Below, piece by piece: positions 1 to 64,000 of a stretch of 64,000 nucleotides of DNA. This stretch comes from Octopus vulgaris (taxonomy: Eukaryota), in contig OX597814.1 in assembly GCA_951406725.2 (NCBI GenBank), forward strand, positions 21,886,001-21,950,000. The letters are read 5' to 3'. The number at the start of each line of letters is the position of its first letter. Positions within the stretch are counted from its first letter, which is position 1. The notes beneath the pieces were generated by a model, which worked only from the letters and a program-made list of their open reading frames with translations, was not told the DNA's origin and did no database searches. The translations under genes were made by a program, and so were the position numbers.

Positions 1-1463
1 TGCCTTAATGTTTGTTGCCTTCTTTAACAATTATATAGCATTATGATCATCATAATCCTCATCATTTAGTGTCCACTTTCCATGCTGGCATGGGTTAGAC
101 AGTTTGACTGGTACTGGTAAACTGGAGAGCTTTACCTGGCCCTCGTCTGATTTGGCTTGGTTTCAATGGCTGGATGCCCTTCCTAGTACCAATATATATG
201 GATATGTCTCTAGCAAACAGTCTTCAATACTCCTTGCCTCATCTTCCATTCTCCTCTTTCTTCTTCATAGATATTTTCTATTACTTTTTTTTAATAGCCA
301 AGTAGAAGGAAGGCCAGTATCCATGGCTCTTTGAAGGACTTCTATGAAAATGTTATAGCAGAATGGATAAAGAAAAGAAATTATCTTCAGACCAGAGGCC
401 TGGCCCAAATGCCTTCATGGACTTCATTCAACAAGTCTCCATTCAAATGTCATCTTTCATACATATCACATCCATCTCTATAACCAATACAGTATTTTAT
501 CTTTCACACTGCCCCATAAAAGTGTTAATACCCATTCTTTCTCTCTCATTTAATTTATAGTTCACCATTCATGTCTGCTGACAATGTATTTGCTTATAAA
601 AATGTATATGCATATATATATGTAAAAAGCACTGTTGATGGTGCTACATGAATAACATGTGGTACACTCTATAAAGTGGTTGGCATTAGGAAAGGTATCC
701 AGCCATAGAAACAAAGCCCAAAACAGACTTTGGAACCTGGTATGGCTCCTGGCCTTCCTAGCTCCTGTCAAATCATCCAAACTATGCCAGCATGGAAAAC
801 AGACTTTAAGTGATGATGATGATGATGATTTGTGCATTGGTACATACTGGTTTCATTCTATTCCAGTCTTTCTGTATCCTCCAAATTCAATGCTCATTTC
901 TCCCATACAGTTTTTCATTCAATGAGAAAAACCATCTCTGGCCATCAGAGATCATAGTTCGCTAAATGTTTACCCTTCATTTTCTAACACTAGACACTGC
1001 TTTTGCTGCACCAACATCTCCACTCCCACTCACACACTTATGCACACTGCAGATTTGGTCACCCTGAAAACAGAAACTGTTGAATACATCACCCACCTAG
1101 TCTTTTGAGCTCTTTTATGATGGCATTTCATGGGTGCTTCCATGCCTAGCTACTCTTGAGCATCTATTACATCTGTAGTTCTTCATTTCTGTTAGCTTAC
1201 CTGAGACACAACTGCACCACTTGTGCACCTGCAGTTTACATTGGATATGGAGTGGAGAGTTCTTCTGCAAGTGAAAATATTTTTAAAAAATGATTATAAT
1301 TTTTAAATAATGATAATTTTAAAAAGTGATAATAAAAGGAACACAAACTATTTTTATGCAGCCAAACTTTTTTTTGTTTTTTTCCTTTTGTATTTTAAGA
1401 GTTTATGGTACAGAATTTCACTGAAGTTTATTTTTCTTTTTCTTTTTTTTTTTCTGTTTTTAG

Positions 1464-1604
1464 CAAATGCTTTCAGTAAATACTCAAAAATTAATGACGT
1501 ACCTGGGGGTTCTGATAAAGGAGATGCTGCTCGAGGAGAAATCATTGCAGATATTACTACCACATTCATGGTGTTGCTAGCTATTTATTTCCCATCAGTC
1601 ACTG
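1464..1604 (+). CDS. KCC: KCC exon ([15 protein letters not shown]...[11 protein letters not shown]; TM6)
   Basis: Polypyrimidine tract then TAG|CA; donor G|GTATGT; FPSVTG motif. Confidence 0.9.
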
Positions 1605-3029
1605 GTATGTATTTCTTTCATATGTATCACAATTAACTTTTAAATTAATTCTATGCAGCTTAAAAAAAAAAAGAGTAAAAATTATATTTCTTGAAGGGAA
1701 AGTGTTATGGGTGACAGAATTTTAAATTAACTAAATAATTATTGTCGTTACTTTGATTTATAGCTGTGAAACATAAAAATGAGAAATAAGGGAGACTTGA
1801 GATTTTTAGTTTATATTCTATAACTTTGTGGAGGCGCAAAGGCCCAGTGGTTAGGGCAGAGGATTCGTAGTCGGAGGATTATGGTTTTGATTCCCAGACC
1901 AGGTGTTCTGTGTGTTTATTGAGCGAAAACACCTAAAGCTCCACGAGGCTCCGGCAGGGGAGTTGGCGACCCCTGTTGTACTCTTTCGCCCCAACTTTCT
2001 CTCACTCTTTCTTCCTGTTTCTTGAGTAACGCTGCAATGGACTGGCATCCCGTCCAGCTGGGGGGAATACATACGCTACAGAAACCGGGCTCATGAGCCT
2101 GGATAGGCTTGAAAAGGGCACATAAATAATAAAATAATAAAAATTCTATAACTTTAATTTATTTCTGATGGTGGGGCTTGAAGTTGAGAAGACTATAAAT
2201 AATGGTTTCAAATTTTGGCACAAGGCCAGCAAGTTCAGGTGAGTGGGTAAGTTGATTATATCAATCCCAGTGATCAACTGATACTCATTTTATAAACCCC
2301 AAAACGACAAAAGGCAAAGTTGACCTCGGTGGAATTTGAGCTCAGAACATAAAAGCAGATGAAAGGCTACTAAGTATTTTGCCTGGTGTGCTAACAGTTC
2401 TGCCAGCTCACCACCTTAACCCTTTAGTATTCAGATTTCTCTGTCAAATGTACCCCTTATTCATTCACATTGATTTGAATTACCTTGTAGCTTTGAGATT
2501 TTAATGATGTAATTGATTATTTTTAGACTAATATTGTAGAGTAAATGTGAGAAGCCAAGTTTGGCCAGTTTGAAGATAAAACTGGTAGATTATTAGGGCT
2601 GCATATATTAGAATATAACTAAACACCACAAGGTACCTGGTATTTTTCTCAATTCTGCCAGTCTATAATAATAATTTCTAATATAGTCACAATGTCACAA
2701 AGTTTACCCCAGTACTTGACTGGTACTTTATGAATGAAAGATAAAGCTGAAGAATGAAAGGTGAAGTTGTAGATTTACATCATAAAAATTCAGAAACTTT
2801 GAGAGCTGTAAAATAATGGTATTATTTATAACATTTAAGGTTATAAACAATAGCATGTAAACATTAGATGCAGGAGTGGCTGTGTGGTAAGTAGCTTGTT
2901 TACCAACCTCATGGTTCCGGGTTCATTCCCATTGCGTGGCACCTTGGGCAAGTGTCTTCTACTATAGCCTCGGGCCGACCAAAGCCTTGGTGAGTGGATT
3001 TGGCAGACGGAAACTGAAAGAAGCCCGTC

Positions 3030-3103
<74 letters not shown>

Positions 3104-4925
3104 TTGTGTTTACCCACTATTATTTATAGCTCTGCTACTTTGAATTCCATGGTTAAAATTGGATTATTTTACATCTCTCAAAGTTTCTGAATTCTTATGA
3201 TGTTACTCTACAACTTCACATTTCATCCTTCAACTTTATCTCTCATTCATAAAGTACCAGTCAAGAACTGGGGTAAATTTAGTGACCTTGTACCTACATT
3301 AGAAATTATTATTATAGATTGTCAGAAAAATGCTAAGTACCTTGTGATGTTTAGTTATATCTTGTAACCTTTTTGAACTGAAATCCTACCAGGTTGGACC
3401 TAGTGTTTCTTCCATTCAAAATCAATAAACTACTGTTCAAATAGAAGGAATCAATCAAACTGATTGTATCCTCTAACAAAATATTTGATCTTGTACCAAT
3501 ATTAGACGTCGGCGTCGGCGGCAACGTTGTTATTATTATTATTATTATCATTAAGGTGGTGAGCTAGCAGAATCATTAGCACATCAGGCAAAATGTTTAG
3601 TGGCATTTCTTTTGTCCTTACGTTTTGAGTTCAAATTCAGCCATGGTTGGCTTTGCCTTTCATCCTTTCAGGGTTAATAAAATAAATACTAGTTGTGTAC
3701 TGGGGTCGATGAGATCAACTGATTCCCTACCTCAATCCTACTGGCCTTGTGTCAAAATTTTAAACCATTATTATTATTAAAGTGACACTGAAATACAAAT
3801 ATACAAAGCCAATTATAACCATCATGACTGCTCATCAGATAAGGGTACATCAGGTACATGCATCGCAACCATATGAGTGCAACATGATAATCTCACTGTT
3901 CTATATTTTAGAGATGAGGAATTATGTACAATATTTACATTAGACAGATAGGTCTCCTCACCTTGTTTGTTGTTACCACATTTCCTGGTGGGTTCAAAAT
4001 TCCACCAGGACACCTGATGAAGGCTGGAGAGTACATCAGCCAAAACGTTGACGACACCTATCTGTCTAATATAAATATGGTGATCTCATATCTAGGTAAA
4101 TGTTATATGACGTTATTGTTACTTTTGTTTTTTAAGGTGGTGCACTGGTAGAATAATTAGTACAGTAGACAAAATGCTTAGCAACATTTCATCCATCTTT
4201 ACATTCTCAGTTCAAATTTCACCAAGAGGATCAATAAATTAAGTACCAGTGAAACACTGGGTTTAATGTAATCAACTAGTCTTCTCCTCCAAAAATTTCA
4301 GACCTTGTGTCTATAGTAGAAAGGATTATTATTATTGTTGCTGTTATTGTTGTTATTATTATTATTGAGTGAAAGAGCAGTGCATGCCATCAAAGTGACA
4401 CTGGGGTAAAATATACGAAGCCCAGTATGCCCATTATGACAACTCATCTGATAAGGGTACACTAGGCACATGCATCACAACCATAAGTGCGCAACATGGT
4501 GATCTCATATCAAGATAAACAGCACATGACCTTGCAGGTGGGGCCCAATTAAAATTTTGTTCTGGTTGAGTAACCCATCCTGCTCAAAAGGTCCCTGAAT
4601 AAGGGTTGTTTAAGGATGTTGAATGAAACACCCATGTTTCCAGAGATGAATTATTCAAACCCCAAAGAATCTCTCTCAACACATGGCTATGATGTTCCCC
4701 CACTACTTCTGCTCATGATCAGAGATGTACATATCGTCAGCCACTAAGGGACATGCTCAACTGGTTACGGTCAAACAACTGACAAGCAAATCTGTGGTAT
4801 TGGGCAGAATATTTGCTGTAGCCCATCTTTTATACCAAGACAAAACAATGTACATGATAACACTTCCAATCAGTTAAGATTAGAAGCCATGAGATCCACT
4901 GTCTGGTACTCCATCAGGGCATTTA

Positions 4926-4968
<43 letters not shown>

Positions 4969-6326
4969 CATTGGTGTTGTTATTACCAATAAAAAATAAA
5001 TACAACCATCTACTCAGAGTAAAATAATTGACCCTTCCATTCCTGTCCCTCCCAAATGCTGTCCATATAACTGATTCTTCCATTCCACTTCAGTGTCTAT
5101 CTTTGTGTTTGTTTAGAAATCAATACTTTTGGTATGCAATATTAATGTTGCAAAAAGCTCATCAATTAATCAAAATTCTACAGTATTACCCTCTGGCAGC
5201 ATATGAACTACATTATTGTAGCTTCAATAATATTTAATATTCTTCTTCTAGAATTGTGTTAGCGTTAAATAGTCTCTTATATAAGGAAACAAATGCTTTA
5301 CACATGCGCACATACATACAAATACACTTACATTGAGGTACTTCTCATTAAAGACATATATTCATTACATTTATCTGAGCACAGACATACACAAAGCATT
5401 TACATATGTGCATACAAGCTTCCATTCACACACAAACATATAAGTTATTGGAGATAGTCATTCATAAGCAGCATGATGCTAGGTGCCTATATGTGGTTAC
5501 TTGGTATGCTCCCTCAAATTGGATCCTACCATCTTAAAGAAGGTAAAGCAAATTAGATAAAACATGTAATAATAAATCTCTGAACGAGGTATAAACAGTA
5601 GCTGCACGACAATGTGAGGTATATTTGCCACTTAAATGTGGCTAACCACTAAGGGTCGATGCTACTATAGCTTGTAGCTCCAGGAGAACATCTCCAGCTG
5701 GCTATTGACACACTTTCTGTGCCCTATAGGTACAAAGCCTAAATTTAGTGGAGAAGAGTAAATCAATTACTGCAATCCCAGTGCTTGCCTGGATAAATTA
5801 CTTAGCAGCATTTTTTCCAGCATGCTAACAAACAATTTTGCCAACTTGTTGCTTTCATCATCATCATCATCATCATCATCATTTAGCGTCCGTTTTCCAT
5901 GCTAGCATGGGTTGGACGGTTCAACTGGGGTCTGGGGAGCCCGAAGGCTGCACCAGGCCAGTCAGATCTGGCAGTGTTTCTACAGCTGGATGCCCTTCCT
6001 AACGCCAACCACTCCGAGAGTGTAGTGGGTGATTTTATGTGCCACCGACACAGGTGCCAGTCGAGGCTGGCGAACGGCCACGCTCGGATGGTGTTTTTAT
6101 GTGCCACCGACACAGGTGCCAGTCGAGGCTGGCGAACGGCCACGCTCGGATGGTGTTTTTATGTGCCACCGACACAGGTGCCAGTCGAGGCTGGCGAACG
6201 GCCACGCTCGGATGGTGTTTTTATGTGCCACCGACACAGGTGCCAGATGAGGCTGGCGGACGGCCACGATCGGATGGTGTTTGTTACGTCCCCAAAGCAC
6301 GGAGAATAATAACAATAATAATAATT

Positions 6327-6359
<33 letters not shown>

Positions 6360-6679
6360 TAATAATAATCCTTCCTACTAAAGGCACAAGGCCTGTAATT
6401 TGGAGGAAGGAACAGTCAATTTCATCAACCCCAGTGCATAACTGGTACTTATTTCATCGACCCTGAAAGGATGAAAGGCAAAGTCAACCTCGGTGAAATT
6501 TGAACTCAGAGTGTAAGGGTGGACGAAATGCTGCTAAGTATTTTGTCTAGCAGTCTTAACAATTTTGCCAGCTCAATACCTTAAAATAATAATGATGATG
6601 ATCTCTTTAATTTACCACCATGGTGAAGGATGAGAGCAATACAAAGATAGGCATCAAGTTTACAAATAATGAAGTGAGA

Positions 6680-6735
<56 letters not shown>

Positions 6736-8692
6736 AAAGTGAGCTTGAATCTTGCTTGCCTGCTTGCAATGTTACCCAGCCAAGCTGGTGCATAATTGGA
6801 AAAATACTATGAATTAAGTTTCCCCTGAAATGTGAATACAAATGGAATAAAACAAGTTTTGCATAAATCAGACCACTGGTTATTGAGATATTAAGGGTTT
6901 TCAGGGTATAAATAACCAAAACAGTGCATAATGGGAAAATTCTCCAAAAATAACTTAACCCTGAAAAGGAAGAAACTCTTACCTTTTGATTAGACACAGT
7001 GACTTGACAACAAGAAAATACAATTTGTTTTTTACAGTAAATGTTTCTATTTTCACTTTTGTTAAATGCAATATTTTAATCATTTAGAAATATTTCTAAG
7101 TGAATGTGATTTCAAAAATGTAAGTTGTTTGTACAGTATTTATATTTTAGCTTTCTTTAAACAGACAATATTTTAGTGTTTTTTTTAATTATTTTCAAGT
7201 GAATACCAATTACAAAAATTTTTTTGGCATATCTAAAAAATATTTTAAAGTGAAAATGACTTTAAAAAATATGATAAATATTTTGTAGAAAATCTGTTCA
7301 TAACCTCACTGTGAAATAATTTTTTTCCATAGGTTTTTTTAAGTGCATTCAATATATCTCACCTCCAAAGATTTGGTTGCTATTTCTAGCACGCCCTGCT
7401 ACCACATAATAGCTATTTGTAATGAAGAACCCAAAATACTTGTTACGAGGTAGCAGGGCATGCAAGAAATAACAGCCAAATATTTTCCTTTTCTGTGGAA
7501 AAGAACAGTTTACACGTAATTTCAATGTCACATTAGTTGAAAGCATGTAAAATAACCTGGAAAAGGAAAAAAACCTATGAAACAAAATTCTGTTGCTGGG
7601 AAACTCAGACTTTCCTGGTGACCCAATGGGTCACAAGTAGTCTAGTAAATATATATAAATGTACAGAAAGTACACACAGTATACAATAAGACATGGAAGG
7701 AGAGTATATACAGTATACAATAGTAAAACTAAAATTAATTGTTTCTAATTTTGGCCTAAGAGCAGCAATTTTGAGGGCGAAGCCAAGTAGATTGACCCTA
7801 TTACTTGATTGGTACTTTATTTCATTTCCCACAAAAGGGTGAAAACCAGAGTTGATTTGGGCAGGATTTGAACTCAGACTATAATGAGCCAGATGAAATG
7901 CTTCTAAGCATTTTGTGAGTGGGATATGTCAATTGCATCAACTTCACTACTTGACTGGTACTTTATTTTATCAATCCCCAAAAGACAAAAGGCAAGTTGA
8001 CTTCCGTGGCATTTGAACACAGAACACAAAGAGCTAGAAGAAATGCCACAAGTCTTTTGCCCAGCATGCTAACGATTCTGCCAGCTCACTGCTTTCATGA
8101 GGATAATACCCGTGGACATATTTACAAAGTCAGAAAACAGCACAGCTCCCATGACTTTAGGAAACACTTTTTCATGCTGAGAATTGCTGAAGCATGGAAC
8201 AAACTGCCGGCATCAGTTGTTAGTTGTCGAAGCACTGCATCCTTCAAAACTTCCATGCTTTCTGAGATTCGCCAACACTACACCTGATTTTCTCCCCTCC
8301 ATACACACACAAGCATGTATCTGACTCATACACTGTTCACTTTCCAAACATTTGTACATTACTGCATATACTTTATATGCACTTTTGACAAGTTGTGGTT
8401 CACCTGAGCACTGTATACAATAATTTCATTATTATTATTATAATAATAATGATAAACCAACTGAAACAGAAGTAAAAGATACCACAGACAATAAAATATG
8501 ATGCAATTTTTTTTTGAAAAAGTGTTCTAAGCATGTTTCTAAACATAGTGATTTCTCTTGCAGGTATCATGGCTGGTTCAAATCGTTCCGGAGATTTAGC
8601 TGATGCACAAAAATCAATCCCAACAGGAACTGTGGCTGCTATTATGACCACATCATTAGTCTGTATCCTTTTTTTTAAATTAATGGATTTTG

Positions 8693-8739
<47 letters not shown>

Positions 8740-11700
8740 TACTTGCCAGCCCCACTTGTAATAGTACCATGTAAGAAGCACCTGTGCTGGTGCAGTGTAA
8801 AATGAATCTGTACTGGTTCCAGATAAAAAAAAACATCCATGCCAGTGCCATAAAAAATGTACCCATACCTGTACCACATAAAAAGCACCTGTGCTGGTGC
8901 CATGTAAAAAGCACCCATACTGATGTCATATAAAAAGCATCCAGTACACTCTATAAAGTTGTTGGTATTAGGAGGAGCATTCAACCATAGAAACCATGCA
9001 AAAACAGACAATTGGAGCCTGATGCAGTTCTCTGGCTTGCCAGCTCCTGTCAAACCATCCACCCATACCAGTATGGAAAACAGGTGTTAAATGATGATGA
9101 TGATGATTTACTAGTATCTTATGTAAAGGCAGTTCTTTAGCTGAAATGTTATAACATCAGCATATAGGTGTTTGATCCTGTTTCTTCTAAATTCACATAA
9201 GAATCAACTTTCATCTCTGAAACATATGAACTGGGTACTTTGGCTGAGTATAGCTAAGAAGTTCTCATCCAAACCATGTGGATTCAGGTTCGATCCCACA
9301 GCACAGGACTGGAGACAAGGATATATTCCTAGAGCTCCAGACCAACTAAATCCTTGAGACGGGATGTTCTTTGGATGGGAACTAAAATAAGCCCATCATA
9401 TGCACGTGTTTACATTTTCACTTTACCAAATGTCACAAACTAAAGGCAGTGATAATGTCATTTCCCTGTCAATGTAGGAGTGGCTGTGTGGTAAGTAGCT
9501 TGCTTACCAACCACATGGCTCCGGGTTCAGTCCCACTGCGTGGCACCTTGGGCAAGTGTCTTCTACTTTAGCCTCAGGTCGACCAAAGCCTTGTAAGTGG
9601 ATTTGGTAGACAGAAACTGAAAGAAGCCCATCGTATATATGTATATATATATATATATGTGTATGTATGTATGTGTGTGTGTATATGTTTGTTTTATTTG
9701 TGTTTGTCCCCCCCCCCCCCCACATCACTTGACAACCGATGCTGGTGTGTTTACGTCCCCATAACTTAGCGGTTCGGCAAAAGAGACCGATAGAATAAGT
9801 ACTAGGCTTACAAAAAATAAGTTTTGGGGTCGATTTGCTCAACTAAAGGCGGTGCTCCAGCATGGCCACAGTCAAATGACTGAAACAAGTAAAAGAATAC
9901 TTTTCCACCTTTGAAGGCACATAATATAAAAGATCACTTATTGAAAAACATCTAAAGATTAGCAATAGGAAGTGTGTCTAGCAGTAAAACAATGTCTCAC
10001 CAATACATTCATCTAACCCATGCTAGCATAGAAAAACAAACTTTATTGCAGCTGATTGAGTTAATTATATTTGATTCTGTGTAAAAATTTCCCTTGTCAA
10101 TGTAAAATTTAATAATCTGCATAAAAATCACAAGGTTTAATAGAATGTTAATTAAAACATTTAGAGTAATACTTTCAGAAGTGTGAAGGCTTTGTAAAAA
10201 TGAATTTGCCATAACATCCAATGAACTTTTTTTTATAGTTCCTCTGAGAAATTTATTTGAACTAACAGTTCATTATTATAAATTGCTCATTATATGAGAT
10301 TTTAACAGCTTTTCCAGAGAAATTTTACAGTAACAATTTCAGAAGGAAGAAGAAATAAAAATATGTTTACTGCTTTACTGTGAATGAGATATACGTTCAG
10401 ATAATTTCCAAAATAAATACTTATGTTTAAACCCAGAGCTGAATTTTTGCCAAGCATTTTATAGGCAGCATTTTACTTTCATTTAGAAAATAAAATGTTC
10501 AGTTCAACAAAAAAGTAATAAACAAAAATTTGCCTGCTGTGAAAACAAACCACTGTCAACTCTCTTAACTGCTTAGGTTTCATCAACCACATAATCTTCC
10601 AAATTAAAGTCATGTTTATATGTACTGCTCCTAGCTGGCTTCTTGTCTGGCCAAAATTTTATTCAATATTTCACTTCTTTTTCTATTTTTTTTTTTGTTT
10701 CCTGGATTAAGTAGTTGTACTGTAACCATGTTGGGCCATAGCCTTTATGAGTCTTAGTTGGTTATATTAATCAAAGTACTGTTACTTTACTGAGTCCAGA
10801 CGAAAAAGGACATGAAAGTAAGCTGCGCATAAAATGGCTCTAACCAATATGGGTTGAAATGCCAAAAAGTATTTTCATACAATGCAAAGATTTTCTATCC
10901 TACACTGACATACAACTGAGTTGTGAAGTAGAGGATTGACTTCTTCACAGCTTCATATCAAATTCTGCTTAGACCTTGAAGCCATGGTGGAGTTGCTATG
11001 TATATCTGTGAAGATGTCACACCTCTTGTATTATTGTCACATTCAAACTCAGTTTGCAACACCTTAATAATACATATCAAGCAAGCTGCACAATATATTG
11101 TCTACCAAATACCACAAAATATGATGGAAAATTTGAGGATAGCCTCAAACACATTGAAGAGGTATTAACAAACCTAGATCAGAACATCAACATACTCTTC
11201 TTGGGTGATTTCAACCTCCCACATGTCAAATGGCCAGAAGACCACATCCTCTCTGGGATGTCACTGCATGAACAAAAGCATGTAGCGTCATTATTTGAAC
11301 TTACTAATAAGCTGTTCATGGAACAAGTGATACTCAGGCCAATCAAGGGGAAAACATATTGGACATATGCTTCACAAATAATGTGGACCTTTTCCATGTA
11401 AAGATGACACCAATGACACTCTCAGACTACAAAATTGTTGAACTAACTATGTATGGTACTGTACATATTGTTGGTATTTACTCTATCAGGAGGACTAGAG
11501 CTTTATCCAATCTGAATTTCCATAAGGCAAAATGGGAATCAATCCACAGAGATTTACAAACGAAACTGGTCCAACATTCTGTGAATGCAAGACATTGATC
11601 TGAAACTCAGCCAGTTTATGTCAACAGTGCAAGCTATATGCACTAAATATATCCCAGAAAGAAAGGCCAGCACACTGTCAAACCAGATTCCCAGGGACAG

Positions 11701-13659
11701 AAAATCCTCATGAGATGCAAATCAAAGACCTCAAAGCGGCTGAATAGACAACTGAAAGATAGAGAGAAGTCTCTTAACATGGACCCTCCTAGGAACTGAA
11801 AGCAAGATCAAACTCTCTCATGAAAGGAAAAAAACAAAGAGCAAATGGCTGTGGAAAGCATAAAAACAAATCCCAAAGTTTTCTATAAATTCGCAAAGGA
11901 AACAGCTACAATACAATATAAAATAGAACTTTTGTTCCAAGGGAATGGCTCACTGATGGCAGACCCACGGAGGATAATTGAGATAATTAGTGAACAATTT
12001 AAAAGTGTCTTCATTTCCCCACTTGGACACATGCAGATAAAAAAATACAGCTGAATTCTTTGATATTGCAGCTCTAAAAAAAGGAGACACCAGCCATCAA
12101 TTACATCAACATTGAGGAAACAGATGTAACAGTGTCTATAGATGAAATGAGCTCATGCTCTGCTACTGATCCTGATGGCTTCCCAGCTATTCTCCTAAAG
12201 TCATGTAAGCAGGCTTTAGCGAAACCACTTCAGATACTTTTCCGAAGTTTCCTTGCGTGTGGTATACTTCCTAAAAAGCTGAAAAAAGGTATTATATGTC
12301 CTATCCACAAAGGTGGAAGCATAGCAGAGGCCAAAAACTACTGGCCAATCTCTCTGACTTTGCATATCAGTAAAGTCACGGAGTGAATCATCAGAAGTTG
12401 GTAATGTTCCTAGAAGAAAATGACCTACTGAATAATACTCAGCATTATTGCCAATTATTATTCTTTCATCCAGGAAGAAGCTGACTCACACAGCTCCTAC
12501 AGCACTGTGACTAGGTTTTGAAACAGCTACTTGACCATTCAGATGTCACTGTGATATACATTGACTTTGCAAAGGTATTTGACGAAGTAGATCATGGCAT
12601 GATAAGTCATAAGCTATGAGACCTTGGCATCGCTGGTAAACTAGGAGAGTGACTGCATGACTTCCTGAAAAACAGAAGTCAGGTAGTTGCAGCCAATGGT
12701 GCCCTTTCTGAGGAAACTCAAATCCTAAGTGGTGTCCCCCAGGGAACTGTTCTAGGGCCATTACAATTCATAACAGCCCTCTTAGATATGCCCACAGTCA
12801 CTCAGACAGCCACTGTCGCTAGTTATGCCAATGATACAAAATTATCATAGGCAATAAAAAACCAAGAGGATGTCACAAGTTTACAGTGGAACTTAAACTC
12901 AATATACAAGTGGACTGAAATAAACAATATGCAGTTTAATGCTGGAAAATTACAAGCACTGCTCTATCAACTCACAAATACAGTACAATCTACATTTACA
13001 GGACCCAAAAGCATTACAATCCCAGAGTCACAGGCAGTGAAAGACTTGGGGATCAATATATGCATAAGCTTCCCCTCGCTGGGTTGACATCCACTGATTA
13101 GTTTTGGGCTAGTTGCCCCTTATCAATGTGGAGTAGCCAAACCCAGCAGGCGTTGCTGCTGACTGTCTGTTTGAAGGATTATTTACCTAAATTCAGTGGA
13201 ATACATCCACTGGTTTTCAAAATTAGAAATATTAACATTTCTATATCCATATATATATATATATATATATATAAACTCTTTAAGCTGATGTCCCAGTATG
13301 GCTGCAGTCCAATGAATGAAACAAGCAAAAGATAAATAGTAATAATAATTTTTAAACATTAAACGTACGTCCGTAGGTAACTTAATACAGAATGATTTCC
13401 GTCATTTCTTTCTCTTTTGCCTGCGTCGTTTGTTTTTTAAGTGCTTTGGTTTTACTGGGATCGCCCTTTTAAGTAGAAAGAATAGCCAAAACTTTTTGAC
13501 TGCTATTTCTAAATTCGGAATGTGGTGAGGCAAATCGTTGCTGAACCCTTAATTAATTAGTATTACTTAAACCTTCCTTGAATGGGTCTTTTACATGCCG
13601 AACTCTACTTGGTGAAATTAATGATTATTTCTAAATTAATTAATTTCACCCTATATTAT

Positions 13660-13721
<62 letters not shown>

Positions 13722-16247
13722 TTTTCGCTCAGAGATTTAAATTTAAAATTATTTGTTTTTCTTCTTTACAAGATCAGTGACTCAGTGTCGCTTTAAAAGT
13801 ATATACTATGAGCAGGAGCAAGTGGCTGCTATCTCTAGCCAGCAGCTGTCCTATACCGATGGAAGGGAATTACCCAGAACCATTGGTCTACAGGTATTGT
13901 TATGGCTAGAAAGGAAGCAGTAGGCTCCCTTGCTCATAGCATACAGACATAGATCATGTGTCGGTAGCCAGCTGGAAAAGATGTTTTTCGGGGGCTAAAA
14001 AGTAGTAACATCATCCCATGTAGGACTGCCACTTCACATTGGCAAATCTCTCTCTATATATAGATAGATATAGATATATATACATACATACATATATATA
14101 TTGTATGAGTTTTTCTTTCTTCCACCATTTGGCAATCAATGTTGGTTTGTTTTTATTGCACTAACTTAGTAGTTCAGTGAAGAGAAACAGACCAATAGAA
14201 TAATTTCCAGACTTTAAAAATAAGAAATGGAGTTGATTTATTTGACTAAACTCTTTAAGCTGATGTCCCAGTATGGCTGCAGTCCAATGAATGAAACAAG
14301 CAAAAGATAAATAGTAATAATAATTTTTAAACATTAAAATTTACAAAGTAGGTAGTAAGCACTCCAGAACTGAATCTTTCTACATCATGCAAAACATTTT
14401 AAAAGGAAGGTAGGGTAGGGGAAACCCCTCCTATTATTCAGACTATAATTATGCTATATATAATATTCATTGTAATCTGTTATATAAAGCAACAGTTTGT
14501 TCAATTTGAGATCATTTCAAAATAATCTGACTAATTTTTAGATGAATTATCATATAATATTGCATAGAAAATGTTGGCTAATAATTCATCTCTGTGTTTC
14601 ATAATACATAAGAATTCATTTTCGAAATTTATTTTGCATACATCACATTCATAGTAAACTATAAATCATGTATTCTGAAGTTGTTGCAGTAAAAGTTTTG
14701 GAAAAGCTGTTAAATAGGATAATTATCATAAGTTACAGATGTGGCTGAGTGGTTAACAAGTTTGTTTTGCAGCCATGTGGTTTCAGTTTCAGTCCCACTG
14801 TGCTGCAGATCAAAGATGATCAAAGCCTCATGAGTCAATTTGGTAGAGGAAAACTGAAATAAAAGCCTTTTCCATGCTTGCATGGGTCAGACAATTTGTT
14901 GAGGCAGATTTTCTTTGGGTAGATGCCCTTCTTGGCATCCAAGCAAGGTAATATTTCTTCATGGCCAGACAAATTTTTCACAGAAGACTGGAAACAAACA
15001 ACATTGTTTGTATGGAGGTGACACTCATTTGCAACCATTTTTCATAACCTTTCCACTACATATATATATATATATTTATATATATACATCGGCAAGTAAC
15101 AAATGCCATTTGAAGGTGGCCATTGCCAGTACTGCTTGACTGGCCCTTGTGCCAGTGGCACGTAAAAGCACCCACTACACTCTCAGAGTGGTTGGCATTA
15201 GGAAGGGCATCCAGCTGTAGATTCTCTGCCAGATCAGATTGGAGCCTGATGCAGCCTTCTGGTTTGCCAGTCCTCAGTCAAATCGTCCAACTCATGCTAG
15301 CATGGAAAGTGGATGTTAAACGATGCTGATGATGATGATCATCATCATTATCATCATCATCATTTAACATCCATTGTCCATACTGGCATGGGTTGGATGG
15401 TGTGACCAAAGCTGGCAAGCTGATTGGGCTGCACCAGACTCCTGTCTGATATGATATAATTTCTACAGCTAGAAGACCTTCCTAACACTTTCCACTTTAT
15501 AGAGTGTGCTGGATGCTTTTACATAGCTCTTCATGGTGCTTTTACATGATGCTGCACAGGTGTTTTTGCGTGTTACCATGTGGGTGCAGTTACATGTCAC
15601 CACAAGGGTGCTTTTATGTGTCACCACATGTATATGTATAGTGCAAAGATTATGCAAGATGTAATACAGAAACAAGGTAAAAATAGATAGAGTTGGTATT
15701 AGTTAATTGCTTGGGAAATGGAGAAAAAATTTAAGAAATATCTTTAATGTTTCACCCTTGTCTTGAAATCACATCATGGTTATAAATGTGCATCATCATC
15801 ATAATCAAACAAGCAATGTTGTTTGTTTCTAATCTTCTGTGAAAAATACAAGAACAAATTACCTTGCTTGGGGAAGCAGGTGAGTGTTGGGGACAGAAAA
15901 GCATTTGACCTTGGAAAGATTTGTCTTGACAAATTCCATTGGATCTATGAAAACATGGAAAAGTGAATGCTCAGACAATGGCTGGATGACTTATAAAATC
16001 ATTTTACAGATTGAAATTTGTGAAATATTGATGCCTTTTTCTTTTTGGTTTTTAGTTATTTGACTTGATATCAAGAAGAGCATCCAGCTACAAAAAATTC
16101 TCACTCAATAATGTTTCATCTAACCCAGCCAACCAGAGGAAAGAGAAAGTAGATGTTAAAGCAGTGCTATGCATACATATATTATGTGTGTGTATATACA
16201 TATATATATATATATATATAGAAAGATAAATATAGATAGATATAATA

Positions 16248-16294
<47 letters not shown>

Positions 16295-16704
16295 AGAGAG
16301 AGAGCTTGTTTTATATCCAACTTTTCTATGCTTTTATGCCCAACCTCTCAACTGTTAAGTTAAAGTACAATCTGCTTTTTATGTGAACTACAATCTGCTC
16401 AACTTTCATAAAAGCAGAATTATGTGCTTTGCTCAGGTGCACATGATGGCAATTAGGTCATGTTTGTGTGTGTATATATACGTATATGTGTGTATTCATA
16501 TGTACATATGTGTGTGTATATATATATATATATACATCCATATGTATATATATCTATATGCATGTATGTATATATGTATATACATATGTATATATATGTG
16601 TGTGTGTGCATATATATGTATATATATATATATATATGTATGTACATGTATTTCTATATATATACATGTATATATATATTTTTGTATATACATGTATATA
16701 TATA

Positions 16705-16743
<39 letters not shown>

Positions 16744-17921
16744 TAGCTTAAGGTGACCTGCTCTACGCGCGGGTAAGAGTGAGGTTGTTACTTTCTGTTG
16801 CTTCCTTTCAGCACGTAAAAAGCACCATCCGAACGTGGCCGATTGCTGCGCTGCCCTGACTGGCTTCTGTTCCAGTGGCACGTAAAAAGCACCAACCAAT
16901 TGTGGCCGCTGCCAGCCCCCCTGGCACCTGTGCCGGCGGCACGAAAAAAGCAGCCACTACACTCGCAGAGTGGTTGGAGTTAGGAAGGGCATCCACCTGT
17001 AGAAACACTGCCAGATCAGACTGGAGCCTGGTGCAGCCTCCTGGCTTCCCAGACCCCGGTCAAACTGTCCAACCCGTGCTAGCACTGAAAACGGACGTTA
17101 AACGATGATGATTCTCCCTCTTTGTTTCTCTCTCACTTTCCCACTCTCTTACTTTTCTTTTCTCTCGGACTCTCCCTCACTTTCTCTTACTCTCTATCTT
17201 TATCTATATCTCTCCCATTTATAAACAACAAAAGATCTTGAGTAAGTTGAGAAATAAAATATTTTGAAAGATCAATCATAAATATCAGGCAGTGACAACA
17301 GAAAGGTCTGCTTCAAGGCAGAGAGCAAAACACTAACATTTAAAAGGGACAGATGAACTTGCGAGCTGAATAAGAATAATAAAATATTGGAAACCAAAGT
17401 TTGAAGGGATAGAATCTGAGGATAGTAGAGTCACCATGGCTGGCATTTCTTAACGACGGACAGCAACGTATTGACAGTTTAACGGGTGGCGTAAAATTTT
17501 GAACTTGATGTAAAAGAAAATTCCTAAACACCAAGTTTTGAAGTGATTCTTTCTCACGACAGTAGACTCACCATGACAAGCATTCAAAACTTCTTCATCA
17601 TGGACGGCAACACATTGACGATTAAAAGGCTGGCGCAAATTTTTTAGCTTGATGTAACAGAGAATTCCTAAACACCCGCTCCTTTAAATTTTAATCCCCT
17701 TCCAGCCCTATTTAGACCCCTTTTCACATTTTGGTTAATATAACCCGATTTCATTCGGGTCTACTGGGGCCACATTTTATAAGATGAGGAATTTTGTCCT
17801 AGAGGTCACACCTTTCATTTGAGGAAAAAAATAGTTGTCATGCAAACTTGCCAGCACTTTTAACATAGGTGTGCATATTTTCAGCTCAACCGACCACATA
17901 ATGCACACATTATATACATAA

Positions 17922-17957
<36 letters not shown>

Positions 17958-20797
17958 ATGCATGCATTATATATACAAATGTATACAAATTATATATATA
18001 TATGTATAAATTAAATTAGAGATAAAACCACTAATAGGCAAATCAAACAGTGAAAAACATAAACCAAAACATAAAAATAAAAATATAATATACAAAATAT
18101 ATAAAATATAAAATTGAAAAATTTAAATTATTTAAATTTAAAATTAAAATTATTAATTTATTCTTATAATTTTTGTTTAAATATATATAACTATCAAAAC
18201 GTATTAAAAAGTTTAATATACATAAATACAGATATATACACTTTGTATATATACATTATATATACATATTTATATATAGAACACACACACACACACACAC
18301 ATATATAAATTAACCCAATAAATATCTGATTCATAATATTTGTTCTCATAATTGTGTGGTGGTTGTGGCGATGATAATTCTCTCTATGAATGCAGACAGA
18401 CGTAGAGAGAGAGAGAGAGAGTGTGAAAGTACTGTCGAAGGCGGGGAGAGGGGAGATATAGAACGCCGTGACACGACGTTATAAAGGGAAAGTGAAGGTA
18501 AGGGAGTTAGACGCTGTGAAATGACGTTATATATAGAAAGTGATGGGAAGGGAGGAAAGAGAGTGAGTGACGGAGGAAGACAGATACCTAAAAGAATGAG
18601 AGTAGACGTGTCAAAGTGAGTTTTTGGCCCTAGCAACGACACCTTTTAAGATGGAGATTTCTAACCTAGCCCACTAACATCCTCACCTCCTTTTACATGT
18701 CCCTGTAAATTTTGGAGTCAGTCCGACTGGATCTAGTGGCCTTTAACCCATTCTCAATGCCAAAACCAGACAAACAAACAAACTTCGCATTTCAGATTTA
18801 TAATATAGAGATATACAGTGTTTCTATATATATATACATGTATATATATGTATATACATATATGTAGATCAGCCATCTTTCTTTTCCTAACTTGAATATC
18901 TTTCTTTCCTTGTGATCAACTGCAGGGATCAGATGCATTCTTGTCTGTCTCTTGTCAATGCCTGTCCCACCATTGGTCAACACCTCACTTTGTTTAGGCT
19001 TGGCAGCCTTTCCTGTTTGTTTTCACTATCCTGTTTTTGTTACCAACTTTGGCCCTCCGCAAAATCCCAGAGTAGAAAAACAGCCGACAACTGATGAAGG
19101 ATCGTTCTTTATGTTGCTTGTCTTGTTTTAAATCTCTTTCTTTCATTGTTCACAAAAATGTTCGTATTCCATGTTTTCATATTTTGTATTTCATGTTGTT
19201 TACATTCTGTGAAGTACTATGCCCATATATTCACATGTATATACATATATATGTAAGTATGTACATATATGTATGGATATATATATATATATATATATAC
19301 ATATACATATGTGTGTGTATATATATATATATATATATACACACACTTATGTTCTGCAACATGAGGACCAAAGACTTGAAGTGTTTCATGTTGCAAGACA
19401 GTGTGTGAGAGACAATCATGATGTCATAGGAGAGAAATGTGTCTGCATGGATGATAGCTCACTTGCATTTAATGAGACTGCAAAGAAAGAGACTTGGAGA
19501 CGTTACTATGAATGGTTGAGAAATGAAGAGGATGAATGAAGGAAAGAGAGTCTGCCGAATGTCAACCCAGCAGAGGGACCAGCTATCCGAATTGACAGTA
19601 CCTTGGTAGATAAAGCAATTAATGATATGAAGACAGGGAAAAACCCCTCCCCAGCCCATCAGGAATCACCGCAGAGATGCTTAAAATATCTGGCAGTGTC
19701 GGCTATAGTCTAGTCACCTGTATAGTCAATCAGGTGAACCATGACGGAGTCATGCCCAATGACTTGTATAACAGCACCATAGTCAACTGCTATGAAGGTA
19801 AAGGTGATGCATTAGATGCAAACAATTACAGAGGTATCAAGTTGTTGGATCAGGTAATGAAAGTCACAGAGAGGGTCATAGCCCAACTAATTAGGGGGAG
19901 AGTCAGTCTAGACGAGATGCAGTTTGGCTTTGTGCCAGGGAAAAGCACTACTGATGCTATATTTCTGGTAAGACAGCTGCAGGAGAAACACCTAGCCAAA
20001 GATAAACCTCTGTACCTGACTTTCATTGACATGGAGAAAGCCTCTCACATTGTCCCCTGATCCCTTATCTGGCGATCAGTGCAGAATCTAGGGATAGATG
20101 AGTGGTTAGTGAGAGCTGTACAAGCCATGTACAGGGATGCTGTCAGTAAGGTGAGGGCTGCAACAAGTACAGTGAAGAATTCCGGGTTGGAGTAGGTGTC
20201 CACTAAGGATCAGTCCTCAGCCTCCTCTTATACATCATATATATATGTATGAGAAGTATTGGTGTCAAGAAGACCCAAAGGTGTCAGATAATGCTGAGTA
20301 CATGCTATGGACAGACCATAGTTAAGCCCAGGTTCAATAATGATACAAATGAGGAGTATAACGTAGGTCGTGTATTAGCATGCATATATATATAAAAAAT
20401 TAACAGACTGAGATAAAAAAAATCCAAGGCTGTGAATACTTTTCAGAACAACTATTCACAACCTTGGATTTTTATAGTAAATCCTAAAAAAGAAGAAGAA
20501 CAACAAACATAAAAAAAAAACACAAGGGGACATGGTACATGTAAAGTATTAGCTCAAGGAAGGAAAGAAAGATGGCTTAACGTTTTGAGCAACTTCTCTT
20601 CTTTGGAAACAGAGGAAAGTCCAATAGAAAGGAAGACGCAGGAAGAAAATCACCGACGATTCATGTGGTTACATTTTGAAATATATATATATGTATGTAT
20701 GTATGTGTATATGTACATATGTGTGTGTATATATATGTACATATGTGTGTGTATATATATATACATTTGTGTGTATATATATTTGTATGTATGTATG

Positions 20798-20849
<52 letters not shown>

Positions 20850-23800
20850 TACATTAGAAGTCTAGGTTTAAAAAGTACAAATACATGTATTGAAAATCTC
20901 AGCCATTTCTTTTTAATTGTTTAGTTTAGTGTGCTACCAGCTACACTGAGGTCATAGAATTTGACCTGTGATGGAAGAAATACAGAAGTCAGAGAAGAAA
21001 GAGATATTCATGGAATGTATGTCATTGATTCAATAAAAGAACTGTGAATGAATGTTTTGATAAATGAGCAACTAAAGATTATGAATTAATCATAAACAAC
21101 AACAAAAAATTAATTTGAATAGGAATATCATAGAAATAAATTAGCTATTAGGGACAACACCAGTGTTTGTAATGAATATTAATAGGCATATCCAAATATG
21201 CTAATTATTATAGAAATAGATGCCAATGAATGAAATGTTTGATAACCAAATACGGAAATGCATCTACAAACCTATTTAAACTTGAGCCAATGAAGTTTCC
21301 TCTAGATCATTGTTCTACCCAATAGAATTAGCAGCCAAATCTACCTCAACCCTCATGAATTCAATGTACCTAAAACTGCTCCTGGTTTTATGACACAAAC
21401 TTCCTGTTTTAAAATTGATGAGTTAAATCCTTTACTTGTTTCAGTCATTTGACTGTGGCCATGCTGGAGCACCACCTTTAGTCGAGGAAATCGACCCCAG
21501 GACTTATTCTTTGTAACCCTAGTACTCATTCTATCGGTCTCTTTTGCCGAACTGCTAATGTTACGGGGACGTAAACATGCCAGCATCGGTTGTCAAGCAA
21601 TGTTGGGGTACAAACATACACACACACACACACACATATATATATACATATACACAACAGGCTTCTTTCAGTTTCCAAGCTGTCACACGATGGGACTGAA
21701 CCAGGAACCATGTGGTTGGTAAGCAAGCTACTTACCACACAGCCACTCCTGCGCCTTCTAAAATTTCATGCTTTATGTTTTAACAGCTTAATTATGACAA
21801 CGTTATTTTAGTAAATTTTTCATTATTTTAAAAAATTATTGAAACAAAGACAGTGTATTTTAACAGAATATGGTAACAAAAAGATTAAATGTTACTCTAC
21901 ATGCATATTTTTAAACAAAATTGGATAACAGAGTTCTAAGCGCACTTGTCCCTTGTGGAAATATAAATAGTCATGGCTAGAATTACTTTGATCTATTTGA
22001 TCAATGCTGACCTAAGGCTAAATAATAGCAACCAACTTCGATTTTACCAGAACTGTAAAAAGAGCTCTCAACAATTGTAGCGATTTATTTCAAATGAGCT
22101 GACAGTTATTTTACTTCTACTGAATTTTTAATAGAGTAAAATTTTTTCTCTAGTGGAGGCACAATGGCCCAGTAGTTAGGGCAGCAGACTTGTGGTTGGA
22201 GGATCGCGGTTTCAATTCCCAGACTGGGAATTGTGTGTGTTTATTGAGCGAAAACACCTAAAAGCTCCACAAGGCTCCGGCAGGGAGTGGTGGCGACCCC
22301 TGTTGTACACTTTCGCCACAATTTTCTCTTACTCTCTCTTCCTGTTTCTTGAGTAATGCTGTGATGGACTGGCGTCCCGTCCAGCTGGGGGGAACACATA
22401 TGCCACAGAAACCAGGAAACCGAGCCCATGAGCCTGGTTAGGATTGAAAAGGGCGATGAAAATTTTTACAGGACTTTAAAAACATGAGTAAAAGTATAAT
22501 TTTAAGTTGCAAAGGAATATCAATACTAAAGACCTTTATAAATATATTGGACAAATGCAGACAGTAGGATAGCTGAACAATCATGAGACAAAATTAAGAG
22601 CTTAAAAGATAGTTCATCCTCAGCATTATTTACTCTTTTGTTCCCTTATTTCTATTGAATTACACTAACCTACTTGATATTTATCTGGTAATTGAAACAT
22701 AAAATTAACATGAAATTTTGATGAAAGGTTTCGTTTTATCTCACATCAAAAAAGAAAGTTTGTGTCTTAGAGCCAAGAGTAGTCTCAGGCAGGTTGGTAT
22801 CAAAAGGGTTAAGAAAAGCTTCCAATAAAGGAGACTAATTAATTATAGGATAAAGAAAGTACTTAGCTGAAGACCTGTGAAGGAAATTGAGTGAGCAACT
22901 GTTAAACTGGAAACTAATCTTCTGACATCAATAAAGAACTTGCTTGGCAATGGTTTCCAAAAGTCATTAAGATAAATTCAACCTTGGCAGGATAATGCAA
23001 AAGTGCATGAAAGATTATCAATATTAGCGATATTATGATAACAATTATAGCTTTTTATATTTTTGTACTTGTTATCTTTAACTATATTTAGATATAACAT
23101 CGGTCTTCTTTTTTGCTGCCTGTGTTGAAGGTCCTTTATTAAGGGATAAGTAAGTATCAAATATTTCTATTTTAGTGATATATATTTTCTTGATTCTCTT
23201 CTTTTCCTTTAAAGATTTCTAATGTTTTATTAAGAATTGTTTCTTTTTTTTTTTTTTGGATAAATTTGTTCAGCAAAACTGATAACATTTACATATTAGT
23301 TACAAGACTCTTTAAGTATTTTCAAAGAATATTCTCGTATTTTTATGTATGAATTGATTTCTAAGATTTTCAGCATAAAGTGATAAGCAGCAATTTAAGA
23401 CGGAAAGGAAAAGCAGGCCCACAATTCTAATAAATTGATTAAGAATGTTTGTTAGTTTATAAAATACATAATATCTGCTAACTAGAAATTTTGATGTAAA
23501 ATATGAGATTAGTATAACTAGATGCCAAATTGTTAAGCCTGAAACACTTCAGAAAAAGATTAAACAACTGCAGTTGTAATCAACTGATGGCTGTGGATGA
23601 TTTGGAGGTGTATTGAGATCTATAGAGTAAGTTACCTACAAGCAAAAGTGCAACCCAGTTGGTGACCACATCACTTCAATTACATTTCTTATATTTATTT
23701 TTTTTTTAATGGCATGGATACAGTTCTCCTCTTATAGTTTTTGTTTATATGTAAGACATTAGTTACTTAAAATTAGATTTTACTTTTGCTAGTCAGTTAG

Positions 23801-24429
23801 TAAAGGAGAGACATAGCCCAAGACATTTTCAAGTTCTTCCAGATGTGGTTGGTGTTTAGTTTGAAGATCTACAGATTGATACATGTTGAAAAAGAAACTG
23901 TTCAGGAAAAGATTGCCAGAGAAAGGCATTGAGGAAATTTGGATAAGTTTGGGATGGAGGATATGTGATGCAGTAGCAAAGATGGCAAACTGACCGGTGC
24001 GATGATGGGTGTATACACAGATCTTTATAAATAGATAACAAATGGGTTTGTGTGAAGATTATTAATTGATATTAGCAGATGTTGCCATAGCAGCAATAAA
24101 AGAGACAGAGCAGTGTATCTTTGGAGTAGTGGTTGGTGAGTGAGACTTTACCAATCATCTGCATAGCTTTCTTTTTTATATGACTTGGATGTATGTGTGT
24201 GTATGTATGCAGCTACAGCACCTACCAGAAAAAAACAGTTATGTGAATGTATAATTTTATTCAATAACTATGTTGTTGCTCTTCACTACGTGTACCCTTC
24301 ACTCTTTCTCATAGCTTGATGAGTTTACATTAGCAAGAAACTCTGAGTAGTGACAGAATAGACATTAGCTTCAAGCAAATTAATAAACTCTACTACATAT
24401 ATTGAGTGTTCATCCTCCTGTTTGTATTT

Positions 24430-24464
<35 letters not shown>

Positions 24465-25702
24465 CACAGACATAGAGTTTACTGTTTCATTAAGGTAAGA
24501 TCAGCAAGAAAAGTATTCCATCCAGTGGGAGATAAATATCATTTAATGTACACAGTATAAAAACACTAGCTACTAATATTTTTTTTTGCACTGGAGAAAT
24601 GGGTCTAGGTAGGTTTTAATAACATGCTTTGTGCCTCCAAGAGACACAAGGCATATCATAAAAACTGGCTTAAAGAGCCTGAAGATTGCTTGGAAATATA
24701 AAGTATATTATAAAAACCTGCCTAGACCCATAGCTCCTATGCAAAAAATATTAGCAGCTCATATCTTGATACTGTGCACATTAAATGATATATATACACA
24801 CATACAATAGATAAGAATACATAGAAAAGCGTACAATAGATATGGACAGATTACTGCTCAAACCAGATTGAAAGTCTCAGATCCAACATCAAATCATGGG
24901 TGACATAAATCCAGGTAAACAAGATGTGATTGTAGGAAACAATAAAGATAGAGTATAAGATGGTATCAAAGCATTTATAAATAAGTTATACAAATATACA
25001 TATAAATGTATTTTAGCCTATAGCAGGAAGATAGTCCATAGTAATCATAGTCTTTCATAAATAGATAAATATCCAGAGATTTCATGTGCAAAAATCATTG
25101 AGAAGAAAGAAGAAATTTCAAGGTCATACTTTACAGCTGTTTCAGGGACTCGATCATAGATTCATGCAGTACTGTGCATTATGTATACATACATACATGT
25201 GTGTGTGTGAAGTCATTGTCGTGGTCGATGCCAGTGGCACATAAAAAGCATCATTTGAGTGTGATCATTGCCAGTGCTGCCTGACTTGCTCCCATGCCAG
25301 TGACACGTAAAAAGCACCATTTGATCGTGGTCATTACCAGTGCCGCCAGACTGGTTCCTGTGCCGATGGTATGTAAAAAGCACCATTCAAGCATGGTCGA
25401 TGCCAGTACTGCCTGACTAGCCCTCATGCTGGTGGCACATAAAAAGCACCTACTACACTCTCAGAGTGGTTGCCATTAGGAAGGGCAAAGAAACTTTGCC
25501 AGATCAGATAGAGCCTGATGCAGCCTTCTGGCTTGCCAACTTTCACTCAAACTGTCCAACCCATGCCAGCATGGAAAGCAGACATTAAACAGTGATTATG
25601 AGGATGATGATGATGTACTAAATTGTGTTATTCCATATTTGGGATATATGATGTTATAACTTAAATTGTGTTACCCTATAATTATTTGTTAACACAAGCA
25701 TA

Positions 25703-25748
<46 letters not shown>

Positions 25749-28069
25749 TTATTTATATGCACAATGCACATTACTGCATCTATCTGTTACCAAATCCCTG
25801 AAATAGCTGTAAATATTACTTTGATTTTTCTCTTCACTGATTTATGTATATGAAATTTTTGGATGTCTATTATTTATGAACTATCTTCTTCCTTTTTGCT
25901 TTATTATTTTTATATGCATATGTGTATCACTTATTTATAAATGCTGTGATACTGCAAATAACTTCTTGTCCACCTTTTATTTTATCCTTATATGTATGTA
26001 TGTATATATAGATAGATAAGTAGATAGACAGATAAGTAGATAGATAGATAGATAGATAAGTAGATAGATGTGCTAGATAGATACAATAACTAATGAATAA
26101 CATTTCTTTTCATATATATGTATATATATACATATTCTTTACAATTTAGATTTAGCAGAAAGTTATATTTTTAGACAAACACAGTTCATAGATAACACTT
26201 TTCAGACTATTTCTATTCATTCTGCTGATTCAATATTCAAATGTTTAATAATTTTTTAAGGATGGCATGGTGATGATAATATATGCGGATGAAAACAAAT
26301 AATACTTTCTTCCATTATTTTAATAGATTTGGTGAAAGTATAAATGGTGGCCTTGTGGTAGCTAATCTAGCCTGGCCCAATGAATGGGTTATTCTTATTG
26401 GCTCCTTCTTATCAACTCTTGGTGCTGGATTGCAGAGTTTAACAGGTTTGATATTGTTCATCAACATCATCATCATCATAATCTATCATCATCATTATCA
26501 TCATCAACATTGCATATCAACAGCATCTTTTATCTCCATTTCGCCTTGGGTTAAATGGGTCTTCTTGCTTGATTGGCTCTCTTTGAAACAAGCCAGTGAG
26601 GGAGCCTCTATGTAGTTGGTGACGTGCTAAGAATTGCAGCCAAATCTCCTTCAAAATTATATTCTACTATTTAAGAAAACAAATGATTGAATAATGTCGT
26701 TCTAGATACTCTACGACAGAAAGAAAAGTGAGGGTGGTTATGTTTGGGATACCTTTCATTGATCATTAATCTATACAATTAGGGGTGACGTGGGGCTTAA
26801 CAATATCTCTCTCCAACTTGTCATATCTCAGTTCTTGTGATTTATGAACATACCATCACAGACAAATCCTCTTTATCTGTTTTTACTAACTTCATTGGCT
26901 CTAAGTTAATCAGCTACAGAGTATACATGTGCAGTATGGGCTCGATCTTCAAATGCATTTCTGGACCCTGTTCTCAGTGAGTAATTCCACTATATTAGAC
27001 TGGTTGTCCCAGGCCTACTAACATTAATGTTTTTTATAAGGTGGTTGGCATTGCTCCACCTACAATCAGGAGAGATGTTGCTAGCAAAGCTGAAAAACAA
27101 GATTAGATGTTTGATGAAAGATATTTATAACACGGATATCAACAAATATGAAGAAGGTTAAATAGAGGAAGAAAATATTTTCATAATATCCACAGTTTTT
27201 CTCCGTTTCCAAAGAATTTACCTGCATACATTTGAGGAAAGAAAAACTGGTAAATTTTCTACCAGTGCCATATGTAGAAAGTTTGCTAAAATGATCCACA
27301 GAACAATTGAAAATATCATAAATGATTCCACATTTCATTTCGGATTCCATACACACCAAAGTAAATGGGGACATATGTGGAATCTTTCTTCTGTGACTGT
27401 GAAACTGTCCAAACTATGAGTTACAAGCTGGTTTTCCCATTAGTGAATTACCCTTGTTGTTTAGCTGATTTGAGAAATAACACAAAAAACAGAAGATTGC
27501 ATGAAAAAAGGTGACAAAATTTGATCTCAACAGGAAATAATAATCATCTACCTCTGCTCCAGTTGCCATTTATCATTGACCATTTATCACTTAAATTCAC
27601 ATTTTCTACCATTAACACTAACCATTGTCCTTACCAGTTTTCTTTACACAACCCTTTGCCTGTGTATTGTGCACAGTTCAGAGCAACGCCACAACACCAG
27701 ACTGGTATGGACATGCACTTTGTAAAATATTAATCACACTATGTTTGCAGTATGTTTAATAATTCTTTATGTTCATATGCTAACATCCCTCTAGCTTTGT
27801 AGATCACACTGTAATTCTTTCTCTCTCTATGTCTCCCCCAATTTGCTTTGTAGGTGTTGTTTCTCTCTCTCTCTCGTTTTGTAGACATTATTTCTCTTTT
27901 TCTTCTCTTCCTTTCTAGTTTTGTAGTAACCACCCACTTTTTCTGGCTTTGTGAACAGCTATCACTCCCTATATTACTTTTTCAACAACTCTCTCTCTCT
28001 CTCTCCCCCCCTCTTTCTCTTTTCCTCTCTCTTTTAGGCTTTGTAGGTGGCTGTATCTCTTTATTGTTA

Positions 28070-28113
<44 letters not shown>

Positions 28114-28273
28114 TCTCTCTCTCTCTCAAAACTTTGCAGATAGCTCTACATTTCCCTGTCTCTTGCTCAACATATCTTTTTTTTCTTTCCCTCACCCTCT
28201 CTCTCATTGTTGACAGCTGTTTAATTAACGATTCTTCCTAAGGCTGAACTGTTTTAGCTAATTTATCTAATTA

Positions 28274-28311
<38 letters not shown>

Positions 28312-31300
28312 CATATTTTAAATATTTTGTAACTGAAATCCATTTTGCTTTTAAATTAAATTAAATATTATCTTCTCTTTTTTTATTTCCCCTTTTACAC
28401 TCAATAATCCAGGAGCTCCTCGTGTCCTGCAAGCAATTGCAAAAGATAGTGTCATACCTCTTCTAGATATCTTCAGTGTGACCACAAAGAAAGGAGAGCC
28501 ATTTCGAGCATTGCTGTTGACAGCTGCAATATCTGAAATTGGAATTATTATTGCCAGTCTTGACTATGTGGCACCCATCATTACAATGTAAGTAAGCTTT
28601 CAAATTAGCAAAAATGCCAATTTCTAACATTGGCACAAATAACTTTTCTTTTCATTTTTTTTTCTTTTTTTTTTTTTAGGGTAGAGAGTGGAAGTATTAG
28701 TTAATTACTTTCTATATTTCAGATCGAATTCATTACCTTTGTTGCAAATAATTTTGAATTTAGCAAAATAACTTTGTCTTTTTTGGAACATAATTTAAAA
28801 TGAAATTTTAATAATGGACTGTAATTCAGCTTAGTTTAAAACAGGAAACTTGTAGCCTAGATTCAGGGCAGTTTCTGACTGTTGGTATTAAAAGGGGCAG
28901 ATCAAATAATAATATATAATAATGAAATTATTGTATACAGTGCTCAGGTGCACCACAACTTGTCAAAAGTGCACATAAAGTATATGCAATAATGTACAAA
29001 TGTCTGGAAAGTGAACAGTGTATGAGCCAGATACATGCTTGCGTGTGTGTGGAGGGGAGAAAATCAAGTGTAGTGTTGGTGAATCTCAGGAAGCATGGAA
29101 GTTTTGAAGGATGCAGTGCTCCGACAACTAACAACTGATGCCAGCAGTTTGTTCCATGCTTCAGCAACTCTTAGCGTGAAAAAATGTTTCCGAAAGTCAT
29201 GGGAGCTGTGCTGTTTTCTGACTTTGAAAATCTAGTTCTTTCTGATACTTTATTTTATTGACCATCGGAAACTCCATCCAGTTAACAAAGTTGGTCTTTG
29301 TTGTAAGTAAATACAAGATAATGATACTGTCCAAGGACTATAATTGTTTTGAATTACATTTCTCCTCTACTAATTAAAATGTAGTTTTCTTCAAATTAAA
29401 ATAAAATTCCTGATCATTTCTAAAAGTTTGTTTTATGAATTTGTTAAATTAATCAAAACAAGATTTGTTTGGCTGTTTTCAGTATGTTTTTATATATTTT
29501 TTCTACAAGGTTCTTTTTGCTATGTTATGGATTTGTTAACATGGCCTGTGCCCTTCAAACCTTGCTACGAACACCAAACTGGCGACCACGTTTTAGATTT
29601 TATCATTGGTAAGTTTTTAACATTCTTTTTTTCAATGTCCAAGAGAATAGTCTTTCTTAGATAATCATATTAAAAAATTAACAGATTTGTTATCTATAAT
29701 GCTAGGAAGCATAATAACTAAGAGCTCAACTCATAATTACATTGTTATATGCTTTTGAGTTGAAAATTTTGATATTATAGTATTCTTAAATAAATTACAT
29801 TGCATTGTTTATTCATTTTCCTGATGACAAAAAATCTTTCATCTATTTGATGTGGAAGTGGTTGTCATTGGATGAATGTCTAGGGATATTGAATGATAAG
29901 CTACAGCTATCACTTGCAATCAAAGATGACTCTGTATCAGCTGGCACCACATTTTTACTAATGGTTTAGATGTCCATGTAGTTGCAAGTGGATACAAACA
30001 CCTTCTCAACCCTCCAACACTTCATCCCAGCAGAACATCTTAGACAGTGGTTCTCAACTACTTTTTGCCTATGGACTCCTTTGAGCGTGATCGTTGCCAG
30101 AGCAGCCAACTGGCTTCCATGCCAGTGGCACATAAAAGGGCACCGTTCGAGCGTGATCGTTACCAACGTTGCCTTACTGGCACCTGTGTCGGTGGCATGT
30201 GTAAAAAGATTCGAGCGAGATCATTACCAGTACCGCCTGACTGGCACGTAAAAAGCACCCACTACACTCCCGGAGTGGTTCGCATTGTAGAAACTCTGCC
30301 AGATCAAGATTGGAGCCTGGTGCAGCCATCCTGTTCGCCAGCCCTTAGTCAAAATCGTCCAACCCATGTTAGCATGGAAAGCGGACATTAAACGATGATG
30401 ATGATGATGATGAACCCTCACAACCATTGAATGTTTATACTTTTGTGATTAAATATTATCAGGCATTGCATTAAAAAATGGTTATTTTGTGTATTAAAGA
30501 AATACAACCAATTCATTGCACATACATTTTAACAGCAAAATCTTATTTGGACCCTGGTTGAGAACAAATGATCTAGGATGTGAGAGCTGGAGGGAGAGAG
30601 GGCTATTTGAGCACTAGGCAGGTTGTTGGGTTAGTTCTCTGTTTATCAGCCCTTAAACGATGAAAGGCAAAACTGACATCAGCAAAATTTATGCAAATAT
30701 ACAAATATATAAAAATCTGCTCTCTTCATGATTGTGCAAATATATGGATATTAATAGTTAAAGGCTAAAATATTCAAATAAAAATTACATTAGCCTAATT
30801 TATGGTGATACTGATGGCTAAATGAACAGAGCTCTAATGTCTATGACAACCAGAAAAGTGGAAGTTGATTCATTCATATCTTATTAACAAGGTATATAAC
30901 TCTGAATGGCTAATTTCAGCTAACTGTTGTAAGTTCAGCTTAACTGGTGTGTTTGAAAATTACAAAATGCTTCATTATACACCAAATTGTTTTACATTTA
31001 TAAATTATCTGCATTGCCTGTGTTATATACTATTAAAATAAGAACATTGCCTCAGTGCAATTTAGATATGTTACAAGTCTTTCAAATAGAATTGTTTCTT
31101 GAAATACTTGGTTTATTGCAGACTAATTCCCTGCAACATAAAAAATATTCTAGTCTTTCAGGTGTGTGTCTCATGTATAGGTAAATACATAAAAGTGAAA
31201 AAAAAAAACCCACTAAAACTTAAATAATTTCTTAAATAAAGGACAGCATTATGCGATGAATGTGCCACAGTTGCAACAAACAAAATACATTTAGAAAAAA

Positions 31301-33806
31301 AATTAACAGAGATTTTAATTTATTTATTTTAAAATTCCTTTTTTACATATTTCTTTTTATTTGGAAAAGATATGATGACTTTATTTATACTGAACAATAA
31401 CTGGTAAATTATTAATGATTTCTTCTCTTTCTAGGACTCTTTCTTTACTTGGTCTTGGTCTTTGTATATCCCTTATGTTCATATCAAGCTGGTATTATGC
31501 TTTGGCAGCCCTTTTCCTTGCATTATGTATTTACAAATACATTGAATATAAAGGGTAAGATTTTTCTGTTTTCTTTTCTAATAACATGTTTACTCATACT
31601 CTTGAAAAAGTAAATATACATTGACCAAAATAATTTTTCATAATGCTGCTCTACAAAACCTACAATATGTCTATACACATGGGTACTCTTTCACATGTTC
31701 TATACTTCATCAGTAACACAAATCATCCTGTTGCCGAACAATTCAAGCCTCTTCATTCATGAGTGAGATTCTGATCCTTAAAAACAAGAACCAGTTGGTT
31801 TAAGAACAGTCTTTGCCCAAGTTCTTCTTTCTTTATTGCCCACAAGGGGCTAAACATAGAGGGGACAAACAAGGACAGACAAAGGGACTAAGTTGATTAC
31901 ATCGACCCCAGTGCGTAACTGGTACTTAATTTATCGAGCCTGAAAGGATGAAAGGCAAAGTCGGCCTTGGCGGAATTTGAACTCTGAATGCAGCAGCAGA
32001 CAAAGTACCACAAAGCATTTCACCCGGTGTGCTAACGTTTCTGCCAGCTCACCTTTGTCCAAGATCTGTACACATCTTGAACAGACAATTATCTAGAAAG
32101 CAGCTTCAATGTATTTAGTAAGCTCTGTCTTGTTGCTCCTTTTTTTTTTATATCATTAAGTTTTATTAATTGTATTAATATCTGTATCTTACCTCTATCA
32201 AGTATGCATATAATATGCATGACATGCACAAGGCATGCATATGACAATAAAGACATCTTACTTTATGTAGTCTTTTCAATATATAACAGTGTGATTTTTA
32301 ATATAAGTTTATTGATTTTGCATCTCAAAGACTATCAAAAATTTTTATTGCATTTAAAATTATTATACAAGCTTGTGAAACAATGCATAGAATTTTCTCA
32401 ACCATTCAGTTGTCCAGACAGGTCTGAGCGTATGCAAAAAGAGATATAAATAATTGACCTTTCAATAAATTTTATTCAATGAAATAATTTCCATTATAAT
32501 TAATGACCTTTGCCCATGTATCAGGTAATTTAAATATTTTACAAGCATAAAATTTGTCTGGTTTTAAAGAAAAAAGTTATCTTGATGCATTTTGACTCTA
32601 CCAAAATCATTTAATGTTAAGGAAGGATAGGAGAATGTTAGATTTATAAGCCCTAAAATTCACTCCATAATTGCCCACATGGCATAAGTGCACGGGCTAC
32701 TAACCCCAAGATTCCAAGTTCGATTCCAGGCAGTGACCTTAATAATAATAATAATAATAACAACAACTTCGAAAAATACCTTAGGAATGAGAACTTTCGA
32801 AATTTCCCCAAGACACCTGATGAAGACTTGGAGGGTATATCTGCTGAAACGTTGTGTTAACAACAAACAAGATGAGGACAAATATCCATCAGTTGTAAAT
32901 AATGTAAATAATGTATATAATTCCTCATCTCTCAAATATAACAGACCAAATATATTTGTTAAGGCAGACATGTAAAGGTATATACCATCATAGAAATCAG
33001 CTGCACTGTGGATTTTAATATCTCTTTGAAAATCAAAAAGAAAGAGAATAACTATAGAGAACTGTTTTGAAACCTACAGATTCTATATTCAGATTATAAA
33101 TTCACGTTTATATCAATAATGATTGTTGCACTTGGTTTTGTGATTACATGCCTAAATGACAATCTGGAAAAGCTAGGGGTTTCAGAAAAAGAAATCAATT
33201 GACTAACATGCACATCATTAATACACTCTGTAAGCAGAAAAGTAAAAATATGCAAGACTTTCCTCAAGTTCAACATGTGACAATGTTTTTGTTATTCCAA
33301 TGATAGAATGTTGTATCTTTGTTGAAAACTAGTTCCTTCATTACAGGAAGCATTCAAATAGTTAAAAATCAAAGAGTACATACATACATGCATACATACA
33401 TCCATCCATCTGAGGAATTTCAACCATGTTTCGTGGTCTGCTACCACAACAGCTCCTTTATAGGATCCAGTTAGCTCAAAACAATCATCAGGAGGAACCA
33501 CGTCCAGTTTCGGCCCCTACTCCTCTACCGTTTGACGTGGCGGGGTCTCCCTTTCAGAGGTGTCTTCAGCTCTGGTGTTGGGTACATGTCTTCTTTCTCC
33601 TTCTTTCTTCTGTTCCCTGGCCTCTTCGATGTAGCGTCAACAAGTGTCAGCGGTTGACTGACTGACTTGTCAAATTTCCCTTTAAATACCTGCTGCTCAG
33701 CTCCAGCAGGCAGCCCCAGCTAGTTGTCATGTGACACTGTCTCAACTTTAACTAACCAATACATACATATAAACACACACATATACATACACATACATGC
33801 ATGCAT

Positions 33807-33857
<51 letters not shown>

Positions 33858-36800
33858 TACATACATACATACATACATACATGAAACTGTGACAAATGAT
33901 ATTTAGAAAGTGAATATTATATAACTTTATGTAATTCAACAGTGCTGAAAAAGAATGGGGAGATGGAATTCGTGGACTTGCTATGTCTGCTGCAAGATAT
34001 GCGTTGCTCAGATTACAAGAAGGACCACCTCATACCAAAAATTGGAGGTACGTTGTTTTTGTTCTCTTGAAATAAAAATTATGCAACTTTTGCTTTTTCT
34101 CTAACTCTAATTTGTCACAATTATCTGATTTGTTTTTTTTTATATATTTCAATTTTAAATGTTACTAGAAATCATTTGTTACAAATCAACTCTCTCTCTC
34201 TCTTTCAATTCCTAATTCTTAACCAGGAAAAAAAATCCACTTATCTACAATAAGTTATTACCTCCGCCTTAGCAAAAGCAGAGGTATCGTTTTCAGTTGT
34301 TTGTTTGTTTGTCCATGGACAAGATATCTCAAGAACCACTGGATGGATTCAGATGAAACTTTCAGAGATGTTTGGCCTCGTGACTGGCATGAACTGATTA
34401 GATTTTGGAATCGATCTGGTACCAGACAAGGATTCTGGATTATTTTTCCTGTTTTTTTACTTAATTTTTTAGAGCAGTCGGGTTCATTTTTAGTAATCTC
34501 ATTTGTGAGAGCAGTCTAGTTTATTTCAGGTATTCTCAGTTTTAAAAATCATCTCTGGCTAATCGTTGAAAGGACGTTGGTGTTGCCTTGGTGGAGGTTT
34601 GCACTCTCTGGGTGCTCTTGTTATTAATGAGATCATAATTCTTCAGACTATTAACTTTCTCTTAATATTACATCCCATTATTTATATCTTAGTATTTACA
34701 TCTCAGAAACTTTTTTAGTAGTTTCAACTCTGATCATCTGCATCAGGAGTCTTATTCTTAAATATCTGCATAGACCCAAACTGGATTTGAACTAAGAACT
34801 TTTATTTTTAATTGCTCTTATTCACAATGCCACTGGCACGTGTTCATTATAATTGTATTAATCTAGTTGCTTAGCAACTCAAAATGTATAGTACAAGCTG
34901 GTCAAGTGTATCATTTTCTTTATGTGATTTTGATATTTTTTGTGTATTGAATAATGAAATATTAAATGTTCTGAATTAATTAATTCTGTATTGAAAGGTT
35001 ACCTGTTATCCATTTATATTATTAGCTCATTAATAAACTGTATCAGGAAGTTAGAGTTAGCTAAATCAACAGTATGGAAAACTCCTAACCAAAGGATCAA
35101 CTGTCCATCTACCTTATTTTAAATAGGTACCTCTCTTGTTTACTGTTAATAATAGCACTGTTTACTTTATAATTGTTATTGAACCTTGGCTCTGATCCTG
35201 CAGATTTATAATCAAAAGTATTCCAATCATAACCACCCTGTTTGTTTTTTAACCCTTTTGTTACCATATTTCTGTTGAGATGCTCTGTGTTTCTTTCAAT
35301 TAATTTTGAATATAACAAAGAATTTAGTAAAATAAATCAGTTATCATTAAGTTAGTGTCAGGAACATAAATTGCAAATAAGGTTTGGTGGACGATTTTAA
35401 TTCAGAACTTTTGAAAACAAGACTTTTGTACTAGAGCCAGAGGTGGTTTCAGCCAGGTTGGTATCAAAAATGTTAAAGCGGGTATCATGTACCTAATACT
35501 ACCTATGTATTGTGGAATATAATTTTTATTTCTTTTTTAAAATGGTAATGTGTGATTTGAATGAAAGTTGGTTGCTGTTTCCAGCAAATAGAGTGAGCAT
35601 GTAGTGTTTTAAGTGTTGTTTGTGTTATTTACCCTCACAGCAGTGCTGACTAAGCAGACCCATGATCAGAAGTGTTCCAACTATGATCATCCCTACTTTT
35701 TCTTATTCAAATATCATATTTCTAACTCTACATTCATTATCCAGTGTAATCTTCCATATCCTCTTGTTTTTTTAACATGATTTTTCTTAGCTGACGGTGC
35801 TGAGTCTTAAACTTCTAGAGATAAGAAATTTCAGAGTACTCTCCCTTTTGACTCGATACTTGATTGTGACTACAGATAACCGATAGAAAAACGATGTGAA
35901 CAATAAGAAAATGATTAATAACTAAAGATTTAGCAAACAGTAGTATATCAAAAGAACATTACTTATTAACATTTTAGACGTTCTACTCTACAATTAAACA
36001 TGAACTTCTTTATGAAACTTCCTTATAAGAATTCAGATCAAGTATAATAGTACCAAGCCTTTTGTCCTCTACTTGCATTAGTAACTCTCTTATCTTTCAG
36101 AGAAACTGTTTAACCCATTCACGGATTATTCTTTCAAACTTAATACTTATTCATTCACATTGTTTTTAATTAATCATGCACGATTTTATTGCTTCGAAAC
36201 TATAATTATGTAATTGTAATTTTTATTTTAGCATAGAAGGGTAGATTTGATTTGCCTGGCTAGAAGATAAAACATAGCATATTTGGGTTGGATATGGCCG
36301 ATTTAAATACTAACAAATTAAATAAGTTATTTACTGTGTGTACTTCCTCAAACTGTTCAATACATCAACAGCTGAAATATTGATCCAATGTCTTTTTGTA
36401 TGAGGTATCTCTGTGCAACTACTATACACATGTAGAGCTGATTAATGCTATTCATCTGCAAGGATATGAACAGCTATTTAGATAAAATTAAAATATCATT
36501 TTATAGTTGAACAATTCAACTTCATACTGGTGGTTTTGATGTGTCAAACTTAATGACCTCAGTTTGAATCTTGTCTGAATTGATATTGCTTTAATTTGTC
36601 TGGGTTTGATAAAATATATACCAGTAATATACTGGAACAGATTCAATCAACTCTACTCCTTCACACTTCACAAATATTGGCCATATTCATTGTCTAATGA
36701 AATCTATTTATATCGTATGTTCAGCTGTCTGGCTTCCATGCTGGAGGGACGTAAAGAGCGCCATTTGAGCGTGATCGTTACCAGCATCACCTAACTGGCA

Positions 36801-39800
36801 CTTGTGCTGATGGCACGTGAACAAAACATTCGAGTGAAGTCATTGCCAGTGCCACTGACACCTGTGCAGATGGTACATAAAAACCACCATTTGAGCATGG
36901 CCGTTGCCAGTACCACCAGACCGGCCCTCATGCCGGTGGCACGTAAAAGCACCCACTACACTCTCGGAGTGGTTGGCATTAGGAAGGGCATCCAGCTGAA
37001 GAAACTCTGCTAGATCAGATTGGAGCCTGGTGCAGCCATCTGGTTCGCCAGTCCTTAGTCAAATCGTCCAACCCATGCTAGCATGGAAAGCAGACATTAA
37101 ATGATGATGATATATTTTTCTAATATTTGTTTCTCCTTTCCAGGCCCCAGTTACTTGTTCTTATGAAACCAGATGAAAATTTGAAACCAATGTATCCAAA
37201 ACTAGCAACACTTGCAACTCAATTAAAAGCTGGTAAATATATATATACACATATTTCACTATTTATCTTTGTTTTTCTTCACTTATACATATATTCATAC
37301 ACACACACACACACTTTTCCCTTGCTATCAATTTAATTATCATCTTCTTTCTTCATGTTTACATGTGTTAACTATCCCATATTACCTATATCATCTATAC
37401 AAGGGAGTACTAAAAAGTTCCTGGCTTTGGGTAAAAGAAAATACAGGAGGATCAGTTAATTATGATTTTATTCAACATCATTCTCTCTCAGATTCACACA
37501 CTTATTGCAGCAGTCCTTTAGTTTTTCTAAGCCCTGTAAAAAAAACTCAGAAGGTTGGACCTCCAAACAGGCCTTTCACAATACTCCTAAAGCAAGGAAC
37601 TTTTCAGCATCTCCTTATATGTAATGTAATGGTATGCATTAACATACGAAGCACTAGAGCATAAATAAGTTATATGTTTAACAATTAAATACTCAGAGAC
37701 ACCATCCAACAATATCAGCCTAAGACTAATATTCTATTTATTTCATAAAGTATAATACACAACCTGGGATATGTTTCAGTCTTATTATGCCCTCATCAGT
37801 GAAACACAGACTTCATCCTAATTGCTGTCCAACCCATGCTAGCATGGAAAACGGATGCTAAACGATGATGATGATGATGATAATGGTGATAGAATCACTA
37901 AGTAAATGTATAAGACTGTGCATGGTTTCACATAGAAAACTAGAATAGTTTAAAGAATGATTTATTTAGAACAGGGGTCACCAGCCTTTTTTCACAGCAG
38001 GCCAGATAGCCGAGAGAATGACAAGCGCGAGCTGCATAACCATTTTGTTTAATACAATACAGTGAATACACAAAAGAATAAAGACAACCAAAATATTTAT
38101 TTACAAAAAATTTATCAAGGCAGGTGACATTAACAATAAGATAGTTATATCACACCCAGTGCACACGTATCCAAATCTCACAAACTAAGTAGCAAAAATG
38201 GTTAGTGGGATTTGTGGAACTGTTGTTTAGATTTTAAGATATCAATACTTGCTTTGGAATTGCTGCATCCAACCAAGAGAATTCCTTTCAAATGTTCATC
38301 AGTCAACCTCATTCAATGTGCTGACTTCACAGACATAAGCTGTTCCAAATACTGATGCTATACCAGGGACAAATTTCTTCAAATTTGAAAACTCATCTTC
38401 AAGTAAGAAACTATAAAATTCTACAAGTTTTCCTTCTCTGTTCTCTTTCAACAAGTCATTTGCTTCCAAATCAATGAGCACCAACCATAGTTCGACTGGC
38501 ATGCCATCAAGTTTACAATCAAATGGATTCTGGAACAGAAGAATGTCACTCTCAATTCTGTTGAAATCTGAAAACCTCTCCAAAAAATGCTTATTTAAAT
38601 ACAAATAATCTTTTTCAGAAATTTGAGGTTAACATCTGCTACAATTCTGGCACAGAGCTCTTTAAAACCCTTAAAATGAAAGAAGTTTCCTCCTTCCAGT
38701 TGTGCTTCAAACAATGATAGTTTTCTCTGAAATCCTTTGATGATTCTGTAGAGATCACAGATAATGTTATCCTTTCCCTGAAGCTTCAAGTTCAATTCAT
38801 TCATGTGGTGATGTCAACCAAAAATGACAACTTTGACAGCCAGGTAGGATCTGACAAAAGTGGATCAGCTCTATCCTTTCCAGTGAGAAAAATATCTATT
38901 TCTCTTCAGAGCTTATAAAAACGAAAGAGGACTTTATCGCAGCTGAGCCACCTCAGTGTTGTGTGATAAGGCAAATCACAGAATTCAGAATCAATTTCTT
39001 CAAGAAAAACCTGGAATTGGTGGTGATTAAGGACATGACCCCGAATGAAGTTAACTGCAGAAACAATTGGTTTCAGTACACAAAAAATATCTGTCTTTAC
39101 CACTGAGTGCTTGCTGATGTATAATGCAGTGTATAAAAGAGCACCCAGAAGTTGAAGATCTTCCAACTTAGTCCTGATCTTCCCCACCAGACCCTTCCTC
39201 ACTCCAACCATCTTGTTTCCTCCATCAACTGTAATACATTGAAGCTGATTTCACTGAAGGTTATAGCTTTGCAAAGTTTTCTGCACTTCCATGAAAATGT
39301 TTTCTCCAGTTGTTCTGTACACGTGGCAAACAGATGCCAACTCTTCTGTGATCTGAAAGTTCAAATTAACACCACAAATGAACACGAGAAGTTGTGACGT
39401 ACTCAAGAGATCAGTAGACTTATCCAGCACCAGAGAATACCATAAGAAGTTCCTAGCTTTCTCATGAATTTGTAGCACTATGTTCTCTCCAGGTTTTCTG
39501 TTCTCCGCACAGCTGAACTTACTGAAAGGGTGATACTTCCTAGCAAATCAGTTTTCTCAAGAAACAAGTCATTTATTGCTTCCATCATACACTCTTTGTT
39601 GAAGTTGCCATCAGTAAACTGTTTTCCTCACTCTGCCATCTTATACACTATATTGTAACTTGTATGAGTGACAAATTCAGTGGCACGTAAAAAGCACCAT
39701 CCGAACGTGGACGATGCCAGTACCACCTTGACTGGCTTCTGTGCCAGTGGTATGTAAAAAGCACCAACCAATCATGACCGCTGCCAGCCTCCCCTGGCAC

Positions 39801-40454
39801 CTGTGCCGGTGGCATGTAAAAAGCACCTGCTACACTCACGGAGTGGTTGGCGTTAGGAAGGGCATCAAGCTGTAGAAACACTGCCAGATCAGACTGGAGC
39901 TTGGTGCAGCCTCCTGGCTTCCCAGGCCCCGGTCGAACCATCCAACCTGTGCTACCACGGAAAACAGATGTTAAACGATGATGATGATTCTCATGAAGAG
40001 AATGTTTAAACATGGCAATGCAAGTTAAATCATGATCACTGCAGGAATGAACACTCATTACAGGTACACAAAAGATACAATGCAGCTGTGGGCTGGATCA
40101 AAGTCTGGTGACTCCTGATTTAGAGGATGCCAGCCAAATAAAAAAAACCATAGTGTTAACCTATTTGCTACAAAAGATTATTTCTCTTTAACTCTTGGCT
40201 CCTGACTGCATTAAATGTTTACACAAACTTAACTAAATTGTTGTTTTATAGTTTGGTAGATATCTTTCTGTTGCTTAAAGCACTTAAAGGTTAATGCAAG
40301 TAGCTTAATATCACTTTATCTTCTCTTCCAAATTACAAAGCTAAATTGTAATTAATTGCATAATACTATTTAAAATTATAATTTAGACTTAAGTGACTCT
40401 TTACTTAATTAGTATATAATCTTAATACATACTAATTAATTTTGTCTTTATGCA

Positions 40455-40492
<38 letters not shown>

Positions 40493-40970
40493 TACTATTA
40501 TTATTATTGTGAGGATGCATGGCCTAGTGGTTAGGGTGTTGCACTCACAATTGTGAGATTGTGGTCTCAATTCCTAGACCAGGTGATCATTTGTGTTCTT
40601 AAGCAAAACACTTCATCTCACATTGTTCTGCGATCACTTCGACACTTGATATGTGGTTCACTGTGCACCTGTTCAGGTAACATTGATTTGATGGAGGGAG
40701 TGAGCTAATGCACATACATTTGATTACTACATACAAAATCATTTGTGCAAGTCATTCTGCAAAAGCTTAACACTCATACGTCATCTTCAACAGCAGAGTC
40801 CATCTTGATTATTATCATCATCATCATCATCATCATCATCCTCGTTATTAAGGTGGTGAGCTAGCAGAATCGTTAGCGCACCAGGTAAAATGTTCAAACA
40901 CTGGGGTCAATGTAATTGATTTCTCCTCTCCCCTGCAACTGCTGGCCTTGTGCCTAAAATTTGTAATCAA

Positions 40971-41012
<42 letters not shown>

Positions 41013-44000
41013 CATGGCAGTGAGCTGGCAGAATAGTTAGCATGCTGGAAGAAATGCTTAGCAGTATTTCGCCTGTCACTACGTTCTGAGTTCAAATTCC
41101 GCTAAGGTCGACTTTGCCTTTCTTCCTTTCAAGGTTGATAGATTAAGTACCAGTGAAACACTGGGCTCAATGTAATCGACTAGTCCCCTCCCCACAAATA
41201 TGAAGCCTTATGCCTCCAGTAGAAAGGATTATTATTAGCATTCTATAGAGGGCTAGTGGAGGGAAAGTGCAACGACATCCTCTGGGAAACTCTGGGCATC
41301 GATGAGGATCAACTAACTGGTCTTTCGGGCTTGGGCCTATGGATAACTTCCAGAAATCCCTTGCCTGGCAGTACTACCGAACAGCGCTGCCTGTTCAGGA
41401 TAAACTTTACAAGCACAGAAGTGCTGCCAAACATTATAAGTTTGTCTTAAAATTTGGGATTACATAGACAGTATTTTACATAGAATATGGACAGTACCCA
41501 CGAGCACTATGTTTTGAATTTCTGCCATTTTTGGATTTCCTGGTATCTAAGCTAAGTAGCAATCAGCCCCTTTTGCTATCATTCCTAGGGCACCTATGAC
41601 AACAGGTAGTGGTTTTGTCTTGAAGTGCCACATTTTGTCAATTTCTGTTTCAAGATTGTTATACTTACCCAGTTTTTGGTAGGTCTTGACAGATATATTT
41701 ATGTTGATTGGGACAGCCATATCGATGAGACATAATTTTTGTCCTTCAGTATAATGTCTGTCCTATTCGCATCTATCTTTGTGTCAGTTTGAATGGTGAA
41801 GTTCCAGAGGAGTGAGATGTGGTCATTTTCAAGCACTTAAAGTGGTTTGTGTTCCCACTAGTCTTTATCATGGGGTAGGCCCAAGTCTTTGCAAATTACC
41901 AAGTGAATATACTGTGCTGCTCTATCATGTTTGTTGAGATATTCTGTATGCACAATAGCAATCACATAACTGCTTATTCCACTTCCCTACTAATAAGTTA
42001 AAGGAGGGTGGACCATGTGAATTCTGTTATCAACTTCACTCTTAGATCACCCTGGGTAACAACTGGTTTGATTTCTCTGGGATATTTTTCATGGAAGCAA
42101 CAGAATATCCACCACCCTAAATTATTTGTCATATACCATGCAAATACCATGTTGCTAGTAAAATATACAGTTTCCATCCAATCCATGTTTTGTTTTTTAA
42201 CTATTAAGTTTGTCAATTATACCTATCTTGGAGGGCCTGCCAAAGGCAATGGGCAGAGTACTTTTTTCTGGACCAAAACCTAATAAAAATTAATAAGCAT
42301 AAATGAATAAATCCCCACCTTAATGTTCTTTTCATCCCACTAGCATTGACACAGTATATATATACCTGAACTAGATATATTCTTGTATTTGATTTAAACT
42401 TTTTAGACACCTGTTTGACTTGTACCACAGACAACACAGAATGTATGCCTTTGGTGAATAGGATCAAATAAAATGTACCCAATGTCATACAACAGAACTC
42501 AATATATTCTAAACATCATTGATAATGAAAAGCATCTTCTTTGAGTATTCTTAATATGAAATGTTTTCTTGTGAATTATTACTTTTTACACCACAATTTT
42601 TTTTTCTTTTAATCACTGCTAAAAAAAATAATATTTAAAATTTTTAAATTTCTATGTAATATCTAATGAACAAATTATTAAATTTGCTATATATATTCTA
42701 CATTTTTAATTATCATTTAGGTAAAGGATTGATTCTAGTCTCCAGTGTACTTGAAGGAGATTTTAGAAAAACGTTTGCTAAATCTCAAGCTGCTAAACAA
42801 GTAAGTTTATTTCAGAATTTTTAAATTTAACCATTTTGATACCAACCTACCTGAGGCCATCCTTGGTTGAATGATACAAACTTCCTGCTTTTAAGACCTT
42901 CTATCAAAATTTTATGTCACTTTATGTTCCAAAAACTAATTCAGTAACAAAGTTATTTTACTAAATTATGCATTAATTTCAATATTAATTGAAATAAAAA
43001 CAGTATTTTTCAACAGAAATATCGTAACAAAAGGGTTAAAGCAACTGCATTTGATATTAGACATTGGAGCATGATCGTTATCTGCATGGCCTTACTAGCA
43101 CTTGTGCTGGTGGCACATGAAAAAACATTCAAGCAAGGTCGTTGCCAGTGCTGCTGGACTGGCTCCTGTGCAGGTGGCACATAACAAGCACCATTTGAGC
43201 ATAGCCATTGCCAGTACTGCCTGAGTGACCCACGTGCCGGTGGCATGTAAAAGCACCCACTACACTCTCGGAGTGGTTGGCATTAGGATGGGCATCCAGC
43301 TGTAGATCAGATGGAATCTGGTTTGCCAGACCTCAGTCAAATCATCCAACCCATACTAGCATGGAAAGCGGACGTTTAACGATGATGATGATGATAAGTA
43401 CCAATTTGAGATGGAAAAGTGCAGAAGTTCATAGATAAGACATGCATTATGTATCTATTGCTAATTGGGTACACACCGTTGATACACAGCTGGAATCCTG
43501 TCAGTAAGCTTGTTGCCCTTTATGAGGGTGGAGGCTGAAAAGTTCCTGGCTTTAATGGTATTGCAAAAGGCCTGGCTGGAGGACCAACATTCCAATTTCT
43601 TTTACAGGGCTTAGAAAAACTGAAGGACCACTGCAATAAGTGTGTGAATCTGAGAGGGGAATATCTTGAATAAAACCATAATCAATTGATCCTTCTGCAT
43701 TTTCTTTTACCCAAAATCAGGAACTTTTCAGCACCCCAGAAATATTTCAAATTGGTTGCAAAAATCTTATAAGTTAATTTATTCATAATTATATTTAAAT
43801 CTTTCAGTTATTTATTAATCTTTTGTATGCACCCTACTTAATAGGGTCATAGGGTAAAGACCCCCCCCCCAGTCATGAATGACCATGGGATCACACCTAG
43901 AAAGCTACCCTCCTAGGCACAAGTCCAGGCAAAATTGGTTATGCAAGACCAGCAGTCGTCCATGCATACCAGCCTCCCTTCTCCATGCCATCAATGTTAC

Positions 44001-45573
44001 CCAAGGGAAAGGCAAATGCCGATACAGCTTGGCACCAGTGACATCACAACTCATTTCTACAGCTGAGTAAACTGGAGCAACATGAAATAAAGTACCTTGC
44101 TCAAGAACACAACAAATAGCCCGGTCCAAAAATCAAACACACTACTTCATGATTGTGAGCCTGGTACTCTAACTGTAGAACCATGCACCTAATGAATGAT
44201 TTTATTGCTGCTTTATGAAATATCTGTCTCCAACTCAGTATTACTGCAACTAGAAAGACAGTAAAGGGGTTCTTAATTATGATCCCTAAAAAGGTTTTAA
44301 GACAATATAAAATAGAAGTAATGACATTCTTGATAAGAGTAGGTGTATGTGGGGGTTCAGTAGTTTACTTTTCAAACCTCTATGGTTCTAGGTGTAATCT
44401 CACTCTTCACAGCTTCGAACATATGCAGTGTCACATAAAAGCACCTAAGCAGGGTACGTAAAAAGCACCCATGTGACACCACATAAAAACAGCCATGTGG
44501 TACTACATAAAAGTGCCACTTTGGTGCCACATAAAAGCACCCAGCACACTTTGTAAAGTGGTTGGTGTTAGGAAGGGCATCCAGCCATAGAAATCATGCC
44601 ATATCAAACTGGAGTCTAGTGCAGCCACCCCCCACACACCGTCCAACCCATGCCAGCATGGACAACAGACGTTAAATGATGATGATATATATATATATAT
44701 AGGGGTAAAATATGAAAAATCAACGAAAATGCACCTTGCAAATAGAAAAAGGTTATTTATGACAGGTAACGACAAATATATACATTTAGATTGACTGAGG
44801 TAGTAATATGAGTCATAAATATCATTAATATGAGATGATTATAAGATGATAATAAAGTAAGAGAACAAAACGAACCATGGTTTACGCAAAGCTATTCATC
44901 ATTTGAACAACACCGGTTAATACATGGTGTCAGGTCTAATAGTTCCTGAGAAAAAAAATTATTTGTAAGGGAGGTAAGTAGTTCTGGATTATTTGTAAGG
45001 GAGGCTACTATATATATAGGAAGGGCATCAAGATATAGAAACCATGCCAGAACGGACAATTGGAGCCTGGTGCAGTTCTCTAGCTGGCCAGCTCCTATTA
45101 ATTCATCCAATCCATGCCAGCATGGAAAATAGACATTAAATGATGATGATACACACTCAGAAACACACACACACAAACACATATGTATATCCTTCATTCC
45201 TCATTATTTAATGTCCACAGCTGGCAACAACCAATGCCCAATGCCTTCCTATCACCAACCCACTCCTGTTTCAAACAAAGCAATGTTACACATGGCTAGG
45301 TATGTTTTACAAGGGTGACTGGCTAGAAATAAACAACACTGTTTGTATGCTGGTGATCCATAATATCAAGACAGGGATGTGTGTGTGTGCACTCATGCAC
45401 ACACACACACACACACACATACACACATGAATATACAATGGGCCTCTTTCAGTTTCTGTTCACCAATTCTGCTCACAAGACTTTGCTTGGCCCATGGGTA
45501 TAGAAGCAATGGGACTGAACCCAAGACCACATGATTGAAAAGCAAGCTCCTTAACCACACAACCACATCTGTG

Positions 45574-45627
<54 letters not shown>

Positions 45628-46020
45628 TAGCAGTATCGCCCGGCATTGCTTGGGTTTGTAAGGGAAATAACTATATAAGCAATTTTAGAGAGTTATAGCC
45701 AAAAAATAGCAAAAAGATGCATTAAAAATGGGGAAAAAATTATGGTAAATTTTTGTTTAAATCGTTGACTCATCGTAGACATTTTTAGAGAGTTACTTCC
45801 CTTATATAATAGCGAAAAAATGCATTAAAATGGAAAAAATGATGGTAAATTTTTTTTTAAATCGTAGACTCATCGTAGACGCGCGCTAATACCCAGAAGG
45901 GCTCGATATGACTCACGACTATAAGATATCCGGTTTTGGTTAAACTGCACCGCAAAATGTGGGAGTAGTTAGGAATCTAAATCGTAGGAGACAGACACAC
46001 AACCTGTCTTTTATATATAA

Positions 46021-46057
<37 letters not shown>

Positions 46058-49000
46058 TTTCATGCTCATATATGTATCTATGTGGAAGTTTATTTTTAGC
46101 TAAATATTTCTCCATAGAACAAAACCAAATTCTAACTCATTTTCTAACTCAAACTCTAATCATTTTCCTAAGTAGTTACAAAATGAAGTGGTTAGGATAC
46201 AATGTGCTGGATACTCTTTTAGAGCAAAGAATGGCTTAAGTTTATCATTTCTCACTCATAAACCCCAGTCAGCTGGTGGGAGAATGGTGCAAGCTCTCCT
46301 ATACAGTTGTTATCATCAGAGATTCAGGATATGAAGTAATGCAAGATCATAAGCTCTGAGAAGGAGATGTGAGATCTGATTGGATGTGATCCAGGATGTC
46401 CTCATATGAAAAGTGAGAAGTGCAAGGATTGGTCACCAGTTTCAACATAATGGAAGGAATAATCCTTTTGTAACCTTATTTGTATTGAAATATTCACATC
46501 ATCATCATCAGTTATCATTTGTTTTCCATCTTGGCATGGGTTAAATGGTTTCATAAGATCTGACAAGGCCAGGAACCGCACCAGGATCCATAGTCTGTTT
46601 TGACTTGGGTTCTACAGTTGCATGCCCTTCCTAATGCCAACCACTTTATAGAGTGCACTGGGTGCTTTTTATGTAGCACCAGTACCATTGCTTTTTACAT
46701 GGCACCAGCACAAGTACTTTTAATGTGGCACTATCATCAGTGCTTTTTATGTGGCCAGTGTTTTCACTCAGACAGAGAGGACTTTGGTTGCCAATAGAGA
46801 TAAAAGCTCTCTGAACTTATTCCATCCTATTCTTATTCCAGTAATAACACTTTCAGTACATCCTCCTCCACTACTAACTAGGGCACCTAGGTAGCAAAAA
46901 TTACCAACTACTTCCAGAGAATCTCCAGGACATTTGAGGAAATCAATTTCCTGTGTATCTGTAGTCTTTATGGCTCCTGTGTATCTTCAGCATACAAATA
47001 CTACTTTCTTTGTTAACCTTCTTACTATTTCACTACACCCCTTTTTGTCTAGAGCCTGCACTGGGTACACCGAATGGAACTCCTACATACACTTTTCCTA
47101 CTTATCAAGCAGGGCCATTTAGCTGAAGTGGGTAGGGTCCTGTCTGTTTTCTTGTTTACTAGGATCTTGGTCTTTGCTAAGTTATCTGTATCTCTTGCCC
47201 ACAAGCAGTCTAGCTGAGGCTCCCCTCCATTGTACCTCTTGCACACAGCACATCTATTGCTCAAGCATTTCAACAATTTCATCAGACCTACCTTTCATTG
47301 CAACAATGTTGATTGTGGCAACTCTGAGCTTGTGAAAATGCTGAGAGGGGTGGGGGATGTTTTCAGCATGTGGAAAGAAGATCTTTGCAATCACTTGCCT
47401 AAAGGCAGCGGGTTTTATGCTTAGTGTAAGCAAGAACTTGTTGTGGCATAAGTTACAATTACAATTTCAATTTCCATCAGTTCCATAAAGCTTTTGTGGG
47501 ATGCAACTGCTACTGGAATGAGGGAATAGATAGGGTTGCAGAAGGGGAGTGGGATGTTTTTTTCATTATTATCAAAGCAAGAATTAGTTTTCAGCAATGC
47601 AGAAGGAGCTGAGCACACTGCGATAATATATAATTCTAAATTATCATCATCGTCATAGTATACATATATATGCATAAGCATACACATGTACACATAAGTG
47701 CACACATGAAAATGCATTACATGTAAAAACATGCATGTGGGTCCCACAGGATACTTATACACATACATGTACCACATACTCAAAAAAACAGTTCTCAGAT
47801 TCTATTATCATCATTTGCAATATCTAATATATGTAAATACACACACACACATACACACATATAACACACACACACTTGCATAATTAAGTGCACAAAAAAA
47901 ATCATCTTGAAAGTAATGAAGAATTTTATGGCATTCAATAAATCAACTAACTTTTCATTATTGAGCTGGTATTTGGAACCTAACTTAACATTAGGCTTTT
48001 AAATAAATTATGGAAAATTTTAATTTCAAATGAATATTTTAAAATGAGAGATGTGTCATAGTCCTGAAGGCAATTTCCAACACGTTATGAAAAGGTTTAA
48101 GTGGTCATTTGACCACAATCACAATGACTTTAACAAATCAGCCAATTTTTCCCATGTCTCATTTCTTTTTTTGGGGTTTTTTTTTTTGTTAATTATTGTT
48201 CTTTTTATGTTTTCTTTCTTTATAGGCACTTGATCACTTGATGGATACAGAAAATATTAAAGGTTTTGCAGATGTATTAGTGGCAAAAAGTGTGATTGAG
48301 GGGTTATGTCACCTGTGAGTACCCTTATAGACTTCAAATTAGAACATAAATTAATATTTTTTTATATCTTTATTTTAATTTTTTTTTTTCATCACCATCA
48401 TCAACATTTAACATCTATTTTCTATGCTGGCATGGGTTGGGTAGCTTGCCAGGAACTGGTAAGGCCAGGGGCCATGCCAGGTTCTATAGTCTGTTTTGGC
48501 TTAGTTTCTACAGCTGGATGCTTTCTTAATGCCACAGAGTGTACTAGGTGCTTTTTATATGGCACCAGCACCACCACCAATGCTTTTTATGTGGCACCTT
48601 GGTTTTAGGATTTCAGTTCTGTTGTGGTTGGTGGGTCTTTTCAAGTACCGCAATGTGCCACATATCTCAGTCCTCTGTCATCTCCTTCATAAGACTCAAT
48701 GTTTTGAGATTGGTCTTTAATACTTTGTCCCATGTCTTCCTGGGTCTCTGTCTTTCACGACTTCCCTCCACTTTATGTGAGTGGTGCTTCTTAATGCACC
48801 TCTCCTCATCCATCCATATCACATGACCATACCACTGCAGTCTTCTCTCTTGCACATTGCATATAGTTCTTCTTATGCCCAGGTTCTCTCCTAATACACC
48901 ATACTTGTGAAGGTGCATGACTCAGTGGTTAGAGTATTAAGCTCACAAGCATGAGGTAGTGAGTTCAATTCCGAGACCAGACTATGTGTTGTGTTCTTGA

Positions 49001-49325
49001 GCAAGACACTTTATTTCACATTGCTCCAGTTCACTTACCTGCAAAAATTAGTTGTGATGTACATTATTTACATTCGATGGATATTTGTCCTCATCTTGTT
49101 TATTGTTAACACATTTCAGCTGATATACCCTCCAGCCTTCTTCACGTGTCTTGGGGAAATTTCGAACCTGGGTTCTCATTCCTAAGGTATTTTTCAATGT
49201 TATTATTATTATTGTTATTGCTCAGGTCACTGCTTGGAATTGAACTCAGAATCTTAGGTTTAAGAGTGCGGACTACTAACCCTAAGATTCTGAGTTCAAT
49301 TCCAAGCGTTGACCTGAACAATAAC

Positions 49326-49356
<31 letters not shown>

Positions 49357-52300
49357 TCGAAAAATACTTTAGGAATGAGAACCCAGGTTCGAAATTTCCC
49401 GAAGACACCTGAAGAAGGCTGGAGGGTATATCAGCCGAAACGTTGCGTTAACAACAAACAAACAAGATGTGGACAAATATCCGTCGAATATAAATAATGT
49501 AAATAATGTACATAATTCCTCATCTCTTAAATATAGAACTGTATTAGTTGTGATGTCACTAGTACCTAGCTGTATCGACATTTGCCTTTCCTTTGGATAA
49601 CATCAGTGGTGTGGAGAAGGGAGGCTAGTATGCATGGGCAACTGCTGGTCTTCCATAACCAATCTTGCCCAGACATGTGCCTTGGAGGGGAACTTTCTAG
49701 GTGCAATCCTATGGTCATTCGTGATTGCAGTGAGTCTTTACCCTTGTTGCATACTGACATTGCACATCCAATGAAACATACTAGCTTCCTGAAAATAGAC
49801 TCTGAACATAACTTGACACTTTAGCCACTATCGTCACTATCTGCAACCATACAAACATGCAGGCACTAAGCATCTCACTGAAATATATCACACAATTATT
49901 GTTCTCTATTCACTGGCTATACTTATCAGAAACTTGACAAACGTAAATGGAGACATTGTGAGACCACACCCTTGAAGTCATAAAAGTATTTCCTCATAGC
50001 TGAGGTTTCTTCAACATCTGCTGATAGAGAAACTTTCTATTTTTTTTTTATAGAAAATGCAACTGTACCCAACACAAGAATATCATCATCATCATCATCC
50101 TATAATGTCTGTTTTCCATGCTGGCATGGATTGGACTGTTTGACTGGAGCTGGCAAGATGGAGAGCTACTCCAGGTTCCAGTATGAGTTGGCTTGGACTT
50201 TATGGTTGGATGCCCTTCTTAATGCCAACCTCTTTACAGTGAGTGCTGGGTGCTTTTAATGTGGCACCACATGAGCACTTTTATGTGACACTGGCATGAG
50301 TACTTTTTATATGGCACTGGCACAAGACACTTGCAGGCCAATCCTCCTCACTAAGGAGAGCAGCCTTATCACATTCCCTCCACACTTTGTATGTAAACTC
50401 AGCAATGATATTAGATTTTAAATGTCATTTCAAAAGCTTTCATTAATATCATCATAATCATCATTTCATGTCCACTTTCCATACTGGCATATGCTGGATG
50501 GTTCAACAGGATCCAATCTTATAAGCCTCTTGTCCACTTCTGGCTTTCTCAATGTACTACTTGTACTTGTGACAGCGTTCACCCAGGGCGGGTTGAGCCG
50601 GCTTCTTCTCTGGTCCTGACGGCATTACAAACCATGGCGGTCCTCACTCAACAGTCCTGAGTGAGGTCACTGGAGATTGCAGATATTCACGGTTCCATCT
50701 GCAGACCTGAGACTTTGGAGAGGTCCTCTTTTATTGTCATTGCCCAAGTCTTTAGCTGCCCGCCCGTGCGTTTGCGCCAGTTGGGAAGTGGAGGTGGGAG
50801 GAGAACATCGCAAATCAGCTCACCCTCTGAACACCAGGCTGCATGACCGAATCTCCTTAAGTGCCGTTGTACAAGCACCAAAGGGAGGGGCCGGAGATTC
50901 AGGTGATGATGAAGACCGGCTGTAGGAACCCGATCTATGCGTCGGCAACGAAGAAGGCAGCAGAGACATTCATTGTCGAACACCTCCAGCCTTCGCTAAT
51001 CGACTACCCTCATAGGCTATGTTTCCCAACCATAGAGGAGGATAGCATGAATGACGGCCTGGTAGATTCGCCCTTTGGTCACTGAGGAGATCTCTCTTCT
51101 GTCCCACAGGCACCACTGGAGGCACACGAATGTAGATCTGGCAGCACCTATGCACTTTCTAAATGATCACCAGATCACAGAACAACAGACTTTCTAAATG
51201 TTGACAAATGCCAAGTACAGTGATTTACTCTAAGCTGAATACTTCTGCAGTAACCTCACTAAGAAGATGGCATCAGCAGTATTTCTTCCTGTATTTTTCC
51301 ATAACTTTCATAACTGGGCACAGAAATTTGATACTCCTAAAATTACATCTTTCTCTACTCTTGTAGCAATTGATTATGATTCTGCTATGCCAGTCATTGG
51401 GTATGACATCTTACTGTATAACCTGAATGACTGACTGTACAATGACAATGTCATAATCTAGATATTTTTATTGTGCCTGGGGAGAGTCATTTTCTTTTTT
51501 TGTCTTATAATGTAACACACTCACCGGTAAAATTTCCACTTATTTCTTATTTTTATTTTCCTAAAGTTTTCGTTGCAACCTTTTCAATAGTTTTGAAAGG
51601 CAAAAAAAGAAAATGACTCTCCCCAGACACAACAGAATATGCTTCAACACACGAACTCATATAAAAAATCTTGCAAACCAAATCCAAAAACGAAAAAAAA
51701 AAAGATATTTTTAAGTTTTCACTTGTATTTATGTTTTAGTCAGAAGAGGAAGACCATTCCTTTTTAGAGTCCCCAAGAACTGGTAGGAGGGAAGGAGAGA
51801 AGTTCTCAAACCAAAGACCTGGTTCAGATGTATGCAAAAGAGTACACTCTTCTAAAGGCACCTAAGAGCCAAGTGGTGGTGTTTAACTGGCCAACCATTT
51901 ATGAGGTGCATTCGAAAAGTATTTGACTTTATTTTGTCCTACCAAAACTAATGCCTATTTCTTTATTACCCACAAGGGGCTAAACACAGAGGGGACAAAC
52001 AAGGACAGACAAATGGATTAAGTCAATTACATCGACCCCAGTGCATAACTGGTACTTATTTAATCGACCCCGAAAGGATGAAAGGCAAAGTCGACCTCGG
52101 CGGAATTTGAACTCAGAATGTAGCGGCAGGCGAAATGCTTAGCGGTATTTCGCACAGCGTGCTAATGTTTCTGCCAGCTCACTGCCTTAAAAATTTCGCG
52201 GTCAGCCCGAGGCTATAGTAGAAGACACTTGCCCAAGGTGCCACACAGTGGGACTGAACCCGAAGCTATGTGGATGGTAAGCAAGCTACTTACCACTTAG

Positions 52301-55243
52301 CCACTCCTGCGCCTATGTGGACAAAATCTTACCACATAGCCACTTCTGCGCCCATGTGGGCAAAATCTTATGAGGGCAGTGACACCACCCTTCCTGCAAA
52401 TGCATGGAAATTTTTGCACTGGTAGGCCATGCCAGTTCTCAGCTGCTACTCCTAGTGTACAGACATGTAGTGTGTTCACTGGATTTTCATTTTCATGCAA
52501 GATAACTGAACACATTGAGCAGAGGTATTGTATCAAGTTAGGTGATACTCAAGCTCAAACCATCCATAAGATTCATCAGGCTTTTGGTGATAATGCCATG
52601 ATCAAGTAGTGATACGACCACTTCAAACATGGCTGCATCTTAGTGGAGAGTGAGGCATGCTCGGGTAGACCATCCATGAGCCAAAACAAGAAGCCGATTG
52701 AGAAGGTCCAGCAATTAGTTATGGAAGACCAACGTGTAACAATCCAGAAAATTGCTCACAAAGTGGGAATAAGCACAAGATCAGTGCATTCCATATTAAT
52801 GGAGGATTTGTATATGTGGAGAGTGTCAGTGAAATTCATCTGCAAGGTGCTGCTGGTGGAGCACCTTGGGAAAATAGTTCAGGACATGCTAGATTGTGCA
52901 AACCATGACCCAGGCTTCATGAAAACCATCATCATTGATGATGAAACATGGGTTTATGTTTATGACCTGGAAACCAAGTTCTGGTCCTCTTGATGGATGC
53001 ATCCATCATCATCGAGGCCCAAAAAAGCATGACGGGTTTGCAGCAATGTGAAGATAATGTTTCTTTAACACATGTGGTATTGTGCATCAGGAATAGGCAC
53101 CACAAAGCCAAACAATCAAGGAGGAAACCTATCTGGAGGTTATACATCACCTTCATGATGCTGTGTATTAAAAGTGGCTAGACATGTGTGGAGAAGTATT
53201 GACAACTTCACCATGACAATGCACCCATTCACTCCACCCACATAAACCAAGCTGTCCTCATCAAGAACACCATGCCAATTGTTCAAAAGGCTGCCTATTC
53301 TTCTGATTTAGCACCATGTGACTCCTAGCTCTTCCCCTATCTGAAAACCTCACTGAAAGCAGTTTGAATCACGAGAGGGAATTATGAAAAAAGTAATATC
53401 AAAGCTCCATAGCATTCCAAAGAACTGCTGAGAAAAGTGTGTGAACTCCTAAAGGGAGTATTTTGAAGGTGATTAAATAAAATTTGTGAAATGTACAATT
53501 TCTGTTTTTTATACCCAAAGGTCAGATGCTTTTCGAACTCACTTCATACAACACTTCCAGTCTCTACTACTATAGCTCCCTCATATTATACCCATTGAAA
53601 ATCATTCTCTACTATTACCAGTCCTCTATCCATCTTCCCTGATGTATTTCATTTCCTACACAATGTTATAAGTAATGTAGTTAAGTACCATAGTACTTAA
53701 TGTGGATCTATCAAGAAAACTTCAATTAACCATAATTGTAACCATATTAAGGGAAAACATTGTTGAACAATACTTAAGTACTTTACACAATTGTTTTTTC
53801 CTGAATTGCATCTCTTAAAATCTCCCTACTTATAATTTCCCTACAGCCAACTGTTGAAAATAAATATTAATGAGTCTACTCCACCCAAGTTATCCTTTTT
53901 CTGTATATAATGATTAGAGCCTTGAGTAGCTCAAGCTATTGTCCAGATACAGACAGAGACAGATATATGACACACACCACAAGAAAGACAAAGCAGTCAG
54001 TTATAAAAAACTGCATAACTACTTTCTTGGTATATCATTGCTTTGACTTAGTATCCAGTTGACGATGACTTAGTTTTTCAGCGAATTCATAAAATATGTG
54101 CTAATGTTTTTCAACAGTTGTACCAACTGTAATTCTTTCTCCTACAAAACTACCCATGCATGTAGCCAAAACATATTAGATGCATGCTCACACGTATACA
54201 TATACACTATTGTTCATTTTATACCTGTTCTCCTTTTATACCTGAGGCATTATTTTAGACCAAGACATTCTTCCAGTTACTGACTCTTACGTAGTTTACA
54301 AGTAAGGGATACCTTATTCACCGCATTTTGAGATGTGTTACGCCACTGGATGATCCAATGATAGGAGAAATAACAGTAACATCACAGTTCACAGCAGAAC
54401 AATATTTGGAGAACTCCAATTATGCACATATGCACATAACCACCGTACACATGTATACACACACTCATACACATACACACACACTGGGCTTCTTTGAGTT
54501 TTTGTCTGCCCCAAACCACATGATTGGGAAGCGAACTTCTTAACTACACACCCATACCGGCATCATATTATATATGTGTGAGTGTGCATGATAAAAAGGC
54601 AGATATTAAAGTATTAATGGCTTGCATTAGGAAATGCATCCAATCATAGAAACCATGACAAATCAGACTGGAGTCTGGTGCAGCTTGCCAGCCCTGGTCA
54701 AACCATCCAACCCATGCCAGCATGGACAACAGACGTTAAATGATGATGATTATGAGTTACACTCTTCAAACACTAATAGATTGATACTCTGAGTTTCTAA
54801 GTATCTAATCATAGTGTTTGCAACAGATCAGATTTATCAGATTGGGCTACAAGTAATGAATTACTCTAATTTCCAGAACTGTACAGCCCCCTTTTTACCC
54901 CCCACTTTTCTCTTGTTGTAATTTTGTAAAAATCCAACTGAATATGATATTAAACAATTGACTATGAAATTTGAACCAACCTACAGGCAACCGTTATGCA
55001 TATATTTCTTTAAAATTTACCTGCAAACTTTTCATTTTTAAGTAACCCAATCTTTCATGCTACTTTTTATGAAATTGTTCTGGCAACTCTGTTACATAGG
55101 AAACTCATTCTTAAGATATTAAAAGTTTTTTTGTTTTTCTCTTGCCTTTTTTAATACCAAACAGTATTTTTACATCTTATATTCAAATTTAGTGAACAAT
55201 GCTGGAGTAATTTAAAAACTGAATGATAAAAAATATTTTCACT

Positions 55244-55283
<40 letters not shown>

Positions 55284-55712
55284 ATTAAGTAAAAATGAAA
55301 GAAATCTAAGATAATTTGTTGCTGTTGAAATAACCCAAACATTTCAATGTTTACAATTTTACAGAACCCAAACAGCTGGCCTCGGTGGTTTGAAACATAA
55401 CACAATTATGATCGGATGGCCCTATGGATGGAGACATAGTCCTGAGCAGAAGAGCTACAGGGTCTTTATAGGTAAACCAATTAATTTCAAAATAATTACT
55501 ACTGTGATGTCTTGGCTCTTTTATTTTGAAAGCTTTATTACCTTGTTTCTCATAGCTGGCATCAGAAAGGATGATCAGTCTTAAAAATCATTGCCTCATC
55601 TGATCCATGCAAGCAGGGAAAAGTATACATGAAAATAATGGTGCTGATAGGCTTCCTCATATTTAAGAGGATTGTATACATCTACTTTCTTGCCTTCTTA
55701 ATTGTCTGTGGG

Positions 55713-55748
<36 letters not shown>

Positions 55749-56744
55749 CCCACACTTTATGTCTGTCTTTGTATTGTCCCCCTCATCCTTTGCCCTTGTG
55801 GCAAATAAATGAAATCATTCTTCTTCTTCTTTTTCTTCTTCTTCTTCTTCTTCTTCTTCTTCTTCTTCTTCTTCTTCTTCTTCTTTTTCTTCTTATTATT
55901 ATTATTAAAGATATTACACAGTATACAATATCATGAGGTTATTAATTGAAGATATTGTACTGCTTGTCAGGTCACAGCAAGGACCTCAGACAGACAGCAC
56001 TTTGAGCAATATACGTGCAGTTCCAAGTAATGCCGACTTTTGCAATACACCTATATTGTGGGGTATTTCTGAAGTTTTCAGATGGTTTTTCAGATTGGGT
56101 GGTATTGAACCCAATGTTCCCATGACAACAGGGATAACCTTTATGTTTGACTCTCGTAGCTACCACTTCTTAGCGATCTCAATTTGCAGGTCTCCATATC
56201 TATCAGCCTTTTCTCTTTCTTTCATGATGATATGTTGATCTCCTGGCACTGCCACATCAATTATTAGGCACTCTGGTTTGTAACTCCTAAAGGTTATTAT
56301 ATCTGGCTTTCAGTGCTCTAATACCTTGTCTGTCTGGAAGTCAAAGTCCCAGAGGATTTTTGTCTTCCCCTTTTCGTCCAATACCTTTTCCAGTGTATCT
56401 TGGTACCAAGCACCCATAGCCTCATATAGCCAGTGGAGATTTTGGGCTACCTTGTCATGTCTATGCTTGTACTCTTTCTGTGCAAGTCTTTCACAAGCAC
56501 TAACCATTATTATTATTATTATTATTATTATTAAGGCAGTGAGCTGACAGAAACGTTAGCACTCCGGGTGAAATGCTTAGCTGTATTTATCTGCCGTTAC
56601 GTTCTGAGTTCAAATTCCACCAAGGTCGACTTTGCCTTTCATCCTTTCAAGGGTTGATAAAATAAGTACTAGTTGAACACTGGGGTCAATGTAATCAACT
56701 CATCCCCTCCCCAAAAATTGTTGTTTTGTGGCAAAATCTGAAAC

Positions 56745-56784
<40 letters not shown>

Positions 56785-59700
56785 TAAGGCAGTGAGCTGG
56801 CAGAATTGTTAGCATGCCAGGCATAATGCTTAGCAGCATTTCATCCATCTTTATGTTCTGAGTTCAAATTCTGCTTAGGTCACCTTTGCCTTTCATCCTT
56901 TCAGGATTGATAAATTAAGTACTATTGAAACACTGGGGTCAGTGTGATCAACTAGTTCCCTACTCCAAAATTTCAGCCTTTGTGCCTATAGTGGAAAGGA
57001 TAATTATTATTATTTATCAATCATACGTCATATGTTACTCTTATCTATCTGAATATATGATAATTTTAGTTACATGTGTTAGTCTTGTATCTATTTTCAA
57101 ACATAGACCTTTGCTAAACTTTTGGTCCATGGATGATATATTTATGTCTCATCCAAACTATTATCTTGTCCTAGTGACTTTAATATTTGTTACCACTCTC
57201 ATAGTTAAGAATATAATTGATACTGTGTAACCATTACTTGCATGAGGAAACATAATAAAAATTTCTGCCAAATAAAATTATAAATTCATACTCATCAACT
57301 CTCAATGATGTTGAAGTAGTTATGTGACTTAATAGTCATGATACTAAGACAAGATTCTGACAACTGGATTAACAAAGAGCCTTAATTGTGCATTTAAGGA
57401 ATGTCTAATAAACAGTTATCAACTATACACTGTTTAATTTTTTTTTATTACCAATTTTTGTTATATGACTGTCGCAACATAACTGATGACTACATCAAAC
57501 TAGAACTCTCCACACTTCAGAAAGTATCCTCTGCCATCTCATGTTATTCACTCCACAGTTTCTATCATCTGTGTTTCTCTCTTAACATATCCCACACATC
57601 TGGTTTTAGCAAGCCCATGCTATCTTTATTCCTGTTCGTATTATATTTGTCTTGATCTTTAAACATATGTTGATGACTATCATGTATGAAGAGATGATAA
57701 AAGTGTCCTTTTGAGTTGTGTCTTAAATGTGAATACTAATTTGATAAGACAAAAAAAACGGTTATAAGCATATATTCAGTTAACAACAAACATATTTCTT
57801 TTAAAATTTCTTTTTGGCTTAAATGTAATTATGTTTTTTTTTTATATCTCTTTATAGACACCATCAGGAATGTTGCTGGTGCCCAGTTGGCATTAATGGC
57901 CGTAAAAGGCATTAACCAGTTCCCAGTTAACACGCAAAAACTAACCGGAACCATAGATGTCTGGTGGATTGTTCATATCCTTGAAATTAAAATTAATAAT
58001 GTATAGAATTAATTGAGCTAACACCTTTATCAAAGTACAAAAATACATTCATATAAGTTAGAAATACTTTCATCTTTCTTGAAATAGCTTAAATAATTAT
58101 ATCTAAAAACCTTAATTTTATTTTATCCAATTTTTTGTTTGTTTTTTAGCATGATTAGACAGATGTAAAAGGAAGTAAATTTTCCATTGTGTTAAAGCAA
58201 TCAGTAAATATTTTTAACATCATAACTTATAGATATCCTTATCTATATAGCTTAGATCCTTCTAGAAGATTTACATCTCCCTACTGACCGCTAGCATTCC
58301 AACATTTACAAGATAATAGCAATTAAAGCTGTTGATGTCTTGAGCTCAATGGAAGTTCAGTGATTACTTTGGGTAAAATAAACATGCATATGTGTTTATA
58401 CATGTGCATGTTTAATCTCCCATTGATATAAGATGGCTGATAATGATTTTAATAAAAGGTCAGAATTTTCAACATATAACTGGAATGTAAGAGAGATGAA
58501 AAACAAAAGTACCCAAGAATTCATTTAAGGTAAACAAGAGAAACATGATCTCAAATAACAGAATAATTATAATACCGGTGAAGAGAAAGTGTCAGATATC
58601 TTGTCTTTATTTTAACATCTGTTTGGTACCATGGAGAAAGCACCTACACCAGTGCCATGTAAAAGCACCCATGCCACTGCTGCATAAAAGCACCTAGTAT
58701 ACTCTATAAAGTGGTTTGTATTAGGAAGGGCATCCAGCCATTGAAACCATGCCAAAACAGACATGGATCCCAAGCAGCTCTTCAGCCAACATGGAAAATG
58801 GACATTAAATGATGATGATGATTTCCTGTTCTAGATTGGATGAGGAGTTTAAAAAATACTGATTTTACAGTATGTGTATTATTGACAATATTTTATTAAG
58901 GTTTATTATGTGAGTATATGAATTTAACTGTCAGATCATCATCATCATCGTTTAACGTCCGCTTTCCATGCTAGCATGGGTTGGACGATTTGACTGAGGG
59001 CTGGTGAACCAGATGGCTGCACCAGGCTCCAATCTTGATCTGGCAGAGTTTCTACAGCTGGATGCCCTTCCTAACGGCAACCACTCCAAGAGTGTTGTTG
59101 GTTGCTTTTACGTGCCACCAGCACAAGGGCCAGTCAGGTGGTACTGGCAACAGCCACAAAAAAATCGTGTTTTTTTTATGTGTCACCTGCACACCAGCAC
59201 AAGTGCCAGTAAGGTGACGCTGGTAATGATCATGTTCAAATGGTGCTTTTTACATGCCATGGATATTTCTATAAAAAAAAAAAGATAAAAGAAAAATCTT
59301 AATTAATAAGAAAAGTATGTTTAAGTAAATAAACTTGAATAGTTAAGATGTTCGATAAAATGTATTTGTCAATTTTATTTTTAAGTATCAAACCATCGAT
59401 ATATATCAAGATCATTATATGAAAGTTTAAAAAATCAATTTTTTCTTTTAATATCATATTGTTTTGTATATTTGGCTTTTCCCCACAATTATTTGCCTTA
59501 ATTTTGATTATATGAAGGAGGTCTTTTGATGTTGTTGCCCTTCCTGCTTAGACAACACAAAGTCTGGAAAAACTGCAAACTACGGATCTTCACAGTAGCC
59601 CGTATCCTTTGAAAGACCAAAAGTTCAACATTTACACCAAATATTTTTGATATCTAATTTTTCAGGGAATTTGTGTATATTCACAAATCTGAAGGAGGTT

Positions 59701-61586
59701 TTGTTGGGTGTTAGTAAGTATCCCTTACTTTTTGAAGTGGATACAGCTTACATTTCAGGATATATGCCATTCAATATAGTGTAATGAATAAAGGGTGGCA
59801 AAAGTGAATATTTGCTAAGGACAGGAATTGGCATTGGAGAGGAATTACTGTGAATGACAGATGTAAGAGTGAGGTGAAGGAGGAGAGCTAAGAAAGAGAG
59901 GGTTGGTGTGACAGCTGGCTGCCAAATGGCTGATAGTGTATCTAGCTAGCAATGTGTTGTCTGAATTACTTAGTGAGTGTTACACAAAGAGATATGTCTA
60001 GACATCTAGTGAGGCACAACTAAATAGACAAGCACACAAAATGTTAAGCACATGTAGTCAGTGAGTGTACAAATACAACGAAACATAATGTCTGAAAGGA
60101 GTGGAGAAGGATAGGAAGACAAAAGCTGTAAAACCAAGGAGTAAAAAAGAAAAGAGTGAAGTGTTGAAACTAGAGGAAATGAAGGTAAATGTTCATACAA
60201 GTAAGAGCAAAGGTTCTCAGTTCAAAATTGACCTGTTGTGCTTTTCAATTATTACATTGGTATATTCCAAACATGGGTTGACTAGATGTGAAGTGGTGAT
60301 TGACAGCTTTCAGGATGCTTAGGATGGTATTAAGGACATTGAGCAGATGTCTAGGACTTGTTACTCACATACAAAGTCTTGCAGAACAGCATGTAATACA
60401 GTACATTAGATTAGCAAAAGTGCAATCAAAATGGTCAAAAACGGGTAGTTTACTCAAAGCCATATAGAGTAATGATGCTGGGGCTGAAGTGGGGAATATA
60501 ACATTAAGTGCAGGAGGAGCAGGCAAAGGTTCCAAGTTAGGTGTTAGGGACTTTGGAGTCAGAAATTTTACAGAGATTTTTATCACTTTTGAAGAGGAGT
60601 AGGTAAGACTTCGTAGAATATGGGAGCAGTAGTTAGGTCAAACTGTAAAAAAAATTTCAGAAATTATAAGGAAGTGAGTGAAAGATGAGGATGGAAGGGA
60701 ATGTATGCCACAGGTTAGCAGTTCAAGACATAGAAGAGCAGTGGTGCAGTTAATGGTGTGGGCGTAGCAATACCAGTGGAAGTTTGTGGCTACATTCAAA
60801 AGACGGTGAGACAATTCTTGAAATCAGAGGCTATGGAAGAATAGATCTTTTAAAGCTAAATATTATCAGTCTAGTGCCATCAGTACTAGAGAGTTTGTCT
60901 ACTGAAACCAAAGAATTTCCCTTTCCTTCTATTCTCTATGAGCTTTTATTTGGAATAACTGCTTTGCTGAAGGGGTTGCCCCTGCTACAACTTACTGTGT
61001 CCTCATCCTTGTTAGTAATTCTTGACATATCCCATATAATAAATAATTGAAAGAAAACAAGTCTGAAAGTGGGAGTGAGCTCTAAGGATTCTTTACATGT
61101 GCACAGCATTATTATAAACAAATAGTTATATTTAGTGGCTGTTTGGCTGTTGCAACTTTTCCAGTCATGCTTTTTTTACACAGGATTTTTTTTAACACAG
61201 TAGATTTTTCTACAAAATAATAATTTCGTGGTACTGAATTAACTGCCTTAAAATATTTTAAACGTGTGAGTGTGTGTGTTTGTTTGAGAGATTCAATAGA
61301 AAATCTAAAATAAATTAAATGGATTGCATTTTCTTTTGTTTGTATATTCTGAGATTAAATTCCTTTATGTTGACTTTACCTTTCATGTACACAAAATCAA
61401 TAAAATAATACCAACAATTTGCTGGGATCAATATACCATTCATTCAGTTTTTGGTATTCTGTATTTGTTATTTTCTTAATAATACACTTCTTAGAACTGG
61501 AAGATAACAGTATTCAAATGGAAAAGGATCTTAACCAATACATGTATAACTTACGTATTGAAGCTGAAGTTAAAATTGTTGAGATG
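1464..61586 (+). CDS. KCC: K+-Cl- cotransporter (KCC; SLC12A4/5/6/7-like), partial multi-exon CDS: join(1464-1604,8564-8662,23092-23149,26327-26445,28413-28587,29510-29608,31435-31554,33943-34047,37144-37232,42721-42800,48226-48314,55365-55471,57858-57974,59512-59601,61495-61586)
   Basis: Manual splicing gives one frame with matching intron phases (1580 nt). It contains the KCC motifs [88 protein letters not shown] and EDNSIQM. Confidence 0.96.
1829..2125 (+). mobile_element. tRNA-derived SINE, family D (second copy 22153-22456)
   Basis: A-box GGCCCAGTGG and B-box-like GTTTTGATTCC; two dispersed, highly similar copies. Confidence 0.8.
2870..3030 (+). mobile_element. tRNA-derived SINE, family A (other copies about 9475-9900, 14738-14870, 62345-62500 on +; 21425-21755, 45430-45575, 52195-52315 on -)
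   Basis: Head GGAGTGGCTGTGTGGTAAG...GGGTTCA, followed by an internal (TA)n/(TG)n tract; many dispersed copies. Confidence 0.85.
3551..3775 (+). mobile_element. tRNA-derived SINE, family C (other copies about 4133-4330, 40848-41230, 56532-57005 on +; 2200-2418, 6365-6583, 7745-8090, 31826-32052, 51955-52190 on -)
   Basis: Head AAGGYGGTGAGCTGGCAGAAT...GAGTTCAAATTC; core GCCTTTCATCCTTTCRGGGTYGATAAA; (ATT)n tail. Confidence 0.85.
3896..4076. mobile_element. Inverted-structure insertion of the hammerhead-bearing element (family E)
   Basis: Minus-strand tail followed by plus-strand GACAC-CTGATGA-A-GGCTG..CAGCC-AAAACGTT; degenerate TSD ATGATAATCTCA/ATGGTGATCTCA, in a host repeat seen intact at about 4370-4925. 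Confidence 0.7.
5857..6290 (-). mobile_element. Family B retroposon with (GAT)n tail and 5' tandem array (about 20 copies, e.g. 625-828, 8760-9106, 15105-15630, 16810-17112, 25215-25615, 30080-30412, 36745-37110, 39678-39988, 43060-43395, 58640-59260)
   Basis: Shared body GAGTGGTTGGCRTTAGGAAGGGCATCCAGC and tail CCAACCCATGCYAGCATGGAAA...GATGATGAT. Confidence 0.85.
6033..6282. repeat. 62-bp tandem repeat x4 within a family B element
   Basis: GCCACC recurs at 6041, 6103, 6165 and 6227; units are nearly identical. Confidence 0.92.
8095..8430 (+). mobile_element. 3' end of a CR1/L2-like LINE (second copy 28920-29228 on -)
   Basis: [11 protein letters not shown]...[16 protein letters not shown], the typical post-RT C-terminus, plus 3' UTR and (ATT)n tail. 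Confidence 0.8.
8564..8662 (+). CDS. KCC: KCC exon ([33 protein letters not shown])
   Basis: CAG|GT acceptor; ends at U12 donor T|GTATCCTTT. Confidence 0.95.
9475..9900 (+). mobile_element. Full-length family A SINE
   Basis: tRNA-like head, internal microsatellite, and 3' part ending GAAACAAGTAAAAGA, which is shared with 21425-21600 (-). Confidence 0.85.
10800..13060 (+). mobile_element. Decayed CR1/L2/Jockey-group LINE ORF2 (APE endonuclease + RT)
   Basis: [61 protein letters not shown]; many stops and frameshifts. Confidence 0.9.
13272..13363 (+). repeat. 92-bp exact direct duplication of 14247-14338
   Basis: Identical by eye from TAAACTCTTTAAGCTG to TTTAAACATTAAA. Confidence 0.85.
16460..16742. 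repeat. Compound (TA)n/(TG)n/(CA)n microsatellite, one of many in the window
   Basis: Direct inspection; source of the YIYI pseudo-ORFs. Confidence 0.95.
16743..18811 (-). mobile_element. Putative non-autonomous Helitron with nested family B copy and internal ~140-bp duplication (17421-17677)
   Basis: On the minus strand it reads A|TC...hairpin(ACCCGC/GCAGGT)..CTAG|T; pairing of the two ends is inferred. Confidence 0.5.
19355..20230 (+). mobile_element. RTE-clade LINE reverse transcriptase fragment
   Basis: ORF 19677-20060 has [23 protein letters not shown] and FIDMEKA; downstream GVH*GSVLS is disrupted. Confidence 0.9.
22153..22456 (+). mobile_element. tRNA-derived SINE, family D
   Basis: Colinear with 1829-2125. 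Confidence 0.8.
23092..23149 (+). CDS. KCC: KCC 58-nt exon ([20 protein letters not shown]), not in ORF track
   Basis: U12-like branch site TATCTTTAAC about 10 nt before TAG; donor AA|GTAAGT; phases fit both neighbours. Confidence 0.93.
24537..24790. mobile_element. MITE / fold-back element with ~90-bp imperfect inverted arms
   Basis: 24537-24630 aligns to the reverse complement of 24700-24790 (TATCATTTAATGTRCACAGTAT...ATGGGTCTAGGYAGGTTTT). Confidence 0.75.
26327..26445 (+). CDS. KCC: KCC exon ([40 protein letters not shown])
   Basis: TAG|A acceptor; G|GTTTG donor; TM8 motif. Confidence 0.95.
28413..28587 (+). CDS. KCC: KCC exon ([15 protein letters not shown]...[11 protein letters not shown])
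   Basis: CAG|GA acceptor; AT|GTAAGT donor. Confidence 0.95.
29510..29608 (+). CDS. KCC: KCC exon ([33 protein letters not shown])
   Basis: AAG|G acceptor; TG|GTAAGT donor; TM10 motif. Confidence 0.95.
31435..31554 (+). CDS. KCC: KCC exon ([40 protein letters not shown])
   Basis: TAG|G acceptor; GG|GTAAGA donor; TM11-12. Confidence 0.95.
32660..32945 (+). mobile_element. tRNA-headed short element with hammerhead ribozyme motif (family E)
   Basis: B-box GTTCGATTCC at 32718-32727, (AAT)n linker, GACAC-CTGATGA...GAAACGTT-GTGTT at 32812-32858. Confidence 0.75.
33943..34047 (+). CDS. KCC: KCC exon ([35 protein letters not shown])
   Basis: CAG|T acceptor; AG|GTACGT donor. Confidence 0.96.
34255..34622 (+). 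mobile_element. Helentron/DINE-1-like non-autonomous element
   Basis: Subterminal inverted repeat ACCTCCGCC/GGTGGAGGT, (GTTT)n tract, 3' hairpin GCACTC..GGGTGC, TT flanks. Confidence 0.6.
35249..35476. mobile_element. TTAA-flanked (piggyBac-like) MITE; inverted copy at 42827-43039
   Basis: TTAA-CCCTTTTGTTACC ... GGTATCAAAAATG-TTAA terminal inverted repeats. Confidence 0.65.
37144..37232 (+). CDS. KCC: KCC exon ([30 protein letters not shown])
   Basis: CAG|G acceptor; G|GTAAAT donor. Confidence 0.93.
37398..37618. mobile_element. Tc1/mariner-type MITE; inverted copy at 43521-43738
   Basis: TIR ..AAAAGTTCCTGGCTTT / AAAGCAAGGAACTTTT..; TA flanks. Confidence 0.7.
37972..40117 (-). mobile_element. 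hAT (Buster/Charlie/SPIN, GTF2IRD2-like) DNA transposon with degenerate transposase
   Basis: TIR CAGGGGTCACCAG/CAGGAGTCACCAG; 8-bp TSD ATTTAGAA/ATTTAGAG with central TA. ORF fragments [44 protein letters not shown]. Nested family B copy at 39678-39988. Confidence 0.93.
41445..41955 (-). mobile_element. Fragment of an RLE-type non-LTR retrotransposon (R4/Dong-like)
   Basis: Minus strand reads [11 protein letters not shown]...[21 protein letters not shown]...LIDMAVP. Confidence 0.7.
42721..42800 (+). CDS. KCC: KCC exon ([26 protein letters not shown])
   Basis: TAG|GT acceptor; CAA|GTAAGT donor. Confidence 0.93.
43850..44190 (-). mobile_element. tRNA-derived SINE, family F (uninterrupted copy)
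   Basis: Colinear with 48907-49060 joined to 49557-49743. Confidence 0.8.
45627..46023 (-). mobile_element. Non-autonomous Helitron inserted in (TA)n
   Basis: Minus strand A|TCTTTATATA...GC-rich hairpin...CTAG|T. Confidence 0.7.
48226..48314 (+). CDS. KCC: KCC exon ([30 protein letters not shown])
   Basis: TAG|GCA acceptor; CT|GTGAGT donor. Confidence 0.93.
48390..48906 (-). mobile_element. 3' end of an RTE LINE ORF joined to a family B body and tail
   Basis: [14 protein letters not shown]...EGSR..RPRKTW (ORF 48667-48918), then family B motifs. Confidence 0.8.
49061..49542. mobile_element. Head-to-head inverted duplication of family E (hammerhead-bearing) with 14-bp TSD
   Basis: ATTAGTTGTGATGT at 49047-49060 and 49543-49556; about 200-bp inverted arms centred near 49268. 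Confidence 0.88.
49404..49449 (+). ncRNA. Minimal type I hammerhead ribozyme motif
   Basis: GACAC-CUGAAGA-A-GGCUG(gaggguauau)CAGCC-GAAAC-GUU-GCGUU. Confidence 0.65.
50590..51150 (-). mobile_element. RTE-like LINE C-terminal fragment
   Basis: LRRFGHAA...[21 protein letters not shown] (ORF 50687-50983). Confidence 0.75.
51471..51702. mobile_element. Partly inverted retro-insertion with 11-bp TSD and A-rich tail
   Basis: AGATATTTTTA at 51460-51470 and 51703-51713; inverted arms 51471-51506 and 51597-51632. Confidence 0.7.
51902..53546 (+). mobile_element. Mariner-like transposon with degenerate transposase and two nested SINEs
   Basis: TA-flanked TIRs TGARGTG..TTCGAAAAGYATYTGAC; [41 protein letters not shown]. 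Confidence 0.9.
55365..55471 (+). CDS. KCC: KCC exon ([36 protein letters not shown])
   Basis: CAG|A acceptor; G|GTAAAC donor. Confidence 0.94.
55905..56500 (-). mobile_element. 3' fragment of an RLE-type non-LTR retrotransposon (R4/Dong-like)
   Basis: [24 protein letters not shown]...[24 protein letters not shown]. Confidence 0.8.
57858..57974 (+). CDS. KCC: KCC exon ([39 protein letters not shown])
   Basis: TAG|AC acceptor; ends at U12 donor C|ATATCCTT. Confidence 0.92.
57975..59511 (+). other. U12-type intron with apparent AT-AT termini
   Basis: 5' splice site ATATCCTTG; branch TTTGCCTTAAT 10-11 nt before the terminal AT; no AC near the branch site. Confidence 0.8.
59512..59601 (+). CDS. 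KCC: KCC exon ([30 protein letters not shown]), flanked by two U12 introns
   Basis: Branch site TTTGCCTTAAT at 59492-59502; acceptor TAT|AT inferred from protein conservation; donor C|GTATCCTTT. Confidence 0.88.
59602..61494 (+). other. U12-type GT-AG intron
   Basis: 5' splice site GTATCCTTT; branch TTTTCTTAAT about 15 nt before the AG. Confidence 0.88.
60150..60900 (-). mobile_element. Possible decayed Penelope-like element (GIY-YIG region)
   Basis: [16 protein letters not shown] resembles the FxCxSxNxIYCIxC motif of PLE endonucleases; boundaries are uncertain. Confidence 0.45.
61495..61586 (+). CDS. KCC: KCC exon ([30 protein letters not shown])
   Basis: Branch site TTTTCTTAAT at 61471-61480, TAG|AA acceptor; ATG|GTAAGA donor. 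Confidence 0.94.
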
Positions 61587-61724
61587 GTAAGAAATTGTTA
61601 TTGTTTCTTGATTTTAATGTTTTTCATCTGCTTTATATTTTCCCCACCCTTTCAATAATGTACAGATTTTATATTTCATCACAGCTAACAGTTGTTGTCA
61701 AAAATAATATGTGTTTATAAATAA

Positions 61725-62115
61725 CTAGCACTATCACCCGGCGTTGCTCGGGTTTCTTTCGACCCTTTAGAATTGGAATTTTTGGAAAGTAAAAATTTTG
61801 CATTATGTAGCTTGTTATTCTCTTTAAGTGAACATTTTTCTGGTTGAAATACACCGAAAAATGGCGACACAGCAATAAAAAAATCGTAAAAAATAGGATT
61901 TTCATAGAAAAAAAGCACCTTTTTGATGTAAATAATTTTTGGTATTAACATGGTCCGATTTGAATTTTTTCTTCTACGGAATGAAGAGCAAGCCTTCTTC
62001 TATCATACTCTCAATTTTGGTCAACTTGCACCGCAGGGTCTCAGAGGAGATAGTGTTAGTTGAAGGCTACCAAACCTGCCATACACAGACAACTGCAGCT
62101 TTATATATACATAGA
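61725..62115 (-). mobile_element. Non-autonomous Helitron
   Basis: Minus strand A|TC...CCCGAGCAACGCCGGG hairpin...CTAG|T; the 3' end matches 45627-45655. Confidence 0.75.
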
Positions 62116-64000
62116 TGTATTTGAGTTGGCAATTTATATCAATAGGTCTCTTTAATAATATTTCGTATTGGTGTGAAGCGAATGTTTATTTGTCTTGTCA
62201 TTAGTCTGTCCTTTGTTTTGATCAATTTGTATATCATATTTGTCTATTTTGTCAACAGTCTGACATATAGGACATCCTCTTTTCTTTTTAAAATTGAATT
62301 TATTGACTTTACAAATATTCCTAAATCTCTTTTAAACATGCAAGCACAGGCATGTCTGTGTGGTAAGAAATTTGCTTCCCAACCACATGGTTCTGGATTC
62401 AGTCCCACTGCATAGCACTTTGGCAAATATCTTGTACTATAACCAGAGGCCAACCAAAGCCTTGTGAGTGGATTTGGTAGATGGAAACTGAAAAAGCCCC
62501 CATATATATATATATTAAATTCAGACACAGTAGGGTATTTAAATACCACTTGTTATAAAAGGAGCCATCGCTCCTAAACCACCAATAATTCACTATTAAA
62601 ATTCACACGGGCAATGCAACGAACATATCAGAAAGAGGCTTACCTTCCTTGGAATACAGAAATAAGGTGTAAACTTACTATATATTATCATTATTATTAT
62701 TAATAACGGTAATAATACTTCTTTGATTTATATATATATAAAATAAAATACAAAATGGGACAAGAACGCAAAACATCTGGACAACTAGGTGATACAAAAA
62801 GGGACTACAAAACATCCAGATAAACAATACAAAAAAATCATGGATGGGTCATTCAAAGCCTTTTAGTTGCCATATTTCATTTATTAAAGAATTAGATGAA
62901 ATCTGAAAACTATTGAGACATCATAGTGGTGAGATACAAAGATATATGTTATAATACATTTAGCTCATATCAGCATGGAAAAAGTTTATAATGATGAATT
63001 GCTGAAAATTTACAGGCTGGCATAAGAACGGGCATCCAGCTGCAGAAACCATGTCAAAGCAGACATTGGAGCTTGGAACAGTTCTCTAGTTTACATGCTC
63101 CTTTGAAATGTCCAACCCAACATGGAAAACGGGTATTAAACAATGATGATAAGGAGGAGGAGGATTTTTAAGTATCATGATAAATTATATTCTCCTTCAA
63201 CTTTCAAATCACTCTTTACTGACAATGGGTAGGAATTCTGCTGCTGAGAATATATGTTACAAGAAAACATTGAGTTAACCTTATATATATACAACATTCA
63301 TATCTACAATTAAAAGACAAACCATACCATGGACATTAACATATAACTAGAGACACAAGTATTGATGTCTGCAATGCCCAGAGAGCCTTATGTTGTAAGA
63401 TAGCAAATGACTGACCTCCCGACCTTATACTTAAGAGAGAATTTTACAGAAGTTGATTCAGTGACAGTAATGACATCAGTTCTTGCTATTTTTACATGTT
63501 TGTATTGCATAACTGCTTTCTTTTGCAACTTTGGATTTGTGTATTATTAGAGTATTTTGCAATGGTAGATATAATGTTCCTTGACTAAGAAGACTTCACA
63601 ATGCTTCAAGCAAGAATTCATCTTAAAATCCTGTGTTCAGTTCTCTTGCATTGTAGCCTCTTATTTATTATAGTCCTTATGGAGAGGTGAGGCTGGTTTG
63701 CATATGGGTGACTGCTGGTCTTCCACAAATCAACCTTGCCCGGTCTTGTGCCTCAGAAGGATCTTCACCCCTTTTGCTCTGTAGCTAGACGGATACATGT
63801 GTTCTACATTTTGAGAAGTTATGAACTGTTTCATGAGTCTTCGTCACACTGGTGTCCTTATTTTGACACCACTCTGACTAATTTTTCTTCTTTTCTTTAT
63901 GCCTTTAACCCTCCAACACGGAGTATAGGCCACTTATAGTTGAATTCCATGTCGCATAATTTTTGGCTTCTGTACTAATACTCTGCCATGAATGTCCCCC

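What the first reader, a model, noticed from the sequence alone, without database searches (positions are those of the whole stretch)
8663..61494. Three U12-type introns in one KCC gene
Seen: donors GTATCCTTT (8663), ATATCCTTG (57975) and GTATCCTTT (59602), each with a U12-like branch site 10-16 nt from its acceptor; all three are phase 1. Known: minor introns are a very small fraction of introns, and most host genes carry only one. From memory (unverified), vertebrate KCC genes keep a minor intron at the TTSxVY position but not at the two C-terminal positions. Inference: this gene may preserve an ancestral multi-U12 architecture, making chloride extrusion dependent on the minor spliceosome.
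Basis: partly seen in the sequence, partly recalled or inferred. Interest (0 to 1): 0.7.

Follow-up and report, generated by a model that had tools for sequence, protein, structure and literature searches.

The report
Four minor introns in octopus KCC
The octopus potassium-chloride transporter gene has four introns with the signals of the rare "minor" splicing machine (three in this window, one just past it), two likely shared with the human genes and two with worms, arthropods or corals, so it likely keeps an old gene layout that vertebrates trimmed; a special regulatory role is not shown.

Summary
Observation confirmed and extended. The window holds 15 of the 27 exons of an octopus KCC (SLC12A4-7 family) gene. 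The three donors sit exactly at exon ends, all phase 1. The middle intron (57975-59511) is a non-canonical AT-AT intron. A fourth U12-type intron, the gene's last, lies 10 kb past the window. 4 of 26 introns have an exact RTATCCTT donor; the other 22 differ by 3 or more bases. The genome has U11, U12, U4atac, U6atac and CENATAC.

Human and mouse KCC1-4 already carry two catalogued minor introns each, matching octopus positions 1 and 4, so minor-spliceosome dependence of KCC is known. Positions 2 and 3 are not minor in human but recur in annelids, bryozoan-like animals and arthropods, and position 3 in corals: an inherited layout, later trimmed. Four exceeds the human and mouse maximum of three per gene. 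A public O. vulgaris model is truncated at the AT-AT intron. No regulatory role was shown. My look-ups found no earlier scan note on this. Real, tidy, moderate interest.

The parts
1464..61586 (+). KCC (SLC12A4-7 family) gene, exons 9-23 of 27: 1464-1604, 8564-8662, 23092-23149, 26327-26445, 28413-28587, 29510-29608, 31435-31554, 33943-34047, 37144-37232, 42721-42800, 48226-48314, 55365-55471, 57858-57974, 59512-59601, 61495-61586. Whole gene G000:C1:21755319-21963245. The fourth U12-type intron (intron 26, position 4) lies outside the window at G000:C1:21960142-21963153: GT-AG, 3,012 nt, phase 1, splits Y1077 (EQN-Y-MEF), branch TTCCTTAAT 14 nt from the acceptor.
   Evidence: tblastn; model of 3321 nt, 1106 aa, no internal stop, 1 difference from O. 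sinensis P0001; 1204-1288 bits to human/mouse KCC1-4 against at most 377 to NKCC/NCC; intron 26 junction in contigs of X1, X4, X11
8663..23091 (+). Intron 10, U12-type GT-AG, 14,429 nt, phase 1, splits Y486 (TTSLV-Y). Position 1, shared with vertebrate KCCs.
23075..23083 (+). Predicted branch site of intron 10, TCTTTAACT, A at 23081, 10 nt from the acceptor
   Evidence: best pairing to this genome's U12 snRNA among all 26 introns, 7.5 of 8
57975..59511 (+). Intron 21, U12-type with non-canonical AT-AT ends, 1,537 nt, phase 1, splits H872 (DVWWIV-H). Position 2.
   Evidence: joint 57974 to 59512, ends AT..AT, in contigs of X1, X4, X11; donor with 0 mismatches
59495..59503 (+). Predicted branch site of intron 21, GCCTTAATT, A at 59501, 10 nt from the acceptor
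59512..59601 (+). Exon 22, 90 nt, flanked on both sides by U12-type introns of the same phase
59602..61494 (+). Intron 22, U12-type GT-AG, 1,893 nt, phase 1, splits Q902 (FTVA-Q). Position 3.
   Evidence: joint 59601 to 61495, GT..AG, in X1, X4, X11; donor with 0 mismatches
61473..61481 (+). Predicted branch site of intron 22, TTCTTAATA, A at 61479, 15 nt from the acceptor

Best explanation
This is the octopus KCC gene, with four introns that carry exact U12-type donors and are likely removed by the minor spliceosome, all four likely inherited from an early animal ancestor rather than gained in octopus. Shown: gene model, donors, phases, three of four junctions in RNA-type contigs, the AT-AT ends, and the minor snRNA and CENATAC genes in the genome. 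Inferred: U11 and then U6atac pair with the donor, U12 pairs with the branch site 10-15 nt from the acceptor, and the loose last-base rule of the minor spliceosome lets intron 21 end in AT. Inferred history: positions 1 and 4 date at least to the bilaterian ancestor, position 3 to the cnidarian-bilaterian ancestor, position 2 at least to the protostome ancestor; vertebrates have no minor introns at 2 and 3, and insect-like genes have no intron there. Position 2 likely switched between GT and AT type within molluscs. Retention of any of the four would truncate the protein (532, 881, 904, 1089 aa), so full-length KCC would need the minor spliceosome, as in human, but the number four is most simply explained by slow intron loss in molluscs.
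For: 4 of 26 donors exact, the other 22 with 3 or more mismatches. Junctions in three studies. U12 125 bits with intact branch-binding stretch, U11 94, U6atac 97, U4atac 84 bits, CCDC84/CENATAC exons. Human and mouse SLC12A4-7 each have two minor introns; the 8 donors listed all follow T (fits Tyr codons of positions 1 and 4, not the C of His or Gln); vertebrate models that read through give TTSFI-CIL and N-CIL. Genomic loci: annelid L071 (sister to Capitella, SH-aLRT 100) has U12 donors at 2 and 3 and TTCCTTAAC at 2; coral L049/L065 at 3. Named read-through models: Strigamia and Lamellibrachia at 2, Caerostris at 3. Molluscs are relatively rich in minor introns and U12 introns cluster in genes.
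Against: intronIC was not run. Branch sites are imperfect and not diagnostic in this AT-rich genome. The runs are only guessed to be RNA and are contigs. Outside octopus no single gene was seen with all four. Much of the comparative evidence is read-through peptide (RIL, HIL, CIL) from unnamed records placed by short similarity, and the profile used was built from such peptides and favours them. No deuterostome invertebrate locus was identified. Coral loci lack position 2.
Confidence: 0.85

Rival explanations
1. The tandem pair (AT-AT intron 21 and GT-AG intron 22 around a 90-nt exon) is kept by selection as a regulated switch: retention or in-frame skipping would tune the only KCC of the animal, and so chloride extrusion, by tissue or stress.
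For: Only one KCC-type gene was found in G000 (strict first look). Introns 20-22 are all phase 1, so skipping exon 22 or exons 21+22 is in frame; one O. bimaculoides model (P0002) lacks exactly exons 21+22. A-type introns are CENATAC-sensitive with higher basal retention in human cells (PMC8280824 passages); minor-spliceosome inhibition causes flanking exon skipping (PMC8034651 passages).
Against: The main contigs of three runs are spliced at these introns and no skip joint was among the rows shown (1,096 weaker rows not shown). P0002 is also wrong at intron 10, so it is probably a prediction error. Vertebrates and insect-like genes do without these two minor introns. PMC10639083 argues for largely neutral minor-intron evolution (title, abstract start and passages).
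Confidence: 0.15
2. One or more of the four are U12-like relics now spliced wholly or partly by the major spliceosome.
For: Branch sites have 1-2 mismatches; some mouse minor introns with weak branch sites get help from U2 (PMC8848931 passages); a coral-like ORF shows a GTAAY donor at position 3, so conversion may happen.
Against: All four donors are exact over 8 nt; an AT-AT intron with ATATCCTT has no usual major-type ends; the orthologous human, mouse and zebrafish introns respond to minor-spliceosome loss.
Confidence: 0.08
3. The AT-AT end is an assembly error or private variant of an ordinary AT-AC intron.
For: I saw the terminal base only in this assembly; differences in run X18 at that place could be among 110 rows not shown.
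Against: X18 covers 59231-60605 and no difference at 59510-59511 is in the rows shown. The Argonauta model P0003 reads WWIV-PCVY-EGG, which implies a T before the exon and a forced acceptor 9 nt upstream, the same spacing as here (inference). AT-AT is a known class: 6 human, 6 mouse, 0.95% of conserved animal minor introns.
Confidence: 0.07

Closest known systems
The two minor introns of human and mouse SLC12A4, SLC12A5, SLC12A6, SLC12A7 (MIDB; PMC6717393 supplement files 1 and 8), e.g. SLC12A4 chr16:67950712-67950961 and 67944932-67945086
   Same: Same gene family; same two positions by donor context and read-through signature (TTSxV-Y and the last intron N-Y); GT-type; listed as responsive to minor-spliceosome inhibition for SLC12A4 and SLC12A7 (PMC11347168 Table S6 rows).
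   Different: Octopus has two more (H872, Q902), consecutive, one AT-AT; the octopus intron 10 is 14.4 kb against 144-1,064 nt for the vertebrate upstream introns.
Genes with several minor introns in human and mouse (50 genes with two, 3 genes with three; PMC6717393 section 5) and non-random clustering of U12 introns (PMC7367187 section 15)
   Same: Clustering of minor introns in one gene is an established pattern.
   Different: Four is above the human and mouse maximum in that list. Whether other invertebrate genes reach four was not found in my searches and was not computed.
Non-canonical AT-AT (A-type, AT-AN) U12 introns (PMC1557818 tables 2-3; PMC10639083 section 30; PMC8280824)
   Same: ATATCCTT donor, U12-like branch site 10 nt from an AT acceptor.
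   Different: Here the orthologous intron is GT-type in annelids, bryozoan-like animals and a centipede, and AT-type in bivalve-like fragments, i.e. a likely subtype switch inside molluscs.

Membership tests
U12-type (minor) intron | Extended 5' splice site RTATCCTT at a true exon end | tested here: met
   4 of 4 exact; other 22 introns 3 or more mismatches
U12-type (minor) intron | U12-pairing branch site close to the 3' splice site | tested here: inconclusive
   Sites with 1-2 mismatches at 10, 10, 15, 14 nt; similar scores occur in three major introns and at 3% of AG sites
U12-type (minor) intron | Intron is removed at these borders in mRNA | tested here: met
   Introns 21, 22, 26 in contigs of three probable RNA runs; intron 10 only through public and Logan-derived proteins
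U12-type (minor) intron | Host genome encodes U11, U12, U4atac, U6atac | tested here: met
   All four over Rfam cut-off
U12-type (minor) intron | Classifier (intronIC) score above threshold | not testable with these tools
U12-type (minor) intron | Splicing depends on minor snRNPs | not testable with these tools
   Shown only for vertebrate orthologues of positions 1 and 4
KCC subfamily (SLC12A4-7) | Full-length similarity to KCC1-4 well above NKCC/NCC; AA_permease plus SLC12 C-terminal domain | tested here: met
KCC subfamily (SLC12A4-7) | Electroneutral K-Cl cotransport | not testable with these tools
   inferred from family only

The most novel reading that the evidence does not exclude
The early animal KCC gene carried four minor introns; octopus keeps the full set, more than any human or mouse gene in the MIDB list, and uses the tandem AT-AT / GT-AG pair around exon 22 as a CENATAC-sensitive switch that sets how much full-length chloride extruder its neurons make.
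Probability: 0.12. Interest if true: 0.7.

Novelty: new member of a known kind. Interest (0 to 1): 0.4.

Why it matters
It shows that human-centred lists miss old minor-intron positions: half of the KCC set is absent from vertebrates as minor introns yet widespread in invertebrates. The gene puts a GT-type and an AT-AT intron side by side around one short exon, a clean natural substrate for comparing subtypes and for asking whether several minor introns slow expression. Practically, gene predictors fail here: a public O. vulgaris model stops at residue 881 inside the AT-AT intron and lacks the last 225 or so residues, and O. bimaculoides, Argonauta, Strigamia, Lamellibrachia and Caerostris models are damaged at the same positions. 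Anyone cloning cephalopod KCC to study inhibitory signalling needs the corrected model.

Tried and rejected
1) Branch-site score as a classifier: rejected, not discriminating. 2) Other RTATCCTY hits on the + strand of the window (874, 3466, 35756, 45187, 57524, 58233) lie inside introns, not at exon ends. 3) My first exon set had wrong borders at several major introns and was corrected; use. 5) No RNA holder is on record; intron-covering contigs cannot give retention levels. 6) Whether vertebrates have a major intron or none at position 3 was not seen; a fish-like locus L101 has none at position 2 and an apparent intron after QHK instead; a paper search for SLC12A6 exon borders gave nothing. 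7) Fragments P0293, P0297, P0300 look non-bilaterian and carry U12 read-through at 2 or 3, but could not be named, so they are not used for dating. 8) The Lin 2010 supplement has no SLC12A entry; PMC10639083 text and supplement have no SLC12 mention. 9) The tree is the quick tree; deep branches are unreliable and only the Capitella-L071 and coral-L049 groupings are used. 10) Two NKCC-like paralogues showed no U12 donor at the exon ends found, but only part of each gene was fetched.

Full report
What the gene is. An exon of the window matched KCC proteins of Octopus at 100%. tblastn of O. sinensis P0001 placed 15 exons in the window and 12 in neighbouring stretches of the genome. The corrected model has 27 exons, 3321 nt, 1106 aa, no internal stop and one difference from P0001. 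P0001 scores 1204-1288 bits to solved KCC1-4 chains and at most 377 to NKCC/NCC. A search of the genome with P0001 found one KCC-type gene; the other hits look like two NKCC-like genes, an SLC12A9-like gene and a more distant family member (strict first look, so a floor).

The observation. Introns: 8663-23091 (GT-AG, Y486), 57975-59511 (AT-AT, H872), 59602-61494 (GT-AG, Q902). A fourth, the last intron, lies past the window at G000:C1:21960142-21963153 (GT-AG, Y1077, branch TTCCTTAAT). All four are phase 1. 4 of 26 donors match RTATCCTT exactly; the other 22 have at least 3 mismatches. Chance on a local background is about 3e-9, under an independence assumption that known clustering breaks. 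Branch sites lie 10, 10, 15 and 14 nt from the acceptors but have 1-2 mismatches, and 450 of 14,689 AG sites have a similar match, so they support but do not decide.

RNA. Of 24 runs listed (none on record as RNA), I laid X1, X4, X11 (three studies, RNA by guess) with X18 or X19. All three join 57974 to 59512 (ends AT..AT) and 59601 to 61495, and all three leave exon 26 at the fourth donor and continue in the last exon. Contigs give no retention levels.

Machinery. U12 (125 bits, branch-binding stretch intact), U11, U6atac, U4atac and CCDC84/CENATAC exons are in the genome.

Vertebrates. In PMC6717393 (section 5, passages and supplement rows seen) each of SLC12A4-7 has two minor introns in human and in mouse. 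The 8 donors printed there (of 16 introns) all follow a T, as the split Tyr codons of positions 1 and 4 need and the His and Gln codons of positions 2 and 3 do not. Among 272 proteins scanned, vertebrate models that read through give TTSFI-CIL (6 proteins: opossum, turtle, pheasant) and N-CIL before the last exon (two fishes). The mapping is therefore by context, not by vertebrate genomic sequence. PMC11347168 Table S6 rows list both SLC12A4 and both SLC12A7 human introns, and mouse and zebrafish ones, as responsive to minor-spliceosome loss; a mouse Slc12a4 intron serves as a U12 reporter (PMC8848931 passages). PMC6717393 gives 50 genes with two minor introns and 3 with three, none with more.

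Invertebrates. Of 119 metagenome loci, 27 were KCC-like at position 2: 7 with a U12 donor, 20 without an intron. L071, sister to Capitella (76% identity), has GT-type U12 donors at positions 2 and 3 and a perfect branch site at 2. L049 (87-89% identical to stony-coral KCC) and its near twin L065 have position 3 but not 2. Insect-like loci have neither. Read-through peptides: position 2 in Strigamia, Lamellibrachia and two bryozoan-like ORFs; position 3 in the spider Caerostris and 11 cnidarian-like ORFs, two of them octocoral-like. In a profile search, 104 of 146 new proteins covered position 2: 37 RIL (GT-type), 2 HIL (AT-type, nearest Mytilus), 50 spliced or intronless, 15 other; the profile was built from read-through peptides and favours them. 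Parsimony: 1 and 4 bilaterian, 3 cnidarian-bilaterian, 2 at least protostome. No deuterostome invertebrate locus was identified, and no single gene outside octopus was seen with all four.

The AT-AT intron. AT-AT is a rare known class (PMC1557818 tables; PMC10639083 section 30 and supplement row, 0.95%). A-type introns need CENATAC in human cells (PMC8280824 passages). It defeats annotation: the O. vulgaris model P0031 is 881 aa and ends [14 protein letters not shown], the same length and ending as the retention product of my model.

How it works. Shown: structure, junctions, machinery. Inferred from the established U11/U12/U6atac pathway: removal by the minor spliceosome. Computed: retention gives 532, 881, 904 or 1089 aa; skipping exon 22 or 21+22 stays in frame. 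That KCC needs its extreme C-terminus is recalled, not checked. Nothing here shows regulation. Molluscs are relatively rich in minor introns and most orthologues of human minor introns in molluscs are minor too (passages), and clustering is general, so slow loss is enough to explain four.

Novelty. Searches (listings, plus the passages cited) found no paper on octopus or invertebrate KCC minor introns; two papers contain a phrase about four minor introns and were seen only as listings. Octopus genomes were run in both large surveys, whose per-intron tables on figshare and the MIDB site I could not see, so these introns may already be catalogued there. Look-ups of this scan's notes found nothing on this gene or family. 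Verdict: real, a new member of a known kind, interest 0.4.

Noticed in passing
L001:3681-3695 (G000:C1:21953681-21953695): 15-nt alternative microexon (AG...GT borders) between exons 25 and 26, adding five residues (QMKP-QQRIC-DKK as in P0029); present in run X4, absent in X1 and X11.
   Followed up: partly
end of exon 25, L001 near 2063: Run X1 reads G where the genome and X4, X11 read A, turning Met1030 into Val: possible A-to-I recoding or a polymorphism.
   Followed up: no
L159:2100 (G000:C3:39292100): The SLC12A9-like gene has a U12 donor after GGGAY; human and mouse SLC12A9 also have one minor intron.
   Followed up: partly
G000, many contigs: 43 U6atac matches against one strong U12 and one strong U4atac; 45 are already listed for O. 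bimaculoides.
   Followed up: partly
P0158 (coral-like ORF): Reads FTVA-RNL, i.e. a GTAAY donor at position 3: possible U12-to-U2 conversion.
   Followed up: no
P0134, P0419-P0424: An unnamed 1107-aa KCC called as one ORF on contigs up to 282 kb, so apparently intronless, in a lineage close to fragments that do have U12 introns.
   Followed up: no
P0031, P0002, P0003, P0020, P0089, P0287: Public KCC models of six invertebrates are truncated or distorted at the U12 positions.
   Followed up: yes
window introns, e.g. 5857-5901, 30373-30414, 56464-57045, 58792-59082: Introns are full of high-copy octopus repeats; one copy was taken as a false exon in model P0002.
   Followed up: no

What the first reader, a model, noticed from the sequence alone, without database searches (positions are those of the whole stretch)
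57975..59517. Minor-class intron with apparent AT-AT ends and an alternative in-frame AG
Seen: a clean U12 donor ATATCCTT and branch site TTTGCCTTAAT, but no AC downstream of the branch site. Splicing after ..GATTAT (59511) gives WWIV-H-E-G-G-LLM, matching the KCC motif. An AG 6 nt further on (59516-59517) is also in frame and would give WWIV-R-G-LLM. Known: U12 acceptors are set largely by distance from the branch site, and rare AT-AA/AT-AG/AT-AT introns exist. ATAT on both sides lets aligners slide the junction by 2 nt, so annotation pipelines probably mis-model this spot.
Basis: partly seen in the sequence, partly recalled or inferred. Interest (0 to 1): 0.75.

Follow-up and report, generated by a model that had tools for sequence, protein, structure and literature searches.

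The report
Rare AT-AT minor intron, octopus KCC
An octopus potassium-chloride transporter gene has an intron that starts and ends with the letters AT; RNA and DNA data confirm the junction, the minor splicing machine likely cuts it out, and it is a known rare type that trips up some gene-prediction programs.

Summary
Real, and of a known kind. Intron 57975-59511 lies in the octopus KCC (SLC12A4-7 family) gene. Spliced contigs from 2 of 4 RNA-like runs (two studies) join 57974 to 59512 with ends AT..AT; the other two did not cover it. DNA contigs from four studies show no change at 59511, firmly in three, so an assembly error is very unlikely. The donor is ATATCCTT, the branch site pairs 11 of 12 bases with the genome's own U12 snRNA, and its spacing matches human AT-AT introns. 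The in-frame AG was not seen in use, but contigs drop rare forms. RefSeq models are right; GenBank models of O. vulgaris and Argonauta break here. AT-AT makes up 0.95% of conserved animal minor introns. Extras: the gene holds four U12-type introns. The same intron starts with GT in 13 of 13 non-mollusc loci (AG end in 9 of 9 visible), but read-through errors imply an AT donor in a bivalve and a snail. That is an old subtype switch of unresolved direction. No earlier scan note on this intron was found.

The parts
57858..57974 (+). KCC coding exon ending ...IDVWWIV plus the first base of the His codon (phase 1)
   Evidence: RNA contigs aligned with 0 mismatches
57975..57982 (+). U12-type 5' splice site ATATCCTT (A-type)
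   Evidence: complementary to the genome's U11 and U6atac; covered by DNA contigs of 4 runs with no listed change here
57975..59511 (+). 1537-nt intron with AT-AT ends; carries common octopus repeats at about 58660-59260
   Evidence: RNA joint 57974->59512, ends AT..AT, runs X9 and X16
59490..59502 (+). U12 branch site TATTTGCCTTAAT; predicted branch A at 59501 (or 59500), 10 nt before the 3' end
   Evidence: 11 of 12 pairs with the genome's U12 snRNA with one A bulged; branch nucleotide inferred, not mapped
59510..59511 (+). Non-canonical 3' splice site AT
59512..59601 (+). 90-nt exon (H)[29 protein letters not shown](Q), flanked by U12-type introns on both sides
59516..59517 (+). In-frame AG inside the exon, 16 nt after the branch A; not seen used
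59602..61494 (+). Next intron, GT-AG U12-type (donor GTATCCTTT, branch TTTCTTAAT)
   Evidence: RNA joint 59601->61495 GT..AG; motifs
8663..23091 (+). Earlier GT-AG U12-type intron of the same gene (V|Y position, also minor in human SLC12A4-7)

Best explanation
This is a real 1537-nt intron with AT-AT ends in the octopus KCC gene, likely removed by the minor (U12-dependent) spliceosome. Inferred steps: U11 and then U6atac pair with ATATCCTT, U12 pairs with TATTTGCCTTAAT and bulges the branch A, and the 3' cut is set mainly by the short distance from the branch (10 nt). The AT at 59510-11 is therefore used in preference to the AG 6 nt further on, which keeps the conserved WWIV-H-[DE]-GG motif. 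History (inferred): the intron position predates the mollusc-annelid split, molluscs carry it with an AT donor, and the octopod form most likely arose from an AT-AC intron by one C-to-T change that the minor spliceosome tolerates.
For: SHOWN. Spliced contigs in X9 (study P6, depth 117.5) and X16 (study P9, depth 141.8) join 57974 to 59512 with ends AT..AT, and also skip the next intron. DNA: the X2 contig over 59230-59750 has 0 other letters; X8 over 59230-59555 has one, at 59346; X6 has two, one listed at 59346 and none listed at 59511; X3 has one unlisted letter, and the tool warned that counting was incomplete for X2 and X3. U12, U11 and U6atac genes and a CCDC84/CENATAC match are present in G000. 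The branch site pairs 11 of 12 bases with U12. Only register 0 has a U12 donor. Spacing is 9 nt after the 9-mer branch motif; the 8 human AT_AT U12 introns in the supplement of PMC8280824 have 9-11 nt (4 of 8 have 9; counted by eye). One exact locus for the exon in G000 argues against a retrocopy as the source of the spliced contigs. INFERRED FROM PROTEINS. H-I-L after WWIV, the read-through of C|ATATCCTT, appears in GenBank models of Pinctada imbricata (P0099) and Biomphalaria pfeifferi (P0204); a GT donor would give R-I-L; chance about 0.002 each. Argonauta P-C-V-Y implies its intron ends in T, and its 9 extra nt equal the spacing after the branch motif here. LITERATURE. The branch-to-3'ss distance matters, with an optimum of 11-13 nt, and AT-AG combinations appear disfavoured (PMC3584512, passages).
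Against: No lariat, knockdown or raw-read data: minor-spliceosome use and the branch nucleotide rest on consensus and pairing only. The RNA runs are labelled RNA by guess, though precise multi-intron skipping supports it. 10 nt is slightly under the quoted 11-13 nt optimum (counting conventions differ). The AG at 16 nt lies within the 13-17 nt range used by the GT-AG orthologues, so distance alone does not rule it out. No acceptor sequence was seen for any mollusc other than this octopus, so the AT-AC ancestor is assumed. The Argonauta, Pinctada and Biomphalaria readings come from faulty protein models, not DNA.
Confidence: 0.93

Rival explanations
1. The AT junction is the main one, but the AG at 59516-17 (or 59519-20) is also used at a meaningful level and gives a KCC isoform lacking His-Glu (WWIV-R-G-LLM).
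For: The AG is in frame and 16 nt from the branch A, inside the range of the GT-AG orthologues. U12 3' site choice is described as error-prone (PMC3584512 passage). Logan contigs drop rare variants, and 79 joints were not displayed.
Against: Bin depths match a single contig starting at 59512 in both runs (61.06 expected vs 61.1 seen; 73.69 vs 73.7). 0 of 236 junction instances read R-G, including 8 RefSeq Octopus isoforms and 6 Logan cephalopod-like proteins. H-[DE]-GG is present in every correctly spliced homologue.
Confidence: 0.1
2. The T at 59511 is an assembly error or private variant, and the intron is an ordinary AT-AC.
For: AT-AC is about 23 times commoner than AT-AT among conserved animal minor introns (16044 vs 701). 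The window differs from all four DNA runs by one C at 59481, so local errors or variants exist.
Against: DNA contigs from four studies and four organism labels show no listed change at 59511; three are firm. The Argonauta model also implies a T.
Confidence: 0.01
3. The true cut is the +2 register (57977-59513, also AT-AT) or another route, with the major spliceosome or a recursive step doing the work.
For: RNA cannot tell registers 0, +1 and +2 apart. One U2 AT_AT entry exists in the human table.
Against: Only register 0 gives the U12 donor consensus. It is the same position and phase as the GTATCCTT donors of all 13 homologous loci. There is no polypyrimidine tract between branch and acceptor.
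Confidence: 0.03

Closest known systems
Non-canonical AT-AT (A-type, AT-AN) U12 introns, e.g. human ERCC5, IK, HNRNPLL, UBR3, KCMF1, SMC3, SRSF12, TCTN1 (PMC8280824 supplement file 1; PMC1557818 Tables 2-3)
   Same: ATATCCTT donor, U12 branch motif 9-11 nt before an AT acceptor; in 3 of the 8 human cases the next exon also starts with AT.
   Different: Different gene and phylum; a competing in-frame AG lies 6 nt downstream; no functional test here.
U12 introns of human SLC12A4-7 (PMC8280824 supplement; mouse Slc12a4 minor intron tested in PMC8848931)
   Same: The octopus gene has the same two GT-AG U12 introns, at V|Y and N|Y. SLC12A7 has a non-canonical GT-GG end at V|Y, so the family already shows loose termini.
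   Different: The human table lists two minor introns per gene and none at WWIV-H or TVA-Q. The octopus gene has four U12-type introns, one of them A-type.
U12 subtype switching between AT-AC and GT-AG (PMC2831892, PMC3584512, PMC3291851; passages)
   Same: Orthologous intron position with different U12 termini in different lineages.
   Different: The literature describes AT-AC to GT-AG as the usual direction and rare; here the direction is not resolved and the A-type end is AT-AT.

Membership tests
U12-type (minor) intron | 5' splice site RTATCCTT | tested here: met
   ATATCCTT at 57975, at the RNA-supported junction
U12-type (minor) intron | Branch site TTCCTTRAY-like, pairing with U12 snRNA | tested here: met
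   TGCCTTAAT, 8 of 9 consensus; 11 of 12 pairs with the genome's U12
U12-type (minor) intron | Short branch-to-acceptor distance, no polypyrimidine tract | tested here: met
   10 nt from the branch A; human AT-AT cases fall at about 10-12 (counted by eye)
U12-type (minor) intron | Organism has a minor spliceosome | tested here: met
   U12, U11 and U6atac over the Rfam cut-off; CCDC84 over the Pfam cut-off; U4atac not searched
U12-type (minor) intron | Splicing depends on U11/U12/U6atac; lariat at the predicted A | not testable with these tools
   Needs knockdown or lariat sequencing
AT-AT subtype | First two intron bases AT and last two AT in genomic DNA, junction used in mRNA | tested here: met
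   RNA joint AT..AT in 2 of 4 runs laid, 2 without cover; DNA in 4 runs
AT-AC subtype | Last two intron bases AC | tested here: not met
   No AC 6-21 nt after the branch A; T at 59511
Tandem alternative 3' splice sites (AT and AG both used) | Transcripts using the second acceptor | tested here: inconclusive
   None in contigs or proteins, but contigs drop rare forms and no raw reads were offered
KCC (SLC12A4-7) gene | SLC12 domain and identity to KCC proteins | tested here: met
   PF03522; KCC1-4 structures, E about 1e-11 to 1e-10; 100% identity to O. sinensis SLC12A4

The most novel reading that the evidence does not exclude
The intron was GT-AG in the bilaterian or lophotrochozoan ancestor, as in all non-mollusc loci seen (at least three tree groups), and switched to an AT donor in the mollusc stem, the reverse of the textbook AT-AC to GT-AG direction. 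It then drifted to AT-AT in octopods. This leaves a KCC gene with four minor introns whose single A-type intron could act as a CENATAC-sensitive, rate-limiting valve on neuronal chloride extrusion in cephalopods.
Probability: 0.25. Interest if true: 0.55.

Novelty: new member of a known kind. Interest (0 to 1): 0.32.

Why it matters
Practically, it explains why several mollusc KCC models are truncated or corrupted at one spot: the O. vulgaris GenBank protein loses about 230 C-terminal residues, and Argonauta, Pinctada and Biomphalaria pfeifferi models also break here. Aligners limited to canonical ends will miss the junction. Scientifically, it is a transcript-supported natural AT-AT intron with a competing in-frame AG 6 nt away, a ready test of how the minor spliceosome weighs distance against dinucleotide. 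It is also one intron position seen as GT-AG, AT-something and AT-AT in different animals, which makes the direction of subtype switching testable with public genomes. None of this overturns what is known.

Tried and rejected
RNA runs X23 and X24 did not cover the exons: no evidence either way. No raw-read run was offered and no listed holder was on record as RNA, so junction reads could not be counted. The profile search of protein representatives, meant to collect H-I-L versus R-I-L read-throughs across taxa, never ran because the queue was full, so the taxonomic breadth of the donor survey is limited. The ESM Atlas look-up of the 44-aa peptide gave only unrelated hits at 0.77. The tree (175 columns, 45 rows, midpoint root, several long or gappy rows) keeps the GT-AG loci out of the mollusc group, whose support is only 84/89, and cannot root the switch; loci L010, L011 and L016 were left out, and test_one_clade was not run. 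The 21 R-I-L proteins are not independent of the 13 loci, because the query profile was built from 8 of them. A minus-strand look-alike donor at 36467 and a plus-strand pair at 45187/45548 have no coding context seen and were rejected as chance. Dietrich 2001, Dietrich 2005 and Levine and Durbin 2001 were not held, so their mutational data are cited only through reviews. Earlier scan notes: 0 by words; the 8 shown of 282 by genome concern other loci.

Full report
Observation. An exon ending in WWIV plus one base is followed at 57975 by ATATCCTT. A branch motif TGCCTTAAT lies at 59494-59502, followed by nine bases ending in AT at 59510-59511 and then ATGAAGGAGG. No AC lies 6-21 nt after the branch A. 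The exons match Pfam SLC12 at adjacent positions and solved KCC1-4 chains. The upstream peptide is 100% identical to Octopus sinensis SLC12A4 and has one match in G000. The motifs are rare in the window and fall exactly where the protein requires.

RNA. Of four RNA-like runs laid (all Logan contigs, RNA label guessed), X9 and X16, from two studies, each hold one contig that joins 57974 to 59512 (1537 skipped, ends AT..AT, depths 117.5 and 141.8) and then 59601 to 61495 (GT..AG). X23 and X24 did not cover the exons. Mean depth in the bins at both junctions equals what that single contig gives, so no second contig using the AG was laid. Contigs drop rare variants and 79 joints were not displayed, so low-level use of the AG is not excluded. 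The join fits three registers, AT-AT, TA-TA and AT-AT, and only the first has a U12 donor.

DNA. Four runs from four studies with four organism labels were laid. X2 covers 59230-59750 with no other letter, and X8 covers 59230-59555 with one, at 59346. X6 has two, one listed at 59346 and none listed at 59511. X3 has one unlisted letter. The tool warned of incomplete counting for X2 and X3. The donor is covered in all four with no listed change. One of these runs may be the source of the assembly, but not all of them. An assembly error at 59511 is thus very unlikely.

Machinery. G000 holds U12, U11 and U6atac genes over the Rfam cut-offs and a CCDC84/CENATAC match. The branch region pairs at 11 of 12 positions with the genome's own U12 when one A is bulged, and the donor is complementary to U11 and U6atac. 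The branch A is 10 nt from the AT and 16 nt from the AG. The eight human AT_AT U12 introns in supplement file 1 of PMC8280824 have 9-11 nt after the 9-mer branch motif (four have 9, as here), and three have an exon that also starts with AT (counted by eye). That the minor spliceosome acts, and that distance picks the AT, is inferred from these features and from the review PMC3584512 (passages), which gives an optimum of 11-13 nt and calls AT-AG disfavoured. It was not tested.

Proteins. Across 243 fetched proteins the residues after WWIV were HDGG 196 times, HEGG 15, RIL 21, HIL 3 and PCVY once, and never RG. Many rows are isoforms, so these are not independent counts. All 8 RefSeq O. sinensis and O. 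bimaculoides proteins are correct. The GenBank O. vulgaris model P0009 reads into the intron ([10 protein letters not shown], the window's own intron translation) and stops at 881 aa. The Argonauta model P0002 replaces H with PCVY. The Y requires a T before the exon's first two bases, and the 9 extra nt equal the spacing after the branch motif here, which suggests that its intron also ends in T (inference from a faulty model). So mis-annotation is real but comes from read-through or a wrong acceptor, not from the 2-nt slide.

Orthologous introns. A pattern for DVWWIV plus a U12 donor with either A or G at +1 found 13 metagenome loci. All 13 start with GT, and all 9 with a visible acceptor end in AG, with the branch A 13-17 nt away. 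They form about seven sequence groups; L009 and L011 are identical over the 100 nt compared. Loci that lost or converted the intron could not be found by this pattern. In a short-alignment tree none falls within the mollusc group (84/89), L008 and L015 group with Capitella (100/100), and the rest are long-branched or unplaced. In contrast, GenBank models of Pinctada imbricata and Biomphalaria pfeifferi read H-I-L after WWIV, which is what an ATATCCTT donor gives, while GT gives R-I-L (chance about 0.002 each). The simplest reading is an A-type intron across cephalopods, bivalves and gastropods and a G-type intron in annelid-like animals. The acceptor of non-cephalopod molluscs was not seen, so AT-AC as the ancestor of the octopus AT-AT is assumed. 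The direction of the GT/AT switch is unresolved.

Gene context. Mapping P0001 on the window and on flanking stretches shows four U12-type introns: V|Y (8663), H (57975), Q (59602) and N|Y downstream of the window. Human SLC12A4-7 each list two, at V|Y and N|Y.

Comparison with what is known. AT-AT minor introns are catalogued: 6 human and 6 mouse in PMC1557818 (passages and section 24), and 701, or 0.952%, of conserved animal minor introns in PMC10639083 (passages, section 30, supplement Table S1), where AT-AT is the second commonest non-canonical type in animals. PMC8280824 (passages, supplement rows) groups them as A-type introns that depend on CENATAC. Subtype switching is described as rare and mostly AT-AC to GT-AG (PMC2831892, PMC3584512, PMC3291851; passages). 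PMC8848931, PMC1874599, PMC7367187, PMC2426677 and PMC6865273 were seen as passages only and added little. Searches for this intron found no paper describing it. However, both Octopus species were in the PMC10639083 survey, whose per-intron data I could not see, so it may already be listed there.

Verdict. The alternative AG was not seen in use. This is a new, well-supported member of a known rare class, with modest extra value as an annotation trap and as a test case for subtype switching. Interest 0.32.

Noticed in passing
window 8663-23091, 57975-59511, 59602-61494 and L022 (G000:C1, about 21960142-21963153): The KCC gene holds four U12-type introns (V|Y, H, Q, N|Y). Human SLC12A4-7 list two each, and Sheth 2006 noted only two human genes with three. 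The V|Y and N|Y junctions are inferred from protein P0001.
   Followed up: partly
L008, L012-L015, L017, L019, L020, 90 nt after the acceptor: The next intron position (TVA-Q) is U12-type in L008 and L015 as in octopus, has a U2-like donor in 5 loci and is absent in L020: apparent U12-to-U2 conversion and loss at one site.
   Followed up: partly
proteins P0009, P0002, P0099, P0204, P0202, P0203: GenBank mollusc KCC models fail at or just before this intron (read-through H-I-L, inserted P-C-V-Y, or truncation one exon earlier); these errors reveal the intron's first and last bases.
   Followed up: yes
window 55463-55471 and 57849-57857: The upstream intron has the same 9 nt, TCTTTATAG, at the end of the preceding exon and at its own 3' end, so RNA contigs align from 57849.
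   Followed up: no
window 59481 and 59342: All four DNA runs lack one C at 59481, and three carry a 6-nt insertion after 59342; neither changes the branch-to-acceptor distance.
   Followed up: no
G000, many contigs (L027, L028): At least 43 U6atac-like matches over the Rfam cut-off, against 3 U12 and 5 U11 matches: many dispersed copies, probably pseudogenes.
   Followed up: no
window about 58660-59260: High-copy octopus repeats inside the intron (depth up to millions in DNA contigs, also abundant in RNA contigs).
   Followed up: no
window about 11000-13100, 19500-20050, 52600-53000: Stop-to-stop frames that look like decayed LINE reverse-transcriptase pieces and a mariner-like transposase piece inside KCC introns (names by recall, not searched).
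   Followed up: no
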